Shown here: one piece after another, positions 1-64,000 of the stretch | Layout: each line of letters opens with the position of its first letter | Position numbering within the stretch: the first letter of the stretch is position 1 | Virus record (IMG/VR): IMGVR_UViG_3300035152_000033 | Location: 15,980-79,979 of that record | Length of the DNA stretch: 64,000 nucleotides | Strand: one strand, 5' to 3' | Source of the DNA: a virus | Taxonomy: Duplodnaviria; Caudoviricetes | Notes under the pieces: generated by a model | The model's input: only the letters and a program-made list of their open reading frames with translations | Database searches by the model: none | What the model was told of the DNA's origin: nothing | Translations under genes and position numbers: made by a program

Positions 1-748
1 CAAAGAAAGAAATATTATAATCTCGTCTTGATATATCACCTTGAACAGCTCCCATAGCAGGAACTATATCAGGTACACCATAATAAGTACATCTAGGTGA
101 ATAATTTTCCCAGAATATAATCTCCGTAGCTCTATCCTCTGGCTTTAAAGTTCCTAAAGGAAATTCTTGACCAGTCTTACAATCTATATCCATAGGATAA
201 TTAATTTTTTTAAACCAAACATGTTCAGCTCCAACACGTTGCATATATTTATTACCAGTAATATGGACCCTAAAATTTATAGCAGGTAAATGATAAATCT
301 TAGCCAATTCCCCATCAGCTTTATGACTCTCACGTACTATCTCCAAAACACCATAACCTATAGACTCCCAATCTACACAAGCTCTATATAAACTTTTCGA
401 CAAAGATTCATCCATATCCTTTAAAATATTTTCTATATTTTCCTTCATAGTAGTAGACGCTTCATTTTCAGTCTGTTTTAACTCCCAACCTAAGCCCGCA
501 GTATCTTTAGCTTTAGTCTGACAACACCGCATATGATACACATTTAACTCTAATAAATATGATAAAGATAAGGGATTATATAAAGGTTCACTTAATTGAT
601 AAGTACTATAAGCATTTAAAAACACATCAGATAATATCTGTTTGCTCTCAGCTTCGTTACCTTTACCAGCAAATAAATTTAACTGTCTTTCACTAAAAGC
701 CTTACCACTTTTAGAAACATAACAAAAAGGTTTCTTAAATTTCTTCAT
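1..748 (-). CDS. Phage portal protein (3' end outside window)
   Basis: Open frame from ATG at 748 with RBS AAGGAGG. Translates MKKFKKPFCYVSK...EPLYNPLSLSYLLELNVYHMRCCQTKAKDTAGLGW...DWESIGYGVLEIVR...YYGVPDIVPA, resembling PBSX/SPO1-type portals. Lies directly downstream of TerL. Confidence 0.85.
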   Translation of the reverse strand, partial: MKKFKKPFCYVSKSGKAFSERQLNLFAGKGNEAESKQILSDVFLNAYSTYQLSEPLYNPLSLSYLLELNVYHMRCCQTKAKDTAGLGWELKQTENEASTTMKENIENILKDMDESLSKSLYRACVDWESIGYGVLEIVRESHKADGELAKIYHLPAINFRVHITGNKYMQRVGAEHVWFKKINYPMDIDCKTGQEFPLGTLKPEDRATEIIFWENYSPRCTYYGVPDIVPAMGAVQGDISRRDYNISFF

Positions 749-750
749 TT

Positions 751-2265
751 TTACCTCCTTCCCCTAACTCTAACTTTAGCTCTCTTATTTCTTTTCTCAG
801 GAACTACATTACCAAAAGCTAATAACCATGCGTCTCCTCTATCAGGAGACTTACCCAATCGATCAGCTTTCCGTAAATCTTCCTTTGACTCAATTTTTGT
901 CTGACCCTTAGAAGTCATAGTATACTCAGGAGCCGATAATTCTTTTAATCCTTCCGAGGAAATATTCTTAGTAGATATTTCTCTCTTTTGTACTCGTACT
1001 CTAAATTGCCACCATAAATTATCTCTTAAAGTTACAAATCTTAATCTATCCTTTTTTAACTCTTTAGTTTTTAAATCCTTACTAGCCATAGCGACATTAA
1101 CACCAATAATCTCGATATGTTGAGGAAATTCTCCTTCTTCTTGTAGCTCCAACAATCTATCCACAGGACCTGCACCTAAACCAATAACATCTAACTTAAT
1201 TTTACTGACCCTATGAGGACCTAAAAAAGATATCTCCTCTCTTATAGCTCCTACTACAGCCATAGTGGACTTATGATATAACACTCTTTCATATAATGGC
1301 TGTCTGCCTGCCCTAAAAGCTAATACAGACTCATCCGTTCCATATCTGGCTATATCAACTCCAACCTCAATCTCTGAATACATTTCATCTTGAGCAAAAT
1401 ACAAATCCCTACACTCATCTAAATCAGCTATAGGAATAACTTTATCAGTTTGGTCACTACTAGGAAAATCAGCATCAATTTTAATTTTTACTAAAACGGA
1501 CTCTGATCCCCAAGTCTGAAACCTTTCAGCTACCCATTGAGGAGTAACTAAATAAGGTCTGGGCATCTTCTTATCCCCAACTTTTTCTTGCCAGGCCCCA
1601 GTTAAAATATCCTCTCTAGTTATACCAAAATAAACAAAATTAGGTGTGTCAAAAGCTGATATTTTAAATTTAGCATATAAATCATTAGTAAAAGATTCTC
1701 TAAATCTTCCCTCAGCTCTAGTTGGATTTCCTACAAGTAACATGTGAGCATTACCAGAAGACATTAATCCTTCTAAAGCATCAAATATAGGGTCGGGAAC
1801 TCCACTAGCTTCATCAACAATAATTAAAATATTATCAGAATGATATCCCGTAACCCTCTCTATATTAAACTCAGAAGTAGCAAACCCTTCGGCATACCAC
1901 CCAGGCTTTAATTCTAATCTAGTTTTTAAAGGGTCTCCCCCTAAAGGCCTAATCTTACTGCCTCTTCCATGAGCTTCTCTTATCTCTGACCATAATAAAG
2001 AATAAACTTGTCTCCCAGTAGGAGCCGTAGTTATAACTTTAGAAGGTTTATGCGTATATAAGAACCATAATACAGTATTTCCAGATAAAAAAGTTTTACC
2101 AGGACCATGACAGGCCCTAACAGTAGTATATCTTTTGTCTTTAACAGAATTTATTATATCAATTTGTTTCTGCCACAACTCAGCCCCAAGCATATTCTTA
2201 ATAAACCAATCAGGCTTTTCCTTGCTTTTACTCAACAACTGCCTTGCGGTATCTTTACTAATCAT
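751..2265 (-). CDS. terL: Terminase large subunit
   Basis: Walker A-like ACHGPGKT, Walker B IIVDEA, coupling motif GNPT, RNase H-like nuclease motifs GVDIARYGTD and SPDRGDA. Confidence 0.93.
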   Translation of the reverse strand: MISKDTARQLLSKSKEKPDWFIKNMLGAELWQKQIDIINSVKDKRYTTVRACHGPGKTFLSGNTVLWFLYTHKPSKVITTAPTGRQVYSLLWSEIREAHGRGSKIRPLGGDPLKTRLELKPGWYAEGFATSEFNIERVTGYHSDNILIIVDEASGVPDPIFDALEGLMSSGNAHMLLVGNPTRAEGRFRESFTNDLYAKFKISAFDTPNFVYFGITREDILTGAWQEKVGDKKMPRPYLVTPQWVAERFQTWGSESVLVKIKIDADFPSSDQTDKVIPIADLDECRDLYFAQDEMYSEIEVGVDIARYGTDESVLAFRAGRQPLYERVLYHKSTMAVVGAIREEISFLGPHRVSKIKLDVIGLGAGPVDRLLELQEEGEFPQHIEIIGVNVAMASKDLKTKELKKDRLRFVTLRDNLWWQFRVRVQKREISTKNISSEGLKELSAPEYTMTSKGQTKIESKEDLRKADRLGKSPDRGDAWLLAFGNVVPEKRNKRAKVRVRGRR

Positions 2266-2755
2266 CTTCTATCACATCAAATAAGTCCAACCAAGTCTCA
2301 ATATTAGATTGAGCAGCACTAGTATTTTCACCTAAAGCAAGTCTGCCTATCTTTTGAAATTTATCTGTACACCTTGCCAAAGCCTCTAAACTATCTAAAG
2401 ACATAGTCTTTCCAGTTTCATTATATTTAAATTTAGCTTGTCTAAAATAATGCTCAACATGTTCTAATCCATCCTTAGCGACATTTAAAACTCTCAAATC
2501 AAAATTCGCCGCCTCCTCAGCTAGAGACTCAATGCGTTTTTCTCTCTTACGTTTTTCTACATTATCTAAATATAATTTCTTCTCAGTTTTCCAGTTCTCC
2601 TCTTTTATTCTTACACTTAAAGCCTGAGGAGAAATTTCAAATCTTTTGGCTAAATCTACATTAGAGCTATAAATTATTTTTCCTTCCTTATCAAGCTCAC
2701 CCATAACATACAAATCTTTAATTTCAATCCAATTAACACCATTATTAGTAGGCAT
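2258..2755 (-). CDS. Probable terminase small subunit
   Basis: N-terminal HTH (DLAKRFEISPQALSVRIKEENW), helical body, overlaps the TerL start by 8 bp. Confidence 0.7.
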   Translation of the reverse strand: MPTNNGVNWIEIKDLYVMGELDKEGKIIYSSNVDLAKRFEISPQALSVRIKEENWKTEKKLYLDNVEKRKREKRIESLAEEAANFDLRVLNVAKDGLEHVEHYFRQAKFKYNETGKTMSLDSLEALARCTDKFQKIGRLALGENTSAAQSNIETWLDLFDVIEDD

Positions 2756-2780
2756 TTAAGACACCCCCTTTTATAGCTCA

Positions 2781-2809
2781 AGTTTAGCACACCACCTAAG
2801 TAAAGTCAA
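2781..2809 (-). promoter_or_regulatory. sigma70-type promoter for the terminase/portal operon
   Basis: TTGACT-N17-TAAACT with extended TG, just upstream of the terS RBS. Confidence 0.55.
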
Positions 2810-2814
2810 GGTAC

Positions 2815-2914
2815 ATAACAATAGAGAGTACTATTAAAGCACTCTCTATTTTGAGTAGAAGTTGTCTTATCAGATTTCTATATATACACTATTGTAGTGA
2901 GCTTAGCAGTTATC
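2815..2914 (-). ncRNA. Candidate sRNA, about 100 nt
   Basis: TTGACA-N17-TATGTT at 2921-2949, no ORF, ends in a 12-bp hairpin at 2820-2850. Confidence 0.4.
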
Positions 2915-2945
2915 TTTTACAACATAACATAATTTACAAAAACTG

Positions 2946-3290
2946 TCAAGCTCCTGAAGGTATTTGATAAGCCATTACATAACTCCCAGCCGTACAAGAC
3001 ACCTCCGTAAATCTACCCGCCAACATCTGACCTTTATTTAATACCTGAGAAGCCACAGAACTATTACCAGTTACCGTAATATTAGAATCCTCAACAGCAT
3101 ACACCACACAAAACTTATATCCACTATCAGGAGTCATATTACTTGCAGGATTCACCAATCTTTTAAAACCATAATAACCAGACATAGCTCTTTCAATAAC
3201 CAACTTATTATAGCCAATAATATTTAAGGCTCTGATATCTTTTAAATCTTCCTCACTCAAACTAATAACACTGTTATCAAAATTAAGCAT
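2946..3290 (-). CDS. Hypothetical protein, possibly virion-associated
   Basis: 114-aa ORF adjacent to the LamG-like gene; beta-rich C-terminus. Confidence 0.5.
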   Translation of the reverse strand: MLNFDNSVISLSEEDLKDIRALNIIGYNKLVIERAMSGYYGFKRLVNPASNMTPDSGYKFCVVYAVEDSNITVTGNSSVASQVLNKGQMLAGRFTEVSCTAGSYVMAYQIPSGA

Positions 3291-4148
3291 TTAAACACCT
3301 CCATTTTTTAAATCTGTATACTTACTATAAACATCTGCATTAAAAACATAAACACTTTTTATATGCCCATTAAAATAAGTAGAATGACTAGTAGGATTTT
3401 TTCTGCCTCCTATAGAAACATTATCAACATTAACCAGAGTAGCATCAAACAAAGCACTTGATTCACTACCATTAGCATTTAATTTTAACCCATCAGCCAC
3501 AAGAGTATCCCAAAAAATCATATCTTGACTAGGCTCCCCATTAGCGGCAATAAGTCTCTCATTCCCATGCCACCAAGCACTAACACTAGTACCATCATTT
3601 AAAATAGAATATTGTGCATCATCAGAACCAACACCATTTTTACAAAACACAAAGCCTACATGAGAGCTGGCCCTTTTATAATTTGCATATAAAACTAATT
3701 TAGGAGCTATTATATCTAAAGCTGAATAATTATCTATCACTAATACATCATCAGTACCATCATATAATAAACCCTCAGTGACAATAGCACCAGCATTCAC
3801 AATTTTAGGCATATAATTAAAATCTTCTTGATAAGCGTATTTACTGTTATCATTTTGCAAATAAACCCTTTTAATAAATGTATCGACTCCACCACACCAG
3901 GATAAAATAGAAGCCGTATCTAATACCCCATTCTTAAAAGTAAATTCTTCCTCAGCTAAATCCCCTGACCTTACACACCTAATAATAGGTCCTGTAAAAC
4001 TACTTACAACCTGAGTATAAGGATTAAAAATTAATATAGCATTCTCACTAATACCTAAAACATCAAATAATAAAGGTATCACTGCATTTTCAAGTAAAGT
4101 ATAAGTTGAACTAAAACCTAAACCAAAGCCTAAACGTCTCACACTCAA
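3291..4148 (-). CDS. LamG/concanavalin-like domain protein, possibly virion decoration or receptor binding
   Basis: Motifs LLYDGTDDVL and SIGGR...YFNGHIKSVYVFN typical of LamG-like jelly rolls. Confidence 0.6.
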   Translation of the reverse strand: MSVRRLGFGLGFSSTYTLLENAVIPLLFDVLGISENAILIFNPYTQVVSSFTGPIIRCVRSGDLAEEEFTFKNGVLDTASILSWCGGVDTFIKRVYLQNDNSKYAYQEDFNYMPKIVNAGAIVTEGLLYDGTDDVLVIDNYSALDIIAPKLVLYANYKRASSHVGFVFCKNGVGSDDAQYSILNDGTSVSAWWHGNERLIAANGEPSQDMIFWDTLVADGLKLNANGSESSALFDATLVNVDNVSIGGRKNPTSHSTYFNGHIKSVYVFNADVYSKYTDLKNGGV

Positions 4149-4197
4149 ATCACCACCTAACTATATTGTATAGTATATCATAAAAAGACAAAAAAAC

Positions 4198-4224
4198 AGG
4201 ATTAGGGAACACAACCCTAATCCT
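4198..4224 (-). terminator. Intrinsic terminator
   Basis: AGGATTAGGG-loop-CCCTAATCCT followed by GTTTTTTT. Confidence 0.75.
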
Positions 4225-4683
4225 TATCAAAACCAACCATTACCCACTCTTTTTCATCTATCTCACATCTTTTTACTTTAGCATGATATTCACTAGCACT
4301 AAGCTCCTCCCTAGTGAATATATTCCGATAAAACATTAACTACACCACCTTATTTAAAAATCTTTTATCCTCAGTACATCTAAATCCTAAAAACTTCTCT
4401 AAAAGATAAATACTTTCAGCATTTTCCCGAGAAATATGATCAGCTATAGCATATAAAAACCAAAACATTTCTCTAAACTCCTGAAAATCCTCCATATCCA
4501 TAACAGCATAAGGACATATACCACAATCCTCATTAATACGATTAATTTTTTTATAAGCAATTACACCTAATTTAGCCATTTACTCCTCCTCTTCATCCTG
4601 AACACAGCCATTAAAATATGTACATTCTACCTGTTGAGTAGCTGCGTTAATCCGACCCCAAGGACATGATCTACAATTTCTCA

Positions 4684-5223
4684 TCAATTACACCTCGCAT
4701 TATAAACCTCATCTAATAAGGTATTCTTAGTGTCTTTTAAACTATGCAATACTTCTTTTTTATTAGGTAGTTTATCAATAATAGGTTTATATTGATTCAA
4801 ATAAGCGATCTTCTCATCATTTGATAAACTACTAAACTCTTCACGAGTTAAAGGTTTTAATTTTTTATTTTTCTCAACTTCAATATCCCTATATTGAGAA
4901 AATTCTTTCTCAAAAACAATACTCTTATCCTCCTCAGCTTCCTCAACAACTTCCTTTACAATCGAGGGAATATGAGGAGTTAAATCCATTTCCGTAGGAG
5001 CCTCAGTTGGATCACTGGGAACCATATTAAATCTCGTCATTAATCCATAAGTTAATATATCTATAGACTCCAACCTTTTTTTATTTTTATTTAAAGAAAT
5101 ACTTAACTTTCTAACATCTCTCACCATACTTTTTAGATGTTTATAAACCAACAAAAACAAAACACCTAAAGTAATAACTACTCCTACTATAAACATTCCC
5201 GCCGCCAATAAGATATTAAACAT
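4684..5223 (-). CDS. Membrane-anchored hypothetical protein
   Basis: N-terminal transmembrane helix followed by a charged domain. Confidence 0.6.
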   Translation of the reverse strand: MFNILLAAGMFIVGVVITLGVLFLLVYKHLKSMVRDVRKLSISLNKNKKRLESIDILTYGLMTRFNMVPSDPTEAPTEMDLTPHIPSIVKEVVEEAEEDKSIVFEKEFSQYRDIEVEKNKKLKPLTREEFSSLSNDEKIAYLNQYKPIIDKLPNKKEVLHSLKDTKNTLLDEVYNARCN

Positions 5224-5243
5224 AATATAATCCTCCCTTTAAT

Positions 5244-5666
5244 TTAATGGCCCAGGACCTCGATATCAACATCAAAGTCCACAACCCCACTATCAAAGCT
5301 TACAGCTTCAAATTTCCAAGTAACACCTTTTTTAAGTCTTCCTGAATAAGCTGCAGCCTCACCAATTTTATTTTTATCCTTATCATACAAGGATACTATT
5401 ACTTCTATACCTTTAATATTTACATCAGAAGTATTTTTTATAAGCCCTGTTATATTATAACCATTATCGGTCTCAGTCATAACTAAATCATTAACACTTA
5501 AGGAATCCTCTATAGGCTCTAACCCCACATTAATATCTTGCTTCTCAGCATCTACATTACCTAAAGCATCCAAATCAACAAGTAAACTAATAAAACCATG
5601 TAGAGCCAGAGCAATTAAACCCAAAAGCAATACTACTATACAACCACCCATTAATAGTCTTTTCAT
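5244..5666 (-). CDS. Membrane-anchored Ig-like (FxLYD-type) protein
   Basis: N-terminal TM; ITGLIKNTS...VIVSLYDKDKNKIG...LKKGVTWKF matches the FxLYD pattern. Confidence 0.7.
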   Translation of the reverse strand: MKRLLMGGCIVVLLLGLIALALHGFISLLVDLDALGNVDAEKQDINVGLEPIEDSLSVNDLVMTETDNGYNITGLIKNTSDVNIKGIEVIVSLYDKDKNKIGEAAAYSGRLKKGVTWKFEAVSFDSGVVDFDVDIEVLGH

Positions 5667-5675
5667 AAGGCCCTC

Positions 5676-6221
5676 CTATTCAATAACAATATTATTAATT
5701 CTTATCTTTTCATAATTTAAAAGAAACACCAAATTAAATTTATTCGCTTTAACACCAGTAAAAATTATTTTAGTATTTTTACTAACACTATTTTCGATTT
5801 CATCTATTAGATTACCATTATTAATATCCCAAGTTAAATCCCAGTTGACTTCATACTGTTCATTATCGGCCACAATCTGAGTTAACGTATCAGTAGCAGT
5901 AACAACACCACCAGAATTATTATCATAAGTAATACTAATTTCTAATAAATTATCTTGCCTTTTAATACTATTAACAGTTACTTTTAAACCTTCTATACCA
6001 GTTTTAATACCAAAAGGAGCTTTAATTTCCTTAGCTTCCTCTTTTTTCTTAGACCCAGCACTAACTTTATTAGTTTTAGACTCATCAGTTGTCACCGCCG
6101 TAGCTTCCTCCACATTATCACTAGTATAATCCAATAAAGAAAGCACAAAAACACAACCACCTAAACCTAACACAAATACAACACATATAACACTTAAAAC
6201 TATAACCTTTGATTTTTTCAT
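5676..6221 (-). CDS. Membrane-anchored Ig-like protein (DUF4352-like)
   Basis: N-terminal TM, low-complexity linker, LKVTVNSI...ITYDNNS beta-sandwich. Confidence 0.55.
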   Translation of the reverse strand: MKKSKVIVLSVICVVFVLGLGGCVFVLSLLDYTSDNVEEATAVTTDESKTNKVSAGSKKKEEAKEIKAPFGIKTGIEGLKVTVNSIKRQDNLLEISITYDNNSGGVVTATDTLTQIVADNEQYEVNWDLTWDINNGNLIDEIENSVSKNTKIIFTGVKANKFNLVFLLNYEKIRINNIVIE

Positions 6222-6234
6222 TTAATCATTCCTC

Positions 6235-6969
6235 CTACTTTTCTATAAGTTTTACACTGACACTATCTAACTGTAAAGTAGCCCCAGCATTCAATTTAGC
6301 ATTCTTATAATCACTGATATAAAAGCCATCTGAAACAGTACTCATTATTAAATTAACACTATCACCCCAACCATTATCATGAGCTATAACATTACCACTA
6401 CCAGACGAACAAACTATATCATAAGTACCAGCTTTAATATCAGACCCAACAACATAACGCCCAGGACCAAAATTATAAGTCTTTTTAACTACAGGTTTCT
6501 TAGTAGGTTTAGGAGTAGGTTTCTTAGTGGGCTTCTCAGTAGGTTTAGGAGTAGCTTTTTCAGTTTCCTTAACAACTACCTTTTTATCATCTTTCTCAGC
6601 CTCTAATTTATCCACTTTAGATTGATACTCAGAAACTTTATTCTCATAATCATTAAACTTATCCTCTAACTTTTCATACTTCCCTAAAGTTTCTTTATAC
6701 TTTGCTTTATAATCAGTACCTAAACCTAGCAAATCACCAAAACTAAAATTGGCAAGCAATAAAGCAGCCAAACCAACTAAACAAGCTTTCCACCATACAA
6801 ATTTAAGTCTTTTATTGCTTTCAAGCCCTACAAGTAACCAAGGTACCACACTTAAAATCAAAGCATCCACCCAAAAATTACCCGTTACATTAAACAATCT
6901 AGTCTCCGCTACCTGCAACTCAGCAAAAGTCTCTACATTTTCATCATATCTATTATTTCTATCATCCAT
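6235..6969 (-). CDS. Membrane protein with coiled coil, Pro/Thr/Lys linker and extracellular beta domain
   Basis: Two TM segments, KPTEKPTKKPTPKPTKKP linker, GPGRYVVGSDIKAGTY motif. Confidence 0.65.
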   Translation of the reverse strand: MDDRNNRYDENVETFAELQVAETRLFNVTGNFWVDALILSVVPWLLVGLESNKRLKFVWWKACLVGLAALLLANFSFGDLLGLGTDYKAKYKETLGKYEKLEDKFNDYENKVSEYQSKVDKLEAEKDDKKVVVKETEKATPKPTEKPTKKPTPKPTKKPVVKKTYNFGPGRYVVGSDIKAGTYDIVCSSGSGNVIAHDNGWGDSVNLIMSTVSDGFYISDYKNAKLNAGATLQLDSVSVKLIEK

Positions 6970-7000
6970 TTTAATCTTCCTCCTAAAAGTTTATTTAATA

Positions 7001-7033
7001 CTTATACCTAAAAAATAATGAAATATTAAGTTA
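7001..7033 (-). promoter_or_regulatory. Class II promoter (one of 14)
   Basis: TAACT-N22-TATAAG with GG before the -10. Confidence 0.55.
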
Positions 7034-7094
7034 TCATTTTAAATTTTCCTCAAATAAAAATAACAGGATATAAAAATACACCCTGTCACTCTCC

Positions 7095-7301
7095 TTATTT
7101 CTTTATCTGAATAACTTCCGACACTCTTTGATATTTTTTACGCAAAATAAAACCACTTATACTAATTAATATAATGGATAAACATATTAATACAGGTATA
7201 AATGGATTACCGTTATGATGTATTGTTTTATACACATCTCTTAAAAATATTATAAGTATAAGACCTAAAACAACACTTAGTATAATACTTAATACTTTCA
7301 T
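7095..7301 (-). CDS. Small two-TM membrane protein
   Basis: 68 aa, two hydrophobic helices, basic C-terminus, RBS AGGAGG. Confidence 0.6.
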   Translation of the reverse strand: MKVLSIILSVVLGLILIIFLRDVYKTIHHNGNPFIPVLICLSIILISISGFILRKKYQRVSEVIQIKK

Positions 7302-7321
7302 AATAACCTCCTAAAGGCATA

Positions 7322-7435
7322 ATAATGGAGCCAATAGATGAGGATATTGGCCCCTATAAGATAAATTAATTTAAAGGAGAATCACTTTTCCAATGACTCT
7401 TCACCTCATCACTTAAGTACTTTATTTTGAATCTG
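7322..7435 (-). ncRNA. Candidate antisense sRNA or leader, complementary to class I leaders and RBS
   Basis: Driven by the promoter at 7442-7470. Contains TCTCCTTTAAATTAATTTATCTTAT between two hairpins; this is the reverse complement of ATAAGATAAA...AAGGAGA. Confidence 0.6.
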
Positions 7436-7441
7436 TGCCTA

Positions 7442-7470
7442 ATTATATCCCTAAATGATACATATGTCAA
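7442..7470 (-). promoter_or_regulatory. Class I promoter
   Basis: TTGACATATGTATCATTTAGGGA-TATAAT: consensus hexamers, 17-bp spacer. Confidence 0.85.
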
Positions 7471-7805
7471 GGCTTAAGTTTAAACCTTTCAGACAAAGGA
7501 TCATACTCAGCACCAGAAGTAATGCTCATAACAATAATCTTTTTATAAGACAAACCTTTTTTAACTAACCATTTAACATCAGGCCCATAAACATTACCAT
7601 AAATACTCTCATTTTTAGGCTTAACTCTTTCCAACAAAGCAACAGATTTTATAGCCTGATATTTTTTACAGACTTTTCTTTTAGTTTTCCATAAAATAAT
7701 AGCCATGTCTTTCTCACTAAACTTAAAATCAAGTAACAACTTATACAAATCATCAATCTTTTCTATCTCAGCTTCCCTTTCTTCTACGGCCTTATTAATT
7801 TTCAA
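7467..7805 (-). CDS. Hypothetical protein
   Basis: 112-aa ORF with RBS GGAGGAG, downstream of dnaX. Confidence 0.55.
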   Translation of the reverse strand: MKINKAVEEREAEIEKIDDLYKLLLDFKFSEKDMAIILWKTKRKVCKKYQAIKSVALLERVKPKNESIYGNVYGPDVKWLVKKGLSYKKIIVMSITSGAEYDPLSERFKLKP

Positions 7806-7816
7806 AATAACTCCTC

Positions 7817-8947
7817 CTAACTATTAAAAAAGCTTGCTACAGCTTCTTTACTTGTGAAATGGGCTGGCTTTTCTACTTCTCCTACCATTGGATTAAGCAC
7901 ATAACTTAATCTCAAATAAACAATACCTAAAGATACTTTATCCCCAGACACTTTTACTTTTCCTTTATACTCCCACAATACATTTAACATATTAAAGATA
8001 AGTTTAGGAGTTAATTTCTCTGCCAACTCCATATAATTCTCATAACCTTTAACATTATTCTTAGCTAATAAAATATTTTTTAAAGTCTCCATAAAAGAAT
8101 CTACAATCCTCACAACAGAATTAGCCCGATCAAATACCTCCTCTAATAAAACCATACCCTCTGCCAACTTATTATTAATTAAACAATTAATAAGTTCAAA
8201 ATAAAAAGATTTATCTATGATTCCAAAGAAATCTTTAAACACCTGAGATGTTATATGATTAGAAATATATTGAAGTTGATCTAGACACATAACAGCGTCA
8301 CGCATACCACCCTTAACATAATTGGCTATAGCCTGAGCAGCATCCTTATCTAACTTAATCTTCTCAGCTTCCGCAATAAAAAAGAGCCTATCCATAATAT
8401 CCTTAACAGAAATCCTCTTATATTCAAAAACTAATAATCTTGATTTAATAGTCTCAGGTACTTTATGGCTCTCAGTAGTAGCCATAATAAATATAGTATT
8501 GCTTGGTGGTTCTTCTAATATCTTTAATAATGCCTGGAATCCCTGAATAGAACACCCATGCACTTCATCTATTACTATAACTCTATACTCTCCATTATGA
8601 GAAGTCATAGCCACATCTTTTAACTTTCTGATATCATCCACTAAACCATTAGAAGCGGCATCTATTTCCAAAACTGAGGTATCATTAGCCTTAGAAATAG
8701 CTAAACAAGAAGGACATTTCCCACAACTTTTAACACCTTTTCGATCAGAGCAATTTAAAACCCTTGCTATTATTCTTGCACTAGTAGTCTTTCCTATTCC
8801 TCGAGACCCACAGAACAATAAACCTGCAGGTAAAGCAGCCCCCTTAAAATGTTTATCTAAAATAGCTTCCAAAATCTTAATAATATGTTCTTGACCAACC
8901 ATATCAGATAAATTTAAAGGCCTATATTTTAATGCCAACTTTTCCAT
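7817..8947 (-). CDS. dnaX: DNA polymerase III clamp-loader gamma/tau subunit
   Basis: LALKYRP, GSRGIGKTT, zinc module LNC...CGKCPSC, EIDAAS, IDEVH, ALLKILEEPP, GGMRDA. Confidence 0.95.
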   Translation of the reverse strand: MEKLALKYRPLNLSDMVGQEHIIKILEAILDKHFKGAALPAGLLFCGSRGIGKTTSARIIARVLNCSDRKGVKSCGKCPSCLAISKANDTSVLEIDAASNGLVDDIRKLKDVAMTSHNGEYRVIVIDEVHGCSIQGFQALLKILEEPPSNTIFIMATTESHKVPETIKSRLLVFEYKRISVKDIMDRLFFIAEAEKIKLDKDAAQAIANYVKGGMRDAVMCLDQLQYISNHITSQVFKDFFGIIDKSFYFELINCLINNKLAEGMVLLEEVFDRANSVVRIVDSFMETLKNILLAKNNVKGYENYMELAEKLTPKLIFNMLNVLWEYKGKVKVSGDKVSLGIVYLRLSYVLNPMVGEVEKPAHFTSKEAVASFFNS

Positions 8948-9529
8948 ACTAAACCCCCTTAACTTTTTCTCCTACCCATAATAAATCCTCAGAAGATAAC
9001 AACCTATTTTTAGTACCACCACATATAGGACATAAATAAACTAAATGCATGGACCATTTAGAAACTTGCACATTATAATTAGTTGTCATTTCAACAGGTT
9101 CCTTATGAAATAAACCTGTTTTATTACAATGTGAGTCTAAATAATTACATAATACAACCTCTTCCATAATAACCTCCTTACTTATCCATCATCTTTTTTA
9201 ACACCCCAAACACTTGAAAAGCTTCCATATAAAAATTATCACTAACAGCAAACATTTTTTTAAGAGTCTCCTTTAATCGATCAGGATCATGATTAGCAAT
9301 GGCTTCGCTCAACTCATCAAAACCCTCAATAAAAAATCCCTGTTCTCTAAATAACTCGTCAATTTCAAATTTAAGTACACCAAAAAACTGGAACTCATCA
9401 ACAAACTTATCATGTAAAGCTATTCCCAATTGAGTCATTTCCTCAATCATATCATTTATTACTTTTAATCCTTCCTCAGACCACTGCACCTTTTCTATAC
9501 TATCGTTATACTTAAAATATTTCATAGCC

Positions 9530-9832
9530 TCATCTCCTATTTAATTTACTTAAAATTTCTTTCCTAGCTTCCTTATTTTCCATAGCTAACATATAATATT
9601 TTTTAAAATCTGTAGTGCCTCTTTTGAATTTAAAGGCTTTGGCCATATTAGCCTGCATCTCCTTATCTAATTTCAAAGATGCCTCATTCTCAAATGACAC
9701 ATGATAAAGTTTTTTACAATGGTCACACTGTATAAAACGCTCTGTCAAACCACCATTAATTTTTTTCTCTTCAAACCTATCAGCTTTAAAATCTTTTTTA
9801 CACACATCACACACATACATTCCATTATCCAT
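9530..9832 (-). CDS. Zinc-ribbon hypothetical protein
   Basis: CDVC...CDHC; likely start MDNG after RBS GGAGG. Confidence 0.55.
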   Translation of the reverse strand: MDNGMYVCDVCKKDFKADRFEEKKINGGLTERFIQCDHCKKLYHVSFENEASLKLDKEMQANMAKAFKFKRGTTDFKKYYMLAMENKEARKEILSKLNRR

Positions 9833-9857
9833 ATATAAACTACCTCCCATCAAAAGT

Positions 9858-9890
9858 ATTATACCTATAAAATAGTAAAATTTAATGTTA
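9858..9890 (-). promoter_or_regulatory. Class II promoter (dnaX operon)
   Basis: TAACA-N22-TATAAT with AGG before the -10. Confidence 0.7.
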
Positions 9891-9919
9891 CAAACAAAAA
9901 AAGAAGCAAAAAGCTCCTT

Positions 9920-12775
9920 TTATTTTATTAACTTCCCCTTATCAGCACATCTAGGACAAAAATCAATACTTAAAGATTTATCTAAAAAGTTTACAGGAAT
10001 AGTTTTCCCACACTCCACACAAGAAGGTCTAAAAAAATCAGCCTGTATATCCTTAAAAGAAACAAAACTATCAACTCTTAAAATATTATGCTTATAAGCC
10101 TCACCAAAAACCTTATTAAATAAAGCATTATATACCTCAAAAGGAGAGGCCTTGCCTTTAACAAATAGTTTAAGTTTTACCTCTAATCCCTCTCTCACAG
10201 CCCATATATCACTAACAAAATCCTTAGCATTACATTCAATAACATTAAGACCAGCCCTATAAATCATCTCTCTAATTTTCATAGTAACCTTTTCAGCTTT
10301 ATGCCAATAATTAAGGGCATTAATAACAGACATTTCTGTTTTATCCGTATCTATTTGATATAAAGAGTATCCTTTTTGTTTCTTTAAACTTTCCATAGAA
10401 GATGGTACTTTAATACCATCTAAAAGCTCAATACCAAAATGAGTTAATTCTTTATTCATCTCACTTATTAAGACTCTTAAATCTTTCTCATTTTTAATAT
10501 ACTTTTCTAGCAAACCAAATTCTATATAATCAATACCATATAACCAATTCTTAAATTTAATATTATCAGATACAAACCTAATACTTCTTTTAGTAATAGG
10601 TATATCAGCCTTCCAAGCGGCTCGCCTAATTAAACATTTCCAGTAAACATTTTCTACACACTTATATTTTTTATGTATACAAACTTTTAATCTTACTTTT
10701 TCTCTTATAGTTGATTCATCCTTACGCTTTAAAGATGATAAATCTTTAAAACTAATATCTTTCTCTCTAGCCTTATAAGAATCCTGGACCTTTTTTGCTT
10801 CTACAGGACTACAAGCCCCACAAGTACTACAACCATGTAGACACTTTTTAACAAGAAAACCATTTTTATTAGGCCCTCTATGATCTTCTCCTAACTCTGT
10901 ATTAAGCATAAAATCACAAGACTTTTTATACAACCCATAAATATAATCTTTAGTTACTCCTATATCAATATGATCCCAACCAAAAATATAATCCCAAGGT
11001 TTTTCTTTAAAATAATACTCATAAGACACTCCATATTTCTGCAGGTTTTTTTCTAAAGTTTCTTTCATTCTACTATCCACAGCTCCTATATAAGCTGCGT
11101 CCAATTCATCATAAGAATCCACCAGAGCATAACCCCCAAGCCTATCACATAAATGAGCTACTTGAGTACTCCACAAATAATCCTCTTTTGTTTTTTTCCC
11201 TAAAGTAAATTCTATACCTAAGTCTCTTATTTTTTGAAAGATACCAGCTAATCGCTTTTCTCCTACAGTAGCCCTATGCCATTGGAAAGGAGTCCAGGAT
11301 TCAATTAATAAAGGTGTAAAAGAAACCCTCACACCTATAGAAGACCCCATAGAAGTCTTTAAATCCATAATTTTTTTACACAACTCTAAAAAATCTTCTA
11401 TATCTTTATCGGACTCAAAAGGCAAGTTAGCAATCATATATAATTTTAACTTTTTATAACCGCCCCTAATTGTATTTTCACAAGCTTTTAAAATAACTTC
11501 CTCAGTGGCACCTTTATTGACAAAAGTCCTTAATCTTTCTGAGCTTCCTTCTACTCCAACAGCCAACTGATTCATGCCACCCTCACCAGATATTAAAGAA
11601 AAATTAGCGTCCTCAGCCATACTATCAATCCTCTGAGACTGAGAATCAAAGGTGTCAGACACTTCCTCTAGAATAGTCTTAGTTAATAAATTCTTTTGAG
11701 TATATCCCGTATACTCAAAAGCCGTTGGGAAAGCATAAATAGAACCAGAGTTTTTAATATTAGCCTTTAAAGCTTTGACCATATAAGGAATAGACCTTTC
11801 CCTATAAGGCCTATATCGATACCCTACAGCACAAAAGGAACAGTTACCAGCATTACAACCCCTTGCTAATTCAACCTCACCTAAACCCATCTCAGGAAAA
11901 ATCCAAGGTACTGGAGGGGCATCCACACAAGGCACATTATTTAAATCCTTAACAAATCTTTTTTTAATCTTCTTAGGTATATCATCATATTTAGCCTCAA
12001 AACACTCTATTTTAAGCTCATTATTCACCTTTTTATATTTAGGGTATAAAAACTTAGGCATATATAAGAAATCATATTCTTTAGCTAAAAAATGCAGTAA
12101 TTCTTCACGTCCTTCTTTAGTATAATAAAAACTCTCAGCTTCCTTTTTAAAAGAGTTAATATCTTCTAATACAGCCATTAAACCAGGAGACCCTTTTTCA
12201 TCCTCAGCCTCTCCAATAAACATAAAGTCTACTATAGGACTCCAAATCTCAGGACTCCCAAAAGTCGAACCTCCTGAAATAATCAAAGGATAATTTTCTT
12301 TCATTTCTTCTCTGTCTTTCCATCTTACGGGAATACCCGACATCTTTAACACTTTAACTACATTAGCTAAAAATGGGGGAAATCCTAAAGAAAACCCTAC
12401 CACATCAAACTCACCCATAGGCTTCTTAGACTCCAAACCAAACATAGGAATCCCCTCAAAGTATCTTAATTCTTTATAACTAATAGGCATAAAAGACCTT
12501 TCAGCTTTAAAAGGTCTTATACCATCCGATCTCCTATACTCATTAATCAATTTATATAATAAAGGTCCTCCTTGATTACCAACAAAATCTCTATAGCCCC
12601 AAGGATTTGCTATTAAAAATTTAAGCTCAGCAGAATCCCATTCTTTATAAAATAAACCTTTTCCCCATTCTCCATAAGTATTACACTCACAACCTAAAAA
12701 AGCCTCAGGCATTTCCATTTTAGGCATAATCGAAGTTAAAAAATTTTCTATTTGTATTTTCGTCATTTCCACCAT
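9920..12775 (-). CDS. Radical SAM protein (TIGR03960-like) fused to a radical-SAM-linked domain (TIGR03936/DUF2344-like) and a C-terminal zinc ribbon
   Basis: FGLESKKPMGEFDVVGFSL, ARGCNAGNCSFC cluster motif, GVEGSSERLR, LKLYMIANLPFE, WTPFQW, CLHGCSTCGAC, then IRRAAWKADIPI, and CVEC...CPRC. Confidence 0.8.
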   Translation of the reverse strand: MVEMTKIQIENFLTSIMPKMEMPEAFLGCECNTYGEWGKGLFYKEWDSAELKFLIANPWGYRDFVGNQGGPLLYKLINEYRRSDGIRPFKAERSFMPISYKELRYFEGIPMFGLESKKPMGEFDVVGFSLGFPPFLANVVKVLKMSGIPVRWKDREEMKENYPLIISGGSTFGSPEIWSPIVDFMFIGEAEDEKGSPGLMAVLEDINSFKKEAESFYYTKEGREELLHFLAKEYDFLYMPKFLYPKYKKVNNELKIECFEAKYDDIPKKIKKRFVKDLNNVPCVDAPPVPWIFPEMGLGEVELARGCNAGNCSFCAVGYRYRPYRERSIPYMVKALKANIKNSGSIYAFPTAFEYTGYTQKNLLTKTILEEVSDTFDSQSQRIDSMAEDANFSLISGEGGMNQLAVGVEGSSERLRTFVNKGATEEVILKACENTIRGGYKKLKLYMIANLPFESDKDIEDFLELCKKIMDLKTSMGSSIGVRVSFTPLLIESWTPFQWHRATVGEKRLAGIFQKIRDLGIEFTLGKKTKEDYLWSTQVAHLCDRLGGYALVDSYDELDAAYIGAVDSRMKETLEKNLQKYGVSYEYYFKEKPWDYIFGWDHIDIGVTKDYIYGLYKKSCDFMLNTELGEDHRGPNKNGFLVKKCLHGCSTCGACSPVEAKKVQDSYKAREKDISFKDLSSLKRKDESTIREKVRLKVCIHKKYKCVENVYWKCLIRRAAWKADIPITKRSIRFVSDNIKFKNWLYGIDYIEFGLLEKYIKNEKDLRVLISEMNKELTHFGIELLDGIKVPSSMESLKKQKGYSLYQIDTDKTEMSVINALNYWHKAEKVTMKIREMIYRAGLNVIECNAKDFVSDIWAVREGLEVKLKLFVKGKASPFEVYNALFNKVFGEAYKHNILRVDSFVSFKDIQADFFRPSCVECGKTIPVNFLDKSLSIDFCPRCADKGKLIK

Positions 12776-12799
12776 AAATAATATAACCTCCTACAAAGT

Positions 12800-12862
12800 A
12801 AAAGCCCCTGATAAATAGATTGGCAATATCAGAGACTTTTTATTAAATTAATGAATACCACT
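12800..12862 (-). promoter_or_regulatory. Attenuator-like leader of the radical SAM gene
   Basis: TTTACG-N17-TACAAT at 12869-12897, then hairpin AAAGTCTCTGATA / 13-nt loop / TATCAGGGGCTTT plus U-tract, then the RBS. Confidence 0.55.
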
Positions 12863-13285
12863 TTCTTTATTGTACCGTAAATTTATTGTATCGTAAAATC
12901 AGTTAAAAATCAATCTCATTTTTCCAACAAGGTAAAGCAGACACATGGGCATCCCATGCCACACCAAAACACACCTTTTCTTTTAAACATGTTACGGTAT
13001 ACTCAATCTTACCACTTAAGATTGAATGTGCTTTACTAAAATCCTTAGCATAATCACAATACCAGCATTTAAACATTTTAGGATTTGCATCCGTATAACT
13101 TTTATTATTCATAGCAATCTTATGAGCTTTATTTAGCTTAGAAGAATACTCTAAAATATCTTTCTTATTAATATCCTTAGAAGATTCAATATTAACTATC
13201 TTTCTCTTATCATAGAGCTTACACCAATCAATATACTCTAATAATGTAAGCCCTCTTTCAATATCTTTTTCCTTTAATAAATTAA

Positions 13286-13678
13286 TCATGATAAAACCTT
13301 CAATCTGGTATAATCATAATCTAAAAGATTACAAAACTCTTTCAATGAAGAATCTGACAGTCTATGAGTACCAGACTCCACCTTAGCATAAGTACTAAGA
13401 GACATACCTAAAGCTTTAGCAATCTCTCTTTGTGTCCATCCTCGCCAAACTCTTACTTTACGTAAAGTACTAAAGCTCTTGTCGCTCACTGCACTTAACC
13501 TCTTATAAGGTTTATATACTTTTTTAGTCTTTCTTTTTTCATAAGCATCCGTAGCCCATTCTAAAAAAACGTCAACCACTTCATCCACACTTAAAGGGTT
13601 CTCCTCAGCCACCTTTTTTAATTTTTCTAAAGTGGAATTTTTTATTAAAAATCTACAAGTACTACGCAAAACTTTCAC
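13286..13678 (-). CDS. XRE-family HTH transcriptional regulator
   Basis: LRKVRVWRGWTQREIAKALGMSLSTYAKVESG; the N-terminus looks ribbon-helix-helix-like. Confidence 0.85.
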   Translation of the reverse strand: MKVLRSTCRFLIKNSTLEKLKKVAEENPLSVDEVVDVFLEWATDAYEKRKTKKVYKPYKRLSAVSDKSFSTLRKVRVWRGWTQREIAKALGMSLSTYAKVESGTHRLSDSSLKEFCNLLDYDYTRLKVLS

Positions 13679-13900
13679 TCCTTTCTATTATCCTATTTAG
13701 GACATATAAATTTTTACTACTTTTATAGTCAGTCTATACATATAAAGCCAGATAAAGAAAATACCTAAAATCAACCAACGTCTACAGCTATAATCTCTCT
13801 CATATATAACATATATCATATGAGACCCTGCTATTAAAAGAACCCACAAACTATAAAACATTCCAATTAAAGTCCAAACCAAATATAAACACCTCCTAAA

Positions 13901-13933
13901 ATTATACCTACAAAAAACCAAAAAAGCATGTAC
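13901..13933 (-). promoter_or_regulatory. Class II promoter
   Basis: GTACA-N22-TATAAT. Confidence 0.7.
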
Positions 13934-14002
13934 ACATAAAAATAAAATAAGCCCCTGAAAAAGGAGCTTACTTCTTAAAAGGCATAATATGTAGTAAATT
14001 AC

Positions 14003-14230
14003 TTATATTATATCAGCCTCAGAGATTACAATCAAATCTAAAATTTTAATTTTATTAAAAGACTTCAAACATAAATTATCATCATAGGCATTTAATAAAT
14101 ACTCAGCCTTTTCCTCTAACCCATTATAATTAATTATGGTCTCGATCTCTTTACTGGGTAACTGAACCGCAGTTACAATCATTTTTTTATTAGGTTTATT
14201 TAATTTCTTTTCATAAGAGTCTCTATTCAT
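14003..14230 (-). CDS. Phage hypothetical protein
   Basis: 75 aa, strong RBS GGAGGAAG, followed by a terminator at about 13945-13970. Confidence 0.6.
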   Translation of the reverse strand: MNRDSYEKKLNKPNKKMIVTAVQLPSKEIETIINYNGLEEKAEYLLNAYDDNLCLKSFNKIKILDLIVISEADII

Positions 14231-14244
14231 TTCTTAGCTTCCTC

Positions 14245-15228
14245 CTAAAATAAAGCATAGGTATTCGCCAAATCAATGATCACACTATTATTATCCCTTA
14301 CAATAGCAGACTCATTTAATAAAAATAATTTCTTTATCCATTCAATAGACTGCTCAAAGTATTTAATATCTTTCTCTATACCTATAAAAAATCTCTTAGT
14401 ATTTGCACAAGCTATTCCAGTACCACCAGACCCAAAACAAAAATCTAAAACAGTATCACCCTCATTACTAAAAGTAGTGATTATATCTTCCAATAATCTT
14501 ATAGGCTTTTGCGTAGGATGTACTTTAGCATAATCCTTTTTATAATAAAACACACTACCCTTAAAATTACCCTTGATATTAAAAGTTTTATTATGTCTGG
14601 CAAATCTATCACATACTTTAGAATAAGGCCAAAAGTTAGGAGCTTTATCAATATGGAATACATTAATAAGCTCCTGATATATATCCTCAGAACATAATTC
14701 AAATTGTAAAGTATCCCACCTTAAAAAATGTTCTGCCTTTCTATGTCCTAAGATATGATTTATTTTAGTCCTATTAACATTTATATAGGACATTAAATAT
14801 TTTACATACAATCTAACAGGGTTATTATGGTTGCTATCATATTTCTTACAAAAAATACTTATATCCTCATGATATTTCACCAAAGCTTTTTTAGCTATTA
14901 AATTATTTGCAAAGTGATCCTTAACCCATACAGCATCATATAAAAAGAATAAATTTTCATGTTTATAACTTCTTAATTGTGAAGTATAAGGCTCCTGGGA
15001 AAACACTATTAAATAGCCCTTAACTCTCAGCAGCTTATTACAATGATTAAAAAATTTGTCCATATCTAACCTATCATCCCAGGACGTATCCTGATTAGAA
15101 TAGCCTTTTAATTCAATATCTTTAATCGTTCCATAAGGAGGGTCCACCAAAATTAAATCTAGCTCCTTATGGATTTTAGTCATCTCTTCAAAACAATCAC
15201 CATTATATAAAAGCATAATTCCTCCCAT
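14245..15228 (-). CDS. DNA N6-adenine/N4-cytosine methyltransferase (beta class)
   Basis: Motif IV DPPY, HPTQKP, SAM motif VLDFCFGSGGTG. Confidence 0.92.
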   Translation of the reverse strand: MGGIMLLYNGDCFEEMTKIHKELDLILVDPPYGTIKDIELKGYSNQDTSWDDRLDMDKFFNHCNKLLRVKGYLIVFSQEPYTSQLRSYKHENLFFLYDAVWVKDHFANNLIAKKALVKYHEDISIFCKKYDSNHNNPVRLYVKYLMSYINVNRTKINHILGHRKAEHFLRWDTLQFELCSEDIYQELINVFHIDKAPNFWPYSKVCDRFARHNKTFNIKGNFKGSVFYYKKDYAKVHPTQKPIRLLEDIITTFSNEGDTVLDFCFGSGGTGIACANTKRFFIGIEKDIKYFEQSIEWIKKLFLLNESAIVRDNNSVIIDLANTYALF

Positions 15229-15230
15229 AA

Positions 15231-15308
15231 ATTAAAGCCCTTTAAAAAATAAAGAGCTTTAAACAAATATATTAAACTACACAGCAACAATAATAATAAA
15301 TAACTTCT
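15231..15308 (-). promoter_or_regulatory. Leader with terminator-like hairpin in front of the methyltransferase
   Basis: TTTACA-N17-TATACT at 15315-15343; hairpin AAAGCTCTTTA...TAAAGGGCTTT just before the RBS. Confidence 0.45.
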
Positions 15309-15346
15309 ATATTGAGTATAGCATAAGGCTATACAGATGTAAACAT

Positions 15347-15409
15347 TAAAATAAGCCCCATACAGAGCTTATTTTAAAGTCAATAACAGTTCCATTATGA
15401 AAAAACTAT
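15347..15409 (-). ncRNA. Candidate sRNA, about 60 nt
   Basis: TTGACT-N17-TATAAT at 15416-15444, no ORF, terminator AAAATAAGCTCT-GTAT-GGGGCTTATTTT. Confidence 0.45.
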
Positions 15410-15657
15410 ACAACTATTATAAAATACCATTTTACTTTAGTCAATCTTTAATATCCCCATGTTCTAAACTCTTAACCATATCCTCATGATCTTCTATAGT
15501 TTTTATACCTTTAAGTATACTTATTATTATTTTGGCTATAAACTTCACTAACCAAATACCAGCCACTACATCCAAAAATATAAGAGAATAAAACACAAAC
15601 ATCAAATAATTATTAACCAACTCATAAATTTCATTTAACCTGCTCATACTTTCACCT

Positions 15658-15879
15658 CTATCCTGTAATTTCAGGAGTTTTAATCGTAGGTAAAGTGATT
15701 TCAGGAGTTGGAGTCACAGTTGGCGTAGGTGTATGAGAAATAGGAGTATAAGATTTAAAAGTCCTCCTAATACTTGCCTTTTCAAGCTCCTTTCTGTCAC
15801 CCTTTTCATTATTGGCAGCCAACAACAAACCAACTATACAAAAACCTAAAACAATCAAAACTAAAACTACTTTTTTCAA
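15658..15879 (-). CDS. Small membrane-anchored protein with Pro/Thr tail
   Basis: N-terminal TM, TPTPTVTPTPEITLPTIKTPEITG. Confidence 0.55.
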   Translation of the reverse strand: MKKVVLVLIVLGFCIVGLLLAANNEKGDRKELEKASIRRTFKSYTPISHTPTPTVTPTPEITLPTIKTPEITG

Positions 15880-16188
15880 AAGAATCCCTCCTTTCTTACT
15901 TTTTCACAATTAATTTTTCCCAATTACGACACTTACTATTTTTTGGACTGGCACAAACCCATTTAGTCCATTTATCCGTATTTTCTATACAAGTGGCCTT
16001 ACCGCCACACTCTGCACAATACATAAGCTTAATCCTCCCTTTTTATATTTGATCTCATCTTCTTAGCTTCCTTTTATACAATCTCTAACAACTTTACTAA
16101 GCATAGGCAACCATACTACACTAGTACTGCCTAATAATAAACATACACTAATTATAACAGTTTTCAATAAAATTCCTCCTCACCTAAG

Positions 16189-16827
16189 TTAATCGAAAAA
16201 ATCACTAGTCTTATCAAAAAGGTCATAAGCATTATACTTATCTCTAAGAGCATTGAATTTTTCCTCTCTGTCTTTTAATCTATTAAACAAATCTTTAACT
16301 TTAAACCCGCAATCTCTTAATCGTGTTATACTAAAATCCTCATCCAAAAGAGAAATAAGAGACTCTTTTGATGTTTTTAACAAATCCCTATAAATTTCTA
16401 TTTCAGCTTCTAAGCAAGATTCTAAATAATCATACACAATCTTACACAAATCTGACAGACTGAGCTGAAATACAAGCACTTCGGCCCCACTATCAAAAGC
16501 CTCAAAAACAAAATCCTCCTCTTGTATAAAACACTCTATAGGGAATCTGATTTTATAATTATCAGACTTAAAATAATCCTTATAGAAATGTTTTAATTTT
16601 CTTAAATAATCCAATGAGTTATTTTCTAATAAAGAATAATCTATCTCTATCTTTTTTATTTTACCATCCTCATCATACACATTATCTATTTCAACATGCT
16701 CCGCATCACAAAGCCATGTTATTTTTGGAGTCTCTTGTAACTGTCCAAACTCCGTTATTCCTAAACGTTCCAAATCCTCTATTTTTAAATTTTCTACTAC
16801 AAACTCAAAACTTAATGTTACTATCAT
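16189..16827 (-). CDS. Hypothetical protein
   Basis: Long ORF; likely start MIVTL after RBS GGAGG. Confidence 0.55.
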   Translation of the reverse strand: MIVTLSFEFVVENLKIEDLERLGITEFGQLQETPKITWLCDAEHVEIDNVYDEDGKIKKIEIDYSLLENNSLDYLRKLKHFYKDYFKSDNYKIRFPIECFIQEEDFVFEAFDSGAEVLVFQLSLSDLCKIVYDYLESCLEAEIEIYRDLLKTSKESLISLLDEDFSITRLRDCGFKVKDLFNRLKDREEKFNALRDKYNAYDLFDKTSDFFD

Positions 16828-16852
16828 AATCACGCCTCCTAATAAAATAGAT

Positions 16853-17344
16853 TCATCCAAATACAACCTCTTCATAATCTTTTAAAGCTTTTCTATACAC
16901 CTCTTCCATATAGGTGTATTCAATTTTGTTATCATACACATTAGCTTTAAAATACCCGACAAAATTATCGTTTAGCTCTGGCTTGACATATTTCTCAAAA
17001 GCTTTATTGGCTACTTTAAGATATGCCCCATAGCTATTAAAATTTTTAAACATCATATTTCTATACTTATCATAAAACTCTCTTTTAAATACAATAGAAG
17101 AATAGTCCAGAAAAACCTCCTCAATATAAATAGGACTATTAAAATCTTTAGCTAACTCAAATAATCTAGTTTTACTTAAATCCTCACAATTTGCTGCGAT
17201 ATCAATCTCAGAATTAAGACAAACATCAAGCACAGGATATTTAGCAACAAACTCTTTTCTTAACTCAGACACATTTACTACCTGTATTTTATAATTCTCA
17301 GCTTCCTTAATAAAATCTTTTATTTCCTTTATTTCACTCACCAT
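16853..17344 (-). CDS. Hypothetical protein
   Basis: 163-aa ORF with RBS AGGAGG. Confidence 0.6.
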   Translation of the reverse strand: MVSEIKEIKDFIKEAENYKIQVVNVSELRKEFVAKYPVLDVCLNSEIDIAANCEDLSKTRLFELAKDFNSPIYIEEVFLDYSSIVFKREFYDKYRNMMFKNFNSYGAYLKVANKAFEKYVKPELNDNFVGYFKANVYDNKIEYTYMEEVYRKALKDYEEVVFG

Positions 17345-17535
17345 AAATACCTCCTAATAAACTTAATAAACTATACTCTCATACCACATTACTTTGCCAC
17401 ATCTAGTGCATTTATGTTCGTATAATAAAATACCTGAGAAGTCCTCAGTTTTTCCAGTATACTCAAAATACCCTATGCAATGAAACCTATCACATTTTAC
17501 TGCCATACTAAAATCCTTAAATCCTTTCTTATAAT

Positions 17536-17568
17536 ATTATACAGCCTCATATTTAAAAAAGACTGTAC
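17536..17568 (-). promoter_or_regulatory. Class II promoter
   Basis: GTACA-N22-TATAAT. Confidence 0.6.
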
Positions 17569-17604
17569 TTAAATTTATTTTAAAACAAAGCGGGGAAATA
17601 TTCC

Positions 17605-17775
17605 CTACTCTATTATAAATTTTCCCCAATTCTTTACTACAAAGTCGTATAACTCGTTAAAGTTTTCAAACTTGCTATTATCTATCATATAGTTATCAAG
17701 TTCCCATTGAGAGAACTCAATTCCTCTATCCATTAATCTACTTGCAATTATTTTTTTAGCTATAACACTTAACAT
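17605..17775 (-). CDS. Small early protein, 56 aa (not in ORF track)
   Basis: MLSVIAKKIIASRLMDRG...; has its own class I promoter, RBS GAGGAGG and a downstream hairpin. Confidence 0.7.
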   Translation of the reverse strand: MLSVIAKKIIASRLMDRGIEFSQWELDNYMIDNSKFENFNELYDFVVKNWGKFIIE

Positions 17776-17817
17776 CTTAACGTCCTCCTCAAAATTTATT
17801 ATTTATCTTATGTTCTT

Positions 17818-17846
17818 ATTATATAATAAGACTTGACATATGTCAA
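17818..17846 (-). promoter_or_regulatory. Class I promoter with perfect palindrome
   Basis: CTTGACATATGTCAAG, TTGACA-N17-TATAAT, leader ATAAGATAAA. Confidence 0.9.
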
Positions 17847-17864
17847 GCATTAAGCTAAAAATTT

Positions 17865-18107
17865 TTAACTCAAATTTCTAATAAAATGCAGTATACCCAA
17901 GGACTCCAAATCATTTAAAAATCCCTCTGCATTCACTCTTATTTTTACACCTTTTAAAATCTCCACTCGATCACGTACCTGACACATATATATCAGGTCC
18001 GACTTATCATCACAATAAGCTGCCTTTTTCATTTCCTGGACCACTTCAAGACAAGTATCCCCAGAAAATATATGTCTATCATCACTATATTTTAACATTC
18101 TATTCAC
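17865..18107 (-). CDS. Hypothetical protein co-transcribed with the amidoligase
   Basis: 80-aa ORF with RBS GGAGG. Confidence 0.6.
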   Translation of the reverse strand: MNRMLKYSDDRHIFSGDTCLEVVQEMKKAAYCDDKSDLIYMCQVRDRVEILKGVKIRVNAEGFLNDLESLGILHFIRNLS

Positions 18108-18124
18108 CTCCTACATTATTAGCC

Positions 18125-18967
18125 CTAAGAGGCTAATAATGCTTTTCTTCCAGTATAGAATTTTACTACACTAGCTTCTACCTCAGCGGTATACATCAAG
18201 GATTCAAACCATTTATCTTGGTTTGGTCTTTTAGCTACAACTTTTTTAGCCCTAGCCCCTCTTTCCACTAAACCCTGAGTTAGTAGCAACCAGTTCACTA
18301 TTTTTTCAAACTCTACAGTACCACTATGATGACGAAACTCAATAGTACCGTAAACAGCATAACTGGTTACATTTAATTTTCTATATCTAGCTCTATAAGT
18401 GTCAGTAAATACCTCAAGTAAGGCACTAACTGTACTTTTAGAATCGATTAAATCAAATTTTGATTTTAAATTCATGCCTGATAAAGAATAAACATCTGAG
18501 AAGTTTAAGCAATATAGATTAGCATTGCCTTTTCTTGAGCGAGGCATAAAATTATCAATTTCATCCTCAAACTTTAAGTATGCTTTAGTTAGTGTTTTCC
18601 AACTATCTAAAGTATAGTCTACAATCTCATGATGTATATGTAAACCACAAGACTTATTAACAGTGGCTCCTATGGTATCTAATACAGCACATACAGCCTT
18701 TAGCTGATTAACGCCATCTTTACCAGATAACGGTGGCGACACTAATTCGTAGCCTTTAAAATTAACTGTTTTAATTGATTCCTCAGGCTTTATAGAACAG
18801 TCAGTTACAACTTTCCAACAGTTGTTTAATACTTCATGTGTATACCCAGCATATATACAAGGAATACCCTCAGCCATTAAAATATCGGCCACATTTCTGC
18901 CTGTATATTGCTGAGGCACTAACATCTCTATCTCAATACCAAACTTTCTATCAGTTAATTTTTTCAT
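18125..18967 (-). CDS. Putative amidoligase (COOH-NH2 ligase type 2)
   Basis: FGIEIEM, WKVVTDCSI, ELVSPPL, SCGLHIH, RYRKLN, TIEFRHH. Confidence 0.88.
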   Translation of the reverse strand: MKKLTDRKFGIEIEMLVPQQYTGRNVADILMAEGIPCIYAGYTHEVLNNCWKVVTDCSIKPEESIKTVNFKGYELVSPPLSGKDGVNQLKAVCAVLDTIGATVNKSCGLHIHHEIVDYTLDSWKTLTKAYLKFEDEIDNFMPRSRKGNANLYCLNFSDVYSLSGMNLKSKFDLIDSKSTVSALLEVFTDTYRARYRKLNVTSYAVYGTIEFRHHSGTVEFEKIVNWLLLTQGLVERGARAKKVVAKRPNQDKWFESLMYTAEVEASVVKFYTGRKALLAS

Positions 18968-19010
18968 TTTTAAATCCCCCTTAAATTTTTATGATTTATC
19001 TTATGTTTAC

Positions 19011-19039
19011 ATTATATAATAAACCTTTACATATGTCAA
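19011..19039 (-). promoter_or_regulatory. Class I promoter
   Basis: TTGACATATGTAAAG...TATAAT, leader ATAAGATAAA. Confidence 0.9.
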
Positions 19040-19083
19040 GGAGGATTTTAAAAATTTTATGTTAGTATTTAATTTTTTATTTT

Positions 19084-19719
19084 CTAGAGAGAATCAATAT
19101 ACCTTCTTTCCCTATTAAAGATAGGCCATAAATCTTTTTCGGCCTCCTCTATAGTATTACCAAAAGAATAATAATGACAGTCAGCTAAATAATCCCATAC
19201 AGACATTTTCTGAGTTCTTTCCACATCAGCTACCTTTTCAGTAGCTATAAATTCAAAGTTCGGGCTTATAAAGCTTACATATGGTATATGAGACCCTATT
19301 TCCTCCAAATCATTACTAAAGCTATTAAATTCATTAATAAAACCATTGGACATATAGCTGCATACCTCTCCTAAGGTTAAAGGTAATGCCTTATAATTCT
19401 TATCATAAATGACACTTAAACCATCTATAAAATAACCATTATAAAAAGTTTTTTTAAGTTTGTAAATTTCATTATTTATCTTTTTTCTACTTGGCATGAC
19501 ATCCAATAAATCCTGATCCTGCAAACCCAAATAATAATTTTCCACCGAATATTTAAATGTATATTTATTTATAATTAATTCTCTTCCCATAGTCTCCTCC
19601 TTAGTATTATCTACACACTCCATTTCTTGCTCAGAGTCCACTCCATCATCATACTCACAATAACCATTTACATTAAACAAACACGCACCATAAGCGTCAC
19701 AAGGTACATAATCACACAT
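19084..19719 (-). CDS. Early hypothetical protein
   Basis: 211-aa ORF behind a class I promoter; possible second start MGREL with its own RBS. Confidence 0.6.
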   Translation of the reverse strand: MCDYVPCDAYGACLFNVNGYCEYDDGVDSEQEMECVDNTKEETMGRELIINKYTFKYSVENYYLGLQDQDLLDVMPSRKKINNEIYKLKKTFYNGYFIDGLSVIYDKNYKALPLTLGEVCSYMSNGFINEFNSFSNDLEEIGSHIPYVSFISPNFEFIATEKVADVERTQKMSVWDYLADCHYYSFGNTIEEAEKDLWPIFNRERRYIDSL

Positions 19720-19759
19720 AATTGACTCCTCCTAAAAATATAATTTATCTTATGATTTA

Positions 19760-19788
19760 ATTATATACCCATGCTTTACATATGTCAA
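19760..19788 (-). promoter_or_regulatory. Class I promoter
   Basis: TTGACATATGTAAAG...TATAAT, leader ATAAGATAAATTA. Confidence 0.9.
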
Positions 19789-20208
19789 GGATTATTTAAA
19801 TATATTCTTTAAAACTACAGTTCTGACATACACCCTCATAATGCTTTATAACTCCACACTTAGGACACTTTAAAAGAGCCTCAGCAGAATCATCTTTTTT
19901 AAACTTCTCTATAAATCTTTTATATCTGGCTTCTAATATAGAGGTCTTATCTTTTCTATTAAAATAAGCCTCCAACACTATATAAAGATCAGCCATCTCA
20001 GCTTCCCATTTATCGCTAACTTTTAAATACTTATATTCATGATCGTATAAAAAAGAAACTTCTCGAACATGATCCATAATACCCAGCTTATTAAAATACT
20101 CCTTAGCATATATTTTAGCTATCTCAGTAACATATTGAAACTTTTCAAACATAAATATTCCTCCAAACGAAATAAAGGCAACCTATCAAAAGGCTGCCCC
20201 ATTCAAAT

Positions 20209-21432
20209 TTAATTAGGTGTTCTATTAATTATAAACTTCCACTTGCTCCAATAGTTATTATATTGATAATCTCGACATGTTAAGTAAATAACATTATCTC
20301 CATTATGCAAATTACTTATAATCACACTAGCCCTATCATCATTAGCAGGGTTTTCCTCATACTCATGCAAACCTAGATAACAACCTGAATAATTAGTCTG
20401 AATAGATTTATCTGCAGTAATAGGATTGCTATTATTTTGTCTCTTATACATAACAGTGGTTGATTTACTTTGATTCTTCACAGCCACGCCCCACTGATTA
20501 CCAGCAGAATGCGAACCTACTTCTACCACACGAGCATCCTTAAAAGTTAAGGTATACTTATATTTTGGTGTAGGTAAAGGCTCAGAATCAGCATCAACCA
20601 TTCCATAGGACCTAACTAAGTTATTATCAACAAAACTATCCCACAAATCATAAGTTATATATCCATAACCTGCATAACCATAAGCAGAACCCCAACTATT
20701 AATAAATTTAAAAGCAGCTTTACTATTATCATAACCAACAACACAAAGAGCATGGCCTCCACCACCTCCATTATATACATCATAGAAACCAGTATAAAAG
20801 TCATCAGTAACAGGAATTGTAATAGTACAACAATCAGTCTGCAAATAAGTTTTTAAATTATCTGTTTTAGTGGCATTAAACCCAGTATCATAAAGAAAAC
20901 CCCAAGACTCTGCTTTAAAATTCTTAGCTTCGTTTAATTGAGTGCTATTAGGTTGATTTGTATAATTACTAGCGGTATAAGGCATAGTTGATAATCTACA
21001 ATCACCTAAATTCATCATTAACTCATATGCATCACTAGAATAAGCCCCATCATCAGCCCCTATAACTATTTGATTATAAATAAATGAAGGACTAAACATT
21101 ATATTTCCCCAGAACATATCTTTCTTTTCCTGATATCCTTTATAGTAACTTGTTGCCCAACCAACACAACTCCCTTGCTGCCCTTGATCGCCTACAGGCG
21201 GCATATCAGAACTATGATCTACTACAGAAGGCAAAGAAACTTTACCTTTATTAGACAAATTAACTTTAGGCTCTCCTTGAATATCCTTTTCTAATTTAGC
21301 TCCTAGCTTATACTTACTAAATTCACCTTTAATATCCTCTTTAGCAAACACATTACCCATACTAACAACTAATGTCATGGCTATAACTAAAGCCATTAAC
21401 ACATAAGACAACTTTTTAAAATTAATCCTCAT
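20209..21432 (-). CDS. Secreted papain-like (C1A) cysteine peptidase
   Basis: Signal peptide ending VFA, PPVGDQGQQGSCVGWA (Gln/Cys), GGHALCVVGYD (His), FINSWG (Asn), Pro linker and C-terminal beta domain. Confidence 0.92.
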   Translation of the reverse strand: MRINFKKLSYVLMALVIAMTLVVSMGNVFAKEDIKGEFSKYKLGAKLEKDIQGEPKVNLSNKGKVSLPSVVDHSSDMPPVGDQGQQGSCVGWATSYYKGYQEKKDMFWGNIMFSPSFIYNQIVIGADDGAYSSDAYELMMNLGDCRLSTMPYTASNYTNQPNSTQLNEAKNFKAESWGFLYDTGFNATKTDNLKTYLQTDCCTITIPVTDDFYTGFYDVYNGGGGGHALCVVGYDNSKAAFKFINSWGSAYGYAGYGYITYDLWDSFVDNNLVRSYGMVDADSEPLPTPKYKYTLTFKDARVVEVGSHSAGNQWGVAVKNQSKSTTVMYKRQNNSNPITADKSIQTNYSGCYLGLHEYEENPANDDRASVIISNLHNGDNVIYLTCRDYQYNNYWSKWKFIINRTPN

Positions 21433-21858
21433 AATTTCTCTCCTCTTTAATTATTTTCTACAATCCCTACATGTTTTGGTTTTCTCATCCCAGCATTTAG
21501 GACAAACCAATTTATCACAAGTAGGGCAATACACCATATCTTTTTTTGTATACATATTAACACATAAATCACAGTTACACATGTAACTATAACGAGTACC
21601 TGGCTCCTCCATTATAAAAACCTCCTCATAGATAAAAGGGAGATTATATCTCCCTCATTTTACTTACTTTTTTTATATTTATCTCTTCTTTTATTATGAT
21701 AATCTTTCACTTTTTGATTACCAGGCTTTGTCACATCACAAGGACAATCTTTTCCAGGAGGTAACCCACAAACAGGGCCACCTTTTAAAGTCTCTTGATA
21801 CCAATCACAGCCTATCTGAGTACACCTTTTCGATATCTCAGTCATAAAAAACCTCCTC

Positions 21859-22074
21859 TTAAAAAGCGTTTAAATGAGCTTCAAAAGCTGTCTTAGCTTC
21901 CTCCGCAGTACCTCTAAAAATAAAACAGTGATTCATTCTATTTGAAGTTACATAAGCGAAATCATCTTTTTTCTTTAGGGCTTCTACAAAACTAACACAT
22001 AAAGATTTCTTTACTCTTACAGTAGTATGCCCAGTAACATCATCATAGCTAAAACTAACTTTATTCTTCCACAT
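21859..22074 (-). CDS. Early hypothetical protein
   Basis: 71-aa ORF behind a class I promoter. Confidence 0.65.
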   Translation of the reverse strand: MWKNKVSFSYDDVTGHTTVRVKKSLCVSFVEALKKKDDFAYVTSNRMNHCFIFRGTAEEAKTAFEAHLNAF

Positions 22075-22111
22075 ATAAACGCCTCCAAAATTTAATTTAT
22101 CTTACATTCTT

Positions 22112-22140
22112 ATTCTATAATATTCCTTGACATATGTCAA
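22112..22140 (-). promoter_or_regulatory. Class I promoter with perfect palindrome
   Basis: CTTGACATATGTCAAG...TAGAAT, leader TAAGATAAATTAA. Confidence 0.88.
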
Positions 22141-24101
22141 GCTTTTATTTAAAATAATTTATAGATATTAGACTGTTTATAAAAACATTCAAACTTAATA
22201 TCATCTAAACTTATTCTAAATTGCATTCCATTTTTACAGATAAGCATTTCATTAGAATCATTAAAAGTAACTGAGTAATAATTTCCTTCTTTATCAGTAC
22301 CCCTATATAATCCATCATCCTCATAAGCTTTATTTATAGCCTGTACTAAATGCATTTAATCACTCCTTACAGCTCTTACATTTTTTAGTTCTGCTATCCC
22401 AACAGTCATCACAAACATTATGCAAACAAGGGTAACAATAGTTACCCTTTTCATTTTCTTTCAATATGATAAGCTTTTTGCAACAACCACAATGCACCAT
22501 AACTCCAGCACAATTATAACTGTTAACACTGAAAAAAGAAGGCTCTTTCTTTTTCCCAAACATTTAAAACAACTCCTACCCTTTTATTTATTCACACTGT
22601 TAAAAGAAACATTGCAAATTTCATTTTCCCCAGGTGTGATAATAAACACTCCACCAGTTAAGCCATTATTTAGCCACTTAATACCATCACATATAGCAGC
22701 ATGATTAACATCATTAAAAACTACTTTATACTCATACAAATCTCCAAAACTCAAAAGATATACAGGCTTATCCCCATATAAATCTTTATCTACATCAACA
22801 GTACATAAAACATTTTTAGTTTCAAATATGCTGATATCATCCTCATATTTCACACAAACACGCATAATTCTCAGCCTCCTTCCTCAGCTGCATTTATTAC
22901 ATAACCCATTAGAATAACAGTTCATACAAACCATATTTCCGCATTTAGTACAGGTATAAAGCCTAAATACATAGGCTCCACAACCAGCACAAACTAACAC
23001 ACCAGTCATAACTTATCCCTCCTAAGAACTATCTAATTTCTGTAGTCTCCCAAATAGCATTACACTTATTACATTGATTATGAATAACAACTTTCTTTTG
23101 TACCTTACCAGCTACAATAATTCTTTCTGTAGATTTAATAGCTGATATTTTATGTCTGCTATCACAATTACACTCTTTCATAAATAAACATATCCTCCCT
23201 TTACAAGTTTTATACTAAATTCATTATGACATTTATAACAGATGGAATCATAAAACACATCTCCACCTCTATAAACAGAAACAACAAATTGATTACTGTT
23301 ACATTTAAGACACTTAGGCTCCTCCATAAGAACCTCCTATAAATTTTCTAAAAAAGCAGCTAACACCATTAGCCAGCCACTTACACGATTTATAATTTTC
23401 ATTAAACAACCTCCATATATTAACCTTTATTATAATCCCATTCATGACCGCATTTAGTACATTTCAAAGGAATAGAATCAACTGGTCCAACAGGAGCAGT
23501 GAAATAAACTTTTTCTCCACACATAGGACAAAACGCAACTGAAATAGCCATAAAACACACCACCTTTCCTTTAAAAATTACCTTTCTCATCACAGCTAAC
23601 AATAAACTCCTGTTGACATTTAATACATACAACTTTAATATGCCAACCATCAAACATCTTTACAGGCTCAGCACCTATAGCAACTACTAAGGTACCACCA
23701 CAGCCCACTACTCTACATACTTCCATTTCTTAGCTTCCTCTCTAATTTTCAGCAAATAAATCAAGACCCAAAAGCTCACCATCTCTTTTACTTTTATCAC
23801 AATAATCCCTATACTTACCCTCTATTCTACCAAAGACTACAGTAACAGCATGATGCAACTTAGTTTTATTTAAATAGTTATCTAAATAAATAACCCAAAT
23901 TTCACTATCAAAAGTAGCCTCTAATAAATCAAGAGTAGAATCATCAATAAGCTTTTCACTTATTAAAACATTCATTTTATCATTGAACTTAAACACATAA
24001 GCATAAGTTGACTTTTTAGCTTTAAGCCAACTAGATAAAATAACATGCCTTACTAAGCCTTTACTACTATTTTTAAGCTCTCTCATAATATCACCTCAGA
24101 T

Positions 24102-24134
24102 ATTATACCTGAAAAGAATTAAAAAAGCCTGTTA
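24102..24134 (-). promoter_or_regulatory. Class II promoter
   Basis: TAACA-N22-TATAAT. Confidence 0.7.
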
Positions 24135-24859
24135 ATCTTTTATATTTAAATGTAATTTTTTTAATTCCTCCAATGACTTATCAGCATAGCTTTTATAATC
24201 ATATATAATGCTGATATATTGTTCACCTAAACTTGCAATTTGATCATTACAATAAGTAAGTTTAACTTGATTATCTTCTATTATTGATATACTAAAAAAT
24301 CATATCTTAACATTTCAATCCTCCAATAAATTTAAAGTATGTCTAACAGCTTCCTTATGGGTAAAAGGTTCTTTTCTTTCTTTTCGATCAGTGACAAAAC
24401 CCATAAACAAACTTTTAAATTTATTTATATCAGTCTTAAATAACCTTTTGCTTCCTCTATAATAAGACTTACCAACTTCTATAGCATAATCTACAGCGGA
24501 CCAGTTAACACCATCTTTAGACTTATACTTTAAAGGTTCCCCTCTGTCTCTTCTTTTCTTATTTCCTCTACTCATAATCATTCCTCCAATAAATATTATT
24601 TATTCATATATCCAACTTGCCAGGCATTAAGCCAAACCAATAAACAGTTATCAACTACAACCATCTTATCAATAGCAGAGGCAGCCACATAAATATCGCC
24701 CTGCAAAGCTGTTTTATTTTTCACCTTCTCAGAATAACAAATAACTAAACCCTTCCCATCTAAGATCACTTTATCATGAGAAGTATATGCCTTACTCTGA
24801 TTACCAAAATAACAAGTTATACTCTTAATATTAGTACTCTCCATAAAAATCTCCTTTCA

Positions 24860-24938
24860 CGCACTAAAGGGCATTCCTTTAGGGAATACCCTTAACGCTG
24901 TTTAATTAATTAATATTGCCAATTATCAATATGATTAT
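24860..24938 (-). ncRNA. Candidate sRNA, about 80 nt
   Basis: Consensus TTGACA-N17-TATAAT at 24945-24973, no RBS-led ORF, long 3' hairpin AAGGGTATTCC/GGAATGCCCTT. Confidence 0.5.
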
Positions 24939-25308
24939 ACACATATTATATAAACAGGTACTACACTTGTCAAGTCTCATCTACCCAATATGAACATATC
25001 ACATTAGCATCAGCTAACTTACCCAAAATTCTTTTATATTTAAACACACTAATCTGATGTTTAAAATACGTATCGTATAAACTCTGAGTATTATGAAACA
25101 TATAATTTTCTATTATCAGCATTTTAATAAAATAATACTTGAGATACACCCAGATAACAAACCCTAGACTCAGGGCCACAGAACAAAACCCAATAAGTAG
25201 AATTAATTTAACAATTTTAATCATCTCCTCACACCAAAAAAGATTATACCCCAGACAGTATAATCTTTAACAAATTTAGAAGGCTTTTTAGTTCTTCCCC
25301 TCATAACC

Positions 25309-25341
25309 ATTATACCTTAAAAACTGAAAGATAACAAGTTA
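25309..25341 (-). promoter_or_regulatory. Class II promoter followed about 40 nt later by a terminator hairpin
   Basis: TAACT-N22-TATAAT; hairpin AAAGATTATAC/GTATAATCTTT at about 25239-25268. Confidence 0.55.
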
Positions 25342-25355
25342 CAAAGAAATTATTC

Positions 25356-25745
25356 TCAGCTTCCTTGCTTATCTTTCTTTTGCCAGGGTTTAAACTCTTC
25401 TATCTTTTCAGCTAAAGTAAATCCATTACCATCGAAACAGATCGCCCTATCATCTATAGTCAAATAAGCCGCCTTCTTATGTGCTGATATTTCATCATAA
25501 TAAATATTATGCTCAGCACAATAATCCTTAATAGCTTGTATACCTTCCTTATGAGTACACCTTGATGAATAAATAACTATCTCAAACTTTCCACTATCTT
25601 TTAATTCATCTATACACTCTTTCATCCCTTTAACAACGGGATCAGGAGCCATATCAACTCCATGCCAGCCACTAGTATAAGAATGTATAACTCCATCAAA
25701 ATCAAACAACAATCTTAATTTATTCATTTCTTTTTTAGTCTCCAT
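25356..25745 (-). CDS. HAD-superfamily hydrolase
   Basis: LFDFDGVIH, IYSSR, IDDRAI. Confidence 0.8.
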   Translation of the reverse strand: METKKEMNKLRLLFDFDGVIHSYTSGWHGVDMAPDPVVKGMKECIDELKDSGKFEIVIYSSRCTHKEGIQAIKDYCAEHNIYYDEISAHKKAAYLTIDDRAICFDGNGFTLAEKIEEFKPWQKKDKQGS

Positions 25746-25784
25746 AAAGACCTCCTATAAAATAATATTCTTAGCTTCCTTAAA

Positions 25785-25901
25785 CAAAGAAATAGCAGGA
25801 TTTTTATCCCACTATTTCCCCCATTAACTACATTTACTACTCAAATATCGATATAATATTAAATAACATATTGTTAATATTTTAAGGTAACTAGCCTTAA
25901 T
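25785..25901 (-). ncRNA. Candidate sRNA under a class I promoter
   Basis: TTGACATATGT...TGG-TAATCT at 25908-25936, no ORF, 5' hairpin TTAAGG/CCTTAA and a terminator GAAATAGTGGG.../...CCTGCTATTTC-TTTGTTT. Confidence 0.5.
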
Positions 25902-27687
25902 AAAAAGAGATTACCACAGTTAATTACATATGTCAAGGATATTTCTATTTACTTTAGCCAAGCCTCCTGCAACCAAACATTTTGAAAAACACCATCTTTA
26001 AAACATACTGTCATCTCAAAACCTTCCTCACCTTTTACATTAGGAGTTCCAGCTCTTAAAATAACATGGCATTCCTCAGCAATACTTTTATCAATCACAT
26101 AACAAACTTCCCAACTCTCCAATAACTGAACAAATCTATCTTTATCCTTAATAGCAGTCATAAATTTCTCTGTGCTATCAAGCATAAACTTTTCTATATA
26201 CTCCCTATCAGTAGGATTAGGAAAACTACAATATTTAGTACAATAAGGAGCCATATTTTTAATATTTTCCTTATCCTTTTCACTTAATATGACCATAATA
26301 GGCTCCTCTTCACTATTATAAATCTTATTACCTATCTTAACTTTCATTTCTTAGCCTCCTCTATTTGTCAATTATATTATATTTTTTATGTTGTCTTGTC
26401 TCCTCTTAATGAAAAAATCCCAGGGATTAGTAAAAACCTAGTCAGCAAAACACTACATTATATACAAACCTCAACTTTTTTTAAATTTCCAGGAATACTT
26501 ACAGTAAACCCACACAATAGACAGTTAATATTAGTATACATAGATTTCTCATAAGGTACCTTAGAAGCCTCTACTTTAGAAGGTATGACCTCCTTTTTCT
26601 CTATAAAAAGCTTATGTCTAGTATTGCAATGAGGACATACAAAAGTCATATTACTATTAGACTCATCAATTCTAATTTCACCTGTTGTCAAAAATAATAA
26701 AAACTTACTTATAGAATAGCCAGTTACTTTCTCAAACTCTTCCACATCTCTTTTTAAACCTTCAACACTAAGCTCATCTATTAAGGCTTTTCTTTTACCC
26801 TCATCTTTTAAAGCCTCCTTAAAATCATTTAATAACTGTTCTTTTTCATTCATAAATATATCCTCCTATAATACACTCATTTTTTGCCTTTTAAACACCT
26901 TTTTATTTTACCCTATTAATATAACACCCTTTACCCTATTGATTAATTTAAACCATAATTTTGGGCTAAATTTCCCAATAACTACTGTGCTGCCTTAAAG
27001 CAAAATTAATGTTTCTTCATGGTATGTTCTTATAAAATAATTTAATAATCATGCCTTACATATAATTCTTTGCACTCAGGACAAAACTCCATTATTATGG
27101 AAACACCTATACTTTTCTTATACTCTTCCCCAAGCATACTAACCCTTAAGTCCTTATATTTATTAGCGTATAAAAGCACTTGACATTTAGGGCATTCTTT
27201 CAACCAACAACTCTTAGACCTATATACCTTGCCTCTCATAATAGCAGTAAACTTCCTCATACTACACACGCCCTTTCTATCTTAACGTTTAACTAAAGTA
27301 ACCATTTAATCCTCTTTAAGTATTTCCTATAGCACCATACTTTCAATTGCATACAGTTAATACAATAAATATATCCATCCCCTTTATTAATCTCATTACA
27401 CTTAGCTATTAACCAATAGACATATAACCTTATTCGTATATACTTAAAGCGTCTTTTTATTTTTCTCTTACAATTATTTATTCTCATGCTCAATAGTCTC
27501 AAAATATAAGTTATGTTCTTCCTGAAAAGATAACTTATTAAACAGCTCCTCAGTTACATATAACATAGAATCTCCTGCAGTGGTACCATTAACGTCCATC
27601 TTAACATATAATCTAAAGCTTGCAGGTAAAGCCTCTTTCTTATATATCCTAAATTTAATCTCTGACACAATAACACTCCTTTCTATC

Positions 27688-28281
27688 TTAGCATTTAAAT
27701 TCATCATCCAAGAGGGTCATGGCATAAGGAAAGCCCTCCCAGTTATCTACTCCTGCATCTTCTAAAGCAGTAAGTCTAGCCTCAGATTTTCTTAGCTCCT
27801 TAACTTCCTTTTCTAACCTCTCTATCCATTCCATATGAGTAAGTTTAGCATTCAATAACTCTTTATTATTAGCCCTTAATACCTTATTATCTGCTTTTGC
27901 TCTCTGATAACTTTCTATTAAACCCTCATCTAAAACAGTTAAGCCTTTAAGCTCTAATACTATCTGAATAAACATGGCATCCTTTAATTTTTGGAATACA
28001 TTTAACTCAGCAAAAGGAACCAAACAAGCATGTTCCTTTTTTTCTCGATCAGTGACAGGAGAATACTGCCAACCATCTTTTAATTTGGCCTCCATCCACA
28101 CATCATGGACCTCATAAGCAGTAATTTTAGGATTATCTAAAACCTCTTCCACAGCACATAGAACTTGATTCTTTCTTTCCTCAGACAAATTATCATAAGT
28201 CTCAATACAAGACTCACTATTACAAATACGTATAATCTGTAACAAATTAAAAGCTATCTTTGCTATATATTCTTTATCCAT
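27688..28281 (-). CDS. RyR-domain protein
   Basis: HDVWMEAKLKDGWQYSPVTDREKKEHACLVPFAEL...KLKD, followed by a coiled coil and LEDAGVDNWEG. Confidence 0.82.
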   Translation of the reverse strand: MDKEYIAKIAFNLLQIIRICNSESCIETYDNLSEERKNQVLCAVEEVLDNPKITAYEVHDVWMEAKLKDGWQYSPVTDREKKEHACLVPFAELNVFQKLKDAMFIQIVLELKGLTVLDEGLIESYQRAKADNKVLRANNKELLNAKLTHMEWIERLEKEVKELRKSEARLTALEDAGVDNWEGFPYAMTLLDDEFKC

Positions 28282-29288
28282 TAATAAAATTTCCCCTTAT
28301 ACTTTATATTTTGTGTAGCGGTAATAATACTATTATCCTTCCCATAATTAATCTGACCTATATTATTTTTATGTTTAACTACCTCTTTTCCATCTTCCAT
28401 AGTATCATTGATATTATCTATTATTTCATTTACTAAGATAATCTCAGATTTTAACTCTGTAATTTCCAGAGCCTTATTTACAGTCTTTAACATACTTATA
28501 ATTTCTCTCTTAAGTCCATCTCTCTTAGCCATTTTTAGCACTCCTTTTATTTAATTTTTCTATCACAAAGAGGACAATAATAACTTCCCTCTTTTAATAC
28601 CATACAACTATTATGGATATTTGCCCCACAATCACAGATTCCAAAGACAGTCTCATGCAATAGACCACTACAAGCATTACATATTAAAAATCCATCTTTA
28701 TCAAACATATCCACATTAAAAGCTCCTTTTTATCTTTATTCATTTAATCATCCCTTTCCATAACATCCCTTGTATAATCCTCAAACTCTGCCTCATCTGA
28801 AATATACGTCTGGCATACAGGACACCAACCGCTACCGTCATCAATAATAAAGTCACAATAAGGACACTCTTCACTAAAAAAATCCATGCTTAAACACCTC
28901 CTTAAAATATAAGATGAGGACAACTAAAAGCCGCCTCTACTTCAATTAATATAATAAAATCACCTGACTGTATACCAGGTAAAATCTCATTAATTTTTTT
29001 AACCGTAACCTCAGCGGCAATACTTACCATATCACTACAAGAAGTATTATAATAACCCTCTGAGTAATACTTACCGCTTCTTTTAAAGTAAGTTAGTTTT
29101 ACTCTATACATTTCCTTTTTCTCCCCTTTACAGCAAGGACAACACATATACTTGTGAATAGTCTCACAATAACAAGTCAAGTCCCCGCATTTTTCACAGC
29201 CACCAGAAAAACATCTGTTATCAGATAAAGAAATTTCCTTGGGAATGCTTAATATTTTAGAGCAATCAGCCATAAACACCTCCTTAAT

Positions 29289-29321
29289 ATTATACCTACC
29301 ATTAAACAAAAAAGCATGTAC
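29289..29321 (-). promoter_or_regulatory. Class II promoter
   Basis: GTACA-N22-TATAAT. Confidence 0.7.
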
Positions 29322-29350
29322 AATTTAAAAATTATACATGCCCTAATTCT

Positions 29351-29662
29351 TTAAATCAAACCTGACCAATTATTATAAGTTCTACCATTATCATTGGCAA
29401 ATAATATATAACAGTTTAACTCATTATCCCATATAAATTTAGAATTAAAGTAACCCTGCCCAGTCTTTAAAGTGCCAGTTATACATTTAAAGTCTGGTAT
29501 CTTTTTAGTTACCTTATATCTAGCCTCTAGATAATCCACCAGATCATAAACATCATCTAAAAAGATACCTCTAGATAAATTTTGAATCCTCTTATCATCA
29601 GCAAAAAACTTTCTCTCAACTCTATTCTTACACACCATTACTTTTAGTTCTTTCATTCCCAT
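29351..29662 (-). CDS. Early hypothetical protein
   Basis: ORF behind a class I promoter. Confidence 0.6.
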   Translation of the reverse strand: MGMKELKVMVCKNRVERKFFADDKRIQNLSRGIFLDDVYDLVDYLEARYKVTKKIPDFKCITGTLKTGQGYFNSKFIWDNELNCYILFANDNGRTYNNWSGLI

Positions 29663-29692
29663 TCCCTCCTAAAAATTTTATCTTATGATTTA

Positions 29693-29721
29693 ATTATACA
29701 CCTATCCTTGACATATGTCAA
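29693..29721 (-). promoter_or_regulatory. Class I promoter with perfect palindrome
   Basis: CTTGACATATGTCAAG...TATAAT; the -35 overlaps the upstream TGA stop. Confidence 0.9.
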
Positions 29722-30536
29722 GCATTAAGGTTATATTTCTCCACCAATTCTAAAAGCCTGGTATCTAACTTAGCCTTATTTTTTTCCCCACTATAAATAA
29801 CTAAATAATAGTTTGTTTCATCTACACTATTACTAGTGTTATAGCTATCCCAATAATGCTCTTTTATAAGAACAGCATAAGTATTACTTAATGTAAAATT
29901 AGGCTTGCATTCTTCTTCCTCAGGAGTTTCAGTGTCTCCATTATTTGAGTACTCATAATAATATTCAAATCCACAATGAAGATCATCACCATATAATATA
30001 GTATCCTCCTGTAATTTCCCTTCTTCTCCTGCCCATGAATGCTTTCTCGTATAATCAATAAGAGTCATTCTTTTAGCAAATTCCTTATAATCAGTTGTGA
30101 ATTCTACTTCTACATCCATAATAGACAAATCTATATTATCCACTATAGAATGTATAAAATTTTCATCTTCTATCTTAGAGGCTCTGATAATTTTCTCTGT
30201 CAATCTGGCTTTCTTTTCTGTCTCCGTTAAAGCCAGATAATTATTATATTCCTCTTCTTTCTCAGACACATAATCTCTCCATCTATGAGAGACATAGATA
30301 TAGTCTTTATCCACAGAATCAATATAATATCTGTGAACTTCATCCTCAGATATATAAACATTTCTACCTCTGACAAGAGGCATGACAAACTCAGGCTTAT
30401 AAATCTTGATAAACTCAGATTTATGATCTCTAAATGTATCAGAGACAAACTCCAATACATTTTCAAAAATAGCATTTACTTCTATAACATCAAGACCAGT
30501 TAACTGGCCTATAATTTCTTTTTGTAAAATCTTCAT
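29718..30536 (-). CDS. Acidic early hypothetical protein
   Basis: 272-aa ORF with RBS GGAGGAG. Confidence 0.7.
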   Translation of the reverse strand: MKILQKEIIGQLTGLDVIEVNAIFENVLEFVSDTFRDHKSEFIKIYKPEFVMPLVRGRNVYISEDEVHRYYIDSVDKDYIYVSHRWRDYVSEKEEEYNNYLALTETEKKARLTEKIIRASKIEDENFIHSIVDNIDLSIMDVEVEFTTDYKEFAKRMTLIDYTRKHSWAGEEGKLQEDTILYGDDLHCGFEYYYEYSNNGDTETPEEEECKPNFTLSNTYAVLIKEHYWDSYNTSNSVDETNYYLVIYSGEKNKAKLDTRLLELVEKYNLNA

Positions 30537-30565
30537 AATATTCTTCTCCTCCTATAAAATTTAAT

Positions 30566-31117
30566 TTAAAAGCACTCCACTACAAAATGTAAATGGTTTT
30601 CCTCATAAAAGGCCCATATATTACATATAGATTCTTTAGAATACACCAACATATAAGCACCATACCCACCCTCTATAGGACGAGACAAGTAAATTCGTTC
30701 TGTATGTGTCTGTTGAAAAATTTCATATAATTCTTGATGGATAACATAAATTTTACTATGTTCGGGTTTCGTAGATGGAATTTTACTAGTTTGCAAATCT
30801 TTCAGCAAATCCTTTAATTGATAAAGGGTCGAAAATGTTCCACCTAAAACCTTACTATTTCTTTTGGCCTCTTCTCTCTGCATTTCAAAAGACACTCTAT
30901 TATTATTAAAATAAATCACATCTGCCTCAGTAATATGCAACTCTCTAGCTATATCCTCAACCTGTTTACCTCTGGCTTTATAAATTCTAGCTAGAGAAGC
31001 CTTAGAAGCTTTAAATTTAATTAATTCTTTAATCATAGCCATTTCAGCTCTATTATGAAGACCTTCCAATCTTCCTAACTCTTCTAACTCATCTAACAAA
31101 TCTTTATAATTTTTCAT
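30566..31117 (-). CDS. Early protein with HTH-like segment
   Basis: RGKQVEDIARELHITEADV; behind a class I promoter. Confidence 0.6.
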   Translation of the reverse strand: MKNYKDLLDELEELGRLEGLHNRAEMAMIKELIKFKASKASLARIYKARGKQVEDIARELHITEADVIYFNNNRVSFEMQREEAKRNSKVLGGTFSTLYQLKDLLKDLQTSKIPSTKPEHSKIYVIHQELYEIFQQTHTERIYLSRPIEGGYGAYMLVYSKESICNIWAFYEENHLHFVVECF

Positions 31118-31154
31118 ATAAATCTCTCCTTTAAAATTTTTATCTTATGATTAT

Positions 31155-31183
31155 ATATTAGCATTTTCCTTTACATATGTCAA
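31155..31183 (-). promoter_or_regulatory. Class I promoter
   Basis: TTGACATATGTAAAG...TGC-TAATAT, leader ATAAGATAAAAATTTTAAAGGAGA. Confidence 0.88.
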
Positions 31184-31634
31184 GCTTTTATTTAAAAAAA
31201 TAAGAGGGTATATTTAATACCCTCTCAGCTTCCTTAATACTATTTTACCCAATTTACTACATGAATAATTAAGTTATATTCATACTCACCTAAAGGCTCT
31301 TTTAACTTAAGTTTTTGATAACTTATAATATTTGCCATAGGTACCGTTAAATTATCTATAGTTATTCCTGTAGAATTAATAATACACTCCGCTCCTTCAC
31401 CTATAAAAGGCTTACCTTCATGGTATAATGCTACCTGAGCTTTAAATTTATCAAACATTTAATCATCCTTTCTATTATAAAACATATTCCTCATAAAAAT
31501 CCTCAATGGAATAAGTCTCCCAGGAATCCCCATTATTAACCTCAACACAATCCCCATGACAAACAAAATTACCAGGGTCCACCTTACAAAAAGTCTCTAC
31601 CATATCCAACATACTACTCATAATATTCCTCCTA

Positions 31635-32252
31635 TTAATTATGTTCTGCTTTTAATATACCGATTCTCACCGCTTCATCCACAGGCAATATATCAGCCAA
31701 TAAGGCTATATTCTCTTGAATTTTATCTCTTTTAGCTAAAACAGAAGTATCTGCTTTTTGCCAATCCTCCCATTTAGAAACACCACAAGCAAACTTTATT
31801 TGTTTAGCTACTTCCGCTATATATTTACCAAAAGCTTTCTTATTACTAAACTTAGCATACAAGGCACCCGACATTTTAGTATAACTATCTCCACTTTCAT
31901 TCCTATATCTTAGCAAATAATCATATAACCAAGAATAAGTTTCAATTTTTAACTTAGGGCTTATAGCCAAAGCCAAATCTATAAATAAATAAGGATGGAC
32001 CCAAGTATGTTTACCTCTACCTCTACCAGCTATTTTTACTTTACATTTAAACTTATTCTCTAACTCTGCCATAAAATCTATGGTACCTTTTTGCCTAAAC
32101 CACTCAGATAAACTAAAAGGAGCCAATCCATTATACAACCGCCATTGATTACCTGCCTTTGTCAAATCAGTCGCAGACAAAAACTCACTTTTAGATTTTT
32201 GAGCTATTTCCATGTTAAATAATTTACGTTTCATAATAACCTCTGTTTTCAT
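31635..32252 (-). CDS. KilA-N domain DNA-binding protein
   Basis: FLSATDL...LSEWFRQKGTIDFMAEL...GRGKHTWVHPYLFIDLA..ISP. Confidence 0.85.
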   Translation of the reverse strand: MKTEVIMKRKLFNMEIAQKSKSEFLSATDLTKAGNQWRLYNGLAPFSLSEWFRQKGTIDFMAELENKFKCKVKIAGRGRGKHTWVHPYLFIDLALAISPKLKIETYSWLYDYLLRYRNESGDSYTKMSGALYAKFSNKKAFGKYIAEVAKQIKFACGVSKWEDWQKADTSVLAKRDKIQENIALLADILPVDEAVRIGILKAEHN

Positions 32253-32380
32253 AAAAACCTCCTATAAAATATGTGTTTTCAGAGATATTATAATACAACT
32301 TTTATAAAAGTTAAATAGTTTTTCCCTAAATAATACAACTTTTTTTAAAGCCTTAAATCCCATATTTATTAAACTCCTCC

Positions 32381-32490
32381 AAATAAAATAAGCTTCATTT
32401 ATTATCCTAGTGTGCAGCTCGAACAATAAATAAAGCTTTTATTTTATTAAAGACTAAAAACTGGCTGCACTTCATTTTTTAATCTTCAAT
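32381..32490 (-). ncRNA. Two-hairpin RNA with complementary loops (kissing loop 1)
   Basis: Promoter TTGACT-N17-TAGTAT at 32497-32525; loops GTGCAGC and GCTGCAC; stems contain five G-U pairs on this strand. Confidence 0.65.
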
Positions 32491-33214
32491 AATGAAATAC
32501 TAACACAAACCAATCTACAAGTCAACCTCTTAATCTTTTTCCTTCATCAACTCATTTGCACATTCAGCACAAACATTTAAAACCTGACCCGTTTTTTTAT
32601 GCGTCATTTCAATTAAAAAATAATGTACAGTCTTACCGCATTTCTCACATTTAGCAGTAAACACAGGCCTCATTATACCACTCCTTTCTACCATTTTTCA
32701 TGCTTACCATCAATCATCCAGCCATACTTACAACGATTGCAGTAACACTTTTTAACCTTTACGGTACCACCCTTAACATATTGAGTCGTTTCATCTACCT
32801 TATCAGACTTGCCACACTGCGGACATACTTCTTTAACAACCATATCAATCCCTCCTCATACTATATATTAGGAGCATTAGTCCTAAGGACATAACATTCA
32901 GGAGCAGGCTCCCAGGCAAAAAACATATTATCGGCATTAATTAACCTATCAATAAATACCTGATAATAGCCTAAATGTAAACAAACATTATAGCCACCAG
33001 CTTTGACCGCACTATCCATAGTATCAGCCAATAGGTCATATTTTTCTAATAAATCTTTTTTAGGTCCAGTTAACTTAAAGTCAAAAGGAGCAAAAGATAC
33101 CCAAACTACCTTTGATTCCTCAGCAACATTACACATTACTTTTGCTGGCTTAATAGAAATCAAAGATTTACTTCTATCTAATAATGTAAATCTCATCTCA
33201 TTCCTCCTTAGAAT

Positions 33215-33337
33215 AAATAAAGCCTCTTATTTTATGTTCAAAGTCAGAGTAACATAAAACAAAAGACTATTTTTTCATCATGTATTATTATATTTAAGGT
33301 TTTAAACTTGACTCTGACAACAACTTTAAAACCTTAA
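33215..33337 (-). ncRNA. Two-hairpin RNA with complementary loops (kissing loop 2)
   Basis: 13-bp and 18-bp stems with loops containing GTCAGAGT and ACTCTGAC. Confidence 0.6.
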
Positions 33338-33349
33338 CTACTTTAAATA

Positions 33350-33472
33350 AAATAAGCCTTCTCCTTGCCTATAGTTGTGATAGGACACGCATTTGTCGAA
33401 GCAGAAAACTTACAGGCCGCAGGTGATTTCACACAAGCTAGATTACTAAAATCTCTTCGATAACTTCATCCT
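33350..33472 (-). ncRNA. Candidate structured ncRNA (multi-stem, GC-enriched)
   Basis: Promoter TTGACA-N18-TATATT at 33479-33508; pairings AGGAT/GTCCT, TCGAAG/CTTCGA, AGATT/AATCT, CCTAT/ATAGG; no ORF. Confidence 0.5.
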
Positions 33473-33514
33473 GAAAACAATATATCACAAAATGGCACGC
33501 CATGTCAAGCATAA

Positions 33515-33638
33515 ATTAAAAACATCCTAGAATTTTCTAGGATGTTAAAACCTGCAACACATTATAAATTATAAGAAAAAGTAAAACTAATATTTATCAC
33601 TTATTATCCAGCACATAATAAATGAACCCATTCGACTT
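33515..33638 (-). ncRNA. Candidate sRNA, about 125 nt
   Basis: TTGCAT-N17-TATACT at 33645-33673; internal hairpin TCATTTATTAT/ATAATAAGTGA; terminator AACATCCTAGA/TCTAGGATGTT. Confidence 0.5.
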
Positions 33639-33655
33639 AAAAAAAGTATAACACA

Positions 33656-34003
33656 TTAAATCATACCATGCAACTGACAACGAATTTTAATATCACAAGG
33701 ATTAGCCCCAATATTTTTAGCTACTAATCTAAAAGAATAACCTTGCGGGCCTCCGTTACGATAAGTGGTATATTGACCAAAGGCCGCACTCATAGGAACA
33801 TTAAAAGGCATATTAGGCACATCCTCAACAAGTTCCGAATCTCTTCTTTGAAAATCCACTTCTATATCCTCAGTATTAGTGATCATCATTAGAACATCTC
33901 TAACGAATTGAATATCATTAAACCAACCAGATTTAACAACACCGCCAACATTAAGCCCAGCTACATCAATAACCAGACCCTTATCAATATAATTTGTATC
34001 CAT
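33656..34003 (-). CDS. Hypothetical beta-rich protein
   Basis: Likely start MDTNY after RBS GGAGG. Confidence 0.55.
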   Translation of the reverse strand: MDTNYIDKGLVIDVAGLNVGGVVKSGWFNDIQFVRDVLMMITNTEDIEVDFQRRDSELVEDVPNMPFNVPMSAAFGQYTTYRNGGPQGYSFRLVAKNIGANPCDIKIRCQLHGMI

Positions 34004-34060
34004 AAAATACCTCCAAAATATTAGTATATTTTCATAATAGCATAATATTTTTACTAACAC

Positions 34061-34158
34061 AAAAAATAGAAGCTAAAAGCTTCTATTGTATTTATGGTGT
34101 AATCCTCTATATAAATCCGTAAACTTATTTATAGGAAGGAATGACTAAAAGTATTTAT
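34061..34158 (-). ncRNA. Candidate sRNA, about 95 nt
   Basis: TTGACT-N17-TATAAT at 34165-34193, no ORF, terminator AATAGAAGC/GCTTCTATT-TTTT. Confidence 0.5.
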
Positions 34159-34189
34159 AAACACATTATACTTTAGTCATTCCCCAAAG

Positions 34190-34603
34190 TCAAACTTTCT
34201 TCTCAATAATGATTTTAACTTTATAGGACTCATCCGATACCAGATCACAACTAAATAAATCTTTTAATTTATTTAAAGCCTGGCCATCCACCCCAGGATA
34301 TTCCCTATAATTCTCTATCTCATAAAGCACATCATTTAAAACATCCAACTCCGCATAAGATAGAATAGTTTCCTCAGGCTCCAAAGAACCATCAAGCCAA
34401 AAATATCCCTTTACTTCAATATAAGTTTGGTCTTTTAAATTTACTAACTTCATTAATATGGCTTTTAAATGAGTCATATTCATAACATCAGGCCCCACTT
34501 TAGAGCTTACTATAGTATTACATTGCATATAAGTAGCCATAAGCCCAGACTTAGACCTGATATAATATTCCACACTATAATTATACATCTTTTCCATTCT
34601 CAT
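34190..34603 (-). CDS. Hypothetical protein, paralog of the adjacent gene
   Basis: Shares SKVGPD...L.A.L..L.NLK..TYI.V with 34600-34854. Confidence 0.6.
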   Translation of the reverse strand: MRMEKMYNYSVEYYIRSKSGLMATYMQCNTIVSSKVGPDVMNMTHLKAILMKLVNLKDQTYIEVKGYFWLDGSLEPEETILSYAELDVLNDVLYEIENYREYPGVDGQALNKLKDLFSCDLVSDESYKVKIIIEKKV

Positions 34604-34854
34604 TCCTCCACTAAAAATACTTTTTGAACCACAATATAAGTACCCTCTTTTAAATTTAATAAGCTTTCTAAAACAGCCTCAAGATAACTAAAAGACACCT
34701 CATCAGGCCCAACTTTAGATTGGATTGTATCTGCAGATAAAACTTTAGTATTTATAAAATCTGACTCTATAGTATATTTAACCACATAATCATAAAATTT
34801 ATCCACTTTCATTCCTCCCATAAACCTATTTTTTATCTGTCTTAACCACTCCAA
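34600..34854 (-). CDS. Hypothetical protein, paralog of the adjacent gene
   Basis: See 34190-34603. Confidence 0.55.
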   Translation of the reverse strand: MEWLRQIKNRFMGGMKVDKFYDYVVKYTIESDFINTKVLSADTIQSKVGPDEVSFSYLEAVLESLLNLKEGTYIVVQKVFLVEE

Positions 34855-36805
34855 TTATATAATCTCTCAGCATATACACAGAGCCTTTAATCATTGTATT
34901 ATTGCCAAAAGACACTAGCCATACAGCAAAAGCAATTAACCAACCTACTTTAAAACCTAAAATAATTAAACCCACAAGCCAAAAAATAAAACCTATATAA
35001 TTATACTTATTATATTTCATTTCTGATCCTTCCTTTTCTTGGAGCAATCTCCGCAAACAATAAAACTAAACTCTATATCCTTATTACAATCTTGGCACTT
35101 ATGACCTACTATTTCCACTCTAGGCTCCTCAGGCTTACCAGTGAAAATCCTTTGCCCTATAAAAGGCTTATAATGCACTTGCCTGGTATCCAATTGCCAT
35201 GCCGTATGAAGCATATTAGGCATGGTACCTTCCTCATGACAAAACCTACACGATATACAAAAAGGAACTACACCGTCTCTAGAGTTCCAAAGAATTTCCA
35301 TAGCTCCGCAAGCCTTACACCTATATAACATAAGGCAATAAGCCTCATTATATATAAATTTTTGTGTCATCCTTCTACCTCCACGATTAACTGATAATCA
35401 TCTAAAGACTTATCAGGCTTTATATTTAATACTCTTTCAAGAGTTCTAAGAACCCATCTTAATTCTCCGTAGATAGCTAAATTAGCCTCTAATTTGGCCT
35501 CATCAAATTGAATTAAATCATATCTATTTTTAGAAGCTTTAAAAGCAATCTGGTCTTTTGCCACATGATAAGCACTTAAGAAATCATCCCTACACTTATA
35601 ATACAAAGTAACCAGGTCCTCTGTCTCCTTAGAGGATAGCACATAATTTCTATTCTTGCATTCTTCTCTTTTTTCCTGAAAATTAATAGCCATTAATAAC
35701 CTCCTATAACACCTTTTTACTACACTCATCACATAAAAATAAATCAAATTTCCTTCTATAACTTATAATAGAGTTACCACACCCATTACTACACATAACC
35801 TTGCATTTTTGTTTACACTTAGTTATACAATAAGTACTTTCATTGTTTTCATATAATGGCAATATGCCTTTTATTTTTAATTTATGCTTGCAATCAATCA
35901 TTAATAACCTCCTTAACCCATAATCATCTTTTTACCCGTAGGACCACATTTAGGGCAATAATTAAACCAGCATCTAAAATCATCAGAGTATATATTCCAC
36001 CAATGATAATCTTTACTGGCTTTAACTGCCTCTTTATGGGTCTTACGCTTTATAAGCAGCCCACAAAGATCACACCTTAACTCATAAAAATTATTAGTAC
36101 TCTTTAAACTCATAACTTGATTCCTTTAAGCACACCCCTATAGGACTATTAGCCTCAGTAGCTAAATGACCATCCTTAAACTTAACTTTTAATTCACCGC
36201 TACCATCAAATTTAGTTATCCAGGCTATACCATTAGCCCCTTGACTCATAGAATTTAAACGAGTAATTTTGCCCTCAATAGTCTTTTCTCCATTACTGAT
36301 TAAAACAATCTGCCCCATAAGAGGATGCTCAGCCAATAAATCATCCACAGGACTATCCAGAAAACTTATAGTATCAGCAGGCACTAGGACCACCTGACCG
36401 ATCATTAATTCTACTATAGCCATAGGGTAAACTCCTTCCATATCAGAAGAACCAGCAGGACAAAAGCCATGAAACCATCCGACCACATCATAGGTATATT
36501 GATTATTAATATACACCTTTTCCACTAAAACCTTTCTAGGTTTCTTACCATCTTTAGTCATCCTTAAACCTCCCAGGTAATTTAATATCATGTATACCAT
36601 TAATTAATCTTAAGGCATACTCTAAGATTTCATCATCAGAAGCATTTACACCATTAAATATCTTTTTAACTTTTTTCAGCTCATACAATGTTTTAACAGA
36701 CACAGACAATAACACCTTTTTATCATTCTTATCATTCATAATAATTATTCCTCCTATACTACACACCCTACACTATAAATAAAATCACTTGTGCTCCTAA
36801 CAGGT

Positions 36806-36838
36806 ATTATACCGCCGAAGGAGCAAAGTTTAATGTTA
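36806..36838 (-). promoter_or_regulatory. Class II promoter
   Basis: TAACA-N22-TATAAT; near-duplicate of 55203-55235. Confidence 0.7.
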
Positions 36839-36864
36839 TTTTAAAAAATTTTTAAACTTTTTTT

Positions 36865-37176
36865 CTAACCTATACTAAGGAAATTATTATAAGCTATCAA
36901 ATCAGCTCTAATCGCTTTTAAAGCCTTTAAGTTAGCTTTAAATTTATCCACCATATCAGATAAAGTGCCTTCATCCAATAAGGCTAATTCATGCAGATTA
37001 ATCCATGAATGATACATAAATAGATCAGCATATTTATATTTAGTTTTTAAAGAATCATAAAAACGATTCTTATTTAATCTATTGCCTCTGAGTCTACTAA
37101 TAGCATTCTCAGTATTGAGACAATTTTTAGCTAACAATGATAATTCCATACTAAGCTCTAAATGTAATTTATTCAT
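36865..37176 (-). CDS. Early hypothetical protein
   Basis: 103-aa ORF behind a class I promoter. Confidence 0.65.
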   Translation of the reverse strand: MNKLHLELSMELSLLAKNCLNTENAISRLRGNRLNKNRFYDSLKTKYKYADLFMYHSWINLHELALLDEGTLSDMVDKFKANLKALKAIRADLIAYNNFLSIG

Positions 37177-37215
37177 TTAATCATCCTCCAAAAATTAATT
37201 TTATCTTATGTATCT

Positions 37216-37244
37216 ATATTAACATTATCCTTTACATATGTCAA
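37216..37244 (-). promoter_or_regulatory. Class I promoter
   Basis: TTGACATATGTAAAG...TGT-TAATAT, leader ATAAGATAAAATTAATTT. Confidence 0.88.
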
Positions 37245-37261
37245 GGATAAATATAAAAAAA

Positions 37262-37285
37262 TAGATAGGGCATAAACCCTATCTA
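37262..37285 (-). terminator. Intrinsic terminator ending the recombination operon
   Basis: TAGATAGGG/CCCTATCTA followed by a T-tract. Confidence 0.75.
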
Positions 37286-37286
37286 C

Positions 37287-37511
37287 TTATACTCTATGAT
37301 TCCAAATCTTAACCGCAGTATCCAAATCCAAGTAAGAAAAAGTATTAACAGCCATTACCTTTTCAATTTTACAATACTCACAACTCACAGAATAATGATA
37401 TATTTTTTCAATTCTATTAACTAACCACCTATCTACGCCCTTAGGTATGGTACCACAAAAAGGGCAACTCTTAATAGGTATCTTAGACTCTATTAACTCA
37501 TAATCCATCAT
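37287..37511 (-). CDS. Lar-like restriction alleviation zinc protein
   Basis: KSCPFCG...VSCEYC...AVKIWNHR. Confidence 0.65.
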   Translation of the reverse strand: MMDYELIESKIPIKSCPFCGTIPKGVDRWLVNRIEKIYHYSVSCEYCKIEKVMAVNTFSYLDLDTAVKIWNHRV

Positions 37512-38173
37512 TTCACCTTTTCAATTACAGTCTTATATTTAGGTTTACTGAACCTATAAACCCGATCAGCATAATCAATAAACTCTTTTTGATGAGTTAC
37601 AAGAATTATCTGCAGGTCCTTTCCTAACTCAGTAACCAATTTATTAATCACCTTAGCAATTAAAGGCACGTACTCAGCCGATAAATTAGCAAAGCTTTCA
37701 TCTAAAAATAAAACAGGTCTATATTTTTTAGACTGAAATACCAGGACTAATAATTTCAATAAGAACCCTACTATATTACTTACACCACCACCATTAGAAG
37801 ACATAACATCTGTGGTAACTTCTTTATCTTCATACATAAAAGTCAATACAGGTTTAATAGTAAATTGATTTCTTTCTATACTGTTAATAAATTTAAAACT
37901 TTTGAACTGTCCTTCAAAAATAATTGATAAAGCATAAGATATCAACATTTCAAATTTATCTTGTATATTTCTATGTTCTCTTTCACTGAATTTCTGGAAT
38001 AATCTAGCCACCTCTTCCAATATACTAGAATCAAATTTAAGCTCTTCCACAACTTTATCCAGATCAGCAATCCTACTATTTAAATCTTTTAATAATACCT
38101 CTTCTCTATTGACCGAAAATTCAAAATCATCAATAGCATTTGATAAAATACCTAATTTATTCATCATTCCCAT
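37508..38173 (-). CDS. Rad50/SbcC ATPase, C-terminal half
   Basis: Short coiled coil, signature-like SNGGG, Walker B VLFLDESF, H-loop ILVTHQ; no Walker A. Confidence 0.85.
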   Translation of the reverse strand: MGMMNKLGILSNAIDDFEFSVNREEVLLKDLNSRIADLDKVVEELKFDSSILEEVARLFQKFSEREHRNIQDKFEMLISYALSIIFEGQFKSFKFINSIERNQFTIKPVLTFMYEDKEVTTDVMSSNGGGVSNIVGFLLKLLVLVFQSKKYRPVLFLDESFANLSAEYVPLIAKVINKLVTELGKDLQIILVTHQKEFIDYADRVYRFSKPKYKTVIEKVK

Positions 38174-38182
38174 TATAACCTC

Positions 38183-39283
38183 CTAATCAAAATCAATTTG
38201 TAATTGATTTATAATAGCTAAATTATTATCATGCTCAAATAATAAAGCAGCTTTTCTAGTTTTCTTATCATCCCCTAATAAAATCTCTAAACTAGGATTA
38301 TCTATACAAGAAATAGCCCCTAATATATGCTCATGATTAACTCCTATAGTTCGATCAGGATGAGACCACGACACATCTATTACCTCAGTAGCCATATTAC
38401 CGTATCTATCCTTAGCCCTCAGAATTAAACTATTCTTTTTTAAAGCCACTAAAATTCCTTTTGTATTTTCATCCGCAGTAATCCGCACTCTCCTAATACC
38501 CGCTCGCAAAGCTGCCTTATCTACAGTTAATTTATATTTATTCTTCCTTGCGGGTTCAACTAATAAGGCTTCGACATCAGGATAATCCACATTATTCTTA
38601 GTTATTAAAAAGCAATCAATACCTGAAAATACTAATATATGGTCCTCAGTCTCCCCAATACCGATATTTTCTGTCTCAGTATTTTTAAGCATTTTTATTA
38701 AATCTTCTACAGCTCCAACAGGAAACTGCAAAGATATATCCTTCAAAGCTTCTAATTTAACCTGTCTAAATATAGCTCCATCAGAAGCCATCACCGACCC
38801 TTTAACTACATTAATCATCTGCAAAGCAGGTCTAACAGATTCCTTAGCAGCAGCCCCTTTTACTTTTAATAAAGCAGTTATTAAGGCTAATCTAGGCACA
38901 TCTATTTTAGTACAAGATTCAATCTTAGGAATCTCAGGATAATCATCAGGATTCATTAAATGTATAGACCACTCAGCTCCAGCACACTTAATTAAGGCTT
39001 TATCATCAGCCACAGAGATTAAAACTACATCATCCTCACAACCATTAATAATCTCTTTTAATGTTTTACCAGGAAATATAGCCTTGCCTGAGGACTCTAT
39101 TTCAATTAAATCACTGGAAGCCCTAATAGAAAGTTCTAAATCAGTAGCTATTATTTCAATGTCTTTATCTACTTTTATATGAAAGTTTTTAAGTATTGGC
39201 ATAAAATCGCCTTTTGACAATAATACTGCAGAGGCCTTATTTAATAAAGCCTCTAATACAAATTTTTTAATCCTAAATTTCAT
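38183..39283 (-). CDS. dnaN: DNA polymerase III beta sliding clamp
   Basis: 366 aa; PILKNF, IIATDLEL, DYPEIP, RPALQ, ASDG, DYPDV. Confidence 0.92.
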   Translation of the reverse strand: MKFRIKKFVLEALLNKASAVLLSKGDFMPILKNFHIKVDKDIEIIATDLELSIRASSDLIEIESSGKAIFPGKTLKEIINGCEDDVVLISVADDKALIKCAGAEWSIHLMNPDDYPEIPKIESCTKIDVPRLALITALLKVKGAAAKESVRPALQMINVVKGSVMASDGAIFRQVKLEALKDISLQFPVGAVEDLIKMLKNTETENIGIGETEDHILVFSGIDCFLITKNNVDYPDVEALLVEPARKNKYKLTVDKAALRAGIRRVRITADENTKGILVALKKNSLILRAKDRYGNMATEVIDVSWSHPDRTIGVNHEHILGAISCIDNPSLEILLGDDKKTRKAALLFEHDNNLAIINQLQIDFD

Positions 39284-39549
39284 AGTAATCCTCCTGCTTT
39301 TAATTTAGCCTCTATATCATTTAATTCTTTTTCTATCTCTGCCTCTAAAATTTCTTTTTTATTAACCAGATCATCATAATCCTTAATTCCAAATTTCTCT
39401 TTAGCACCAGCTAACAACTCATTATAAGAATTACTATTAATTTCTAATTCTCTCTCAGCTACAGCCAATTTTCTCTTGCCATCTTCTACAGCAGTTTTAC
39501 ATTCATTATATCTTTTAGTTAAATCTTTCATATCTAAACAACTCCTCAT
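39280..39549 (-). CDS. Small coiled-coil protein
   Basis: 89 aa with a heptad pattern, located within the SbcCD operon. Confidence 0.6.
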   Translation of the reverse strand: MRSCLDMKDLTKRYNECKTAVEDGKRKLAVAERELEINSNSYNELLAGAKEKFGIKDYDDLVNKKEILEAEIEKELNDIEAKLKAGGLL

Positions 39550-39720
39550 TAATTTTTTAAACTACTTTAGTCTTGCACTTAGGACAATACCATTCCTCAT
39601 TTATTTTCTCATAACATTTATTATGTATATCGGCTCCACATCCTTGACATATAGAATAAATATAACCCCCAACAGACTCATTACATATATCACAAATGAC
39701 ATCACCATTTAAATCTTTGC

Positions 39721-40599
39721 TCATAATTTAATTCTCCCATCTTCCACAGGTCTATCAATAGGCTTTTCCGCTTCTTTAGCAGCAGGGCAAAAAGCCTTTA
39801 CGGGGCATTGATAGCAATTAGTTTTATCATAATTCAAAAGCCATTTACCAGTATGAAGAGAGCTGCCTATTACCCCTATAGCTTTTTTAACTCTTTCATA
39901 CAACTTTTTAAAATCCTCACTTTTAAAAGACAAAGTTACTACCTTATCTTTTCTTAAAGGTACTATAAAACCACATTTAGTAACTTGCCATCCTGCCAAA
40001 GTTCCCATCATTGTATAATAACAAATTTGGTCCTCATCCATAAATCTGGCTGAACTGGTAACTTTAAGATCATATACCACCTTGTCATCTTCATCATACA
40101 AATCTAAAACACCAGTTAAGAAAACATTTTTATAAGCCTTTAATTTTATTCTCCATTTAGTTTCATTTCGCAAGTTCTTTTCAGTAAAACCAAAATCTAT
40201 GAAAACATCTTCTATAGCCTGAGCATTAACTACAGACTTCTCTCGCATATTATTAATATCCTGAGCATTTAAAGGGATAACATTATGCTTTTTTAAATAC
40301 AAATCAAATAGCTTTTTAGCTATAGACTGCATATAACCTATAATTAAATTACCATCTTCATCTCTACCATTAGCTAACCATTCCTCAAGACAAGAATGGC
40401 CTACACTACCAAGACAAAAATTTCTCTCATTAAATTCTTTGGGCTTCCAGTACATTATATTTTGCATAAAATATCTGCCTGGACAATATTCCAAAGACTT
40501 AAAAGAACTATAAGACAACTTTAAAGGTCTATTATTAAAATAATTTATCTTATAATTATAATCTTTAGAATCTAAATTTTTTACCTCTAAATACACCAA
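39721..40599 (-). CDS. PD-(D/E)XK RecB/Cas4-like exonuclease
   Basis: LSYSSF...YCP, GVLDL...VYDLKV, QICYY, C-terminal CYQCPVKAFC. Confidence 0.85.
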   Translation of the reverse strand: MVYLEVKNLDSKDYNYKINYFNNRPLKLSYSSFKSLEYCPGRYFMQNIMYWKPKEFNERNFCLGSVGHSCLEEWLANGRDEDGNLIIGYMQSIAKKLFDLYLKKHNVIPLNAQDINNMREKSVVNAQAIEDVFIDFGFTEKNLRNETKWRIKLKAYKNVFLTGVLDLYDEDDKVVYDLKVTSSARFMDEDQICYYTMMGTLAGWQVTKCGFIVPLRKDKVVTLSFKSEDFKKLYERVKKAIGVIGSSLHTGKWLLNYDKTNCYQCPVKAFCPAAKEAEKPIDRPVEDGRIKL

Positions 40600-40600
40600 A

Positions 40601-41683
40601 TCACCTCTTTACCTTTTCTAATATCTCTACAGCTTTTTTCTTTACTGCCTGATAAAATTCTAGAGCCTGATCCTCAGACGCAGGATCAATCTCTGGACTA
40701 TAAGCCTCAAATAATATTTCCTCTCCTATAGCTTTAATAGCCTCCTCAGTAGAAAAAATGCCAAAAGAGGTCTCATTAACATTATCTAATAAAGTTTTAA
40801 TAGACTCATCAATTTTATTATCAGAGCTTTCCTCTTTAAACACATCCTCTACTATAGGGATTTCCACTATTTTATGACTTAAACTTATCTCCTTATTTTT
40901 ATTACTCACATCAAATAACAAAAATTTAGGCTTTCTTCCCTTATCATCTATAGAAGTTCTAGAGACACTTCCTACTTGTACAAAAGTAGTAGTTTTATTA
41001 TTTAAAGTACTTTCCCAAATACCCTTATCATCATGCATATGAGCTATTAATCCTAAATCGAACTCTCCTGCTAAATCATCAGCAGGAATTACATCATAAG
41101 GATAAACTTTCCTATCCTTAACAATAGGCTGATGTAATAAAGCAATATCATAATACTTGCCTTTAAAAGAGTTGATAGCACTTGATTTTTTATACTCTTT
41201 AATTTTATTTAAAACTTCATCTGTTTTATTATAGGTATCACTTACAGGCAATACCCTAATTAATAACTCTGTATCCTCATCAACTATCTCAAAATCAGGA
41301 TTTATTATATAAGGTTTTTCTAAAAATCTAACCATAGGATGTTTCAAAATAGTGCCTATAGGCCTTTTATTTATAGTTTCTAATCTCCCATAACTAATAT
41401 CATGAGAACCCACTATAAATAATATAGGGCATGGAAACTCATCTAAAACCTTTAAAATTTTATTCACTAAACCATGCGATATTTTAGATGCTATTTTAGA
41501 ATGAAATAAATCCCCACCAAAAATAGCATACTCAGCATTAACCTTAAGGCAAGTCTGAGCTATAAATAACAATTTTTCTATTACTACATCACTATAAGAT
41601 TCATCCTTACGAGATGCAGGAGCGACATCCGCAAGATGGACATCGCTAAACCAACAAAATATCATTAAGACAACCCCTTTCAA
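40601..41683 (-). CDS. Mre11/SbcD metallophosphoesterase nuclease
   Basis: SDVHL, GGDLFH, GSHD, LLHQ, AHMH, VGSVSR. Confidence 0.88.
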   Translation of the reverse strand: MKGVVLMIFCWFSDVHLADVAPASRKDESYSDVVIEKLLFIAQTCLKVNAEYAIFGGDLFHSKIASKISHGLVNKILKVLDEFPCPILFIVGSHDISYGRLETINKRPIGTILKHPMVRFLEKPYIINPDFEIVDEDTELLIRVLPVSDTYNKTDEVLNKIKEYKKSSAINSFKGKYYDIALLHQPIVKDRKVYPYDVIPADDLAGEFDLGLIAHMHDDKGIWESTLNNKTTTFVQVGSVSRTSIDDKGRKPKFLLFDVSNKNKEISLSHKIVEIPIVEDVFKEESSDNKIDESIKTLLDNVNETSFGIFSTEEAIKAIGEEILFEAYSPEIDPASEDQALEFYQAVKKKAVEILEKVKR

Positions 41684-41686
41684 AAT

Positions 41687-41812
41687 TTAACTAAATTCAT
41701 CCTCTGACTCCCATTTAGTAGCGTTACATTTAGAGCATTCAAACTCATACTCTACCTTTCCATTTCTAATCCTGGTATTCCCAGTTTCTAACCATAAGTG
41801 CGAACATGCCAT
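41687..41812 (-). CDS. 41-aa zinc-finger mini-protein (not in ORF track)
   Basis: MACSHLWLETG...EFECSKCNATKW; RBS AGGAGG. Confidence 0.65.
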   Translation of the reverse strand: MACSHLWLETGNTRIRNGKVEYEFECSKCNATKWESEDEFS

Positions 41813-41834
41813 TAATCACACCTCCTTATCTATA

Positions 41835-41957
41835 TTAATCTTCTTCTACCCATTTAACTATATGACAATTAGAGCATTCTACCTCAAACTCATTTTTACC
41901 AGTAGACTTATTAACTCTAACCTCACCAGTCTCTTGCCAATCATGAGAACAACCCAT
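41835..41957 (-). CDS. 40-aa zinc-finger mini-protein, paralog of 41687-41812
   Basis: MGCSHDWQETG...EVECSNCHIVKW; RBS AGGAGG. Confidence 0.65.
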   Translation of the reverse strand: MGCSHDWQETGEVRVNKSTGKNEFEVECSNCHIVKWVEED

Positions 41958-41968
41958 AATTAAACCTC

Positions 41969-42100
41969 CTAATATTGCTCTATAACTACTTTCTCTTCGT
42001 TGCAATTATCACATTTATAAGTCAAAACATGAGTTTTACCTTTATCCTCAATATCAATTAAAATCATATCCTTACCACAACATACAGGAGTATCCGCCAT
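41969..42100 (-). CDS. 43-aa zinc-ribbon mini-protein
   Basis: MADTPVCCGKDM...YKCDNC; RBS GAGGAGG. Confidence 0.6.
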   Translation of the reverse strand: MADTPVCCGKDMILIDIEDKGKTHVLTYKCDNCNEEKVVIEQY

Positions 42101-42103
42101 TAA

Positions 42104-44311
42104 TTACACCTCCTCATTATCCAATGGTTTATTACATACAGGACACAAAGGATTTTCTTTTATAAAATCCTTTAAGGCTATTTTTCTTTTGTCTAACTCC
42201 ACCATAACAACATCTTTCTTATCTCTGGACTTACTTAAAAGATTCTCAGCTCTATCTATTTGAGCAATAGCCCTTTTACTATCAAGATAAGAAGAAATAT
42301 CAGGCAACTTAATAAAATTAATAATCTTTAACCTGGCTAAACTATCCTCAGAAACTTTTACTTTTTGATCAGTTACCACTAAATTTTTAATTATATCAAT
42401 TAGTTTATTATACCGATCAACCATATTAAAAAGCCTGTTAATTTTAATATTTTCTGTATTTCTCCAATGAGCAACTTCATCATAAGTCTTATCCATAAAT
42501 ACTTTTAATTGCTCTAATTTTAAGGCTATATCACTAAAAACATTTACAGCTAATAATTTATCATTAAGTAATTTTAAATTAGTTTCTAACCCCTTTAAAG
42601 TTGTTTTAAGGTTATTTACAATCACTATACTATTTTTCATTGACTGAGAATACATGAGTAAATTTTTCTCTATCTCAGCCAAAGCCTCTAAAGCCTTAAT
42701 TTTATTTTGTACTTTTTCTCTAGCGGCTTTTAAAACCTCTAAAAACTTCCTTTTACTTGCTAACTGGGAATATTTCTCTTTGTCTCCCCTTAAGGCAATT
42801 AAATCTTTTTCTCTAATAAGTTTCAATTTATTTTTATTTATTTTTTTCTTATTAGCCTCTTTATTAGCAGCTATTAGAAGATTTACATTAGTAATCTCTC
42901 CTAATATTTTTGCTACCATAGAGCCAGACGCATCACAGAGAAAAGGTAAATCAAACTGTCTATCAAAATTAACCAAAAACTTACTTCCATCAATAGAAAT
43001 TTCACTCATTCGCAAAAAGCAAGTTACTTCCTCAGGACAACCCCTGCCAACATTTTTCAATAGTTCACCATCAACAGCATAATTATTTATATTTTTACCT
43101 TTGACCCATTCCACTACATGACCATCTAAAGTCATAGAAATATGAGTCTTATTAGACCCAACAGGTATATGAGACCAATCTGAGCCACATACAGCACTAT
43201 TAACAACCATAGCCTCCAAAGCACGAATTAAAGCACTTTTCCCACTATTACCAGTAATAAATATTTTATTATTTCTACGTAAGATCAATTTTTCAGATGG
43301 TACCGTAAAACAATACTTATAACCATCCTTAGTTTTATATTTATTTATAGGCGTTTTTTCACAACCAATACTTTTCCTTTCTTGAGTGAACCCAACTAAA
43401 GTCCTTTTTGTGAAAATTACAGTATAATCTATTGATTTTCTTGTATATTCTTTACCCCCAATTATCCTTTTTTCACCTCTTCTATCAGCTGTTGAAATAT
43501 AACTTCTATAACCACAAACAGAACCTACAAATTGAATAAAATCCGCATCTTTTTTTATAGTAGTATGCCAGGCCTTTCTAGTTTTAAGATATCCATCCCA
43601 ATGAAACATCTCATCATATATAAGCTCAAACTGTTTTTTTGTACAATTATACCAATGACTACCAAATGATTTTGTTGTCTCGTATTTAAAATAAAATACA
43701 ATATAACCACCTTTTTTTGTACGTTCTAGAAATCTAATATTATTCAACTTTAAAAGTTCTCTAAATCTGTCTATTTTTCTTTGTTTCTTTAAACTCACTC
43801 TCCAATAAGATGTATTCACATTCATAAGATTTCCATCAGCTTTAATCGCAACTCTTAATCTTATTGAAGCATCACTATATTTTAAACCTTCACCAGTATA
43901 ATTAAAAGTTGTTATAAATCTACCTCTGAAAAAAGTGGCTCTCTCATTATTTTCTCTGACTTCTTTAAATGTTTTATGATACAAATTATTTTTTGAAGTT
44001 ATATAATAAACATTATGCTCATCACTTAAACATTGATCGATACCATAACCAGTCTTAAAATGCCATAAATAATCCGCTTTATATTTATGATACTCTAAAG
44101 GATAAACCAAAGCAGACAAACCAAGATGATTATATTCTAAAACCTTATCCCCTTTTTCATAATCACTAATCTTCTTCCATTCATAACCATTAAAGAACTC
44201 AGTGTCACAATCTACACAGCCACTCTCTCCAATAATAGCAGTAAATTTACCAGGCTCTATAACAACATCAGATAAAGACTGGTAATTTTTTATATCTATT
44301 CTTTCCAGCAT
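42104..44311 (-). CDS. Rad50/SbcC ATPase, N-terminal half, intein-containing
   Basis: IKNYQS; Walker A GESG|SGKS reconstituted after intein removal; Q-loop-like DRQFD; coiled coil; terminal zinc hook CPVC. Confidence 0.88.
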   Translation of the reverse strand: MLERIDIKNYQSLSDVVIEPGKFTAIIGESGCVDCDTEFFNGYEWKKISDYEKGDKVLEYNHLGLSALVYPLEYHKYKADYLWHFKTGYGIDQCLSDEHNVYYITSKNNLYHKTFKEVRENNERATFFRGRFITTFNYTGEGLKYSDASIRLRVAIKADGNLMNVNTSYWRVSLKKQRKIDRFRELLKLNNIRFLERTKKGGYIVFYFKYETTKSFGSHWYNCTKKQFELIYDEMFHWDGYLKTRKAWHTTIKKDADFIQFVGSVCGYRSYISTADRRGEKRIIGGKEYTRKSIDYTVIFTKRTLVGFTQERKSIGCEKTPINKYKTKDGYKYCFTVPSEKLILRRNNKIFITGNSGKSALIRALEAMVVNSAVCGSDWSHIPVGSNKTHISMTLDGHVVEWVKGKNINNYAVDGELLKNVGRGCPEEVTCFLRMSEISIDGSKFLVNFDRQFDLPFLCDASGSMVAKILGEITNVNLLIAANKEANKKKINKNKLKLIREKDLIALRGDKEKYSQLASKRKFLEVLKAAREKVQNKIKALEALAEIEKNLLMYSQSMKNSIVIVNNLKTTLKGLETNLKLLNDKLLAVNVFSDIALKLEQLKVFMDKTYDEVAHWRNTENIKINRLFNMVDRYNKLIDIIKNLVVTDQKVKVSEDSLARLKIINFIKLPDISSYLDSKRAIAQIDRAENLLSKSRDKKDVVMVELDKRKIALKDFIKENPLCPVCNKPLDNEEV
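43247..44218 (-). mobile_element. Intein (324 aa) with LAGLIDADG-type endonuclease
   Basis: Begins CVDCDTEF, block B LSDEH, VAIKADG and FHWDG helices, block F YCFTVP, ends ITGN followed by Ser. Confidence 0.9.
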
Positions 44312-44608
44312 AAGACTCCTCCTAATCTTTTTTTATACCATTAAAACTTATAATCATATCCTTAGCCTTTTTATTAATCATAACTCTCACATTATTTTTA
44401 TTAATCTCTTCTAACTCCTCTAATCCCTCTAATAGAATCCTTTTATAACTTTTAACGACCTGACATCTGATCAGGTCATTAAAAGCACTATTTTTCACTA
44501 TACTTACTTTATTATATAAAGACTTACTACAGACTTTTAAAAGTATTATCTGGATAAGCATCCATAATAAAGTCACTCCTATTACCACACATAAAATATA
44601 GAATTGCA

Positions 44609-45634
44609 TTAATCTACATCCAATAAACTATGGCAAGTAGGGCAAAAACTGGAATGCTCAGCTACGCCACTAGCTAACATTTGTAGGGATTGTATCATGT
44701 TAGGATTCTCTAAAAACTCACTAGAATTAGCTGCAGAAGTTATAGCGTTAAAAACATCATACATATTTTTAATTTCTCCTGCATTTATGATTTCATCAGT
44801 TATAGCCTCTCTTAATTTAGAAGTCACATTAAACTCACTAAAAATATTTTTTAATAATTCGGACCCATGATCATTAATAGGAATCTCTTGTAAATGCTTA
44901 ATTCTTTCAAACTCAGAAGTAATCTCCGTCTGAGCTTGCGTAACACTATTTTTTACCCATTCTTCCAAATGTTCGCTATTAGAACGCCTTGACCATTTGG
45001 ATAGAATATTTTGCGATATCATACCATTAGAACAAACTAAACGATATACATAGCCTGAAATAGTAAAAACCTTTTCTCCAAGAATATGATCTTGAACAGA
45101 AATGCCGCCTCTGACCACATCACCTACATTCATAGCCTCTTCTTGGTTTGAGACTACAGAGTAATACAACCCTCTATCAAAGCTATGATGCACCTTATCA
45201 TAGATAAGGTTGTCTTTTTCTAAACTAGTAGGAGCCAAAGTATCCTCAATAATTTCAAGGACCTTAACTCTACTATAATAATCAGTTGAACCTTTAATAA
45301 AAGAAACCACATTATCCCCAGCAATTAATAATTTTCCATCATCTGACTTAGTATTAAACCAATGATTAAAATGAGGATTCATTAAATGCAAAGATTCATC
45401 ATTGAATTTTTTTACATAAGTAGCGGGTACACCGCAAATCCTAGAAGCTTTAATAAAAGCCTCCTTAGACAATTTAAACTCCTCATTATCCAAACGGAAT
45501 AACATATTACACTCATTATCTTTAGTAAACTCTATCCTATTACTACCCATTCTAAAGGGTATTTCTTTAAAGCCATCAGTAGGCTTTAATAACTTAATTA
45601 CTTCATCTCTAGAAAAACTTTTATCATTTCTCAT
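44609..45634 (-). CDS. DUF932-like protein
   Basis: GISVQD...GYVYRLVCSNGMI and NMYDVFNAIT. Confidence 0.65.
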   Translation of the reverse strand: MRNDKSFSRDEVIKLLKPTDGFKEIPFRMGSNRIEFTKDNECNMLFRLDNEEFKLSKEAFIKASRICGVPATYVKKFNDESLHLMNPHFNHWFNTKSDDGKLLIAGDNVVSFIKGSTDYYSRVKVLEIIEDTLAPTSLEKDNLIYDKVHHSFDRGLYYSVVSNQEEAMNVGDVVRGGISVQDHILGEKVFTISGYVYRLVCSNGMISQNILSKWSRRSNSEHLEEWVKNSVTQAQTEITSEFERIKHLQEIPINDHGSELLKNIFSEFNVTSKLREAITDEIINAGEIKNMYDVFNAITSAANSSEFLENPNMIQSLQMLASGVAEHSSFCPTCHSLLDVD

Positions 45635-45661
45635 ATAACAACCTCCATTTTTTTATTAAAT

Positions 45662-45694
45662 ATTATACCTATAAAATCTATAAAGAGACTGTTT
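45662..45694 (-). promoter_or_regulatory. Class II promoter (SbcCD/dnaN operon)
   Basis: AAACA-N22-TATAAT. Confidence 0.65.
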
Positions 45695-46880
45695 TATTTT
45701 TATTATTTGTCTCTTCTAATAATTCCTCAGGCAACTCTTGAGTTGGTCCATCTTCGACTAAAGCGTAACTATCTTCTATTTCCGTTCTAGTCTCCACATA
45801 TTTCATATCTTTATCAATAGCATCTTTTAAATCTTTTGATAAAACTTTAAAACCTTTAACCCCAGCCTCTCTAAAGTATGTACATACTTTTTCCAAGCCT
45901 TGAATATTTTTTTCCTCTTTATCATGCCTATATTTAGCAGGCACTTTTAAAAAGGCTCCATTCTTTTTAATCATTTTTCTATCAATAGCCACAAGTATAA
46001 TAGACATTACATCATCTACTCCTATACCATATCTAATGATAAACTCACAAGACCTAAAAGGCGGGGCAACTTTATTTTTAATAAGTTCACATTTAATTTT
46101 AGTGGCCACTAATCCATCTTCCCACTCACCTTTAATAGCATTAAATAACTTACCTTTTACTCCACCTATCTTAGTAAATTTTAACCTCATAGTAGAATAA
46201 AATTTTAAAGCTGACCCACCAGGAGTCGTCTCTTTTTTAATTCCCTTTGCCTTTTCAAAAGGAGTCATGGGTAACCCTAATCTCAATTGATTTATAAAAG
46301 CAAAAGCCACATTAGTATTTGAACAAATGCCTGCCAGTTTTTTTAAAGTCTGAGCCATAATCCTAGCACCATGAGCGACACCACCTGCAGTAGGATCACC
46401 TATATCCCCTTCCATTTCAGCCTGAGTCTTCATAGCTGCCACAGAATCCGCTATAACCAACCCTATAAAACCAGTTTTCATATAAAACTCAGCTATACGA
46501 AAACCTTGCTCCATATATGTTGGTTGTACATAAATAAACTTATCATCCGATAAATCTACTCCTTGAGCGAGCATATATTTTTTATCAAGAGCATGCTCAT
46601 AATCTAAATACAACACAGCTTTTTTTAAAACTCTTTGACATTGAACAGCACAACTGGTCATTACAGTTGTCTTACCTGAACTCTCTAGCCCATAACATTC
46701 TATAATACGACCTAAAGGTATGCCTCCAATACCAGTTATATAATCTATTAAAAAGCTACCTGTAGAAATATGAGGCATAGGTTTAACTTTTCCCTCCAAG
46801 GATATTATGGTATCATCACCCTCAATATCTAAAATATGTTTTTTAGCATCATTCAAAGTTTTTATAACAGTTTTAGCCAT
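45678..46880 (-). CDS. recA: RecA recombinase
   Basis: ISTGS...GIGGIPLGRIIECYGLESSGKTT, DYEHALD, DSVAA, FINQLR, TPGGSALKFY, KNKVAPPF. Confidence 0.96.
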   Translation of the reverse strand: MAKTVIKTLNDAKKHILDIEGDDTIISLEGKVKPMPHISTGSFLIDYITGIGGIPLGRIIECYGLESSGKTTVMTSCAVQCQRVLKKAVLYLDYEHALDKKYMLAQGVDLSDDKFIYVQPTYMEQGFRIAEFYMKTGFIGLVIADSVAAMKTQAEMEGDIGDPTAGGVAHGARIMAQTLKKLAGICSNTNVAFAFINQLRLGLPMTPFEKAKGIKKETTPGGSALKFYSTMRLKFTKIGGVKGKLFNAIKGEWEDGLVATKIKCELIKNKVAPPFRSCEFIIRYGIGVDDVMSIILVAIDRKMIKKNGAFLKVPAKYRHDKEEKNIQGLEKVCTYFREAGVKGFKVLSKDLKDAIDKDMKYVETRTEIEDSYALVEDGPTQELPEELLEETNNKNKTVSL

Positions 46881-47048
46881 TACTATCCTCCTCTTTAACA
46901 CAATCCTTAATTCCTTGATAATTACATGTACCTACTTGAGTCAAATCACACTTGCTTTTAGGTCCATATCTAAAATAAACACATCCCGAACATTTATCCC
47001 AGCACTCTTGTATTTCTCCTAAATCTCTACCCAACAATAACAACTCCT

Positions 47049-47399
47049 TTAAATAAATTTTTTTGGAGGTATCGGAAAATCACCTTTTTGATTCCTCCAT
47101 ATATGTAAACAATAAGGATGCTTACTAACATTATCGGCCTCAGCAGGATGAAACTGAAAAGCAAACTCATCCTTTTTAAAAAACATTTCTTTTATTACTT
47201 TCATTTCTTTCCACTTAGGACATCTTTCTATTATTTGACCTGATTTATTTTTAACACTTACAGAAATATGATCAAAACCGCCATTAGTAGACACCCTAAC
47301 CATTAAATTTATAATATTACTAATAGGTATGATATAGGTTTTAACTACCCCAGTATCATGAATTAACATATTATTTAATCTATCTAAATCATTTCTCAT
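47049..47399 (-). CDS. Conserved phage protein
   Basis: HISVS...RCPKWKEM...QFHP...HPYCLHIW pattern common in phage hypothetical proteins. Confidence 0.6.
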   Translation of the reverse strand: MRNDLDRLNNMLIHDTGVVKTYIIPISNIINLMVRVSTNGGFDHISVSVKNKSGQIIERCPKWKEMKVIKEMFFKKDEFAFQFHPAEADNVSKHPYCLHIWRNQKGDFPIPPKKFI

Positions 47400-47582
47400 T
47401 ATTAAACTCCTTCTTACAATCAGGACAATATTCTGCCCAATCATCAGCATTAATCCCTACTTTTATACTTTTCCACCTATTATCTTTCTTATAATCAACA
47501 GCTTCCCCAAAAGAATCTACATTCACTCTCAGGCCACAGCCATCACACTCTAAAAAATACTGTCCTCTAATATTATCAATCA

Positions 47583-48251
47583 TTATTTTTTCACCTCCAA
47601 AAGACTATATAAAACATCATCATTTAATAATAAATCCTTATTATCCATTAAGCCATTTTTAGTTTTAGAGTTAATAAATATCTTTTTCCTAATTGGTGAT
47701 AAGATATCACTAGAGACACCCATTAAGAAAAAACAATAATAAACTCCTATTACACCATGTACAAAAGCATCAGTACAATCAGACCTCTCCTTAGCATAAT
47801 GTCTGGTTGACTCATACTTAAACTCTTTTTTAACCCAATCAACAATAACTCTTTTAGCAGCTCCACCTTTAGGAGCTTTCCTACCATTAGCAATAAAACT
47901 TCTAAACTTAGCAGGATGATTTAAAAGCATACTAAATTTACGCTCATAATGAAAAGCCCTGATAATGCCATTAAACTCCCCTAAAGAAAATGCTACATGA
48001 CTCATACCATTAATGTAATCCTCATTAACTATTAAATCTACTCCATTATATTTCTTATCCATAGCCCAGGTAAACTCAAAAACACCCTCAGCATTCTTAT
48101 ACCTGGATTTAAAATTATTCTCTATAGTAAAAGACTTCTCAGCTAAAGATTTAAATTTTATATCATTTCCAGTAAATTCACCCCTTACTAAATTTAAGCC
48201 AGAACTAATAGAAGCTATATCCTGTCCTAACACATAAACAACTTTTTTCAT
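47583..48251 (-). CDS. RuvC-like Holliday junction resolvase
   Basis: VLGQDIAS..SG, IVNEDY, LGEFNGII, DCTDAF. Confidence 0.72.
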   Translation of the reverse strand: MKKVVYVLGQDIASISSGLNLVRGEFTGNDIKFKSLAEKSFTIENNFKSRYKNAEGVFEFTWAMDKKYNGVDLIVNEDYINGMSHVAFSLGEFNGIIRAFHYERKFSMLLNHPAKFRSFIANGRKAPKGGAAKRVIVDWVKKEFKYESTRHYAKERSDCTDAFVHGVIGVYYCFFLMGVSSDILSPIRKKIFINSKTKNGLMDNKDLLLNDDVLYSLLEVKK

Positions 48252-48271
48252 TTTATCCTCCAAAAAATTTA

Positions 48272-48301
48272 AAGCCTATATAAATAAACTATATAGGCTT
48301 T
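48272..48301 (-). terminator. Intrinsic terminator after SSB
   Basis: AAAGCCTATATA/TATATAGGCTTT. Confidence 0.7.
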
Positions 48302-48312
48302 ATAATATAAAA

Positions 48313-49488
48313 CTATGAATTTAATAAGCTATCAAAATCCACCGTATCCACTTTAACATTATCAGCAGGATTACTACTAGGCAAATTATTAAGAGGATTA
48401 TCAGAGTCAGTATAATTATTGCTAGGTACATTATTATCCACTTTAGATAAATCTTTTGCCCCTCCATTAGTAACTACCCCAGGATTTTGACCTTGATTAT
48501 TGCTAGGTATATTATTGCTAGGTACATTATTGCCTAATAAATCATCAAAATTATTGCTAGGTACATTATTATTAGCAACATTAGTGCTAGGTGTATTAGC
48601 AACATTAGGCACATTAGTCGCAGGAGTCTGGTTTTGCACATTAGGCACAACATTATTAACAGGAGTTTGATTTTGTACATTAGGAACATTATTAGCAGGA
48701 GTCGTATTATTACCTAGCAAAGCAGAAAAATCTGTATTTGCAGGAATATTAGGCTGACCTTGATTAGCAGGAGGAGTAACACCCTGAGCAGCACCATTCA
48801 ATATACTATTAATATCTGTATTGGCATATTGAGGTACAGTTGTAGAAGAACCAACAGCATCATTTATAACTTTGTCGATATCTTCTAATTTGGTAACATC
48901 TCGACCTAATAATCTCCTCATATCTTGACCGTATTTATGTTGTGTGTTCTTATACTCCGCTACAACTTGAGCCTTTAGATTAGCATCACTAAGCCATAAA
49001 GCCTCAGGTAAAACATCCATTCTAAATTTCTGGTATTGTTTACCCAAGCACTCAACAAGGATATCTCTTAATCTCAAATCTCCCCATTGTTCTTTTTTAT
49101 TAACTAAGTCATTAAATTTATCATCCCCAAAAAGCCAAGGGATAATTTCAAAGCTTATAGGAGGACCTATAGGCATACCCGCTTTATTTGTTCTATACAA
49201 CACTAACCAAGTAACAAATCTCCTCCTAGCAGGTTTAACAGCTTTACTATTCTCAGCAGCTTTACAAAAACGACATTTGCCATCACTACCAGTGTCTAAC
49301 AAAGTTTGATAATCACCATGACAAATAACATACCCAAACTCATCAACCCAATGGGTATACTCAACCTCAATATCTTGCTCAATTAAAGCTATTCTTGCTT
49401 TATAATCTTTATCAAGTTTAAAATTCTCCAAATCAAAAATATTATTTGATTTTTGACTTTCATTAAAGCCTACTTTCATATAAAACAC
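48313..49488 (-). CDS. Phage single-stranded DNA-binding protein (gp32-like) with long low-complexity tail
   Basis: HWV...ICH...CRFC zinc site, OB-like core, acidic/hydrophobic C-terminus VDFDSLLNS; located next to recA. Confidence 0.7.
   Translation of the reverse strand: MFYMKVGFNESQKSNNIFDLENFKLDKDYKARIALIEQDIEVEYTHWVDEFGYVICHGDYQTLLDTGSDGKCRFCKAAENSKAVKPARRRFVTWLVLYRTNKAGMPIGPPISFEIIPWLFGDDKFNDLVNKKEQWGDLRLRDILVECLGKQYQKFRMDVLPEALWLSDANLKAQVVAEYKNTQHKYGQDMRRLLGRDVTKLEDIDKVINDAVGSSTTVPQYANTDINSILNGAAQGVTPPANQGQPNIPANTDFSALLGNNTTPANNVPNVQNQTPVNNVVPNVQNQTPATNVPNVANTPSTNVANNNVPSNNFDDLLGNNVPSNNIPSNNQGQNPGVVTNGGAKDLSKVDNNVPSNNYTDSDNPLNNLPSSNPADNVKVDTVDFDSLLNS
48414..48712 (-). repeat. Coding repeats NNVPSNN and VPNVQNQTP in the SSB tail
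   Basis: Several near-identical AATAATGTACCTAGCAATAAT units. Confidence 0.8.
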
Positions 49489-49499
49489 CTCTCCTCATT

Positions 49500-49982
49500 T
49501 TAATTATTATACCCCAAGCGAATTAAATTAGACTGTAAAAGTAAATCATTTTTACAAGATTCTAAATATTTCATTCTACTTACGGCTATATCTAAAAACA
49601 TAACCAGATCAGCCACAGCATTTTCAAACTTCTTAAGTCTAATCCTATACTCTAAAAGACTAGGATCACTTCTATACGTAGCTTCTCTTTCATGATAAGA
49701 ATAACCTTTATTTATCATTCCTTGAGGTTTAACCTTTAATTTGTCTAGGCCCTCCTCATAAAGGGCCTTAATTTCCTCAGCTCTTACAATAAACTTTCTT
49801 TTAATGTATTTAGCCTCAGATAATAAAAACTCTAGACGACTCATAAAGCCTCTTACTTTTTCTACTTCACTAAAAAGCACCTCATAACCTTTAACACTAA
49901 AATCCGCCGAAGAATTAAAAGTCATATCTCTTATTTCATCATACCATTTAGCGATTAAAGCCTCTAAATTTTCTTTGTCCAT
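49500..49982 (-). CDS. Helical protein, possibly a UvsY-like recombination mediator
   Basis: Coiled-coil, 160 aa, immediately upstream of SSB; function inferred from context only. Confidence 0.4.
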   Translation of the reverse strand: MDKENLEALIAKWYDEIRDMTFNSSADFSVKGYEVLFSEVEKVRGFMSRLEFLLSEAKYIKRKFIVRAEEIKALYEEGLDKLKVKPQGMINKGYSYHEREATYRSDPSLLEYRIRLKKFENAVADLVMFLDIAVSRMKYLESCKNDLLLQSNLIRLGYNN

Positions 49983-49986
49983 ATTA

Positions 49987-50145
49987 TCAATCCTCTACCC
50001 ATTTATAAGTTCTATAATTTCTTACATTTGAAATTATAGAGACAGATACATCAAGATATTTAGCTAAATAAGTTGACGTATACCCTTTACTAGCTTTTTT
50101 GCGTATCCACCTAACCTGCTTAGGAGTTAATTTAACTCTATCCAA
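49987..50145 (-). CDS. 52-aa HTH protein (not in ORF track)
   Basis: TTG start; KLTPKQVRWIR...LAKYLDVSVSIISNVRNYRTYKWV. Confidence 0.65.
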   Translation of the reverse strand: MDRVKLTPKQVRWIRKKASKGYTSTYLAKYLDVSVSIISNVRNYRTYKWVED

Positions 50146-50854
50146 AATAAGTACCTAACTCCCAATTACTTTCAAGTCTTGCCTGAAAATAATCAGCATT
50201 GTGCAGAGCCACACCTAAAGGAGTCTCAGCCTGAGCAACCTCGGCACCAGCTTTCACATACATTCCATCATGATAAGCTATAGCAGCCCATATCTCAGGA
50301 GACGGCTTCCATATATCACTTAAAATAACAGATATAAAATGGAGACTACCCAAAGGTACAGACATGCGAGTTATACGATTTTTATCTTTATTCCTCTCAT
50401 ATTTAAACTCCCCAGGTTTAGTCTTCAAAGATTTTTTAAGATAATAAGGACTACTAATAACCTCATCAGACTTAATAGAGTTAATTTGCACCTGCCCAGC
50501 TTTACCAAGATCATGGAGCATAGCAGCCAAAACAACCTCCAACAAATTAGCACTATCAATAATGCCATAAGCACTATCTAGAGCCAATAACCTGAAGGTA
50601 ACACCCAAAGAATGCCTAAATAAACCTAAAGGCACATTTAAATGATACTTACAAGAAGCAGGAGCCACAAAGAAATCCGAATACTTCCCAACTCTATCCA
50701 TCACCTTATTAAAAATAGGGTTTGCTACAATTTCATCTTTTAAATAATTATAAACAGTAAATAAATCCTTTTCCTCCATAACTGGGCATAAATCAGCCAA
50801 CTTTTTATAAGACCTCTTACTCAAATTATTACTACCATTTTTAACATCATTCAT
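50138..50854 (-). CDS. HD-domain phosphohydrolase (YhaM-like)
   Basis: APASCKYH...GLFRHSL, LHDLGK, IAYHDG, LHNAD. Confidence 0.85.
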   Translation of the reverse strand: MNDVKNGSNNLSKRSYKKLADLCPVMEEKDLFTVYNYLKDEIVANPIFNKVMDRVGKYSDFFVAPASCKYHLNVPLGLFRHSLGVTFRLLALDSAYGIIDSANLLEVVLAAMLHDLGKAGQVQINSIKSDEVISSPYYLKKSLKTKPGEFKYERNKDKNRITRMSVPLGSLHFISVILSDIWKPSPEIWAAIAYHDGMYVKAGAEVAQAETPLGVALHNADYFQARLESNWELGTYFG

Positions 50855-51525
50855 AAAATTTCCTCCTAATTTTAATTTAAACATTAGATAATTCCAATAA
50901 AGAATCAATAATTTTCTTTTGTTCTTGATATTCAACAGTATCCTGCCGTAAATACCCTATAGCAACTTTAAATAAAAGTAACTGTAATAAGGCCTTACCC
51001 TGTAAATATTTTAATTGAACATCAGGATCACACCCATTAATAATAGGATAATCATTACTATCTATTTCAACATGAAACTCCATCATCTCATATTGCTTAC
51101 CTATATTGCATTTACAACCCATACTAATAGTCATAAAACCACTCCTACCTTTTACATATATTAATTACATTATATTTAATCTCCTCCTTACAATGAGGAC
51201 AAACAGCCACTATAGAAAAACTTCCCTCTCTATAAAATTTCCTCCTATCTATAGTGGTCAACATTATAATAAAAGTATGCTTTTTACTCTCAGTAGGTAA
51301 TTTATCACACATATGATCTCTTACCAACTTAGAAGGAAATTTCTTGAGTCTAACAATCTTTACTTGCATAAATAAGCTCCTTTGCTACCTCTTCCATAGT
51401 TCTATAATATTCTTCTAAAGACACCTGACAAAGAGAACATATTTCTTTATCATCATTTTTACACTCAGGATTCAAAGGACATTTCAAATCTTCCATAAAT
51501 TCCCCTCCCTTTTTCTAACTAAAAT

Positions 51526-51558
51526 ATTATACCTATAAAAATAGAAAAAAGACAGTTA
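51526..51558 (-). promoter_or_regulatory. Class II promoter (HD/SSB/recA operon)
   Basis: TAACT-N22-TATAAT. Confidence 0.65.
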
Positions 51559-51585
51559 AGATTAAAAAAATCTTAACCGCAAACA

Positions 51586-54087
51586 TTATAATTTCAAACC
51601 AGTAGTTAAAGCCTTACCACTAATAGACTTAGAATCTAAAGTTAATTTACAAGTACAAATCATTTGAAATTTAGATTCATCATCTAAACCTAAACTCGTA
51701 GTTATATTAATAGGTACCTCACCACCAGGAAAATCTATAATTACTTTATTTTGTCCAGGATAAGCAGCCATTAAATTTTTAATAGCGTTAGCCTCCACAG
51801 GATTTAATTCCTTAGGTATAACCACTTTTAAAATAACAGGAGATTTATTAATGGGTTTATTCTCACCAGAAACCACATTTAAATCAACTTTTTTATCTTC
51901 CTCAGGTTTTTTATCAGGATTATTTTTAGGCTTTAAATCATCAAAATAAGAGCCAAATCCAAAGTCATCTTTTCCAGTATCAAAATATTTTTCTATTCCT
52001 TCTCCCCAATCTAATAACTCACCATAAGACGGTCCAACTTGAAAATCCATTTTAATATGAGGAAAATTAGTAATAGGAATCTCACAAGCTTTACGCATAG
52101 CAGCCATTAATTTATTAACATCTACAGAGCGATGCACATATAAAGCAAAGGAGTCATGAGTAGTTAAGATAGGTTTAATCACATCATTAAACCGAGGACC
52201 AAAATCTTTTAAAAGAGTCTGTCCTAATCTATACATGGCAATACGCATAATATCTGCAGCGGTACCTTGAATTGTAATATTAAAAGCTTCACGCTCAGCC
52301 TTAAACCTTAATTTACTATTATCACTTCTAAACTCAGGCATATGAGCAATACGCCCAAAATGAGTAACTACATAACAATTTCTTTTTGCTCCATCAGTAA
52401 TATCTTTGATATGTTGAACTCCCTCAGGGATAGCCTGAAAATAGTTATTAACATATTTCTGACACTCCGCTTTTGGTATCCCAATTCTTTTAGAAATACC
52501 CATAGCCCTCATACCATACATAATACCAAAAGAAAAAGTTTTACCATCAGACCTTAATTTCTTTGTAACCTGAGCCTCTGGCACTTGGAAAATCATAGAA
52601 GCATTTTTAGTATGCATATCAACACCATGCCTATAACCTTCCAATAAAGCTCTGGACTGAGAACGTCCAGCAAATACCCTATACTCTACCTGAGAAAAGT
52701 CACCCTCTAAGACATAAAAATCCTTAGGAGGTACATAACACTTTCTCACATTACAGCTAATCTCATAATCCTCTCCATAAGGATTATAAACATCCCAACT
52801 GGCTTTCTTAGGCTGATTTTGCATATTAGGACTCTCACTGGCAAAACGACCACTAATAACATGAGCCGTAGCGTAAGAAGTATGAATCCTATTAGTAATA
52901 TTATTAATATACTCCTGCATACCATTAAAGAAATCCTCAGCATGTTTACGAATAGATCGCCAATAAAGAATATTCTTAACAATAGGATAATCTTTAGCCA
53001 TTGCCTCAAGCACAGAGGCCTTAGTTAATGGTTTACCAGTCTTAGGAGACCTTTCCTGAACTGGTAAACCCAATCGCTCAAATAAAATTTTACCGACTTG
53101 AGCAGAAGAACCCAAATCAAAAGTAATTTTAGCCCCCACTTTATCAGAAACAAACTCATAAATTAAAGTCTGTAATCTGACATTCTCCGAAGTTAAGGCT
53201 TTATATTGTCTTTTCATTTCTTCAATATTACACAGTACACCATTTAACTCCATCAACTTAACCAATGGGATTATACCTTGATCGACTTTTAATAAAAACA
53301 TATCTTTAACTTGAGGATATAATTTATTAAATAGTCTTAAGGTCATATCACAATCAGCACAACCGTATTGATAAGGACTAACCAAATCTCCACCAGGTAA
53401 AGGGATTTCTTCTCTTGGGTCCAAAGTCTCAAATCTGATAAGATTAGCTTTTTTAGCCTTAGCCTTTTTACCAGCACTTTTCTTATCAGGGTCAACCCCA
53501 AATAATTGCTCTATCTGAACCATTTGAATCCCTAACTCAGATAAGACTATCTTTTTAAGACTAGCCGTTGAGCTACCCGTTCCAATATTCATATAACGGC
53601 CTGTTAAATAGGCCATAGCCATAGTATCAAACTTAACAAAGCAATTAATACCAAGCTTTTTAAATAAGGTAGGTTGCCATTGAATACCCATTTCTTTATG
53701 GAAAACAGATAACCACAAATCAGTAGCATAGTTAGGATTATTCTTTATAAAATCATCTGTCAAGTAAGAAGCCCCTAGAAGAGTTTGATCAAACTTTCTA
53801 TTGTGAGCTATATAACAAATATTTTCATTTTCCAAACAAGGCTTTAAAAGTTCTAAAGCCTTATCATAATCAATATTTTTCCCTTTCTCATGATTAACAG
53901 GAATATACACCCCAGTTCCTTCTTGCCAGGACAAACCTATCCCAACTATATAATCATCATAAACAGACAAGCCGCTTGTTTCCAAGTCTATAGAACAAAC
54001 GGACACATCTTTTAAAACGTTTATTACTGCATTTAATTTCTCTTCCTCATCAATACACTGATAATTAACTCCCTGAAATAAAGGCAA
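51586..54087 (-). CDS. polA: Family A DNA polymerase with 3'-5' exonuclease and an extra C-terminal domain
   Basis: ExoI DLETSG, ExoII HNRKFD, ExoIII YGCAD; GRFASESPNMQNQP, motif A DFSQVEYR, motif B KTFSFGIMYG, motif C THDS. Confidence 0.95.
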   Translation of the reverse strand: MPLFQGVNYQCIDEEEKLNAVINVLKDVSVCSIDLETSGLSVYDDYIVGIGLSWQEGTGVYIPVNHEKGKNIDYDKALELLKPCLENENICYIAHNRKFDQTLLGASYLTDDFIKNNPNYATDLWLSVFHKEMGIQWQPTLFKKLGINCFVKFDTMAMAYLTGRYMNIGTGSSTASLKKIVLSELGIQMVQIEQLFGVDPDKKSAGKKAKAKKANLIRFETLDPREEIPLPGGDLVSPYQYGCADCDMTLRLFNKLYPQVKDMFLLKVDQGIIPLVKLMELNGVLCNIEEMKRQYKALTSENVRLQTLIYEFVSDKVGAKITFDLGSSAQVGKILFERLGLPVQERSPKTGKPLTKASVLEAMAKDYPIVKNILYWRSIRKHAEDFFNGMQEYINNITNRIHTSYATAHVISGRFASESPNMQNQPKKASWDVYNPYGEDYEISCNVRKCYVPPKDFYVLEGDFSQVEYRVFAGRSQSRALLEGYRHGVDMHTKNASMIFQVPEAQVTKKLRSDGKTFSFGIMYGMRAMGISKRIGIPKAECQKYVNNYFQAIPEGVQHIKDITDGAKRNCYVVTHFGRIAHMPEFRSDNSKLRFKAEREAFNITIQGTAADIMRIAMYRLGQTLLKDFGPRFNDVIKPILTTHDSFALYVHRSVDVNKLMAAMRKACEIPITNFPHIKMDFQVGPSYGELLDWGEGIEKYFDTGKDDFGFGSYFDDLKPKNNPDKKPEEDKKVDLNVVSGENKPINKSPVILKVVIPKELNPVEANAIKNLMAAYPGQNKVIIDFPGGEVPINITTSLGLDDESKFQMICTCKLTLDSKSISGKALTTGLKL

Positions 54088-54115
54088 AATAAAACAACTC
54101 CTTTCAATTTTAAAT

Positions 54116-54148
54116 ATTATACCTCAAAAATAAATTAAAAGCATGTAC
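54116..54148 (-). promoter_or_regulatory. Class II promoter (polA)
   Basis: GTACA-N22-TATAAT. Confidence 0.7.
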
Positions 54149-54485
54149 AATTTTATTTTTGCATAGCTTCTTTTTTACAATCCTCACATAAATCTTTTCC
54201 TGCAATATAGGACCTCTCAACCCTAGCATTACAATATTTACAAAGGATTTTATTACAAGATTCACATTTAACATATAAATCTTTAAAGTGCAGCCCTTCA
54301 CCACAAGAAGGGCAATACTTATCATATTCAATTTTTTTAGCCATAAATTCCCCCTAACCCATAAGAGAACCGCAACCACGACAAACCCATTTTTTAATAG
54401 ACTCATCCCAATCCCAGTCCCTCATTCTTAAACATTTAATACAATAATTAAATTTAACTGCCATAACTCCCTCCTTAAACGGTAA

Positions 54486-54505
54486 AACCCGCCTTTAAGC
54501 GGGTT
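54486..54505 (-). terminator. Intrinsic terminator
   Basis: AACCCGC-TTAAAG-GCGGGTT followed by TT. Confidence 0.75.
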
Positions 54506-54512
54506 CTTTAGA

Positions 54513-54869
54513 CTATATTTTTATTTCTTTATTAGCGATTTTCGCTAATTGATTACTATATTTTAAAAGTTTTACTCTTAAATTAGCTACTTCCATTCTA
54601 GTCAAGCCTCTTTTGCTTATAACTCTCTCAGCTATTTTAGTCATATATGGAGCGTCATAGGCTGAGAATCCAACTCCATTAGACTCGTTAGTATGCTTAT
54701 AAGCTTTCTCGTCGGCTGTTTGCAGTTTATATAAAGCCACAACACCTTTTAAGACTGCATTTGGATTTCTAAGAAGTAAATTTCTTATCATTTCACCTGA
54801 CCATACCTTACTAGTTTGGTCTTTCTTTAAAACCTTAACATCTTCCTTTAATAATGCAAATCTACTCAT
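54513..54869 (-). CDS. Early phage hypothetical protein
   Basis: LYKLQTADEK...NGVGFSAYDA...KYSNQL; has its own class I promoter and terminator. Confidence 0.7.
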   Translation of the reverse strand: MSRFALLKEDVKVLKKDQTSKVWSGEMIRNLLLRNPNAVLKGVVALYKLQTADEKAYKHTNESNGVGFSAYDAPYMTKIAERVISKRGLTRMEVANLRVKLLKYSNQLAKIANKEIKI

Positions 54870-54913
54870 AATCGAATCCTCCCAAAAAATTTAATAATTT
54901 ATCTTATGTTTAT

Positions 54914-54942
54914 ATAATACCATAGTCCTATACATATGTCAA
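54914..54942 (-). promoter_or_regulatory. Class I promoter
   Basis: TTGACATATGTATAG...TGG-TATTAT, leader ATAAGATAAATTA. Confidence 0.88.
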
Positions 54943-54961
54943 GGAAAACATAAATTTTATA

Positions 54962-55092
54962 AAAAAATAGGTAGAAACTTTTTAAGCTCCTACCACAATC
55001 TTTTAATTTCATATCATTATTTAAGGGAGTTCTACACTGAAATAATTCCAACATCCACCAACTAGATATCCTAAACTATTATCAGGTAAAAA
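54962..55092 (-). ncRNA. Candidate sRNA under a class II promoter
   Basis: TAACA-N22-TATAAT at 55099-55131; contains anti-SD CTCCCTTAAATA; terminator GGTAGGAGCTT/AAGTTTCTACC plus T-tract. Confidence 0.45.
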
Positions 55093-55202
55093 CATTATAT
55101 TATACCTACAAAAGAGTAAAATTTACTGTTATTTTAAAATAAACTTTAAATTATCATCATTACCCCCATGTATATATAAATTTATTTCCGCTCCTAACAG
55201 GT

Positions 55203-55235
55203 ATTATACCTCTAAAAGAATAAAGTTTAATGTTA
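55203..55235 (-). promoter_or_regulatory. Class II promoter
   Basis: TAACA-N22-TATAAT followed by ACCTGTTAGGAGC. Confidence 0.65.
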
Positions 55236-55562
55236 TTTTTTAATTTTTTTAAAATTATTTTTTAGTTTTTCTTCACAAACCTCGCAAACCACATATTGAT
55301 CCCACTCACCCAAATCTTTTTTATCTACAAAATCTTCGTTTGAAATATCCCTGACACAGTCATCACAGAAGAAATTTAAACATTTTTGACACTCATACAT
55401 ACAATCATTACAATACTCATTGCCACACTCATAACAAGTATCAATCTGATCCGTTGCACATTCTTCACAATAGCCTATCCCACAATCTCCACAATAACTA
55501 ACTACTCCTTCCTCTTCCATTTCATTAGTTAATTCTACATTACATTTTTCACAATAATTCAT
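55233..55562 (-). CDS. Cysteine-rich multi-CxxC protein
   Basis: Eight CxxC pairs in 109 aa. Confidence 0.65.
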   Translation of the reverse strand: MNYCEKCNVELTNEMEEEGVVSYCGDCGIGYCEECATDQIDTCYECGNEYCNDCMYECQKCLNFFCDDCVRDISNEDFVDKKDLGEWDQYVVCEVCEEKLKNNFKKIKK

Positions 55563-55574
55563 ATTTTCCTCCTA

Positions 55575-56222
55575 TTAAAAATAAATTTTACTTTTTAAAA
55601 AACTATTCCACAACTCAGACTTATATTTTAAATATAAATCATAAGGATCAACACCACCAGATAATAAAACATAGCCTAATCTAACACCTAAGTCAGCCTC
55701 TTTTAATTTAGAGATCACATTATCTTTAGCCCTCTGACCAGCTTTATCCCCATCAAAAATAAAGATTATAGTTTTAGCCCACCTTGCTATTAATTGAGCT
55801 TGATATTTAGTAGCAGCTACACCCATAGAAGAAACAGTATTATATAACCCAGACATCTGCATCCCTATAACATCTGTGAAGCCTTCTACTATAAAACACA
55901 CTCTAGATTTTGCTATATGAGGCATAGCTATATTAAGTCCATAAACATTTTTAGATTTCTCAAAACCTGGCCTGTTTAAAACCAAATATTTAATACCTTT
56001 ATCTAGAGATCGACTAGCAAAAGAAATGCATTCATTTTGCCAATTATATATAGGAAAAACAATTCTTTTATATAAAACCTCAAAACCTGTTAACTTTTGC
56101 TTACAATAACCCAAATTATAACAATCTAAAATATAATCATTCATGCCTCTACTTAATAAATAATTATAAGCCTCAGGTTGTCTCTTTAAAGTATATTTAA
56201 AATTATTGACCAGATTTTCCAT
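55575..56222 (-). CDS. DnaG-type primase catalytic core (TOPRIM), lacking the zinc finger
   Basis: YLLSRG, RIVFPI, FASR, KYL, IVEGFTDV, FDGDKAG, VDPYD. Confidence 0.9.
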   Translation of the reverse strand: MENLVNNFKYTLKRQPEAYNYLLSRGMNDYILDCYNLGYCKQKLTGFEVLYKRIVFPIYNWQNECISFASRSLDKGIKYLVLNRPGFEKSKNVYGLNIAMPHIAKSRVCFIVEGFTDVIGMQMSGLYNTVSSMGVAATKYQAQLIARWAKTIIFIFDGDKAGQRAKDNVISKLKEADLGVRLGYVLLSGGVDPYDLYLKYKSELWNSFLKSKIYF

Positions 56223-56366
56223 TTAGCTCCCTCCTTCTTTTTAAAGCTTCTCTTTCAATATCAGCCTGGACCACTTTATAATAACAGGCCTTACCATAAG
56301 CAAAACCTTTATAAAACTTCTCATTTCCTTCTTTTAAAAGTTTCTTACACCTCCAACATCTATGAA

Positions 56367-57293
56367 CTACCATAATATCAAGAACCTTTCCAAAGCTCCT
56401 ATAATATTTCCTTTTCTATAAGACACATCTAAATTAGCTAATAATTTTATTCTTCTTAGAATAGTCGCCTCAGACACTCCTTTGCACAAAAAGAATAGTT
56501 TATTGACTAAAAATAAAGGTACCCCAGATATAGAGGCTATATCTTTAAAGCCTCTATCATTACTTCTATATTTAATAATTAAAAGCATGTTAAGTAAATA
56601 ATACTCTATACCTGCTATAATCAAAGGTATATCTTTTTCTTGTATTAAAGACACCATATCTAAAGTATAAGTCCTCTCAAACAACTTATTAACAAAGTTA
56701 TCATTTATGCTTACATTAACAAACTCATCTACTAACTCCTTAGTAATTGTCTTACCCAGATAATTTAATTTTTCAATTTCATTTAAAATTTTAGATAGAT
56801 TACCTCCACAAGCAACATATAATGCGTTCCTTGCATCATGAGTAAAACTACCTTTCATAGCTATAAGCTCTAAAGTTTGCTCCAAACTCAGCTCTTTACA
56901 TTCTATGAATTTACCACTATCCCTCTTTTCTATAAAAGGTCTATATCGGTCCTCCTTAGTCTGAGGAAATACCTCATTTCCTACACAAATTAAACTAGTC
57001 TTTCTCATATGTGTTAAGTTAGTCCATTTAATAACAAAACTAAAATCTTTAATTTGATCGGCATTTTTAAGAAGAATCAATCTATTATTATTCCCATATT
57101 GCTTTAACTCAGTATCTATATTAACAATACTATCCTTAGCCCCATCTAATTTAATTAAACCTAAATCAGAAACATTACGACTAGCCATCTCAGCTTTTAA
57201 CACTTCATTAACTAAAAGCCTTTCTTTTCCACAAATGTATACAAGTCTTTTCCTCTCAGGAAATTTATTTAACCATTGTAAAAAATAAGCCAT
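56367..57293 (-). CDS. holA: Clamp-loader delta subunit
   Basis: VYICGKERLLV, RLILLKNAD, GGNLSKILNEIEKL...ITKELVDEFV, LANLDVSYRKG...ALERFLI. Confidence 0.8.
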   Translation of the reverse strand: MAYFLQWLNKFPERKRLVYICGKERLLVNEVLKAEMASRNVSDLGLIKLDGAKDSIVNIDTELKQYGNNNRLILLKNADQIKDFSFVIKWTNLTHMRKTSLICVGNEVFPQTKEDRYRPFIEKRDSGKFIECKELSLEQTLELIAMKGSFTHDARNALYVACGGNLSKILNEIEKLNYLGKTITKELVDEFVNVSINDNFVNKLFERTYTLDMVSLIQEKDIPLIIAGIEYYLLNMLLIIKYRSNDRGFKDIASISGVPLFLVNKLFFLCKGVSEATILRRIKLLANLDVSYRKGNIIGALERFLILW

Positions 57294-57297
57294 TAAT

Positions 57298-58089
57298 TCA
57301 CTTCCTCTCCTTACACCTAATACCTATATAAACCATTTTTAAAGAAACTTTTAAGGGTAAATCCAACCACTTTAAAACCTTATCTTTATCAAACAAAACC
57401 GTATTAGCCAGAATTAAATCATCTTTAGAAAATAAAAGTCTAGGACTTATATGCATTACTAAAGTATTTTCTACTAAAACCCTAAAATATTTTACCTCTT
57501 CCTCAGTCCAACTTTTAACAATCTCATATAACCTCTCTATCTTTCCATTACTCAATGTTGAGATATAATGCATAATATTATTTAATATTGTATCAGCCTT
57601 CATAAGCTCCTCTAATTTCCCAAAAGAACCACCAGCATAACAAGCCTTTCCAAAAGGCACTTTAACATTATATTTCTCCTCATATTTAACCATTAATTCA
57701 TATTCACTTAAAGGAGAAATATGAAGCACTTTACACCTAGATATAATAGTCTCAGGTACACCTAAATCAATATTCCCAGTTAGTATAAAACGACTTCTAT
57801 TAGGAGTCTCTTCCAAAACTTTTAATAAGGCTTGTGCTGCATTATTAGATATCCCATCTATATTCAGTATGACAATTTTATACTCTGAACCAAAAGGCCT
57901 CACATTAACAAACTTTATAATATCCCTTATTATATCTATAGTACATTTATTAACACTTTTAACATCATAGCTTTTTACATACTTTAAAGCTACTTTTAAA
58001 GCTATTTCAAATTTACCTATACCAGGAATACCAGACAATAAATAATTGCCTGGATTTTTAAACTCAGACAAAAATTCCTTATATCTCAT
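57298..58089 (-). CDS. holB: Clamp-loader delta-prime subunit
   Basis: YLLSGIPGIGK, IDIIRDI, AAQALLKVLEETP, TIISRC. Confidence 0.85.
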   Translation of the reverse strand: MRYKEFLSEFKNPGNYLLSGIPGIGKFEIALKVALKYVKSYDVKSVNKCTIDIIRDIIKFVNVRPFGSEYKIVILNIDGISNNAAQALLKVLEETPNRSRFILTGNIDLGVPETIISRCKVLHISPLSEYELMVKYEEKYNVKVPFGKACYAGGSFGKLEELMKADTILNNIMHYISTLSNGKIERLYEIVKSWTEEEVKYFRVLVENTLVMHISPRLLFSKDDLILANTVLFDKDKVLKWLDLPLKVSLKMVYIGIRCKERK

Positions 58090-58106
58090 AAAACCTCCTA
58101 TAAAAA

Positions 58107-58140
58107 AATAATGATAGAGATTTTAAACCCTATCATTATT
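58107..58140 (-). terminator. Intrinsic terminator after the sigma gene
   Basis: AATAATGATAG/CTATCATTATT followed by a T-tract. Confidence 0.7.
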
Positions 58141-58151
58141 TTATATTTATT

Positions 58152-58844
58152 TTAATAAGTAATTCCTAAGTCGTCTTTTAAAACGACTCTCAATTTATTT
58201 AGCATATAAGACACTCCCGTAGTAGAAATGCCCAAATCTTTAGCCAAAGAACTTAAATTCAAACCTGACTTAGTTTTAAATTCCCTTTGAGTTTTTCCAC
58301 CAGAAAAAACATGCTCCATAATTTTATCAAAGAATAAAGGAAAATTATTCCCTAAAGAAGTTACTTTTCTTTCTTTCAAACTTTCTTTTATATAATCTAC
58401 CAACTCTTTAAACTCTAGTTGGTAATTATCTGCCACAGCTCCCAAACTATCTATAAAGGTTGTGGTATTATCAGAATCGGAGATCAGTTTATTAGTAGAC
58501 AAACCCTCTGCCCAAAAAAGTCTTTTATAAGCATCTCTTTTACCGAGAAGCTTTTTATTAGTCCAACTATATAAAAACGTAGAAAATTTAACTTTTGACA
58601 TTTCACCTGTTTTTTTATTAAGAAACATTTTATCAGGGTCAAACTTATTTAAATAATCCCCCTCAAAAAAATCCGTCATTAATTCTTGTGTGACATCTTC
58701 TATGATGTCATCAGGGAAATATCCCTTATAATAGATATGAGTTCTAAGTTTAGGAAACCATATTTTATAGAAATCCGAATAATCTTTTGGAGCTACACCC
58801 AAAATATTCCTACTACTATTATCCTTATCTAGTCTTATTTTCAT
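58152..58844 (-). CDS. Phage sigma70-family factor
   Basis: Region 2-like EDVTQEL...KFDPDK...KFSTFLYSWTNKKL; region 4 HTH SLAKDLGISTTGVSYMLNKLR. Confidence 0.75.
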   Translation of the reverse strand: MKIRLDKDNSSRNILGVAPKDYSDFYKIWFPKLRTHIYYKGYFPDDIIEDVTQELMTDFFEGDYLNKFDPDKMFLNKKTGEMSKVKFSTFLYSWTNKKLLGKRDAYKRLFWAEGLSTNKLISDSDNTTTFIDSLGAVADNYQLEFKELVDYIKESLKERKVTSLGNNFPLFFDKIMEHVFSGGKTQREFKTKSGLNLSSLAKDLGISTTGVSYMLNKLRVVLKDDLGITY

Positions 58845-58880
58845 TTTTAAAATTCCCCCTTAAATATTTAATATAAACGT

Positions 58881-58909
58881 ATAATACCATAGCCCTATAC
58901 ATATGTCAA
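58881..58909 (-). promoter_or_regulatory. Class I promoter of the sigma gene (no TAAGATAAA leader)
   Basis: TTGACATATGTATAG...TGG-TATTAT. Confidence 0.85.
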
Positions 58910-58927
58910 GGAGATTTTAAAAATTTA

Positions 58928-59449
58928 TTACACTTCCTCAGCCTTACTCTTAGTTGGCCTACGTCTTTTTTTCTTGGGTAAAGTAATGCCACAATAACCT
59001 AAACAAGTTTTGCCTACAGTATAAATATTACCTGAATCATCCACAAGCTCATAACCATACTTACCTTTACCACCACAAATACATTTAAAAGGCTCCTCTT
59101 TAGGCTCAGGAGACACTAAAACTAAATTTTTATCTTCTATAAAAGCCTCTACCTTTTCTTTAGTTGTTATACGTTTTTTAGAACTTTTAGTTTTCACTTC
59201 TTTATCTTTTTTAGATTCTATCTCTTTAACCTCATCTACCTTTTTAAATTTCTTTCTATCCTCAGGTTTTATAGGCTTTCTTTTATTTTCCTTAGTCTCT
59301 TTTACAACCTTTTCAGATTTTTCAGTCTTTTTTATATTATCTTCCTTAGTCTCAGGAACAGGCTTTCTCTCTTTTGTAGGCTTTACTTTTTCTTCCTCTA
59401 TATCAGGTAAAAAAACTACATCTGTTAATCTTGATTGTTTTCTTGCCAT
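58928..59449 (-). CDS. Lys/Glu-rich protein with C-terminal zinc finger
   Basis: CICG...VGKTC; highly charged N-terminus. Confidence 0.6.
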   Translation of the reverse strand: MARKQSRLTDVVFLPDIEEEKVKPTKERKPVPETKEDNIKKTEKSEKVVKETKENKRKPIKPEDRKKFKKVDEVKEIESKKDKEVKTKSSKKRITTKEKVEAFIEDKNLVLVSPEPKEEPFKCICGGKGKYGYELVDDSGNIYTVGKTCLGYCGITLPKKKRRRPTKSKAEEV

Positions 59450-59473
59450 TAATATTCTCCTCTCATTTTTAAT

Positions 59474-60691
59474 TTAATCTATATCAAAAACACAAGAATC
59501 AGGACTCCTATCATCCCGCCACCTAAATAAAACGGCATGTCTATACCTATTATTTTTAGTCAATTCCTGCCCTTTTATCTCAATAACTTTATCTAAATAT
59601 TCCTCTTTTAAACTGCCATCCTCAGCGGTTAAGTTACGTCTTAACTCTAAAGACATTTGACTAACCGCCGCTATTTCATGTATATCTCCATTAGGCAAAT
59701 ACACACTAACTAATAAACTACCTACCATACCTTTAAAATTATTCTTACCTGGAATATATCCAGTTATAAAACCCTCAAAAGATTCAAACTTTTTAAGCTT
59801 CCACATATCTGCAGACTTTTTTCCAGAAGCATATTTGCCCACTATCTTTTTAAACATAAGACCCTCACCACCTTTAGCAGTAATAGTCTCAAAAGTTTTC
59901 TTTAAATCTTCGCAGACTTCCCCACAAACCCCATCTAAATATAAATCCTCTATAACCTCTTTTTTATCACTCATAGGCGTAGTTATTTTTAAATAAGGAT
60001 TATGATTTTGTAAAATAAGAAAAACTCCTTCTAACATTCGTCTCCTAACATACCAAGGAAAGTGCGTAATATCTCTACCCTTATACTTAAGTATGTCAAA
60101 AAGGTAATATTCACAAGGCCCATAAACTTCCTGTAATTTAATAGCCTTATCTACATCAGAACCAATAACCGCCATAGTAGTGGTCAAAGTACCTTTAGTT
60201 ATAGAACCTTTTTTTCCTTTAGGGTCTAATATTCTAGTATCAATACTATCAACAGGCATTAGAAATTCCCCATCTAAAACAGTATCATTAAATTCTCTTA
60301 AATCAGCTCTCCCGTTAAAATGAGGAAATTTATCAGTATTCTCAGTATACACATAAGTAACATCCGATCTGGCACGAGTATCAAAACGCCATTTACCATT
60401 TTGAATATGACCTTTCATTCTAACACCATCTAACTTTACCTCAGCAATCCAACCAGGATTATTCCAAAATCTTTTATTTAACTCCTCAGTGTCCCAAGGT
60501 TTTCCTTTAGAATAATCTAAAAACTTTTTTGCATCCTGAGCGGACATAGTAGCAATTTGATTTTTAATATAACCCTCAGGAGCTTTTACTACCATTAATT
60601 TATCCATTAACTCACTTATAGTCTCGTTACCAGTTATAGCAACTTTAAGCTCCTTAGCTTCCTTTAATAAATATTCTTTATTTCTTGCCAT
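59474..60691 (-). CDS. ATP-dependent DNA ligase
   Basis: EVKLDGVR, VLDGEF, LFDIL, GEGLMFK, WKLK, RWRDDR. Confidence 0.95.
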   Translation of the reverse strand: MARNKEYLLKEAKELKVAITGNETISELMDKLMVVKAPEGYIKNQIATMSAQDAKKFLDYSKGKPWDTEELNKRFWNNPGWIAEVKLDGVRMKGHIQNGKWRFDTRARSDVTYVYTENTDKFPHFNGRADLREFNDTVLDGEFLMPVDSIDTRILDPKGKKGSITKGTLTTTMAVIGSDVDKAIKLQEVYGPCEYYLFDILKYKGRDITHFPWYVRRRMLEGVFLILQNHNPYLKITTPMSDKKEVIEDLYLDGVCGEVCEDLKKTFETITAKGGEGLMFKKIVGKYASGKKSADMWKLKKFESFEGFITGYIPGKNNFKGMVGSLLVSVYLPNGDIHEIAAVSQMSLELRRNLTAEDGSLKEEYLDKVIEIKGQELTKNNRYRHAVLFRWRDDRSPDSCVFDID

Positions 60692-60717
60692 AAAGCACCT
60701 CCATTTTTTTATTAGAT

Positions 60718-60750
60718 ATTATACCTGCAAATTATTAAAAAAGCATGTAC
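60718..60750 (-). promoter_or_regulatory. Class II promoter (ligase)
   Basis: GTACA-N22-TATAAT. Confidence 0.7.
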
Positions 60751-60777
60751 AATAAAAAAAATAAAAGACCTTAAGGC

Positions 60778-60999
60778 CTAAATCTCAGGTAATTCCTCTT
60801 TAATTCTTTTTAAGCCTTCCTCTGATATAAGCAAAATCTTTTTTGCCCCTATATACCGCAACTCCTCTGGCCTAAACTTGGACTCTTCAATCATTTGATG
60901 TATACGAGTCCTTTTTCTATATAAAATATCCGCGACATCCCCAACAGTATACCACCCGCTTAAAGGCAATATCTTACTCTTGTCAAAACGTTCTATCAT
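60778..60999 (-). CDS. Excisionase/MerR-like HTH protein
   Basis: YTVGDVADILYRKRTRIHQMI...ILLIS. Confidence 0.65.
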   Translation of the reverse strand: MIERFDKSKILPLSGWYTVGDVADILYRKRTRIHQMIEESKFRPEELRYIGAKKILLISEEGLKRIKEELPEI

Positions 61000-61002
61000 G
61001 AC

Positions 61003-61527
61003 TCATCCTCCTATAAATTTTTTACACTTCTCCAACCAATCTATATAAACTTTATTAGATGTCTTTCCTTTATCTAATAAATCTTTAAGCGACCAGCACC
61101 TATTAATTTCATTTATTTTAACACGAAACTGGTCATTTGTCAATGTACCTAAAAACTCTCTAAACATCCTCTCTACTACATCAGAGTAATCTCCCGTAAA
61201 AGGAATAGTGTTCTTAATCTTATAAAATCTCTCCTCATAATCCTCCATATGTATATTAATACTAAACCTTTTAATTAATAAATTACACGCTGATCCAAAA
61301 GACATATCTTCCATTTCTTTAACAAACTCTATAACATCCCAAACCTTATCACAGGTCCAACAAAAAACAGTATTTGTATCAGGGTAAATACGAGCAGACT
61401 TTTTAACATCCGCTCCATGAAAAGGACAATTAATTTGCTCCTTAACATCACCCATATAAGATATTTTATATATGTCTAAAACATTATAAATTGACACACT
61501 ACTTTTTATAGCTTCTACCAAATCCAT
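61003..61527 (-). CDS. Stand-alone CHC2 zinc-finger (primase zinc-binding domain) protein
   Basis: Start MDLVEAIK after GGAGG; CPFH...FCWTC...DVIEFV...MSFGSA. Confidence 0.85.
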   Translation of the reverse strand: MDLVEAIKSSVSIYNVLDIYKISYMGDVKEQINCPFHGADVKKSARIYPDTNTVFCWTCDKVWDVIEFVKEMEDMSFGSACNLLIKRFSINIHMEDYEERFYKIKNTIPFTGDYSDVVERMFREFLGTLTNDQFRVKINEINRCWSLKDLLDKGKTSNKVYIDWLEKCKKFIGG

Positions 61528-61655
61528 CGACTTATATCCTCCAAAAAAGAACCTAAAAATACTAAAAACATTCCCCATAAATAAATAATTATAGGTACCC
61601 ATAAAACCATAAGCATCATATAAAAAATAATACTAAACCAAGGTATTTTACGCAT
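61515..61655 (-). CDS. 46-aa hydrophobic membrane peptide (not in ORF track)
   Basis: TAATG coupling to the dnaB stop; MRKIPWFSIIFYMMLMVLWVPIIIYLWGMFLVFLG... Confidence 0.5.
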   Translation of the reverse strand: MRKIPWFSIIFYMMLMVLWVPIIIYLWGMFLVFLGSFLEDISRWIW

Positions 61656-63154
61656 TATAAATCATCTCCATCATTATTATCCAATAAGTCTACTCGTTCT
61701 ACTTCTTTGCTTTTAATCACACAACAATCACTAAGCCAATCTAAATAAAACTCATTGATTTTATCATTACCATCTCTATATTTTAAAATCTGAGCTTTTA
61801 TCTCATTAGGTCTATCAGGTACAACTAAATGAGATAAAATCAAATCCGCAGTTTTTTCAGCCTCAGAAGTCTCACTCATACAGGCCTTAGTATAAGTACC
61901 ACTCTTAATAGCTTCCAACCAATTAGCTCTTGATATTTGATATGGAGCTAATAATAAAACTCCTCTACTATCATCAAGATGCTTATGATTAACTGCCATT
62001 TGTTTAGACTCCATTATTATATCGTTTAATTCTTCCCTTCTAGACTGTCTACCTCTAGCCACACCAGCTAGACGAATCTCATCCCATACAGCTACATGAA
62101 TAAAAAACTCATGTTCATATTTAACTAATAAAGAATTTATATAATTTACAGTACATTTATTAGGTATTTGTTCAATCTTAAATAACCCATACTCCTTATT
62201 ATTAGTCAAATCATCAACTACATCAAAAAAGATTTTTTCCTCAGCAGGACTTAAAAGACCTTTCTTTATATTATCCGCAGGTAAACCTTTAGGATAATTA
62301 AATTTAGGATGTATAGAATGCCTAGAAATTAATCTCCTTCTTACTTGATTTCTTAAAGTCTCTGCCGTACAAAACAAAGTATTCTTACCTTGCAACATAG
62401 CATTATAAGTAATATTAATACACTCAGTAGTTTTACCCTCACCAGAAAAACCTGCTATAAACCACATTTCACCAGGGCAACCACCACCAGTCAAATCATC
62501 AACTTCCTTAATACCTGTCATTACTCTAAAAAGAGAACCATCCCCATGCTTAGCCTCTGCATATTCCTTTCTGATATCCTCAGATTCATCTTGAATATTA
62601 CCAGTAGGTAAATCCAAACCACCAACCTTATCAATATCCGTTAAAGAAATATCATAATATTCCTTAGCCGCATGAAAACCCCTACATACTTTACCCTGAA
62701 TAGTTTTACCACTAGTTAAGATTTGCATAGTGTCAGCCAAAACACTACCATATCTATCAATTTGAGTTTGCTTTCTTAAACGTTCTAAAGCATAAGTAAA
62801 CTCCGAATTACTTATATAACCCTTGCTTCCATCTGGCAAACTATTAACATCTACAATAGGCTCGCCAAAAACAAACTCTAAAAAGAGCTGTTGATATTCA
62901 TATAATAAAGCCTCCGTCATATCATCTGAATTTCTAATTGAATCTATGAAATCATTTATACTTATTAAATTATTAGTTAACCTAAAATATCTTACAACAA
63001 TAGTATAAATAATTTTATTTTTTCCAGTAAAATGAGCATCACTCAAATAATGGACAAAATCTTTTACTCTTTTATTACTTTCTACTTGGCTATTATTTTT
63101 ATTAAATAAGCCAAACATCACTCTTTTTTCATAATACTCAGTATTTTCCAGCAT
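61655..63154 (-). CDS. dnaB: DnaB-like replicative helicase
   Basis: TGIKEVDDLTGG, AGFSGEGKT, WDEIRL, PYQISR, EKTAD, ILKYRDG. Confidence 0.9.
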   Translation of the reverse strand: MLENTEYYEKRVMFGLFNKNNSQVESNKRVKDFVHYLSDAHFTGKNKIIYTIVVRYFRLTNNLISINDFIDSIRNSDDMTEALLYEYQQLFLEFVFGEPIVDVNSLPDGSKGYISNSEFTYALERLRKQTQIDRYGSVLADTMQILTSGKTIQGKVCRGFHAAKEYYDISLTDIDKVGGLDLPTGNIQDESEDIRKEYAEAKHGDGSLFRVMTGIKEVDDLTGGGCPGEMWFIAGFSGEGKTTECINITYNAMLQGKNTLFCTAETLRNQVRRRLISRHSIHPKFNYPKGLPADNIKKGLLSPAEEKIFFDVVDDLTNNKEYGLFKIEQIPNKCTVNYINSLLVKYEHEFFIHVAVWDEIRLAGVARGRQSRREELNDIIMESKQMAVNHKHLDDSRGVLLLAPYQISRANWLEAIKSGTYTKACMSETSEAEKTADLILSHLVVPDRPNEIKAQILKYRDGNDKINEFYLDWLSDCCVIKSKEVERVDLLDNNDGDDL

Positions 63155-63166
63155 TAAAACAACCCC

Positions 63167-64000
63167 TTACTTAAAAAGTGTTAATAAATCTTGTACAGAC
63201 AACTCATTAAAAATATCTGAGTTTTCATTAAAAATATTATCATGCACAGCTTGTCTTTTTTCCAATTTTTCTATTAATCTCTCCTCAAAAGTAGCACGAG
63301 ACAATAGCATTATAAAAAAAGCTGTTTTATACACCGACCCAGTTCGTCTAATTCTACCCACTAACTGAGACACTCTAGCTGGATTAGCTAAAACATCTAC
63401 AGCAATTAAATATCTGGCACACTGCAAATTAGCACTACATTCAATCGCAGTGGTACCCAACATAACTCTACAATCAGGATCATCCCAAAATCTTTTCTTA
63501 TAAGCATGTTTTAAAGTCTTACTTTCTTCCCCAGTCATTAAAACATACTTAATTTTTAAAGCTTCTAATCTCTCACCCAACACTTTTAAAGTATCTTTAT
63601 GTTGAGCAAAAATCACCACTTTATCATTAGCCATAGGACCATTAAAACCTAACTCAGCATTACTATACAATTGACTGATAATCCAATCAAATTTCCAACT
63701 ATAGTCTTTACCATCAGCCCCTATAGCTTTTGTACTATTCACAACTTTCTGCATATTATGAATATGCTTTTTTGCTTCCACTTTTTGACCACTCTTTAAT
63801 AATTCAACTACACCTTTTTGCAATTCTTTATATAGTTTAGCCTGTACCTTATTCAAATTACCCCATATTTTATCAGTCACTAGATCAGGCATTTCACTTT
63901 CAATATCCTCTATAGTCCTCCGCAAGAAAAAGGGTTCTATAATTCTCTTAAATTCATCTATATGCTTATAAGAAACTATATTATCCCTGGTAACTAACCT
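63167..64000 (-). CDS. SNF2-family helicase, C-terminal part (start outside window)
   Basis: Frame stays open to the window edge; PFFLRRT, KVVIFAQ, ANLQCA, NPARVSQLVGRIRRTG, TFEE. Confidence 0.88.
   Translation of the reverse strand, partial: RLVTRDNIVSYKHIDEFKRIIEPFFLRRTIEDIESEMPDLVTDKIWGNLNKVQAKLYKELQKGVVELLKSGQKVEAKKHIHNMQKVVNSTKAIGADGKDYSWKFDWIISQLYSNAELGFNGPMANDKVVIFAQHKDTLKVLGERLEALKIKYVLMTGEESKTLKHAYKKRFWDDPDCRVMLGTTAIECSANLQCARYLIAVDVLANPARVSQLVGRIRRTGSVYKTAFFIMLLSRATFEERLIEKLEKRQAVHDNIFNENSDIFNELSVQDLLTLFK

Follow-up and report, generated by a model that had tools for sequence, protein, structure and literature searches.

Promoter–leader–hairpin cassettes between the genes of an uncultured phage as probable gene-control elements

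Described systems and the layout of the units

In phage lambda, the late-operon leader PR'–tR' (6S RNA) has a strong promoter and an intrinsic terminator with a short non-coding transcript between them, and is governed by Q antitermination. T4-type phages carry promoter-early stem-loop (PeSL) cassettes (PMC2839356; PMC4122927), described as a strong sigma70-like promoter with a stem-loop proposed to be a terminator or attenuator (PMC2839356). Promoter-proximal leaders with leaky terminators are reported to give both short RNAs and read-through mRNA in E. coli greA, source of the GraL RNAs (PMC2836576), and in IsrK of Gifsy-1 (PMC4825925). In the account of LUZ7 by ONT-cappable-seq, many hairpin terminators lie in co-directional arrays where read-through sets downstream expression, efficiency is below 50% at more than 60% of the termination sites mapped, and candidate intergenic sRNAs with a common TSS end at alternative terminators (PMC9163698).

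We examined a window of 64 kb from the 79,979-bp contig (31% GC) of an uncultured phage, all of whose genes lie on the minus strand. The phage encodes a family A polymerase, lacks cultured relatives and, unlike the phages that carry PeSL, is not T4-like. Two genomes served as comparators, G1 and G2, the latter with about 93% DNA identity to the window. A sequence-only reading had listed 13 promoter-to-terminator units here; all occupy minus-strand intergenic regions that match gaps between minus-strand ORFs. Their parts, and one further junction outside that list, are as follows.

2820–2850, minus: unit 1 hairpin, dG −16.9, moderate U-tract, tail score 2.91
2921–2949, minus: unit 1 promoter, TTGACA-17-TATGTT with TG; TGA stop of the upstream ORF within −35
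7327–7354, minus: unit 2 hairpin, dG −13.8, tail score 1.72
7442–7470, minus: unit 2 promoter, 12/12, family E (CCTTGACATATGT); stop codon within −35
12803–12841, minus: unit 3 hairpin and UUUUACUUU, 27 nt to ATG 12775
12869–12913, minus: unit 3 weak promoters, two 9/12 matches in a 16-nt tandem duplication
15232–15262, minus: unit 4 hairpin, 15 nt to the SD-led ATG 15216 of a DNA methyltransferase
15315–15343, minus: unit 4 promoter, TTTACA-17-TATACT with TG
15342–15381, minus: unit 5 terminator (A-tract, hairpin, U-tract), unit 4 promoter directly after
15416–15444, minus: unit 5 promoter, TTGACT-17-TATAAT, 11/12; stop codon within −35
24867–24893, minus: unit 6 hairpin, dG −15.6, tail score 2.72, 22 nt to ATG 24844
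24945–24973, minus: unit 6 promoter, 12/12; stop codon within −35
25239–25268, minus: unit 7 terminator, U6, tail score 4.48, 14 nt to ATG 25224
25309–25343, minus: unit 7 promoter, second family (AAGGTATAAT)
25786–25821, minus: unit 8 hairpin, 16 bp, dG −17.5, 40 nt to ATG 25745
25908–25936, minus: unit 8 promoter, family E −35, TGg-TAATCT −10
29311–29400, minus: extra promoter–hairpin junction, TTGCCA-17-TATAAT, hairpin 29311–29344
32381–32444, minus: unit 9 hairpin, long and AU-rich, then SD and ATG 32363
32497–32525, minus: unit 9 promoter, TTGACT-17-TAGTAT with TG
33197–33472, minus: structured 5' UTR (282 nt) of gene 32861–33196, whole-UTR fold z −2.39
33479–33508, minus: unit 10 promoter, TTGACA-18-TATATT with TG
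33521–33546, minus: unit 11 terminator, tail score 4.31, then unit 10 promoter
33645–33673, minus: unit 11 promoter, TTGCAT-17-TATACT with TG
34065–34087, minus: unit 12 terminator, U6, tail score 4.84
34165–34193, minus: unit 12 promoter, TTGACT-17-TATAAT, 11/12; stop codon within −35
54970–54994, minus: unit 13 terminator, tail score 3.57
55099–55133, minus: unit 13 promoter, second family (TAACAG...GGTATAAT)

Like PeSL as described, the units have ties to small accessory ORFs and to insertion, deletion or replacement junctions, and parts of their promoter sequence recur around the genome (here about 50 nt of family E). By contrast, the PeSL stem-loop is reported as a repeated consensus that overlaps or flanks the promoter in five positional classes around −35 and −10 (PMC2839356), whereas the leaders and hairpins of the units are unique and the hairpin lies 27–104 nt downstream, in the transcribed leader and directly before the SD. 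The units share with lambda the order of promoter, short non-coding transcript and terminator ahead of genes to be expressed, but lambda has one such site and this phage about a dozen; a Q-like protein was not detected here and the leaders have no common element. The GraL and IsrK RNAs were mapped, and IsrK is reported to act in trans, whereas the units are predicted from sequence alone. Hairpin terminators inside co-directional gene arrays, here predicted, are also found in LUZ7, an N4-like Pseudomonas phage that encodes polymerases of its own and for which the evidence is experimental; ours is sequence and a three-genome comparison.

Conservation of promoters and hairpins

The promoters had been called near-consensus, a description that fits units 2 and 6 (12/12), 5 and 12 (11/12), 10 (11/12 with TG), and 1 and 4 (10/12 with TG). 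The promoters of units 8, 9 and 11 (9/12 with an extended −10 TG) and of unit 3 (9/12 only) are weaker, and units 7 and 13 have a second, non-sigma70 family, GGTATAAT without TTGACA, of which a second copy stands by unit 13 at 55203–55237. Across the whole 79,979-bp genome we found six 12/12 matches on the minus strand, all six intergenic, and none on the plus strand; for matches of at least 11/12 the counts were 16 and 4. Promoters of at least 10/12 had a hairpin 25–130 nt downstream in 11 of 43 cases on the minus strand (7 of 22 when intergenic) versus 1 of 39 on the plus strand. In 18 promoters aligned between the window and G2, mismatches affected 4 of 216 hexamer positions versus 42 of 307 spacer positions (Fisher p = 5e-7), and in the unit promoters only (n = 10) 3 of 120 versus 21 of 171. 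The hexamers of units 2 and 6 had 0/12 mismatches (spacers 3/17 and 4/17), and those of unit 10 were kept (1/12) in G2 with the spacer largely replaced (7/18). In unit 1 the −10 differs in G2 (2/12 hexamer mismatches), and the 16-nt duplication of unit 3 is missing from that genome. Because the 12/12 matches are minus-strand only and intergenic, and hexamers are better kept than spacers, these data support the prediction that the promoters are functional, conserved elements.

Three 20-kb scans gave 19, 18 and 12 terminator-like sites versus 5.7, 5.8 and 6.2 expected from shuffles. The units had been described as ending in hairpins, and for 12 of the 13 unit RNAs the fold is indeed more stable than that of shuffles (z −2.26 to −5.28); for unit 10 (33350–33508), the opening part of the 282-nt 5' UTR, it is not (z +0.58). 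Between the window and G2, substitutions numbered 27 in 1062 stem positions versus 19 in 289 loop positions. Changed pairs could still pair in 18 of 27 cases on the minus strand versus 9 of 27 on the plus strand, often through G–U pairs valid on the minus strand only; in genic control hairpins, 35 substitutions keep pairing and 41 break it. In the unit 6 hairpin all three substitutions in G2 preserve pairing, two of them on the minus strand only. Both changes in the unit 11 terminator are wobble-preserving, those in the unit 12 terminator are limited to the loop and loop-closing pair, the unit 3 hairpin has a U–G to C–G change in G1 and G2, and the unit 1 hairpin is identical in G2 (31/31). 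Since stem changes keep pairing more on the minus than on the plus strand, the comparison supports the view that the hairpins act as minus-strand RNA and are functional, conserved elements.

Such selection might also fall on processing or stability elements that are not terminators: RNase III, Y or E sites, 3' protection of the upstream mRNA, or 5' protection and insulation of the downstream SD. Consistent with this, U-tracts are weak or moderate at units 1, 2, 6 and 8, as are those of several junctions without promoters (for example 18113–18142, tail score 0.05, and 54484–54507, 0.32), the hairpins stand constantly 3–12 nt upstream of the SD, leader and hairpin go with the downstream gene in a G2 replacement (see below), and a few long stems occur, with 16 bp in unit 8 and 17–18 bp at 58105–58142 and 7053–7096. 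We nevertheless consider this explanation unlikely. U-tracts are good in five, moderate in four and weak in two of the 11 hairpins scored (all but units 9 and 10), so that nine are moderate to good; several hairpins have an upstream A-tract, which together with a U-tract is the signature of intrinsic terminators; and stems are mostly 10–13 bp, whereas classical RNase III substrates are longer. With strong U-tracts in only 5 of 11, some individual hairpins may still be stability or processing elements.

Leaders and the genes that follow them

The leaders are unique, ORF-free and 27–104 nt long, and predicted lengths from TSS to hairpin end are 60–123 nt. That the units lack a credible RBS-led ORF was confirmed for all 13, with just four weak candidates of 9–12 aa with poor SDs. 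The sole ORF of at least 40 aa, 54899–55054 in unit 13, was rejected as a gene, as 1-nt indels break it in both relatives. The transcribed parts are identical to G2 at 1126 of 1184 positions versus 1936 of 2145 third codon positions of downstream genes (p = 5e-7), which makes the leaders about twice as conserved as third codon positions nearby, with the weight of units 4 and 5 limited by their position in a block of generally low divergence. The central part of the unit 8 leader is variable, and in unit 12 the −10 and TSS lie between the arms of an inverted repeat.

In units 2, 3, 4, 6, 7, 8 and 9 the hairpin lies 14–40 nt upstream of the next gene's start codon, before its SD (in unit 2 it adjoins the SD AGGAGG, 25 nt from ATG 7301), and these units would therefore be 5' leaders of the next gene; unit 3 precedes a 951-aa radical-SAM protein (ATG 12775) and unit 8 a 129-aa L7Ae-like protein (ATG 25745). 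Units 1, 5, 11, 12 and 13 have a second promoter beyond the hairpin. It is only a possible one in unit 1 (2781–2809, then ATG 2755) and unit 12 (extended −10, then ATG 34003); in unit 13 it is the family E promoter 54914–54942 of gene 54513–54869. Neither arrangement had appeared in the earlier description.

Stand-alone transcription, as first proposed, thus does not suit the seven units that lead into the next gene or unit 10, part of a 5' UTR, and is retained for units 5, 11, 12 and 13 as candidate sRNAs. Some units might act in trans, with mRNAs or proteins of the host or the phage as targets; these four are the best candidates and unit 1 less so. The candidates are ORF-free, with a good terminator followed by a separate promoter, tail scores of 3.57–4.84, significant folds (z −2.38 to −5.28) and leaders nearly identical to G2 (34/34, 95/98, 76/77 and 100/104); the hexamers of units 5, 11 and 12 are intact in G2 (0/12 mismatches each). 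Predicted RNAs are about 68 nt (unit 5, z −5.28), 118 nt (unit 11) and 94 nt (unit 12), and IsrK (PMC4825925), GraL (PMC2836576) and the LUZ7 candidates (PMC9163698) offer reported precedents. However, the units matched no Rfam family at gathering score or at E ≤ 5, and no common leader motif, alternative antiterminator fold or leader peptide was found in them. Their complementarity to 130-odd phage translation-start regions did not exceed background (best duplexes versus shuffles, z +1.55 to −2.56; 12 shuffles each, 12 tests). The terminators are equally explicable as those of the upstream gene ahead of the next promoter, and the low-divergence block around unit 5 accounts for part of its conservation. 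A trans-acting role for a subset is thus quite improbable, and the sRNA network as proposed finds no backing in these searches.

The hairpin-before-SD arrangement is genome-wide, with about ten such junctions lacking any promoter. Of the intergenic hairpins with dG ≤ −9, sixteen end at most 45 nt from an SD-led start; just 5 of these have a scored promoter upstream (7 counting units 3 and 8), and at the rest the gap between hairpin and gene is too small for a promoter. The hairpins must therefore be leaky or bypassed. Bypass could be a timing switch, in which promoter-proximal terminators stop early transcription and a polymerase later made terminator-resistant, by a phage factor or a leader RNA element (as lambda N/Q or HK022 put), turns downstream genes on. 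Many terminator-like hairpins do precede genes without their own promoter, so some bypass is needed; the promoter–leader–terminator order resembles lambda PR'–tR'; and time-dependent read-through is described in LUZ7 (PMC9163698). Yet the Q-type antiterminator domains PF06530 and PF03589 were not found in G000 or the complete relative G002 (a search confined to known types, to which novel antiterminators are invisible), the leaders share no nut- or put-like motif, and simple leakiness explains the same anatomy. We regard such a switch as highly doubtful.

Cassette exchange and the preferred reading

In G2, the unit 9 cassette and its gene are replaced by a non-homologous cassette of like design, which keeps the −35 and has a new −10; its leader, about 100 nt with two hairpins, runs on to a hairpin, SD and ATG. 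The recombination junction, at 32520, lies in the unit 9 promoter, and leader and hairpin move together with the downstream gene; a cassette has thus been exchanged at a promoter. A further mosaic junction, at 15445, abuts the unit 5 promoter, and contigs from other runs break at 15445/15446. Overall, 23 of 32 window–G2 alignment breakpoints fall at gene edges or between genes, versus a background of 16%.

The anatomy of the units and the selection on their hexamers and minus-strand pairing are direct observations. On balance we favour the interpretation that the units are ordinary gene-control cassettes of promoter, leader and leaky terminator, similar to the PeSL of T4, and not an sRNA network. 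Against this, leader conservation goes beyond a pure spacer model, and a conserved promoter, good terminator and separate promoter (five units) would be wasteful if the short RNA had no role.

In such cassettes, host RNA polymerase would start at a sigma70/sigmaA-type promoter (for units 7 and 13, at the second, phage-specific type) that adjoins the upstream gene, whose TGA stop falls within the −35 in units 1, 2, 5, 6 and 12, then traverse a unique ORF-free leader and reach a terminator-like RNA hairpin. The hairpins would be leaky intrinsic terminators and insulators that stop or attenuate transcripts from both the upstream gene and the cassette's own promoter and supply upstream mRNAs with a protective 3' hairpin. 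Read-through RNA would be the next gene's mRNA; in units 1, 5, 11, 12 and 13 the second promoter would serve that gene. Since a strong promoter is followed 60–120 nt on by a terminator-like hairpin, some short terminated RNA is expected, as by-products of about 60–125 nt. The proposed sRNA and attenuator network would then shrink to constitutive attenuation, most units being 5' leaders of adjacent genes. For this phage and its relatives, the cassettes would probably also be the seams along which genes are swapped.

The phage genome and its relatives

The source contig is 79,979 bp long (estimated completeness 90%), and the window covers its bases 15980–79979; the phage occurs at wetland or salt-marsh sites. 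Its recognized gene set comprises a family A DNA polymerase, a clamp loader, a UvsX-like recombinase, a ligase, a DnaB-like helicase, a PhoH/exonuclease and the large terminase. The closest polymerase found by tblastn was 30% identical, and megablast of positions 32000–36000 against GenBank phages returned no match; this is a lineage without cultured members. The G+C content of the window is 29–35%, the G–C skew is strong and uniform, and the minus strand carries every credible gene. A simple caller that takes ribosome-binding sites into account returned 164 minus-strand candidates versus 13 short ones on the plus strand, all of which overlap minus-strand genes. A search for tRNA and tmRNA found none.

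We used two related viral contigs as comparators. G002 (88,665 bp, scored as complete and bearing terminal repeats) aligns with the window in blocks that are 79–95% identical (93% over all aligned bases), and G001 (61,040 bp) is 91–99.6% identical and covers the window only in parts. Scans of viral contigs with the clamp loader, and with a 391-aa protein and its 14-sequence alignment, recovered only these two relatives, and a single metagenome scan recovered only the source contig of G002 and one 37%-identical fragment. A 17-base promoter motif matched 20 viral stretches; by blastn, just 2 of these matched the genome, both of them the known relatives. No further relative was found in the genome collection. 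A protein search pointed to four or five more genomes of the group, 87–95% identical in the query protein.

Promoters and hairpins of the thirteen units

The sequence-only reading had described 13 units as near-consensus promoters followed by ORF-free leaders and hairpins. Jointly, these units occupy gaps between minus-strand ORFs. Each coordinate pair runs on the minus strand from the -35 hexamer (high) to the end of the hairpin tail (low), and promoters were judged by a sigma70/sigmaA-type criterion (TTGACA and TATAAT hexamers 16–18 nt apart, or an extended -10, TGn).

The 13 units and their promoters
Unit 1, 2815–2949, minus strand: 10/12 with TG
Unit 2, 7322–7470, minus strand: perfect TTGACA-17-TATAAT
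Unit 3, 12800–12897, minus strand: weak, merely two overlapping 9/12 matches
Unit 4, 15231–15343, minus strand: 10/12 with TG
Unit 5, 15347–15444, minus strand: 11/12
Unit 6, 24860–24973, minus strand: perfect TTGACA-17-TATAAT
Unit 7, 25239–25341, minus strand: separate recurring type, ...GGTATAAT with a TAACA/GTACA box ~21 nt upstream, without TTGACA
Unit 8, 25785–25936, minus strand: 9/12 plus extended -10 TG
Unit 9, 32381–32525, minus strand: 9/12 plus extended -10 TG
Unit 10, 33350–33508, minus strand: 11/12 with TG
Unit 11, 33515–33673, minus strand: 9/12 plus extended -10 TG
Unit 12, 34061–34193, minus strand: 11/12
Unit 13, 54962–55131, minus strand: same separate type as unit 7

The description of the promoters as near-consensus held for units 1, 2, 4, 5, 6, 10 and 12 (10–12/12) but not for units 3, 7, 8, 9, 11 and 13. 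Across the whole genome, 12/12 matches numbered 6 on the minus strand, all intergenic, versus 0 on the plus strand, and matches of at least 11/12 numbered 16 versus 4. Totals of weak promoter-like sites were no higher than in shuffled sequence, so the best matches alone are informative. Promoters of at least 10/12 were followed by a hairpin (dG <= -9) 25–130 nt downstream in 11 of 43 cases on the minus strand (7 of 22 when intergenic) and in 1 of 39 on the plus strand. Between the window and G002, the hexamers of 18 promoters differed at 4 of 216 positions and their spacers at 42 of 307 (p = 5e-7); the 10 unit promoters alone gave 3/120 and 21/171. This difference argues for selection on the hexamers and none on the spacers, as functional promoters predict.

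The hairpins were also borne out. Terminator-like sites exceeded the shuffled expectation 2–3-fold in three scans (19 versus 5.7, 18 versus 5.8 and 12 versus 6.2), and the predicted RNAs of 12 of the 13 units gave more stable folds than their dinucleotide shuffles did (z -2.26 to -5.28), the exception being unit 10 (z +0.58). The d'Aubenton-Carafa tail score was strong for units 5, 7, 11, 12 and 13 (3.57–4.84), moderate for units 1, 3, 4 and 6 (2.72–3.18) and weak for units 2 and 8 (1.47–1.72).

Intergenic hairpins differed from those of G002 at 27 of 1062 stem positions (2.5%) versus 19 of 289 loop positions (6.6%). Eighteen of 27 changed pairs still pair in minus-strand RNA, 11 of them only through G–U, whereas 9 would do so in plus-strand RNA; changes that break a pair fall mostly at terminal pairs. 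In genic control hairpins, 35 pairs were kept and 41 broken. Among individual units, all three substitutions in the unit 6 hairpin are compatible with pairing, those in unit 11 comprise two wobble changes and others in the loop, changes in unit 12 are limited to the loop and its closing pair, and in unit 3 one pair goes from U–G to C–G. These patterns, from two comparator genomes, suggest that RNA-level pairing of intergenic hairpins on the minus strand has been maintained in evolution.

Promoters recur in two families. Family E includes nine promoters other than those of the units, with ordinary 30–45-nt leaders. Its early-type promoters have ~50 nt in common (cCTTGACATATGTaAAG...TATAAT...CATAAGATAAA), and three of its -35 elements (17846, 22140 and 29721) lie within the perfect 16-bp palindrome CTTGACATATGTCAAG. 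The palindromic -35 also yields promoter-like sites on the plus strand; it may serve as an operator, or as an antisense promoter firing divergently. The second family is defined by GGTATAAT with TAACA(G/T) or GTACAT ~21 nt upstream and no TTGACA. Its motif occurs 19 times on the minus strand (14 intergenic) versus 2 on the plus strand, mostly 15–29 nt ahead of replication-gene starts, which suggests a phage-directed middle promoter class. At four junctions the same cassette is repeated, in which the 3' half of a terminator-like hairpin (AAATTGTACATGCTTTTTT) precedes a second-family promoter and a Shine–Dalgarno (SD) sequence.

Recurring promoter elements
17818–17848, minus strand: palindromic family E promoter
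22112–22142, minus strand: palindromic family E promoter
29693–29723, minus strand: palindromic family E promoter
17833–17862, 22127–22155, 29708–29737, plus strand: promoter-like sites (10–11/12) from the palindromic -35
60725, 55210, 55106, 54123, 51533, 45669, minus strand: first bases of the GGTATAAT motif
36813, 29296, 25316, 24109, 13908, 9865, minus strand: further first bases of the GGTATAAT motif
29310–29344, 13885–13974, 54110–54153, 60697–60753: repeated AAATTGTACATGCTTTTTT cassette

We also noted several local features. In unit 3, a 16-nt tandem duplication (12869–12900; TTTACGATACAATAAA / TTTACGGTACAATAAA) doubles a -10-like element that is single copy in G002. The -10 and predicted start of unit 12 are flanked by an imperfect 15–16-bp inverted repeat (34140–34190; GGAATGACTAAAGTA / TACTTTTAGTCATTCC), which looks like an operator or a stem-loop in the style of the promoter-early stem-loop (PeSL) cassettes of T4-type phages. 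A 363-nt ORF-free gap (54870–55232) holds tandem second-family promoters (55203–55237 and 55099–55133) with a common putative terminator (54970–54994). The predicted products are nested RNAs of ~225 and ~122 nt, and 50 nt spanning the first promoter and its initial transcribed region recur as a copy at 36793–36842. A 130-aa ORF (13286–13678), kept in G002, has a weak match to sigma70 region 4 (helix-turn-helix; E 2e-4, below the cut-off) and may encode a transcription factor serving one promoter class.

Leaders, start codons and probable short RNAs

The units had been taken to be free-standing, and this largely did not survive: most are 5' leaders of the next gene. In units 2, 3, 4, 6, 7, 8 and 9, the promoter is followed by a leader, a hairpin and then a strong SD and start codon. 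The hairpin ends 25, 27, 15, 22, 14 and 40 nt before the start codon in units 2, 3, 4, 6, 7 and 8, respectively, and, as read from the sequence, ~20 nt before it in unit 9. Unit 10 is the first 116 nt of a structured 282-nt 5' UTR. In units 1, 5, 11, 12 and 13, the leader ends in a terminator-like hairpin that is followed by a second promoter and then the gene. At six junctions, the TGA stop of the upstream gene is the TGA within the -35 TTGAC(A/T). Promoter and preceding gene are therefore fused, and transcripts of that gene must traverse the leader as far as the hairpin.

Junctions with the stop codon inside the -35
ORF end 2946, -35 start 2949, minus strand
ORF end 7467, -35 start 7470, minus strand
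ORF end 15441, -35 start 15444, minus strand
ORF end 24970, -35 start 24973, minus strand
ORF end 29718, -35 start 29721, minus strand
ORF end 34190, -35 start 34193, minus strand

Placing a hairpin before the SD is a general design in this genome. Sixteen intergenic hairpins (dG <= -9) end no more than 45 nt ahead of a start codon with an SD; a scored promoter is present 25–130 nt upstream of 5 of them, or of 7 with units 3 and 8, whose promoters fell outside the scoring thresholds. The remaining SD-adjacent hairpins directly follow a stop codon and leave no space for a promoter of the following gene, so those genes are expressible only by read-through. Several conventional junctions, with a terminator and then a promoter, are also present.

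That the units are ORF-free was upheld. They contained no SD-led ORF of at least 6 codons apart from four candidates of 9–12 codons with poor SDs, and the only ORF of at least 40 aa inside a unit (54899–55054, unit 13) loses its frame in both G001 and G002, through a different 1-nt deletion in each. None of these ORFs qualified as an attenuator leader peptide. Searched at the gathering score, Rfam returned no hit; relaxing the limit to E <= 5 gave two weak hits, neither within a unit. No 8-mer occurs in three or more unit leaders, so a common nut/put-like element is absent. When leaders were folded without the 3' arm of the terminator, all 11 units tested gave weak partial pairings and no convincing antiterminator that would capture the 5' arm. 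The best predicted duplexes between 12 unit RNAs and all start regions of the phage itself stayed within the range of 12 mononucleotide shuffles per RNA (z +1.55 to -2.56). For a late-leader terminator, the comparison system is PR'–tR' of lambda; a lambda Q-type unit needs a Q-family antiterminator, and neither PF06530 nor PF03589 matched the source contig or G002 at E <= 1. A sigma70 region 2 domain (Sigma70_r2) was likewise not found in either genome, and the lack of a match there to a T7-type RNA polymerase domain is uninformative, since the RNA_pol profile matched no control genome either.

Two proteins encoded downstream of units drew attention. The gene immediately after unit 8 (25356–25745) encodes a 129-aa protein that matches Pfam Ribosomal_L7Ae weakly (E 1.9e-5, narrowly above the cut-off) and whose family has another name in PHROGs. 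L7Ae-type proteins bind kink-turn RNA, and this protein could be relevant to the leader RNAs. The gene downstream of unit 3 (9920–12775) encodes a 951-aa protein that has both the N-terminal and the core radical-SAM domains and falls in no PHROG family.

The network of sRNAs and attenuators that had been proposed, with no Rfam family, antiterminator fold, leader peptide or outstanding complementarity to phage starts, is not a discovery on present evidence. Short terminated RNAs are probably made from the units. One reading goes further, and holds that at least four units (5, 11, 12 and 13) are dedicated genes for terminator-bounded RNAs of 65–125 nt, trans-acting or decoys, that form a control layer; we consider this improbable. 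Strong host-type promoters would drive these RNAs, which would target host or phage mRNAs or serve as decoys for RNA-binding proteins. Combined with the terminators that lie close to the promoters in the remaining units, they would make an RNA control layer unusually dense for an 80–90-kb genome. A trans-acting role for the four units is unsupported by these searches and seems doubtful. The same four units and a 459-nt ORF-free region (33197–33655) are candidate loci for phage small RNAs.

The leaders might instead be decaying remnants of deleted ORFs. We do not favour this possibility for the units in general, because their transcribed parts exceed third codon positions in conservation: 1126 of 1184 positions in 12 units are identical to G002, compared with 1936 of 2145 third codon positions in downstream genes (p = 5e-7) and 1906 of 2221 in upstream genes. 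Such an origin is possible for the unit 8 leader (74/86 identical) or unit 3, both of which look unconstrained. Units 4 and 5 are fully identical to G002 in their transcribed parts (157/157), which we discounted as a special case because they belong to a ~97%-identical block that includes a methyltransferase gene and ends exactly at 15445. Overall, the sequence features of the units are real; they are conserved and depart from chance, subject to reservations over units 3, 10 and 13.

Exchange of cassettes and known phage systems

Unit 9 and its genes (31637–32519) are missing from G002. The replacement begins within the common -35/spacer at 32520 and is unrelated in sequence and the same in design. 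Its -10 is new, and its leader of ~100 nt forms two hairpins, of which the second contains G+C and has a U-rich tail; AGGAGG follows, with the start codon ATG of another gene, whose N terminus we take to be Bro-N/antirepressor-like. Among contigs from four DNA runs, some break at 15445/15446, and one carries a different sequence in the middle of the unit 8 leader. Of the breakpoints in the alignment of the window with G002, 23 of 32 fall at gene edges or between genes, versus a background of 16%. Together, these observations indicate that leader and hairpin move with the downstream gene and that promoters are the recombination seams. Separately, a 407-aa peptidase-like gene (20209–21432) is an insertion (20194–21451) whose left junction lies inside a hairpin (20175–20200); G002 and a contig of another run are without the gene.

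The closest known system is the PeSL cassette. According to PMC2839356, PeSLs place a strong sigma70-like promoter and a stem-loop between a stop codon and an SD, are active as promoters and terminator/attenuators, and mediate modular shuffling. As in that account, a sigma70-like promoter and a stem-loop share one intergenic stop-to-SD cassette here, and genes are exchanged as modules (junctions 32520 and 15445/15446). Unlike the PeSL stem-loop, described there as overlapping or flanking the promoter, the hairpin here is transcribed, starting 27–104 nt past the -10 and set against the SD, and each leader is unique; the palindromic -35 elements at 17846, 22140 and 29721 and the inverted repeat at the unit 12 -10 are exceptions nearer the PeSL position. 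Leaky terminators have precedents: in phage LUZ7 they are pervasive and set downstream expression, with efficiency below 50% at more than 60% of sites and, for some, variation with time (PMC9163698), and at greA/GraL (PMC2836576) and Gifsy-1 IsrK (PMC4825925) leaky leader terminators are reported to give both short RNAs and mRNA.

We favour, with some confidence, the view that the units are composite cassettes of promoter, leader and leaky terminator that double as recombination modules. On this view, which is the best reading, they would represent a known kind of regulatory cassette in phages, in a variant whose hairpin is transcribed, and the lineage that carries them has no cultured members. 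If this is true, an uncultured sediment and wetland phage displays a clean modular grammar of gene control, in which a promoter fused to the previous stop is followed by a private leader and a leaky terminator set against the next ribosome-binding site, and whole cassettes are exchanged at the promoter. The idea of PeSLs as mobile cassettes would then reach beyond T4-like phages, to a variant with a transcribed stem-loop.

Follow-up and report, generated by a model that had tools for sequence, protein, structure and literature searches.

Downstream of a class I promoter at 7470 of this phage genome we observed, on the minus strand, two hairpins and between them a 25-nt inverted copy of the leader that is shared by eight early transcription units. 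This seed is complementary to all eight leaders, its occurrence at this site goes beyond what chance would place there, and it is retained in close relatives. We tentatively propose, at slightly below an even chance, that a short RNA derived from this 5' UTR masks the 5' ends and the Shine-Dalgarno (SD) sequences of the eight early mRNAs. A masking RNA is favoured because the inverted copy is too exact and too well placed for chance, and comes without any promoter or coding part. We infer from this arrangement the ends of the transcript, its pairing in vivo and the direction and effect of that pairing; a role as a 'timer' of the early genes, suggested in an earlier reading made from the sequence only, would be pure conjecture.

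The window, that is the whole stretch of 64,000 nt that was analysed, corresponds to bases 15980-79979 of a virus record of 79,979 bp (G+C 31%), and its minus strand carries every sizeable ORF. No DNA match to this phage was found in the cultured phage collection, and the best match of its large terminase (TerL) to cultured phages had an identity of 39%. The region was present in 24 runs, none of them RNA, from metagenomes of wetland, salt-marsh and sediment. A search of 185,579 species genomes with the promoter-plus-tag pattern gave 12 scattered loci and indicated no host, and no lysogeny genes were noticed in the phage. Small membrane proteins are encoded downstream of the 7470 unit. The coordinates of the unit, of the eight leaders and of the neighbouring genes are collected in Table 1.

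Table 1. Positions in the window of the 7470 unit, the target leaders and neighbouring genes
Feature	Position	Strand	Details
Class I sigma-70-type promoter TTGACATATGTATCATTTAGGGATATAAT	7442..7470	-	12/12 consensus positions, 17-nt spacer; TTGACATATGT word as in the 8 leader promoters
Predicted short RNA, ~115-119 nt	7318..7436	-	predicted start near 7436-7434, from the -10 box; predicted end past the terminator-like hairpin
GAUGAGG	7404..7410	-	exact complement of the hairpin 2 loop word CCUCAUC (7343-7337); 7-bp duplex, -9.3 kcal/mol
Hairpin 1: AGAGUCAUU, loop GGAAA, AGUGAUUCU	7378..7400	-	9 bp including 2 G-U, -8.3 kcal/mol
Anti-leader seed UCUCCUUUAAAUUAAUUUAUCUUAU	7356..7380	-	25 nt; reverse complement of ATAAGATAAA + linker + AAAGGAGA
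Terminator-like hairpin 2: GGGGCCAAUA-UCCUCAUC-UAUUGGCUCC	7327..7354	-	10 bp, 8-nt loop, -13.8 kcal/mol; tail AUUAUUAUG at 7326-7318
SD and 68-codon ORF	7095..7312	-	SD AGGAGG (7312-7307), ATG 7301, ORF 7301-7095; two hydrophobic spans (two-TM), basic C-terminus
Hairpin and U-rich tail 3' of 68-codon ORF	7052..7093	-	fold -20.0 kcal/mol; missing from the terminator-like hairpin scan
Target leader 1, +1 to start codon (56-aa ORF)	17773..17811	-	duplex -20.0 kcal/mol, 25 bp
Target leader 2 (280-aa amidoligase)	18965..19004	-	duplex -21.0 kcal/mol, 26 bp
Target leader 3 (211-aa ORF)	19717..19753	-	duplex -24.9 kcal/mol, 26 bp; cofold rank 1/140
Target leader 4 (71-aa ORF; begins GTAAGATAAA)	22072..22105	-	duplex -19.5 kcal/mol, 23 bp
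Target leader 5 (103-aa ORF)	29660..29686	-	duplex -17.6 kcal/mol, 20 bp; cofold rank 40/140
Target leader 6 (183-aa ORF)	31115..31148	-	duplex -22.3 kcal/mol, 21 bp
Target leader 7 (103-aa ORF)	37174..37209	-	duplex -21.1 kcal/mol, 24 bp
Target leader 8 (118-aa ORF, phrog_21015, itself of unknown function)	54867..54907	-	duplex -21.0 kcal/mol, 26 bp
dnaX	7817-8947	-	upstream of the 7470 unit
112-aa ORF	7467-7805	-	upstream of the 7470 unit; TGA stop overlapped by the -35 box of the 7470 promoter
Large terminase (TerL)	751-2265	-	5 kb further downstream of the 7470 unit

The promoter word TTGACATATGT has 11 copies on the minus strand. Eight of these (first base at 17846, 19039, 19788, 22140, 29721, 31183, 37244 and 54942) are followed by a 17-nt spacer, a -10 box (TATAAT), 6 nt, (A/G)TAAGATAAA, an A/T linker of 7-15 nt, the SD and ATG; the eight class I promoters with a common leader that the sequence-only reading had described were thus found as claimed. 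The copies at 58909, 25936 and 7470 are without the shared leader. If transcription begins, as is usual, 7 nt from the -10 box, the eight early mRNAs would start at the A of AUAAGAUAAA. The tagged genes comprise seven ORFs without a named function and one amidoligase gene (18125-18967; Amidoligase_2, 125 bits). A stretch that matches tag and linker at 19/20 positions, without a class I promoter, lies inside a 292-aa ORF (40535-40554 within 39721-40599) and is also found in the 88.7-kb relative described below (L038). The order of TTGACATATGT, correctly spaced -10 box, (CA)TAAGATAAA, SD and ATG was seen as well in unrelated IMG/VR contigs (L008, L009, L013, L015, L014 and L010), and the same order of elements in contigs of Clostridia / Halanaerobiales MAGs (L080, L079 and L087); the promoter regions of L010 and L080 are near-identical.

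At 7470 the same reading had reported a ninth class I promoter followed by an inverted copy of leader and SD, two hairpins flanking that copy, and a loop, CCTCATC, able to pair with an upstream GATGAGG. All of these are present, the loop having its exact complement at 7410-7404. The fold of 7290-7436 compared with shuffles gave z = -2.76. When the 82 nt upstream were shuffled 20000 times, 190 of the shuffles contained a 7-mer complementary to the loop of hairpin 2; a pseudoknot between GAUGAGG and this loop is possible. Hairpin 2 was the first row of a scan for terminator-like hairpins; its tail AUUAUUAUG is a weak U-tract, and because this tract is interrupted, termination there would probably be partial. 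In the isolated RNA the probability of being unpaired was 0.27-0.98 per base of the seed, which sits between two helices. The minimum-energy fold pairs the seed part 7364-7356 with 7409-7401, and 2 of these 9 pairs are disrupted in the 88.7-kb relative (G001). The linker of the seed (7362-7373) forms a perfect 12-nt palindrome, TAAATTAATTTA, through which one molecule of the RNA could pair weakly with another. Searching 6500-8500 on both strands with all 4227 Rfam families (cmscan, E<=10) returned 10 weak rows at chance level and no known RNA family. The succession of a consensus promoter, a 5' hairpin, a single-stranded seed and a terminator-like hairpin would fit a base-pairing RNA.

The stretch of about 130 nt behind this promoter had been described as ORF-free and as a candidate sRNA. 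The minus-strand RNA continues, however, into a 68-codon ORF, opening at 7301, that had been left out together with its SD; the unit is not an sRNA gene standing by itself but serves as leader to a genuine small gene. The ORF matched no PHROG family, and no Pfam family above the cut-off. The relative with 97% DnaX identity has a 64-codon version with an in-frame 12-nt deletion, and in-frame 12-nt deletions in this ORF were also found in runs X4 and X5; because the relatives retain the ORF with such deletions, we consider it a real gene. The 7470 stretch is therefore also a 5' UTR, since the RNA leads directly into the SD and ATG of this conserved ORF. As the ORF is followed by a hairpin and U-run of its own, the unit is monocistronic and of early type, and its leader measures about 135 nt. 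In having a promoter directly upstream (12/12) and a gene with an SD downstream (AGGAGG and ATG), the arrangement resembles that of short RNAs derived from 5' UTRs.

In phage lambda, a short terminated RNA (PR'-6S RNA-tR') heads the late operon, and read-through under Q antitermination leads into the lysis and packaging genes. A 6S-like late attenuator of this type was rejected for the 7470 unit, which is monocistronic and ends, behind the 68-codon ORF, in a separate hairpin and U-run. The gene that comes next (6969) has a separate upstream region, 99% conserved, and TerL is found only 5 kb further on.

A promoter-like site, a strong hairpin and, directly behind it, the SD of the next gene were also seen at 12776-12897, 15217-15343, 15344-15444, 24845-24973 and 25225-25341, the U-run after the hairpin being clear at 12897, 15343, 15444 and 25341 and not clear at 24973. 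This layout is probably a recurring promoter-proximal attenuator or stabiliser. Its recurrence in the phage would suit another explanation of the 7470 unit, namely an ordinary structured leader or attenuator of the 68-codon gene, in which the inverted copy is a recent, functionless recombination scar of the promoter-leader modules. With 8-11 near-identical promoter modules in the genome, such recombination could occur. A random scar, however, would not predict a 25-nt piece that fills the linker between two helices, and no promoter or coding part of any module accompanies the copy. We regard this explanation as rather unlikely, but as the main rival of the masking RNA.

Whether the inverted copy could have arisen by chance was assessed at the level of the pattern. 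Taken alone, the 9-mer TAAGATAAA is not rare and should turn up about 2 times per strand by chance. When an A/T linker and an SD are required along with it, shuffling predicts 0.005 occurrences per strand per genome (2 matches in 400 dinucleotide shuffles), and the inverted copy at 7356-7380 is the only one on the plus strand. Other intergenic regions often contain exact antisense matches of 13-17 nt, so only the pattern-level shuffle test carries weight. A 12/12 promoter, of the class that also drives the targets, precedes the copy by about 55 nt. Homology to the leader family ends on one side at leader base +1, beside the terminator stem, and on the other side 3 nt inside hairpin 1; from these borders the copy essentially fills the linker between the helices. 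It is too exact and too well placed to be a chance occurrence. Beyond the 25 nt there was no similarity to any leader gene, and no promoter or coding part of a module was found; an extended relic of an inverted gene start was ruled out, the similarity being confined to the 25 nt.

The seed is complementary to 8/8 leaders from mRNA base +1 through the SD, with duplexes of 20-26 bp and -17.6 to -24.9 kcal/mol. As in a trans-acting sRNA, an accessible seed is complementary to the initiation regions of the putative targets. The summed seed-leader duplex energy was -167.4, and 1000 composition-matched shuffled seeds gave a mean of -63.1 and a best value of -114.1, none of them reaching that of the actual seed. 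The sequence-only reading expected the eight leaders to come out on top among the 5' regions of the phage. In a cofold screen that includes internal structure, they ranked 1, 2, 3, 4, 6, 7, 11 and 40 among 140 start regions, rank 40 being that of leader 5 (29662). Two start regions without the leader had duplex scores like those of the leaders (5223 at -21.8 and 39283 at -21.3), and a third, 15879, came near them in the cofold screen at -13.0. The specificity of the seed for the leaders is limited, and the pairing is AU-rich and bulged. Between the anti-SD part of the seed and the SD of the 68-codon gene itself the pairing probability was 0, and forcing the contact costs 11.4 kcal/mol; a purely cis anti-SD role was rejected on these grounds.

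Complementarity as such is silent on direction. The abundant 5' ends of the early mRNAs could bind the leader of the 68-codon gene and set the stability, termination or translation of its mRNA, which would link the membrane protein with early transcription. Leader promoters outnumber the 7470 promoter by eight to one, and the seed is flanked in a real mRNA by the 5' hairpin and the terminator-like hairpin, as an interaction in this direction would have it. Yet no leader carries sequence upstream of +1 with which it could invade the terminator stem, the SD of the gene is 15 nt past the hairpin without predicted contact to the seed, and no obvious mechanism follows. We consider this reversed direction improbable.

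The unit was found in two IMG/VR records, one identical (L001) and the other an 88.7-kb record with terminal repeats (L002/G001) whose DnaX is 97% identical; the relatives compared by sequence are close ones only, about 1-3% different in DnaX. In the 88.7-kb record the stretch 7302-7384, which includes the seed, the terminator hairpin and the SD, has 0 substitutions, although the intergenic mean of 5.0% would predict about 4, and this argues against a functionless scar. The seed carries one 1-nt insertion in the variable linker that leaves the predicted pairing unchanged. The loop of hairpin 1 loses 2 nt and one U-G becomes U-A, with the stem kept; GAUGAGG and the loop of hairpin 2 are unchanged. 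Over its whole length the leader shows no unusual conservation, and its 7 mismatches in 166 nt are in line with intergenic DNA in general (mean of 286 in 5759; flanking coding DNA, 1260 in 15674), as a scar or simple attenuator would have it. Retention of the 25 nt is weak evidence taken alone, because the relatives compared are close, and this too leaves room for a scar. A salt-marsh relative (run X5) differs at 47 places over 901 nt; 40 of these are listed, all of them outside 7287-7456, and the other 7 are unlisted. Over 7308-7504 a more diverged sediment contig (run X4) shows totals of 18 differences and 4 gap letters, and another sediment contig keeps ATAAGATAAATTC.

Covariation of leader and seed, a check suggested in the sequence-only reading, was not seen in the close relatives, where no compensatory change was detected and exchanging the seeds of the two phages (G000 and G001) shifted the mean duplex energy by no more than 0.2 kcal/mol. 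More distant relatives were sought in several ways. A scan of IMG/VR with a DnaX alignment gave 64 loci, and the next relative among them (L090; 49% DnaX identity, 45.5% G+C) has no TTGAC-type promoters and no intergenic unit; it retains the order of dnaX, small genes and a 503-aa ORF with the position and size of the large terminase. The 112-aa protein has relatives at 81-91% (P0005-P0007); scanning metagenomes with the alignment of its family yielded no relative, and with the seed pattern 34 loci, namely the 88.7-kb relative and 33 chance matches. A covariance model of the RNA was run over the window and 48 other loci, 516 kb altogether, and detected no homologue or paralogue.

The word ATAAGATAAA is invariant in 9/9 promoter-led leaders of the 88.7-kb relative, and the linkers vary. 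Its invariance and its place at +1 of eight promoters would also be expected of an operator bound by a protein in either orientation, which at about +75 of the 7470 unit could act as a roadblock, but an operator leaves the linker and SD portion of the copy unexplained. Alternatively, a plus-strand RNA could use AAGGAG for a 7-codon ORF, and a promoter-like site with 9/12 consensus positions does exist at 7297-7326 (+). Sites of this quality occur about as often as chance predicts (113 found, 96 expected), the 7-codon ORF has a long gap of 13 nt between SD and ATG, and the minus strand carries all genes. We hold an action at the DNA level or from the plus strand to be very improbable.

According to the masking mechanism that we favour, a sigma-70-like early promoter of host type would drive the structured 5' leader of a monocistronic unit for a 68-residue, two-TM protein. 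Premature termination of transcription from 7470 would yield a short RNA of about 115 nt, and read-through a longer mRNA, with the seed present in each. The seed would bind the extreme 5' end and the SD of the eight early mRNAs and block the loading of ribosomes, and a double-strand RNase may additionally cut the seed-leader duplex of 20-26 bp. As a net effect, the whole early set would be lowered together. Because the regulator and its eight targets have the same promoter class, repression would need the RNA to accumulate. A bolder form of this proposal is possible, although we are doubtful of it: one 'master' antisense RNA would silence at least eight dispersed units through their 5' tag and SD, as an RNA counterpart of T4 RegA/RegB, and the invariant 10-nt tag at +1 would then exist as the address of that RNA.

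The shut-off of phage early genes is known mainly through proteins, by transcription switches and by RegA and RegB of T4, which silence many early mRNAs via a common feature of the ribosome-binding site. The outcome would be alike here, but the agent is a protein in T4 and would be an RNA in the present phage. The phage antisense RNAs known to us have single-gene targets. Closest in mechanism appear to be the c4 antisense RNA of P1 and P7 and the sar RNA of P22, which, according to a review, are phage sRNAs that pair with the ribosome-binding region of an mRNA and block its translation (PMC12197685). Like them, the 7470 RNA would be a phage-encoded RNA complementary to a ribosome-binding region. 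They act on a single mRNA (ant) in the control of lysogeny, whereas the 7470 seed is predicted from sequence to address eight transcripts via a common 5' tag. The Rfam model of the C4 antisense RNA had no match in 6500-8500 at E<=10.

As for the layout, ONT-cappable-seq of virulent Pseudomonas phages revealed a promoter and a terminator at most 250 nt apart inside 5' UTRs, giving an abundant short RNA and a read-through mRNA; these ncRNA candidates are conserved within a genus, and no targets are reported to have been proposed for them (PMC10914365). The 7470 unit resembles them in layout, with a terminator-like hairpin of weak U-tract at the place of the terminator; its target set is evident from the sequence, while its transcript is predicted only. 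Cluster K mycobacteriophages carry at the starts of many non-structural genes, in one orientation, an asymmetric tag that includes AGGAG (SAS, GGGATAGGAGCCC), and four genomes have a single copy in the opposite orientation, with the choice between an RNA and a protein partner left open by the authors (PMC3203893). The SAS is closest in layout to what we describe and differs in its sequence, in the high-GC host and in the position of the tag, at the ribosome-binding site there and at mRNA base +1 here; the inverted SAS copy is not reported to have been analysed as an RNA. Listeria Rli51 and other bacterial sRNAs derived from 5' UTRs are reported to combine a leader that attenuates its own gene with action in trans (PMC11394854, PMC7815308). 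They are bacterial and without a shared-leader regulon, and the 7470 unit belongs to a phage. A search of literature listings and main-text passages found no description of an antisense RNA against a common early leader.

If the proposal is true, an RNA that addresses a whole regulon by a 5' tag would be a new and compact way of timing a lytic programme, and it would explain the identical 10-nt start of dispersed early genes. It would also open a route to regulons and RNA regulators in metagenomic phage genomes and suggest a portable, programmable off-switch for multiple genes. Since tag and mirror can both be read from the sequence, reporter tests are feasible even for uncultured phages. Should the lone inverted SAS of Cluster K be the same thing, the strategy may be wider, without a description of it having been found.

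A sigma gene lacking the leader had been expected to escape this control. No match to Sigma70_r2 was detected in the whole genome. The leaderless class I promoter at 58909 drives, in the region 58152-58909, a 230-aa protein with only weak C-terminal HTH hits (14.5 bits) and E = 1.1 in a PDB search; this seems to be the putative sigma factor of the sequence-only reading. A weak match to sigma region 4 (13391-13450) was rejected as the HTH of an XRE-type 130-aa protein (13286-13678; HTH_3, 50.3 bits). Two other intergenic stretches differ between the two phages far less than the intergenic mean of 5%. The first, 6970-7094, has 1 mismatch in 122 nt and contains a promoter of 'class II', in the terms of the sequence-only reading, ahead of a 244-aa gene; the second, 13883-14002, has 0 mismatches in 117 nt.

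Follow-up and report, generated by a model that had tools for sequence, protein, structure and literature searches.

Paired hairpins with complementary loops in phage leaders: a probable RNA control module

Two adjacent hairpins on the minus strand of this phage DNA carry loops that are exact reverse complements of one another. Do they form an RNA control element, and if so, what would such an element control? The locus (element 1) lies in a window of 64,000 nt, the whole stretch of DNA that was analysed, and a preliminary description had proposed for it a loop-loop pseudoknot acting as a termination switch. Its parts are collected in Table 1, together with those of a second copy of different sequence (element 2), which lies 800 nt upstream in the same phage (G000) and has the loop pair GUCAGAGU/ACUCUGAC. 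The structural description of element 1 is borne out by refolding. The hairpin with the GTGCAGC loop has 16 pairs in both the minimum free energy (MFE) and the centroid structure, the adjacent stem, described as longer than 20 bp, consists of 17 pairs and a further 7 A:U pairs, its GCTGCAC loop is the exact complement, and the U-rich run and the ribosome binding site (RBS) that were said to follow hairpin 2 are both in place.

Table 1. Features of elements 1 and 2, in window coordinates
Feature	Position	Strand	Basis or remark
-35-like hexamer TTGACT, element 1	32525-32520	minus	sequence and consensus scan
Extended -10 TGtTAGTAT, element 1	32505-32497	minus	TAGTAT at 32502-32497; TG precedes the hexamer (consensus scan)
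Hairpin 1	32491-32445	minus	16-bp A/U-rich stem, 15-nt loop; MFE and centroid structures
L = GUGCAGC, hairpin 1 loop	32470-32464	minus	sequence
Hairpin 2	32444-32381	minus	17 bp, 3-nt bulge, 7 A:U pairs, large loop; terminator-like (fold)
L' = GCUGCAC, hairpin 2 loop	32418-32412	minus	exact reverse complement of L
U-rich run UAUUUUAUUU	32390-32381	minus	after the GC base of hairpin 2; sequence
RBS GGAGGAG; ATG of a non-conserved 33-codon frame	32380-32374; 32363-32361	minus	sequence, ORF list
Promoter-like site TTGACA-18-TATATT, element 2 leader	33508-33479	minus	11/12 matches, with TG; would drive the leader
Element 2 hairpin A	33341-33290	minus	19 pairs, two 1x1 mismatches; loop has GUCAGAGU at 33318-33311
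Element 2 hairpin B	33276-33211	minus	~19-bp core; loop opens with ACUCUGAC (33250-33243); tail UUAUUUAUU (33220-33211)
RBS AAGGAGG and ATG after element 2	33209-33194	minus	start of 111-aa ORF 32861-33196

The promoter that had been placed at 32525-32497 is likewise present as a promoter-like site, with a 17-nt spacer ending in TGT and 9 of 12 consensus matches, and hairpin 1 begins at about its predicted +1. Around element 1, however, nine such sites were found against 8.4 expected. Since this AT-rich region shows no excess of promoter-like sites, the promoter of element 1 is plausible rather than established, and it is treated here as a candidate only.

In its MFE structure, element 1 contains five G-U pairs and is more stable on the sense strand (-34.3 kcal/mol) than on the antisense strand (-18.3 kcal/mol), and the same preference holds in seven of seven folded sequences, which have 3-7 G-U pairs each and gain 8-20 kcal/mol on the sense strand. 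The preliminary description had taken such pairs as support for an RNA function. While the pairs and the stability difference stand, the minus strand is G-rich (plus-strand GC skew of about -0.4), and a genome-wide search that permitted G-U pairs returned 506 minus-strand hairpins as against 80 plus-strand ones, so that the G-U argument alone is weaker than had been assumed. The case rests on recurrence and covariation rather than on G-U pairs by themselves.

The folds and the loop matches were compared with several random expectations. The folding energy of element 1 corresponds to z = -4.71, with none of 200 dinucleotide shuffles equally stable, and that of element 2 to z = -3.47, with one of 200 shuffles as good. 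The loop-loop duplexes have computed energies of -11.2 kcal/mol (L/L', element 1) and -10.9 kcal/mol (element 2). The window contains a single instance of the motif GTGCAGC-N(20-50)-GCTGCAC, and none of 100 shuffles contains any. When the loops of element 1 were shuffled, a 7-nt complement arose in 1226 of 200000 trials, and the six elements tested by loop shuffling gave p values between 0.0009 and 0.009 per element; random swapping of loop partners produced a complement of at least 7 in 57 of 20000 trials. Among 378 hairpin-plus-terminator pairs taken from phage DNA totalling 1.21 Mb, 8 loci showed GC-rich loop complements of at least 6, as against 2 loci in each of the two controls (reversed loop and same-sense loop). 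A relaxed scan that omitted the GC filter gave no overall excess above controls.

The design is found repeatedly. Nine sequence-distinct elements were identified, two in G000 and seven in other uncultured phage contigs, and every one of them has a private pair of complementary, GC-rich loop segments of 6-8 nt. At the position of element 1, G001 carries UCCGACC/GGUCGGA, so that G000 and G001 hold different alleles of the element at one locus. The remaining pairs are UCGCUCC/GGAGCGA (L018), UAUCACC/GGUGAUA (L008), GGACGAG/CUCGUCC (L019), CGACCAGA/UCUGGUCG (L222), UACCGAC/GUCGGUA (G004) and ACGCAC/GUGCGU, which is common to G006 and L225. Across the elements the loops measure 7-19 nt and have no common motif. 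Two details of element 1 do not extend to all of its counterparts. Hairpin 1 starts a few nucleotides from the predicted +1 in element 1, G001, L019 and L222, but the nearest promoter-like site lies ~140 nt upstream of element 2 and ~50 nt upstream of the L008 element, and a start at +1 is therefore not general. Similarly, matched stem lengths are not universal, because hairpin 1 has just 9-10 bp in the G006/L225 and G004 elements.

The comparison of L019 with L222 also speaks for pairing between the loops. These are orthologous leaders, with a common -10 box (ATGGTATAAT) and a common tail plus RBS (GGTTTTTTATTGGAGTTTA), and in the kissing helix two G:C pairs of one are C:G in the other, both changes being compensated. 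Several further compensated changes can be read by comparison in the stems of hairpin 1. Loop 2 is already two columns out of register in the alignment of this pair, and the nine elements together are too dissimilar for the aligner. Loop complementarity among homologues, which the preliminary description had left to be checked, is thus retained in the distinct elements and restored where L019 and L222 differ. Because the design recurs with unrelated sequences in other phages, the double hairpin is probably a real, so far unnamed RNA control module, and at the level of sequence, the loop-loop pairing is supported by nine private complements and by two compensatory swaps in one orthologous pair.

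Such elements are rare. In bacterial prophage regions near Bro-N genes (80 loci, 1.14 Mb) none was found, the best match being one palindromic 6-mer, TGATCA. A strict scan of ten whole related contigs added none, returning only the known G007 and G012 elements and one AT-only match, and a metagenome scan with the conserved left-junction 21-mer returned only the contig of G001 itself. The upstream regions of 23 KilA-N homologue loci were also folded; none has an element directly upstream, so that the element is not tied to the KilA-N gene. The cultured Vibrio phage with the closest KilA-N (OX241574.1) gave weak matches only and no terminator-linked element. Several other candidates were set aside: the other minus-strand GCUGCAC (54294-54288) lies inside a small zinc-ribbon ORF and was taken as chance, and the weak double hairpins at 56584-56507 and 63614-63501, as well as those of G001 at 79903-79779, 56966-56843, 42149-42037 and 87038-86918, have AT-rich or very short loop matches and were judged unrelated.

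In 9 of the 10 copies read by eye, hairpin 2 has a G/C-containing base followed by a U-rich run, the G004 copy being weak. The tails after this base read GGGUUUUUUAUU, CGGUUUUUUAUU, GGUCUCUUUUUAUUUUU, AGGGCUUUUUUAAU, AGGGCUUUUUUAUUUU, AGGGCUUUUUAC, GGGGCUUUGUAUAUUU, GAAGCUUAUUUUAUUU and GAGGCUUUAUUUAUU. Hairpin 2 is not listed by a simple terminator scan, since that scan accepts loops of 3-8 nt only and the loop of hairpin 2 is longer than 8 nt. In the phage G000, 11 of 12 minus-strand terminator-like sites have loops of 3-5 nt; the loops of hairpin 2, at 12-19 nt, thus stand out, and hairpin 2 resembles, in its sequence, an intrinsic terminator with an unusually large loop. Some features of element 1 count against this reading, namely that its U-run is interrupted and able in the fold to pair with an upstream A-run, and that the element has few G-C pairs. 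The start codon follows the tail by 18-26 nt in the five elements counted, in which there is no space for another promoter between hairpin 2 and the start codon. In L018 the distance is ~55 nt, and a TATAAT box may lie between terminator and gene, which counts against an attenuator. Among the sequencing runs matched to the stretch, no RNA run is listed; the matching DNA runs come from wetland and sediment habitats.

The genomes that carry the element offer few points of reference. The G000 genome measures 80-89 kb and encodes a large terminase, and the element has a mid-genome position upstream of ordinary genes, in a region built as a string of small cassettes, each with its own promoter-like and terminator-like site. 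There is no studied relative, since no cultured match to the DNA polymerase exceeds 32% identity. BLAST of 31600-33200 against cultured phages gave no match, the neighbouring 111-aa and 366-aa proteins have relatives in G001 only, the protein encoded downstream of the L018 element matches nothing but itself, and a tRNA/tmRNA scan found none. Of the nine downstream genes, three specify antirepressor-type domains (KilA-N, Bro-N and ORF6N/ANT), and the others a replisome organiser or unknown proteins; in L008, L225 and G006 the element heads the replication module. The tyrosine integrase family PF00589 is absent from five of five element-bearing records, four of which are at least 90% complete, making a role in lysogenic immunity unlikely. 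The element-bearing phages are AT-rich and apparently virulent. The Rfam search suggested in the preliminary description returned noise only, with no family matching either 31000-34000 of the window (E<=10) or the four loci L008, L018, L019 and L025 (E<=1). Rfam 15 includes a model of the guanidine-IV riboswitch.

Genomes exchange the element as a cassette whose limits are the -35 box and the RBS. Variants were compared in metagenomic DNA contigs of four runs (X2, X3, X4 and X9). The X2 and X3 contigs diverge exactly at 32520, in the -35 box, which is the left mosaic breakpoint, and G001 is likewise identical up to the -35 hexamer TTGACT and different beyond it. The X9 contig breaks at 32382, at the end of the U-run. 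The X4 contig is identical over 32371-32554 and then enters a different gene, placing the right mosaic breakpoint at the RBS (32371); it has 0 differences in 32371-32554, as against 30 substitutions and 3 indels in 32555-33099.

In the reading that we tentatively favour, and to which we give not quite an even chance, the element acts as a leader attenuator or a small-RNA unit, the efficiency of its terminator being set by loop-loop pairing. The leader would be modular, running from promoter through hairpin 1, a short linker and hairpin 2 to the RBS and gene, and the large apical loop of hairpin 2 would expose 6-8 nt for pairing with the hairpin 1 loop. Hairpin 1 would fold first, and once the apex of hairpin 2 had been transcribed, the GC-rich loop segments could join in a kissing helix or pseudoknot that contributes -8 to -12 kcal/mol. 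Such a link would tie the top of the terminator hairpin to hairpin 1 by way of the short linker, and would thereby set how far the bottom of the terminator stem can form. As a result, transcripts would divide in a fixed ratio between a terminated RNA of ~105 nt and an mRNA that reads through into the gene behind the RBS. Whereas the structure, its recurrence, the covariation in the loop-loop helix and the exchange as a module are shown, we infer transcription from the promoter, termination at the U-run and an effect of the kissing helix upon it. Of the termination switch originally proposed, the pseudoknot gains from the private complements and the compensatory swaps, and the U-rich run in nine of ten copies, together with the guanidine-IV precedent (PMC7736828), suggests the link with termination. 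Switching itself fares less well: a Watson-Crick helix of 7-8 bp should form without ligand, which counts against it, and nothing was identified in the elements that would turn the kissing helix into a switch. Of the other readings offered in the preliminary description, the nuclease-resistant small RNA is kept as a rival, while no support emerged for a decoy of a host defence protein.

Alternatively, the main product might be the ~105-nt terminated RNA, an abundant, self-addressed small RNA. Its two free loops would pair, in trans, with those same loops on nascent or read-through leaders of its allele, or with more copies of itself, head-to-tail. It would feed back on termination or translation, the private loops serving as specificity codes. 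Promoter, 5' hairpin and terminator are the standard anatomy of a bacterial small-RNA gene, the loop pair differs in every element, including the two within one genome, alleles are swapped as cassettes at one locus, and the G:C to C:G swaps between L019 and L222 have no wobble intermediate. Judging from helix geometry, the linkers of 0-7 nt in several elements would bar a fully stacked, intramolecular end-to-end kissing complex. There is also precedent (PMC4825925), in that the read-through transcript of IsrK is a target in trans of its own short form and the P4 CI RNA brings about termination by pairing with complementary sequences in its leader, and the antirepressor-type domains in three of the nine downstream genes agree with it. 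However, the effective concentration in cis favours intramolecular pairing wherever geometry permits. An intramolecular H-type pseudoknot fits five elements, which have 1-2 nt before L and 0 after it, and 0 nt before L' and at least 4 after it. With the lack of a tyrosine integrase also weighing against it, we regard this small RNA as unlikely. More doubtful are 'address-coded' kissing terminators, a class of phage RNA module that would be new, in which hairpin and terminator would recognise each other via a freely reprogrammable loop code of 7-8 nt and the terminated dumbbell RNA would find only nascent leaders of its own allele or polymerise head-to-tail. Were this true, each cassette would possess a private, RNA-only read-through feedback, orthogonal to the other cassettes in the cell and to co-infecting relatives.

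It is also improbable that the element serves RNA stability or processing, with the hairpins shielding the 5' end of the mRNA or acting as RNase III-type sites that separate the cassettes, and with the strong Shine-Dalgarno (SD) sequence downstream as a stabiliser, as one reportedly is in early RNA of Bacillus phage SP82. The position of hairpin 1 a few nucleotides from the predicted +1 in element 1, G001, L019 and L222 would suit this role, as would stems of 15-24 bp, long enough for RNase III-type enzymes, a strong GGAGG directly after hairpin 2, and the string of small cassettes, each with promoter and terminator. Yet it leaves the conserved loop complementarity and the U-run unexplained, element 2 and the L008 element are not 5'-terminal, and hairpin 1 is merely 9-10 bp long in two elements.

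The put RNAs of phage HK022 remain bound to the transcribing RNA polymerase and let it resist downstream terminators. A double hairpin that likewise stays on the polymerase is suggested by two adjacent hairpins just downstream of a promoter and by the many terminators between the cassettes of the phage, but it is very improbable here, as hairpin 2 is itself terminator-like and the elements have no common sequence that could form a polymerase-binding surface. Least probable of all is a DNA-level feature (a protein site, origin or recombination structure) or a chance match of AT-rich hairpins: although the element sits at recombination breakpoints, heads the replication module in three phages and has inverted repeats that are symmetrical in DNA, its sense strand folds better in seven of seven cases with 3-7 G-U pairs, the elements hold no common sequence for one protein to recognise, and the loop shuffles, the partner-swap null and the controls exclude chance.

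Full-text literature searches found no description of a phage hairpin-terminator kissing module. The phi29 packaging RNA (pRNA) also has two mutually complementary loops, whose complementarity is kept across related phages despite differing sequences and whose intermolecular pairing yields a ring; it uses a 4-nt loop pairing and a three-way junction, and lies at the genome end of small podoviruses that are not known to have a terminase. The present element, unlike the pRNA, is mid-genome in a phage with a large terminase, and its fold is two simple hairpins. P4 CI and IsrK of Gifsy-1 are leader-derived phage regulatory RNAs with a related arrangement (PMC4825925): the leader of the phage contains mutually complementary stretches, a short RNA and a read-through mRNA both arise at a terminator close to the promoter, and the genes are of regulatory or antirepressor type; these RNAs pair with linear target sites, some of them at the RBS, and act in lysogens of enterobacterial phages. 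In the element described here, by contrast, each partner is a hairpin loop that lies upstream of the RBS, and the search for a tyrosine integrase was negative. Of the features of P4 CI/P1 c4-type immunity RNAs, covarying complementary leader segments are present (the L019/L222 swaps and the G000/G001 alleles), and a temperate life style is not indicated, PF00589 being absent from all five records.

Riboswitches provide further parallels. The guanidine-II (mini-ykkC) class has short stems and conserved ACGR tetraloops, depends on a ligand and controls translation; the phage elements, with their loops of 7-19 nt, show none of these features. The likeness lies in two tandem hairpins of a 5' leader with kissing loops (PMC9300104). 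In corrinoid (cobalamin) riboswitches, the L5-L13 kissing loop controls the expression platform: an upstream loop contacts an expression-platform hairpin loop and decides whether the terminator forms (PMC10327014). That loop forms 3-5 pairs, gains stability from the ligand and is part of a large aptamer, and its partner P13 adjoins the terminator; the phage element has no aptamer, and the partner is the terminator-like hairpin itself.

The closest known design is that of the guanidine-IV riboswitch (mepA or GGAM-1 motif), in which an upstream hairpin is followed by a Rho-independent terminator hairpin and the two make a pseudoknot or kissing contact. [quoted passage not shown] In the riboswitch, the ligand pocket is built from highly conserved loop nucleotides (PMC7736828), whereas the nine phage loop pairs have no common sequence. 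The riboswitch sits upstream of sugE/mepA-type genes, whereas the phage elements precede regulatory or replication genes or unknowns. The phage loops pair through 6-8 canonical base pairs that need no ligand, their stems have roughly twice the length, and the regions scanned match no Rfam model. If the favoured reading is true, phages use a compact, protein-free and ligand-free logic of kissing hairpin and terminator so far known only from riboswitches, with a recognition code that can be rewritten at will and a unit that moves as a cassette from -35 box to RBS. The elements would then be a new structured-RNA class for phage annotation, a natural test case of tertiary contacts that tune intrinsic termination, and a source of ready-made orthogonal parts for synthetic transcription control.

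The double hairpin on the minus strand is laid out as the preliminary description had it: a promoter-like site adjoins hairpin 1, the GTGCAGC and GCTGCAC segments of the two loops are exact reverse complements, and hairpin 2 is followed by a U-rich run, a ribosome-binding site (RBS) and a start codon, the promoter-like site being read with the result that a promoter scan in the AT-rich DNA of this region of G000, the virus record in hand, gave no enrichment over shuffles. At the spacing of this element, termed element 1, the two heptamers occur once in the window and in none of 100 shuffles. The double hairpin is both the minimum-free-energy (MFE) and the centroid structure (-34.3 kcal/mol, z = -4.71), and none of 200 shuffles was equally stable. 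The five stem irregularities, which had been described as G-U pairs on the minus strand, appear as five such pairs in the fold, and the antisense strand reaches only -18.3 kcal/mol, a comparison to be weighed with the genome-wide excess of G-U-tolerant hairpins on the minus strand (506 versus 80 on the plus strand), which arises because the minus strand is G-rich.

Coordinates of the two double-hairpin elements and of terminator-promoter pairs in the accessory region
Feature	Position	Strand	Basis
Element 1, -35-like TTGACT	32525-32520	minus	sequence
Element 1, spacer, 17 nt, TGT at its end	between TTGACT and TAGTAT	minus	sequence
Element 1, -10-like TAGTAT	32502-32497	minus	sequence
Element 1, hairpin 1 (16 pairs, 15-nt loop)	32491-32445	minus	MFE and centroid fold
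GUGCAGC in hairpin 1 loop	32470-32464	minus	
Element 1, hairpin 2 (17 pairs, 3-nt bulge, 7 A:U pairs)	32444-32381	minus	MFE and centroid fold
GCUGCAC in hairpin 2 loop	32418-32412	minus	
GGAGGAG after U-rich tail of hairpin 2	32380-32374	minus	
ATG behind GGAGGAG	32363	minus	
Element 2, hairpin A	33341-33290	minus	
Element 2, hairpin B	33276-33211	minus	
Terminator to promoter, example 1, accessory region	33546-33521 to 33508-33479		
Terminator to promoter, example 2, accessory region	37288-37259 to 37244-37216		
Terminator to promoter, example 3, accessory region	31227-31201 to 31183-31155		

A second double hairpin, element 2, lies approximately 800 nt upstream on the same strand and is unrelated in sequence. 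Its loops, GUCAGAGU and ACUCUGAC, form an exact 8-nt complement, and hairpin B is followed by UUAUUUAUU, AAGGAGG and the ATG of a 111-aa ORF. A scan of G000 for adjacent hairpins with at least 14 pairs in both stems returned three places, namely elements 1 and 2 and a third with an AT-only 6-mer match. Between element 2 and the promoter-like site at 33508-33479 is an ORF-free, G+C-richer stretch of about 110 nt (33365-33478, minus strand), nearly identical in the related record G001, with a few substitutions in metagenome runs X4 and X9 and without an Rfam match; it may be an additional structured part of the leader.

G000 (79,979 bp, the window being its bases 15980-79979; estimated completeness 90%) encodes a DNA polymerase, a DnaB-type helicase, a ligase, a UvsX-like recombinase, a clamp loader and a large terminase. 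The G+C content of the window is about 31%, the strands are strongly skewed, and 65 of 66 ORFs of at least 100 aa are on the minus strand. There is no close cultured relative, as identity of the polymerase to those of cultured phages is at most 32%, and the element 1 region has no nucleotide match among cultured phages. Since a tyrosine integrase is absent from five of five element-bearing records examined, these phages are probably virulent. Both elements lie in a series of small genes (21500-39500) with several near-consensus minus-strand promoters. This accessory region is built of terminator-promoter-gene cassettes in series, and its terminator-like sites number 17 against 4.8 expected.

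Hairpin 2 itself looks like a terminator. In nine of ten copies read, a G/C-containing stem base is immediately followed by a U-rich run, the weak exception being the tail AACAUAUUUUCU of phage contig G004. The stem ends 18-26 nt before the start codon in five elements, which therefore have no room for a separate promoter; in locus L018 some 55 nt separate the two, with a possible TATAAT box between them. A consensus terminator scan did not list hairpin 2 because it takes loops of 3-8 nt only. Among the 12 minus-strand terminator-like sites of the accessory region, 11 have loops of 3-5 nt, and the large loop is exactly what distinguishes hairpin 2 from the ordinary terminators of the phage.

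Element 2 recurs with hardly any change in the only close IMG/VR relative, G001 (88,665 bp, with terminal repeats). Where G000 has element 1, G001 has the same zinc-ribbon gene and TTGACT and then a different double hairpin (element 1'), whose loops, AAUCCGACC and UGAGGUCGGACUUGGU, give the pair UCCGACC/GGUCGGA, followed by the same GGAGGAGUUU and by a Bro-N gene instead of KilA-N. Six further elements were found in other phage contigs: L018, L008 (= G007), L019 (= G012), L222, G006 (= L225) and G004. Across the elements, predicted loop-helix duplex energies are -7.7 to -12.3 kcal/mol, and in all seven sequences folded both ways the sense strand, with 3-7 G-U pairs, is 8-20 kcal/mol more stable than the antisense. 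G006 (26400-26320, minus strand) and L225 (about 2335-2395) have a third hairpin immediately before the short hairpin 1; it is longer, with an outer stem of 12-13 bp and a loop that is large and itself structured. Loci L058 and L060 share another adjacent hairpin pair (5400-5302, antisense to the fetched gene; 12 + 12 pairs); its loops have AAATGTT as an AT-rich 7-nt complement, and terminator features are absent.

The complementarity exceeds what shuffling produces. For each of the six elements tested, shuffling both loops gave the observed complement length in 174 to 1727 of 200,000 trials; the individual p-values of L008, L018, L019, L222, G006 and G004 are not independent tests, since complementarity led to the discovery of these elements. 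In 590 kb of phage loci, strict scanning gave 94 adjacent hairpin pairs with complements mostly of 2-4 nt, L008, L019 and L018 being the sense-strand outliers, and random exchange of loop partners yielded a complement of at least 7 in 57 of 20,000 trials. Without a GC filter, a relaxed scan showed no excess, being swamped by AT-rich matches.

Two comparisons are free of this discovery bias. Firstly, scanning 1.21 Mb of phage DNA with terminators as anchors (378 hairpin-plus-terminator pairs) found GC-rich complements of at least 6 at eight loci, versus two each in the reversed-loop and same-sense-loop controls; 1.14 Mb of bacterial loci (257 pairs) gave one, with one and three in the controls. 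Secondly, L019 and L222 are orthologous leaders that have the -10 box ATGGTATAAT, the linker, and the terminator base, tail and RBS (GGTTTTTTATTGGAGTTTA) in common. The kissing helix is GGACGAG:CUCGUCC in L019 and CGACCAG(A):(U)CUGGUCG in L222: at positions 1 and 5, G:C has become C:G through changes in both loops, and L222 gains one A:U pair; these pairs were counted by eye because the aligner places loop 2 two columns out of register. Several hairpin 1 stem positions also differ, with pairing complete in both. G000 and G001, with different, internally complementary alleles at one locus, give a coarser version of the same message. The double hairpin of the preliminary description is real, and it is a member of a small recurrent family supported by covariation.

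In every element, one partner is found in a small loop of 7-10 nt or directly adjoins its stem, and the other is in a large apical region of 12-19 nt. In element 2, L018, L008 and G006/L225, the hairpin 1 segment is preceded by 1-2 nt and separated from the 3' arm by 0 nt; G004 is less strict, with 4 and 2 nt. In all five, its complement follows the 5' arm of hairpin 2 with 0 nt between, and 4-19 nt come after it. Four of these elements have a mini-hairpin in this last spacer (CCGG-GCAA-CCGG, ACUC-GAAA-GGGU, CACUC-UAGC-GAGUG and CAUCCACC-UUU-GGUGGGUG). By the geometry rules of pseudoknots, we infer that such spacer lengths suit an H-type pseudoknot, in which hairpin 1 would have the loop helix stacked on it, while hairpin 2 would exit at the junction and run back beside hairpin 1. 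Element 1, element 1', L019 and L222, having spacers on both sides or fully pairing 7-nt loops, resemble classical kissing loops. The two hairpins have stems of similar length in seven elements (15-19 versus 17-20 pairs) and of unequal length in G006/L225 and G004 (hairpin 1 of 9-10 pairs); linkers are 0-12 nt, except for about 20 nt in element 2.

Variants of 32200-33600 were compared in contigs from four metagenome runs. X2 and X3 agree with the window as far as 32520, where the -35 box ends, and then diverge; X4 shows no differences over 32371-32554, 30 substitutions and 3 indels over 32555-33099, and a different gene directly behind GGAGGAGUUU; X9 breaks off at 32382, the end of the U-run, where it has 7,690 other bases. 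Since the variants break at 32520, the RBS and the U-run end, the double hairpin is, as judged from these contigs, a unit of exchange between -35 box and RBS, independent of the downstream gene. The 13-mer GCTTATTTTATTT occurs on the minus strand at 32393-32381 (3' end of hairpin 2) and 33357-33345 (just upstream of hairpin A), with a close variant, GCTTTATTTATT, at the end of element 2; these may be short common junction sequences for cassette exchange.

Genes downstream across the family encode KilA-N (behind a 33-codon frame), Bro-N, ORF6N then ORF6N+ANT, replisome organisers (twice) and unknowns. Within the 33-codon frame (32262-32363, minus strand), a promoter-like TTAACT-16-TATAAT (32314-32287) would serve the KilA-N gene; the frame is probably not a conserved gene, since other genes replace it in G001 and X4. 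The KilA-N protein (31635-32252, minus strand) has as best PHROG match 6095, labelled 'amidase', an annotation its homologues carry in many Vibrio phage records (57% identity) and which looks like a propagated error. Between the elements, overlapping ORFs of 54 and 51 aa (32530-32694 and 32688-32843, minus strand) have CxxC...CxxC zinc-ribbon patterns, and their Pfam and PHROG matches are all weak and below threshold; mini zinc-ribbon ORFs of this kind also lie at 54190-54470, upstream of the polymerase gene.

Together, the elements are predicted to be modules of leader RNAs, built so that the loop of one hairpin pairs with the apex of another that resembles a terminator. The most likely reading, tentatively held, is a putative cis-acting attenuator or small-RNA unit whose loop-loop helix would set termination efficiency. 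A small RNA acting in trans on its own address is unlikely, and an element serving stability or processing somewhat more so. An antiterminator that binds polymerase is very improbable, and a DNA-level feature or chance the least credible of all.

No Rfam family matched the double hairpins, and full-text searches of the literature turned up no account of a kissing hairpin-terminator module in phages. Further comparisons were drawn with phi29 pRNA, HK022 put RNA and SP82 RNase III sites. Among published designs, the guanidine-IV riboswitch comes closest; it differs in being defined by highly conserved loop nucleotides and gene context, neither of which was found in the phage elements. According to its authors, the ligand-bound structure contains the terminator stem, and they propose that kissing hairpins stretch the linker such that the outer terminator pairs fail, giving antitermination (PMC7736828). 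In corrinoid riboswitches, an L5-L13 kissing loop steers the expression platform (PMC10327014). IsrK and the P4 CI RNA show that a phage RNA terminated close to its promoter can act on the read-through transcript or nascent leader of its own unit (PMC4825925).
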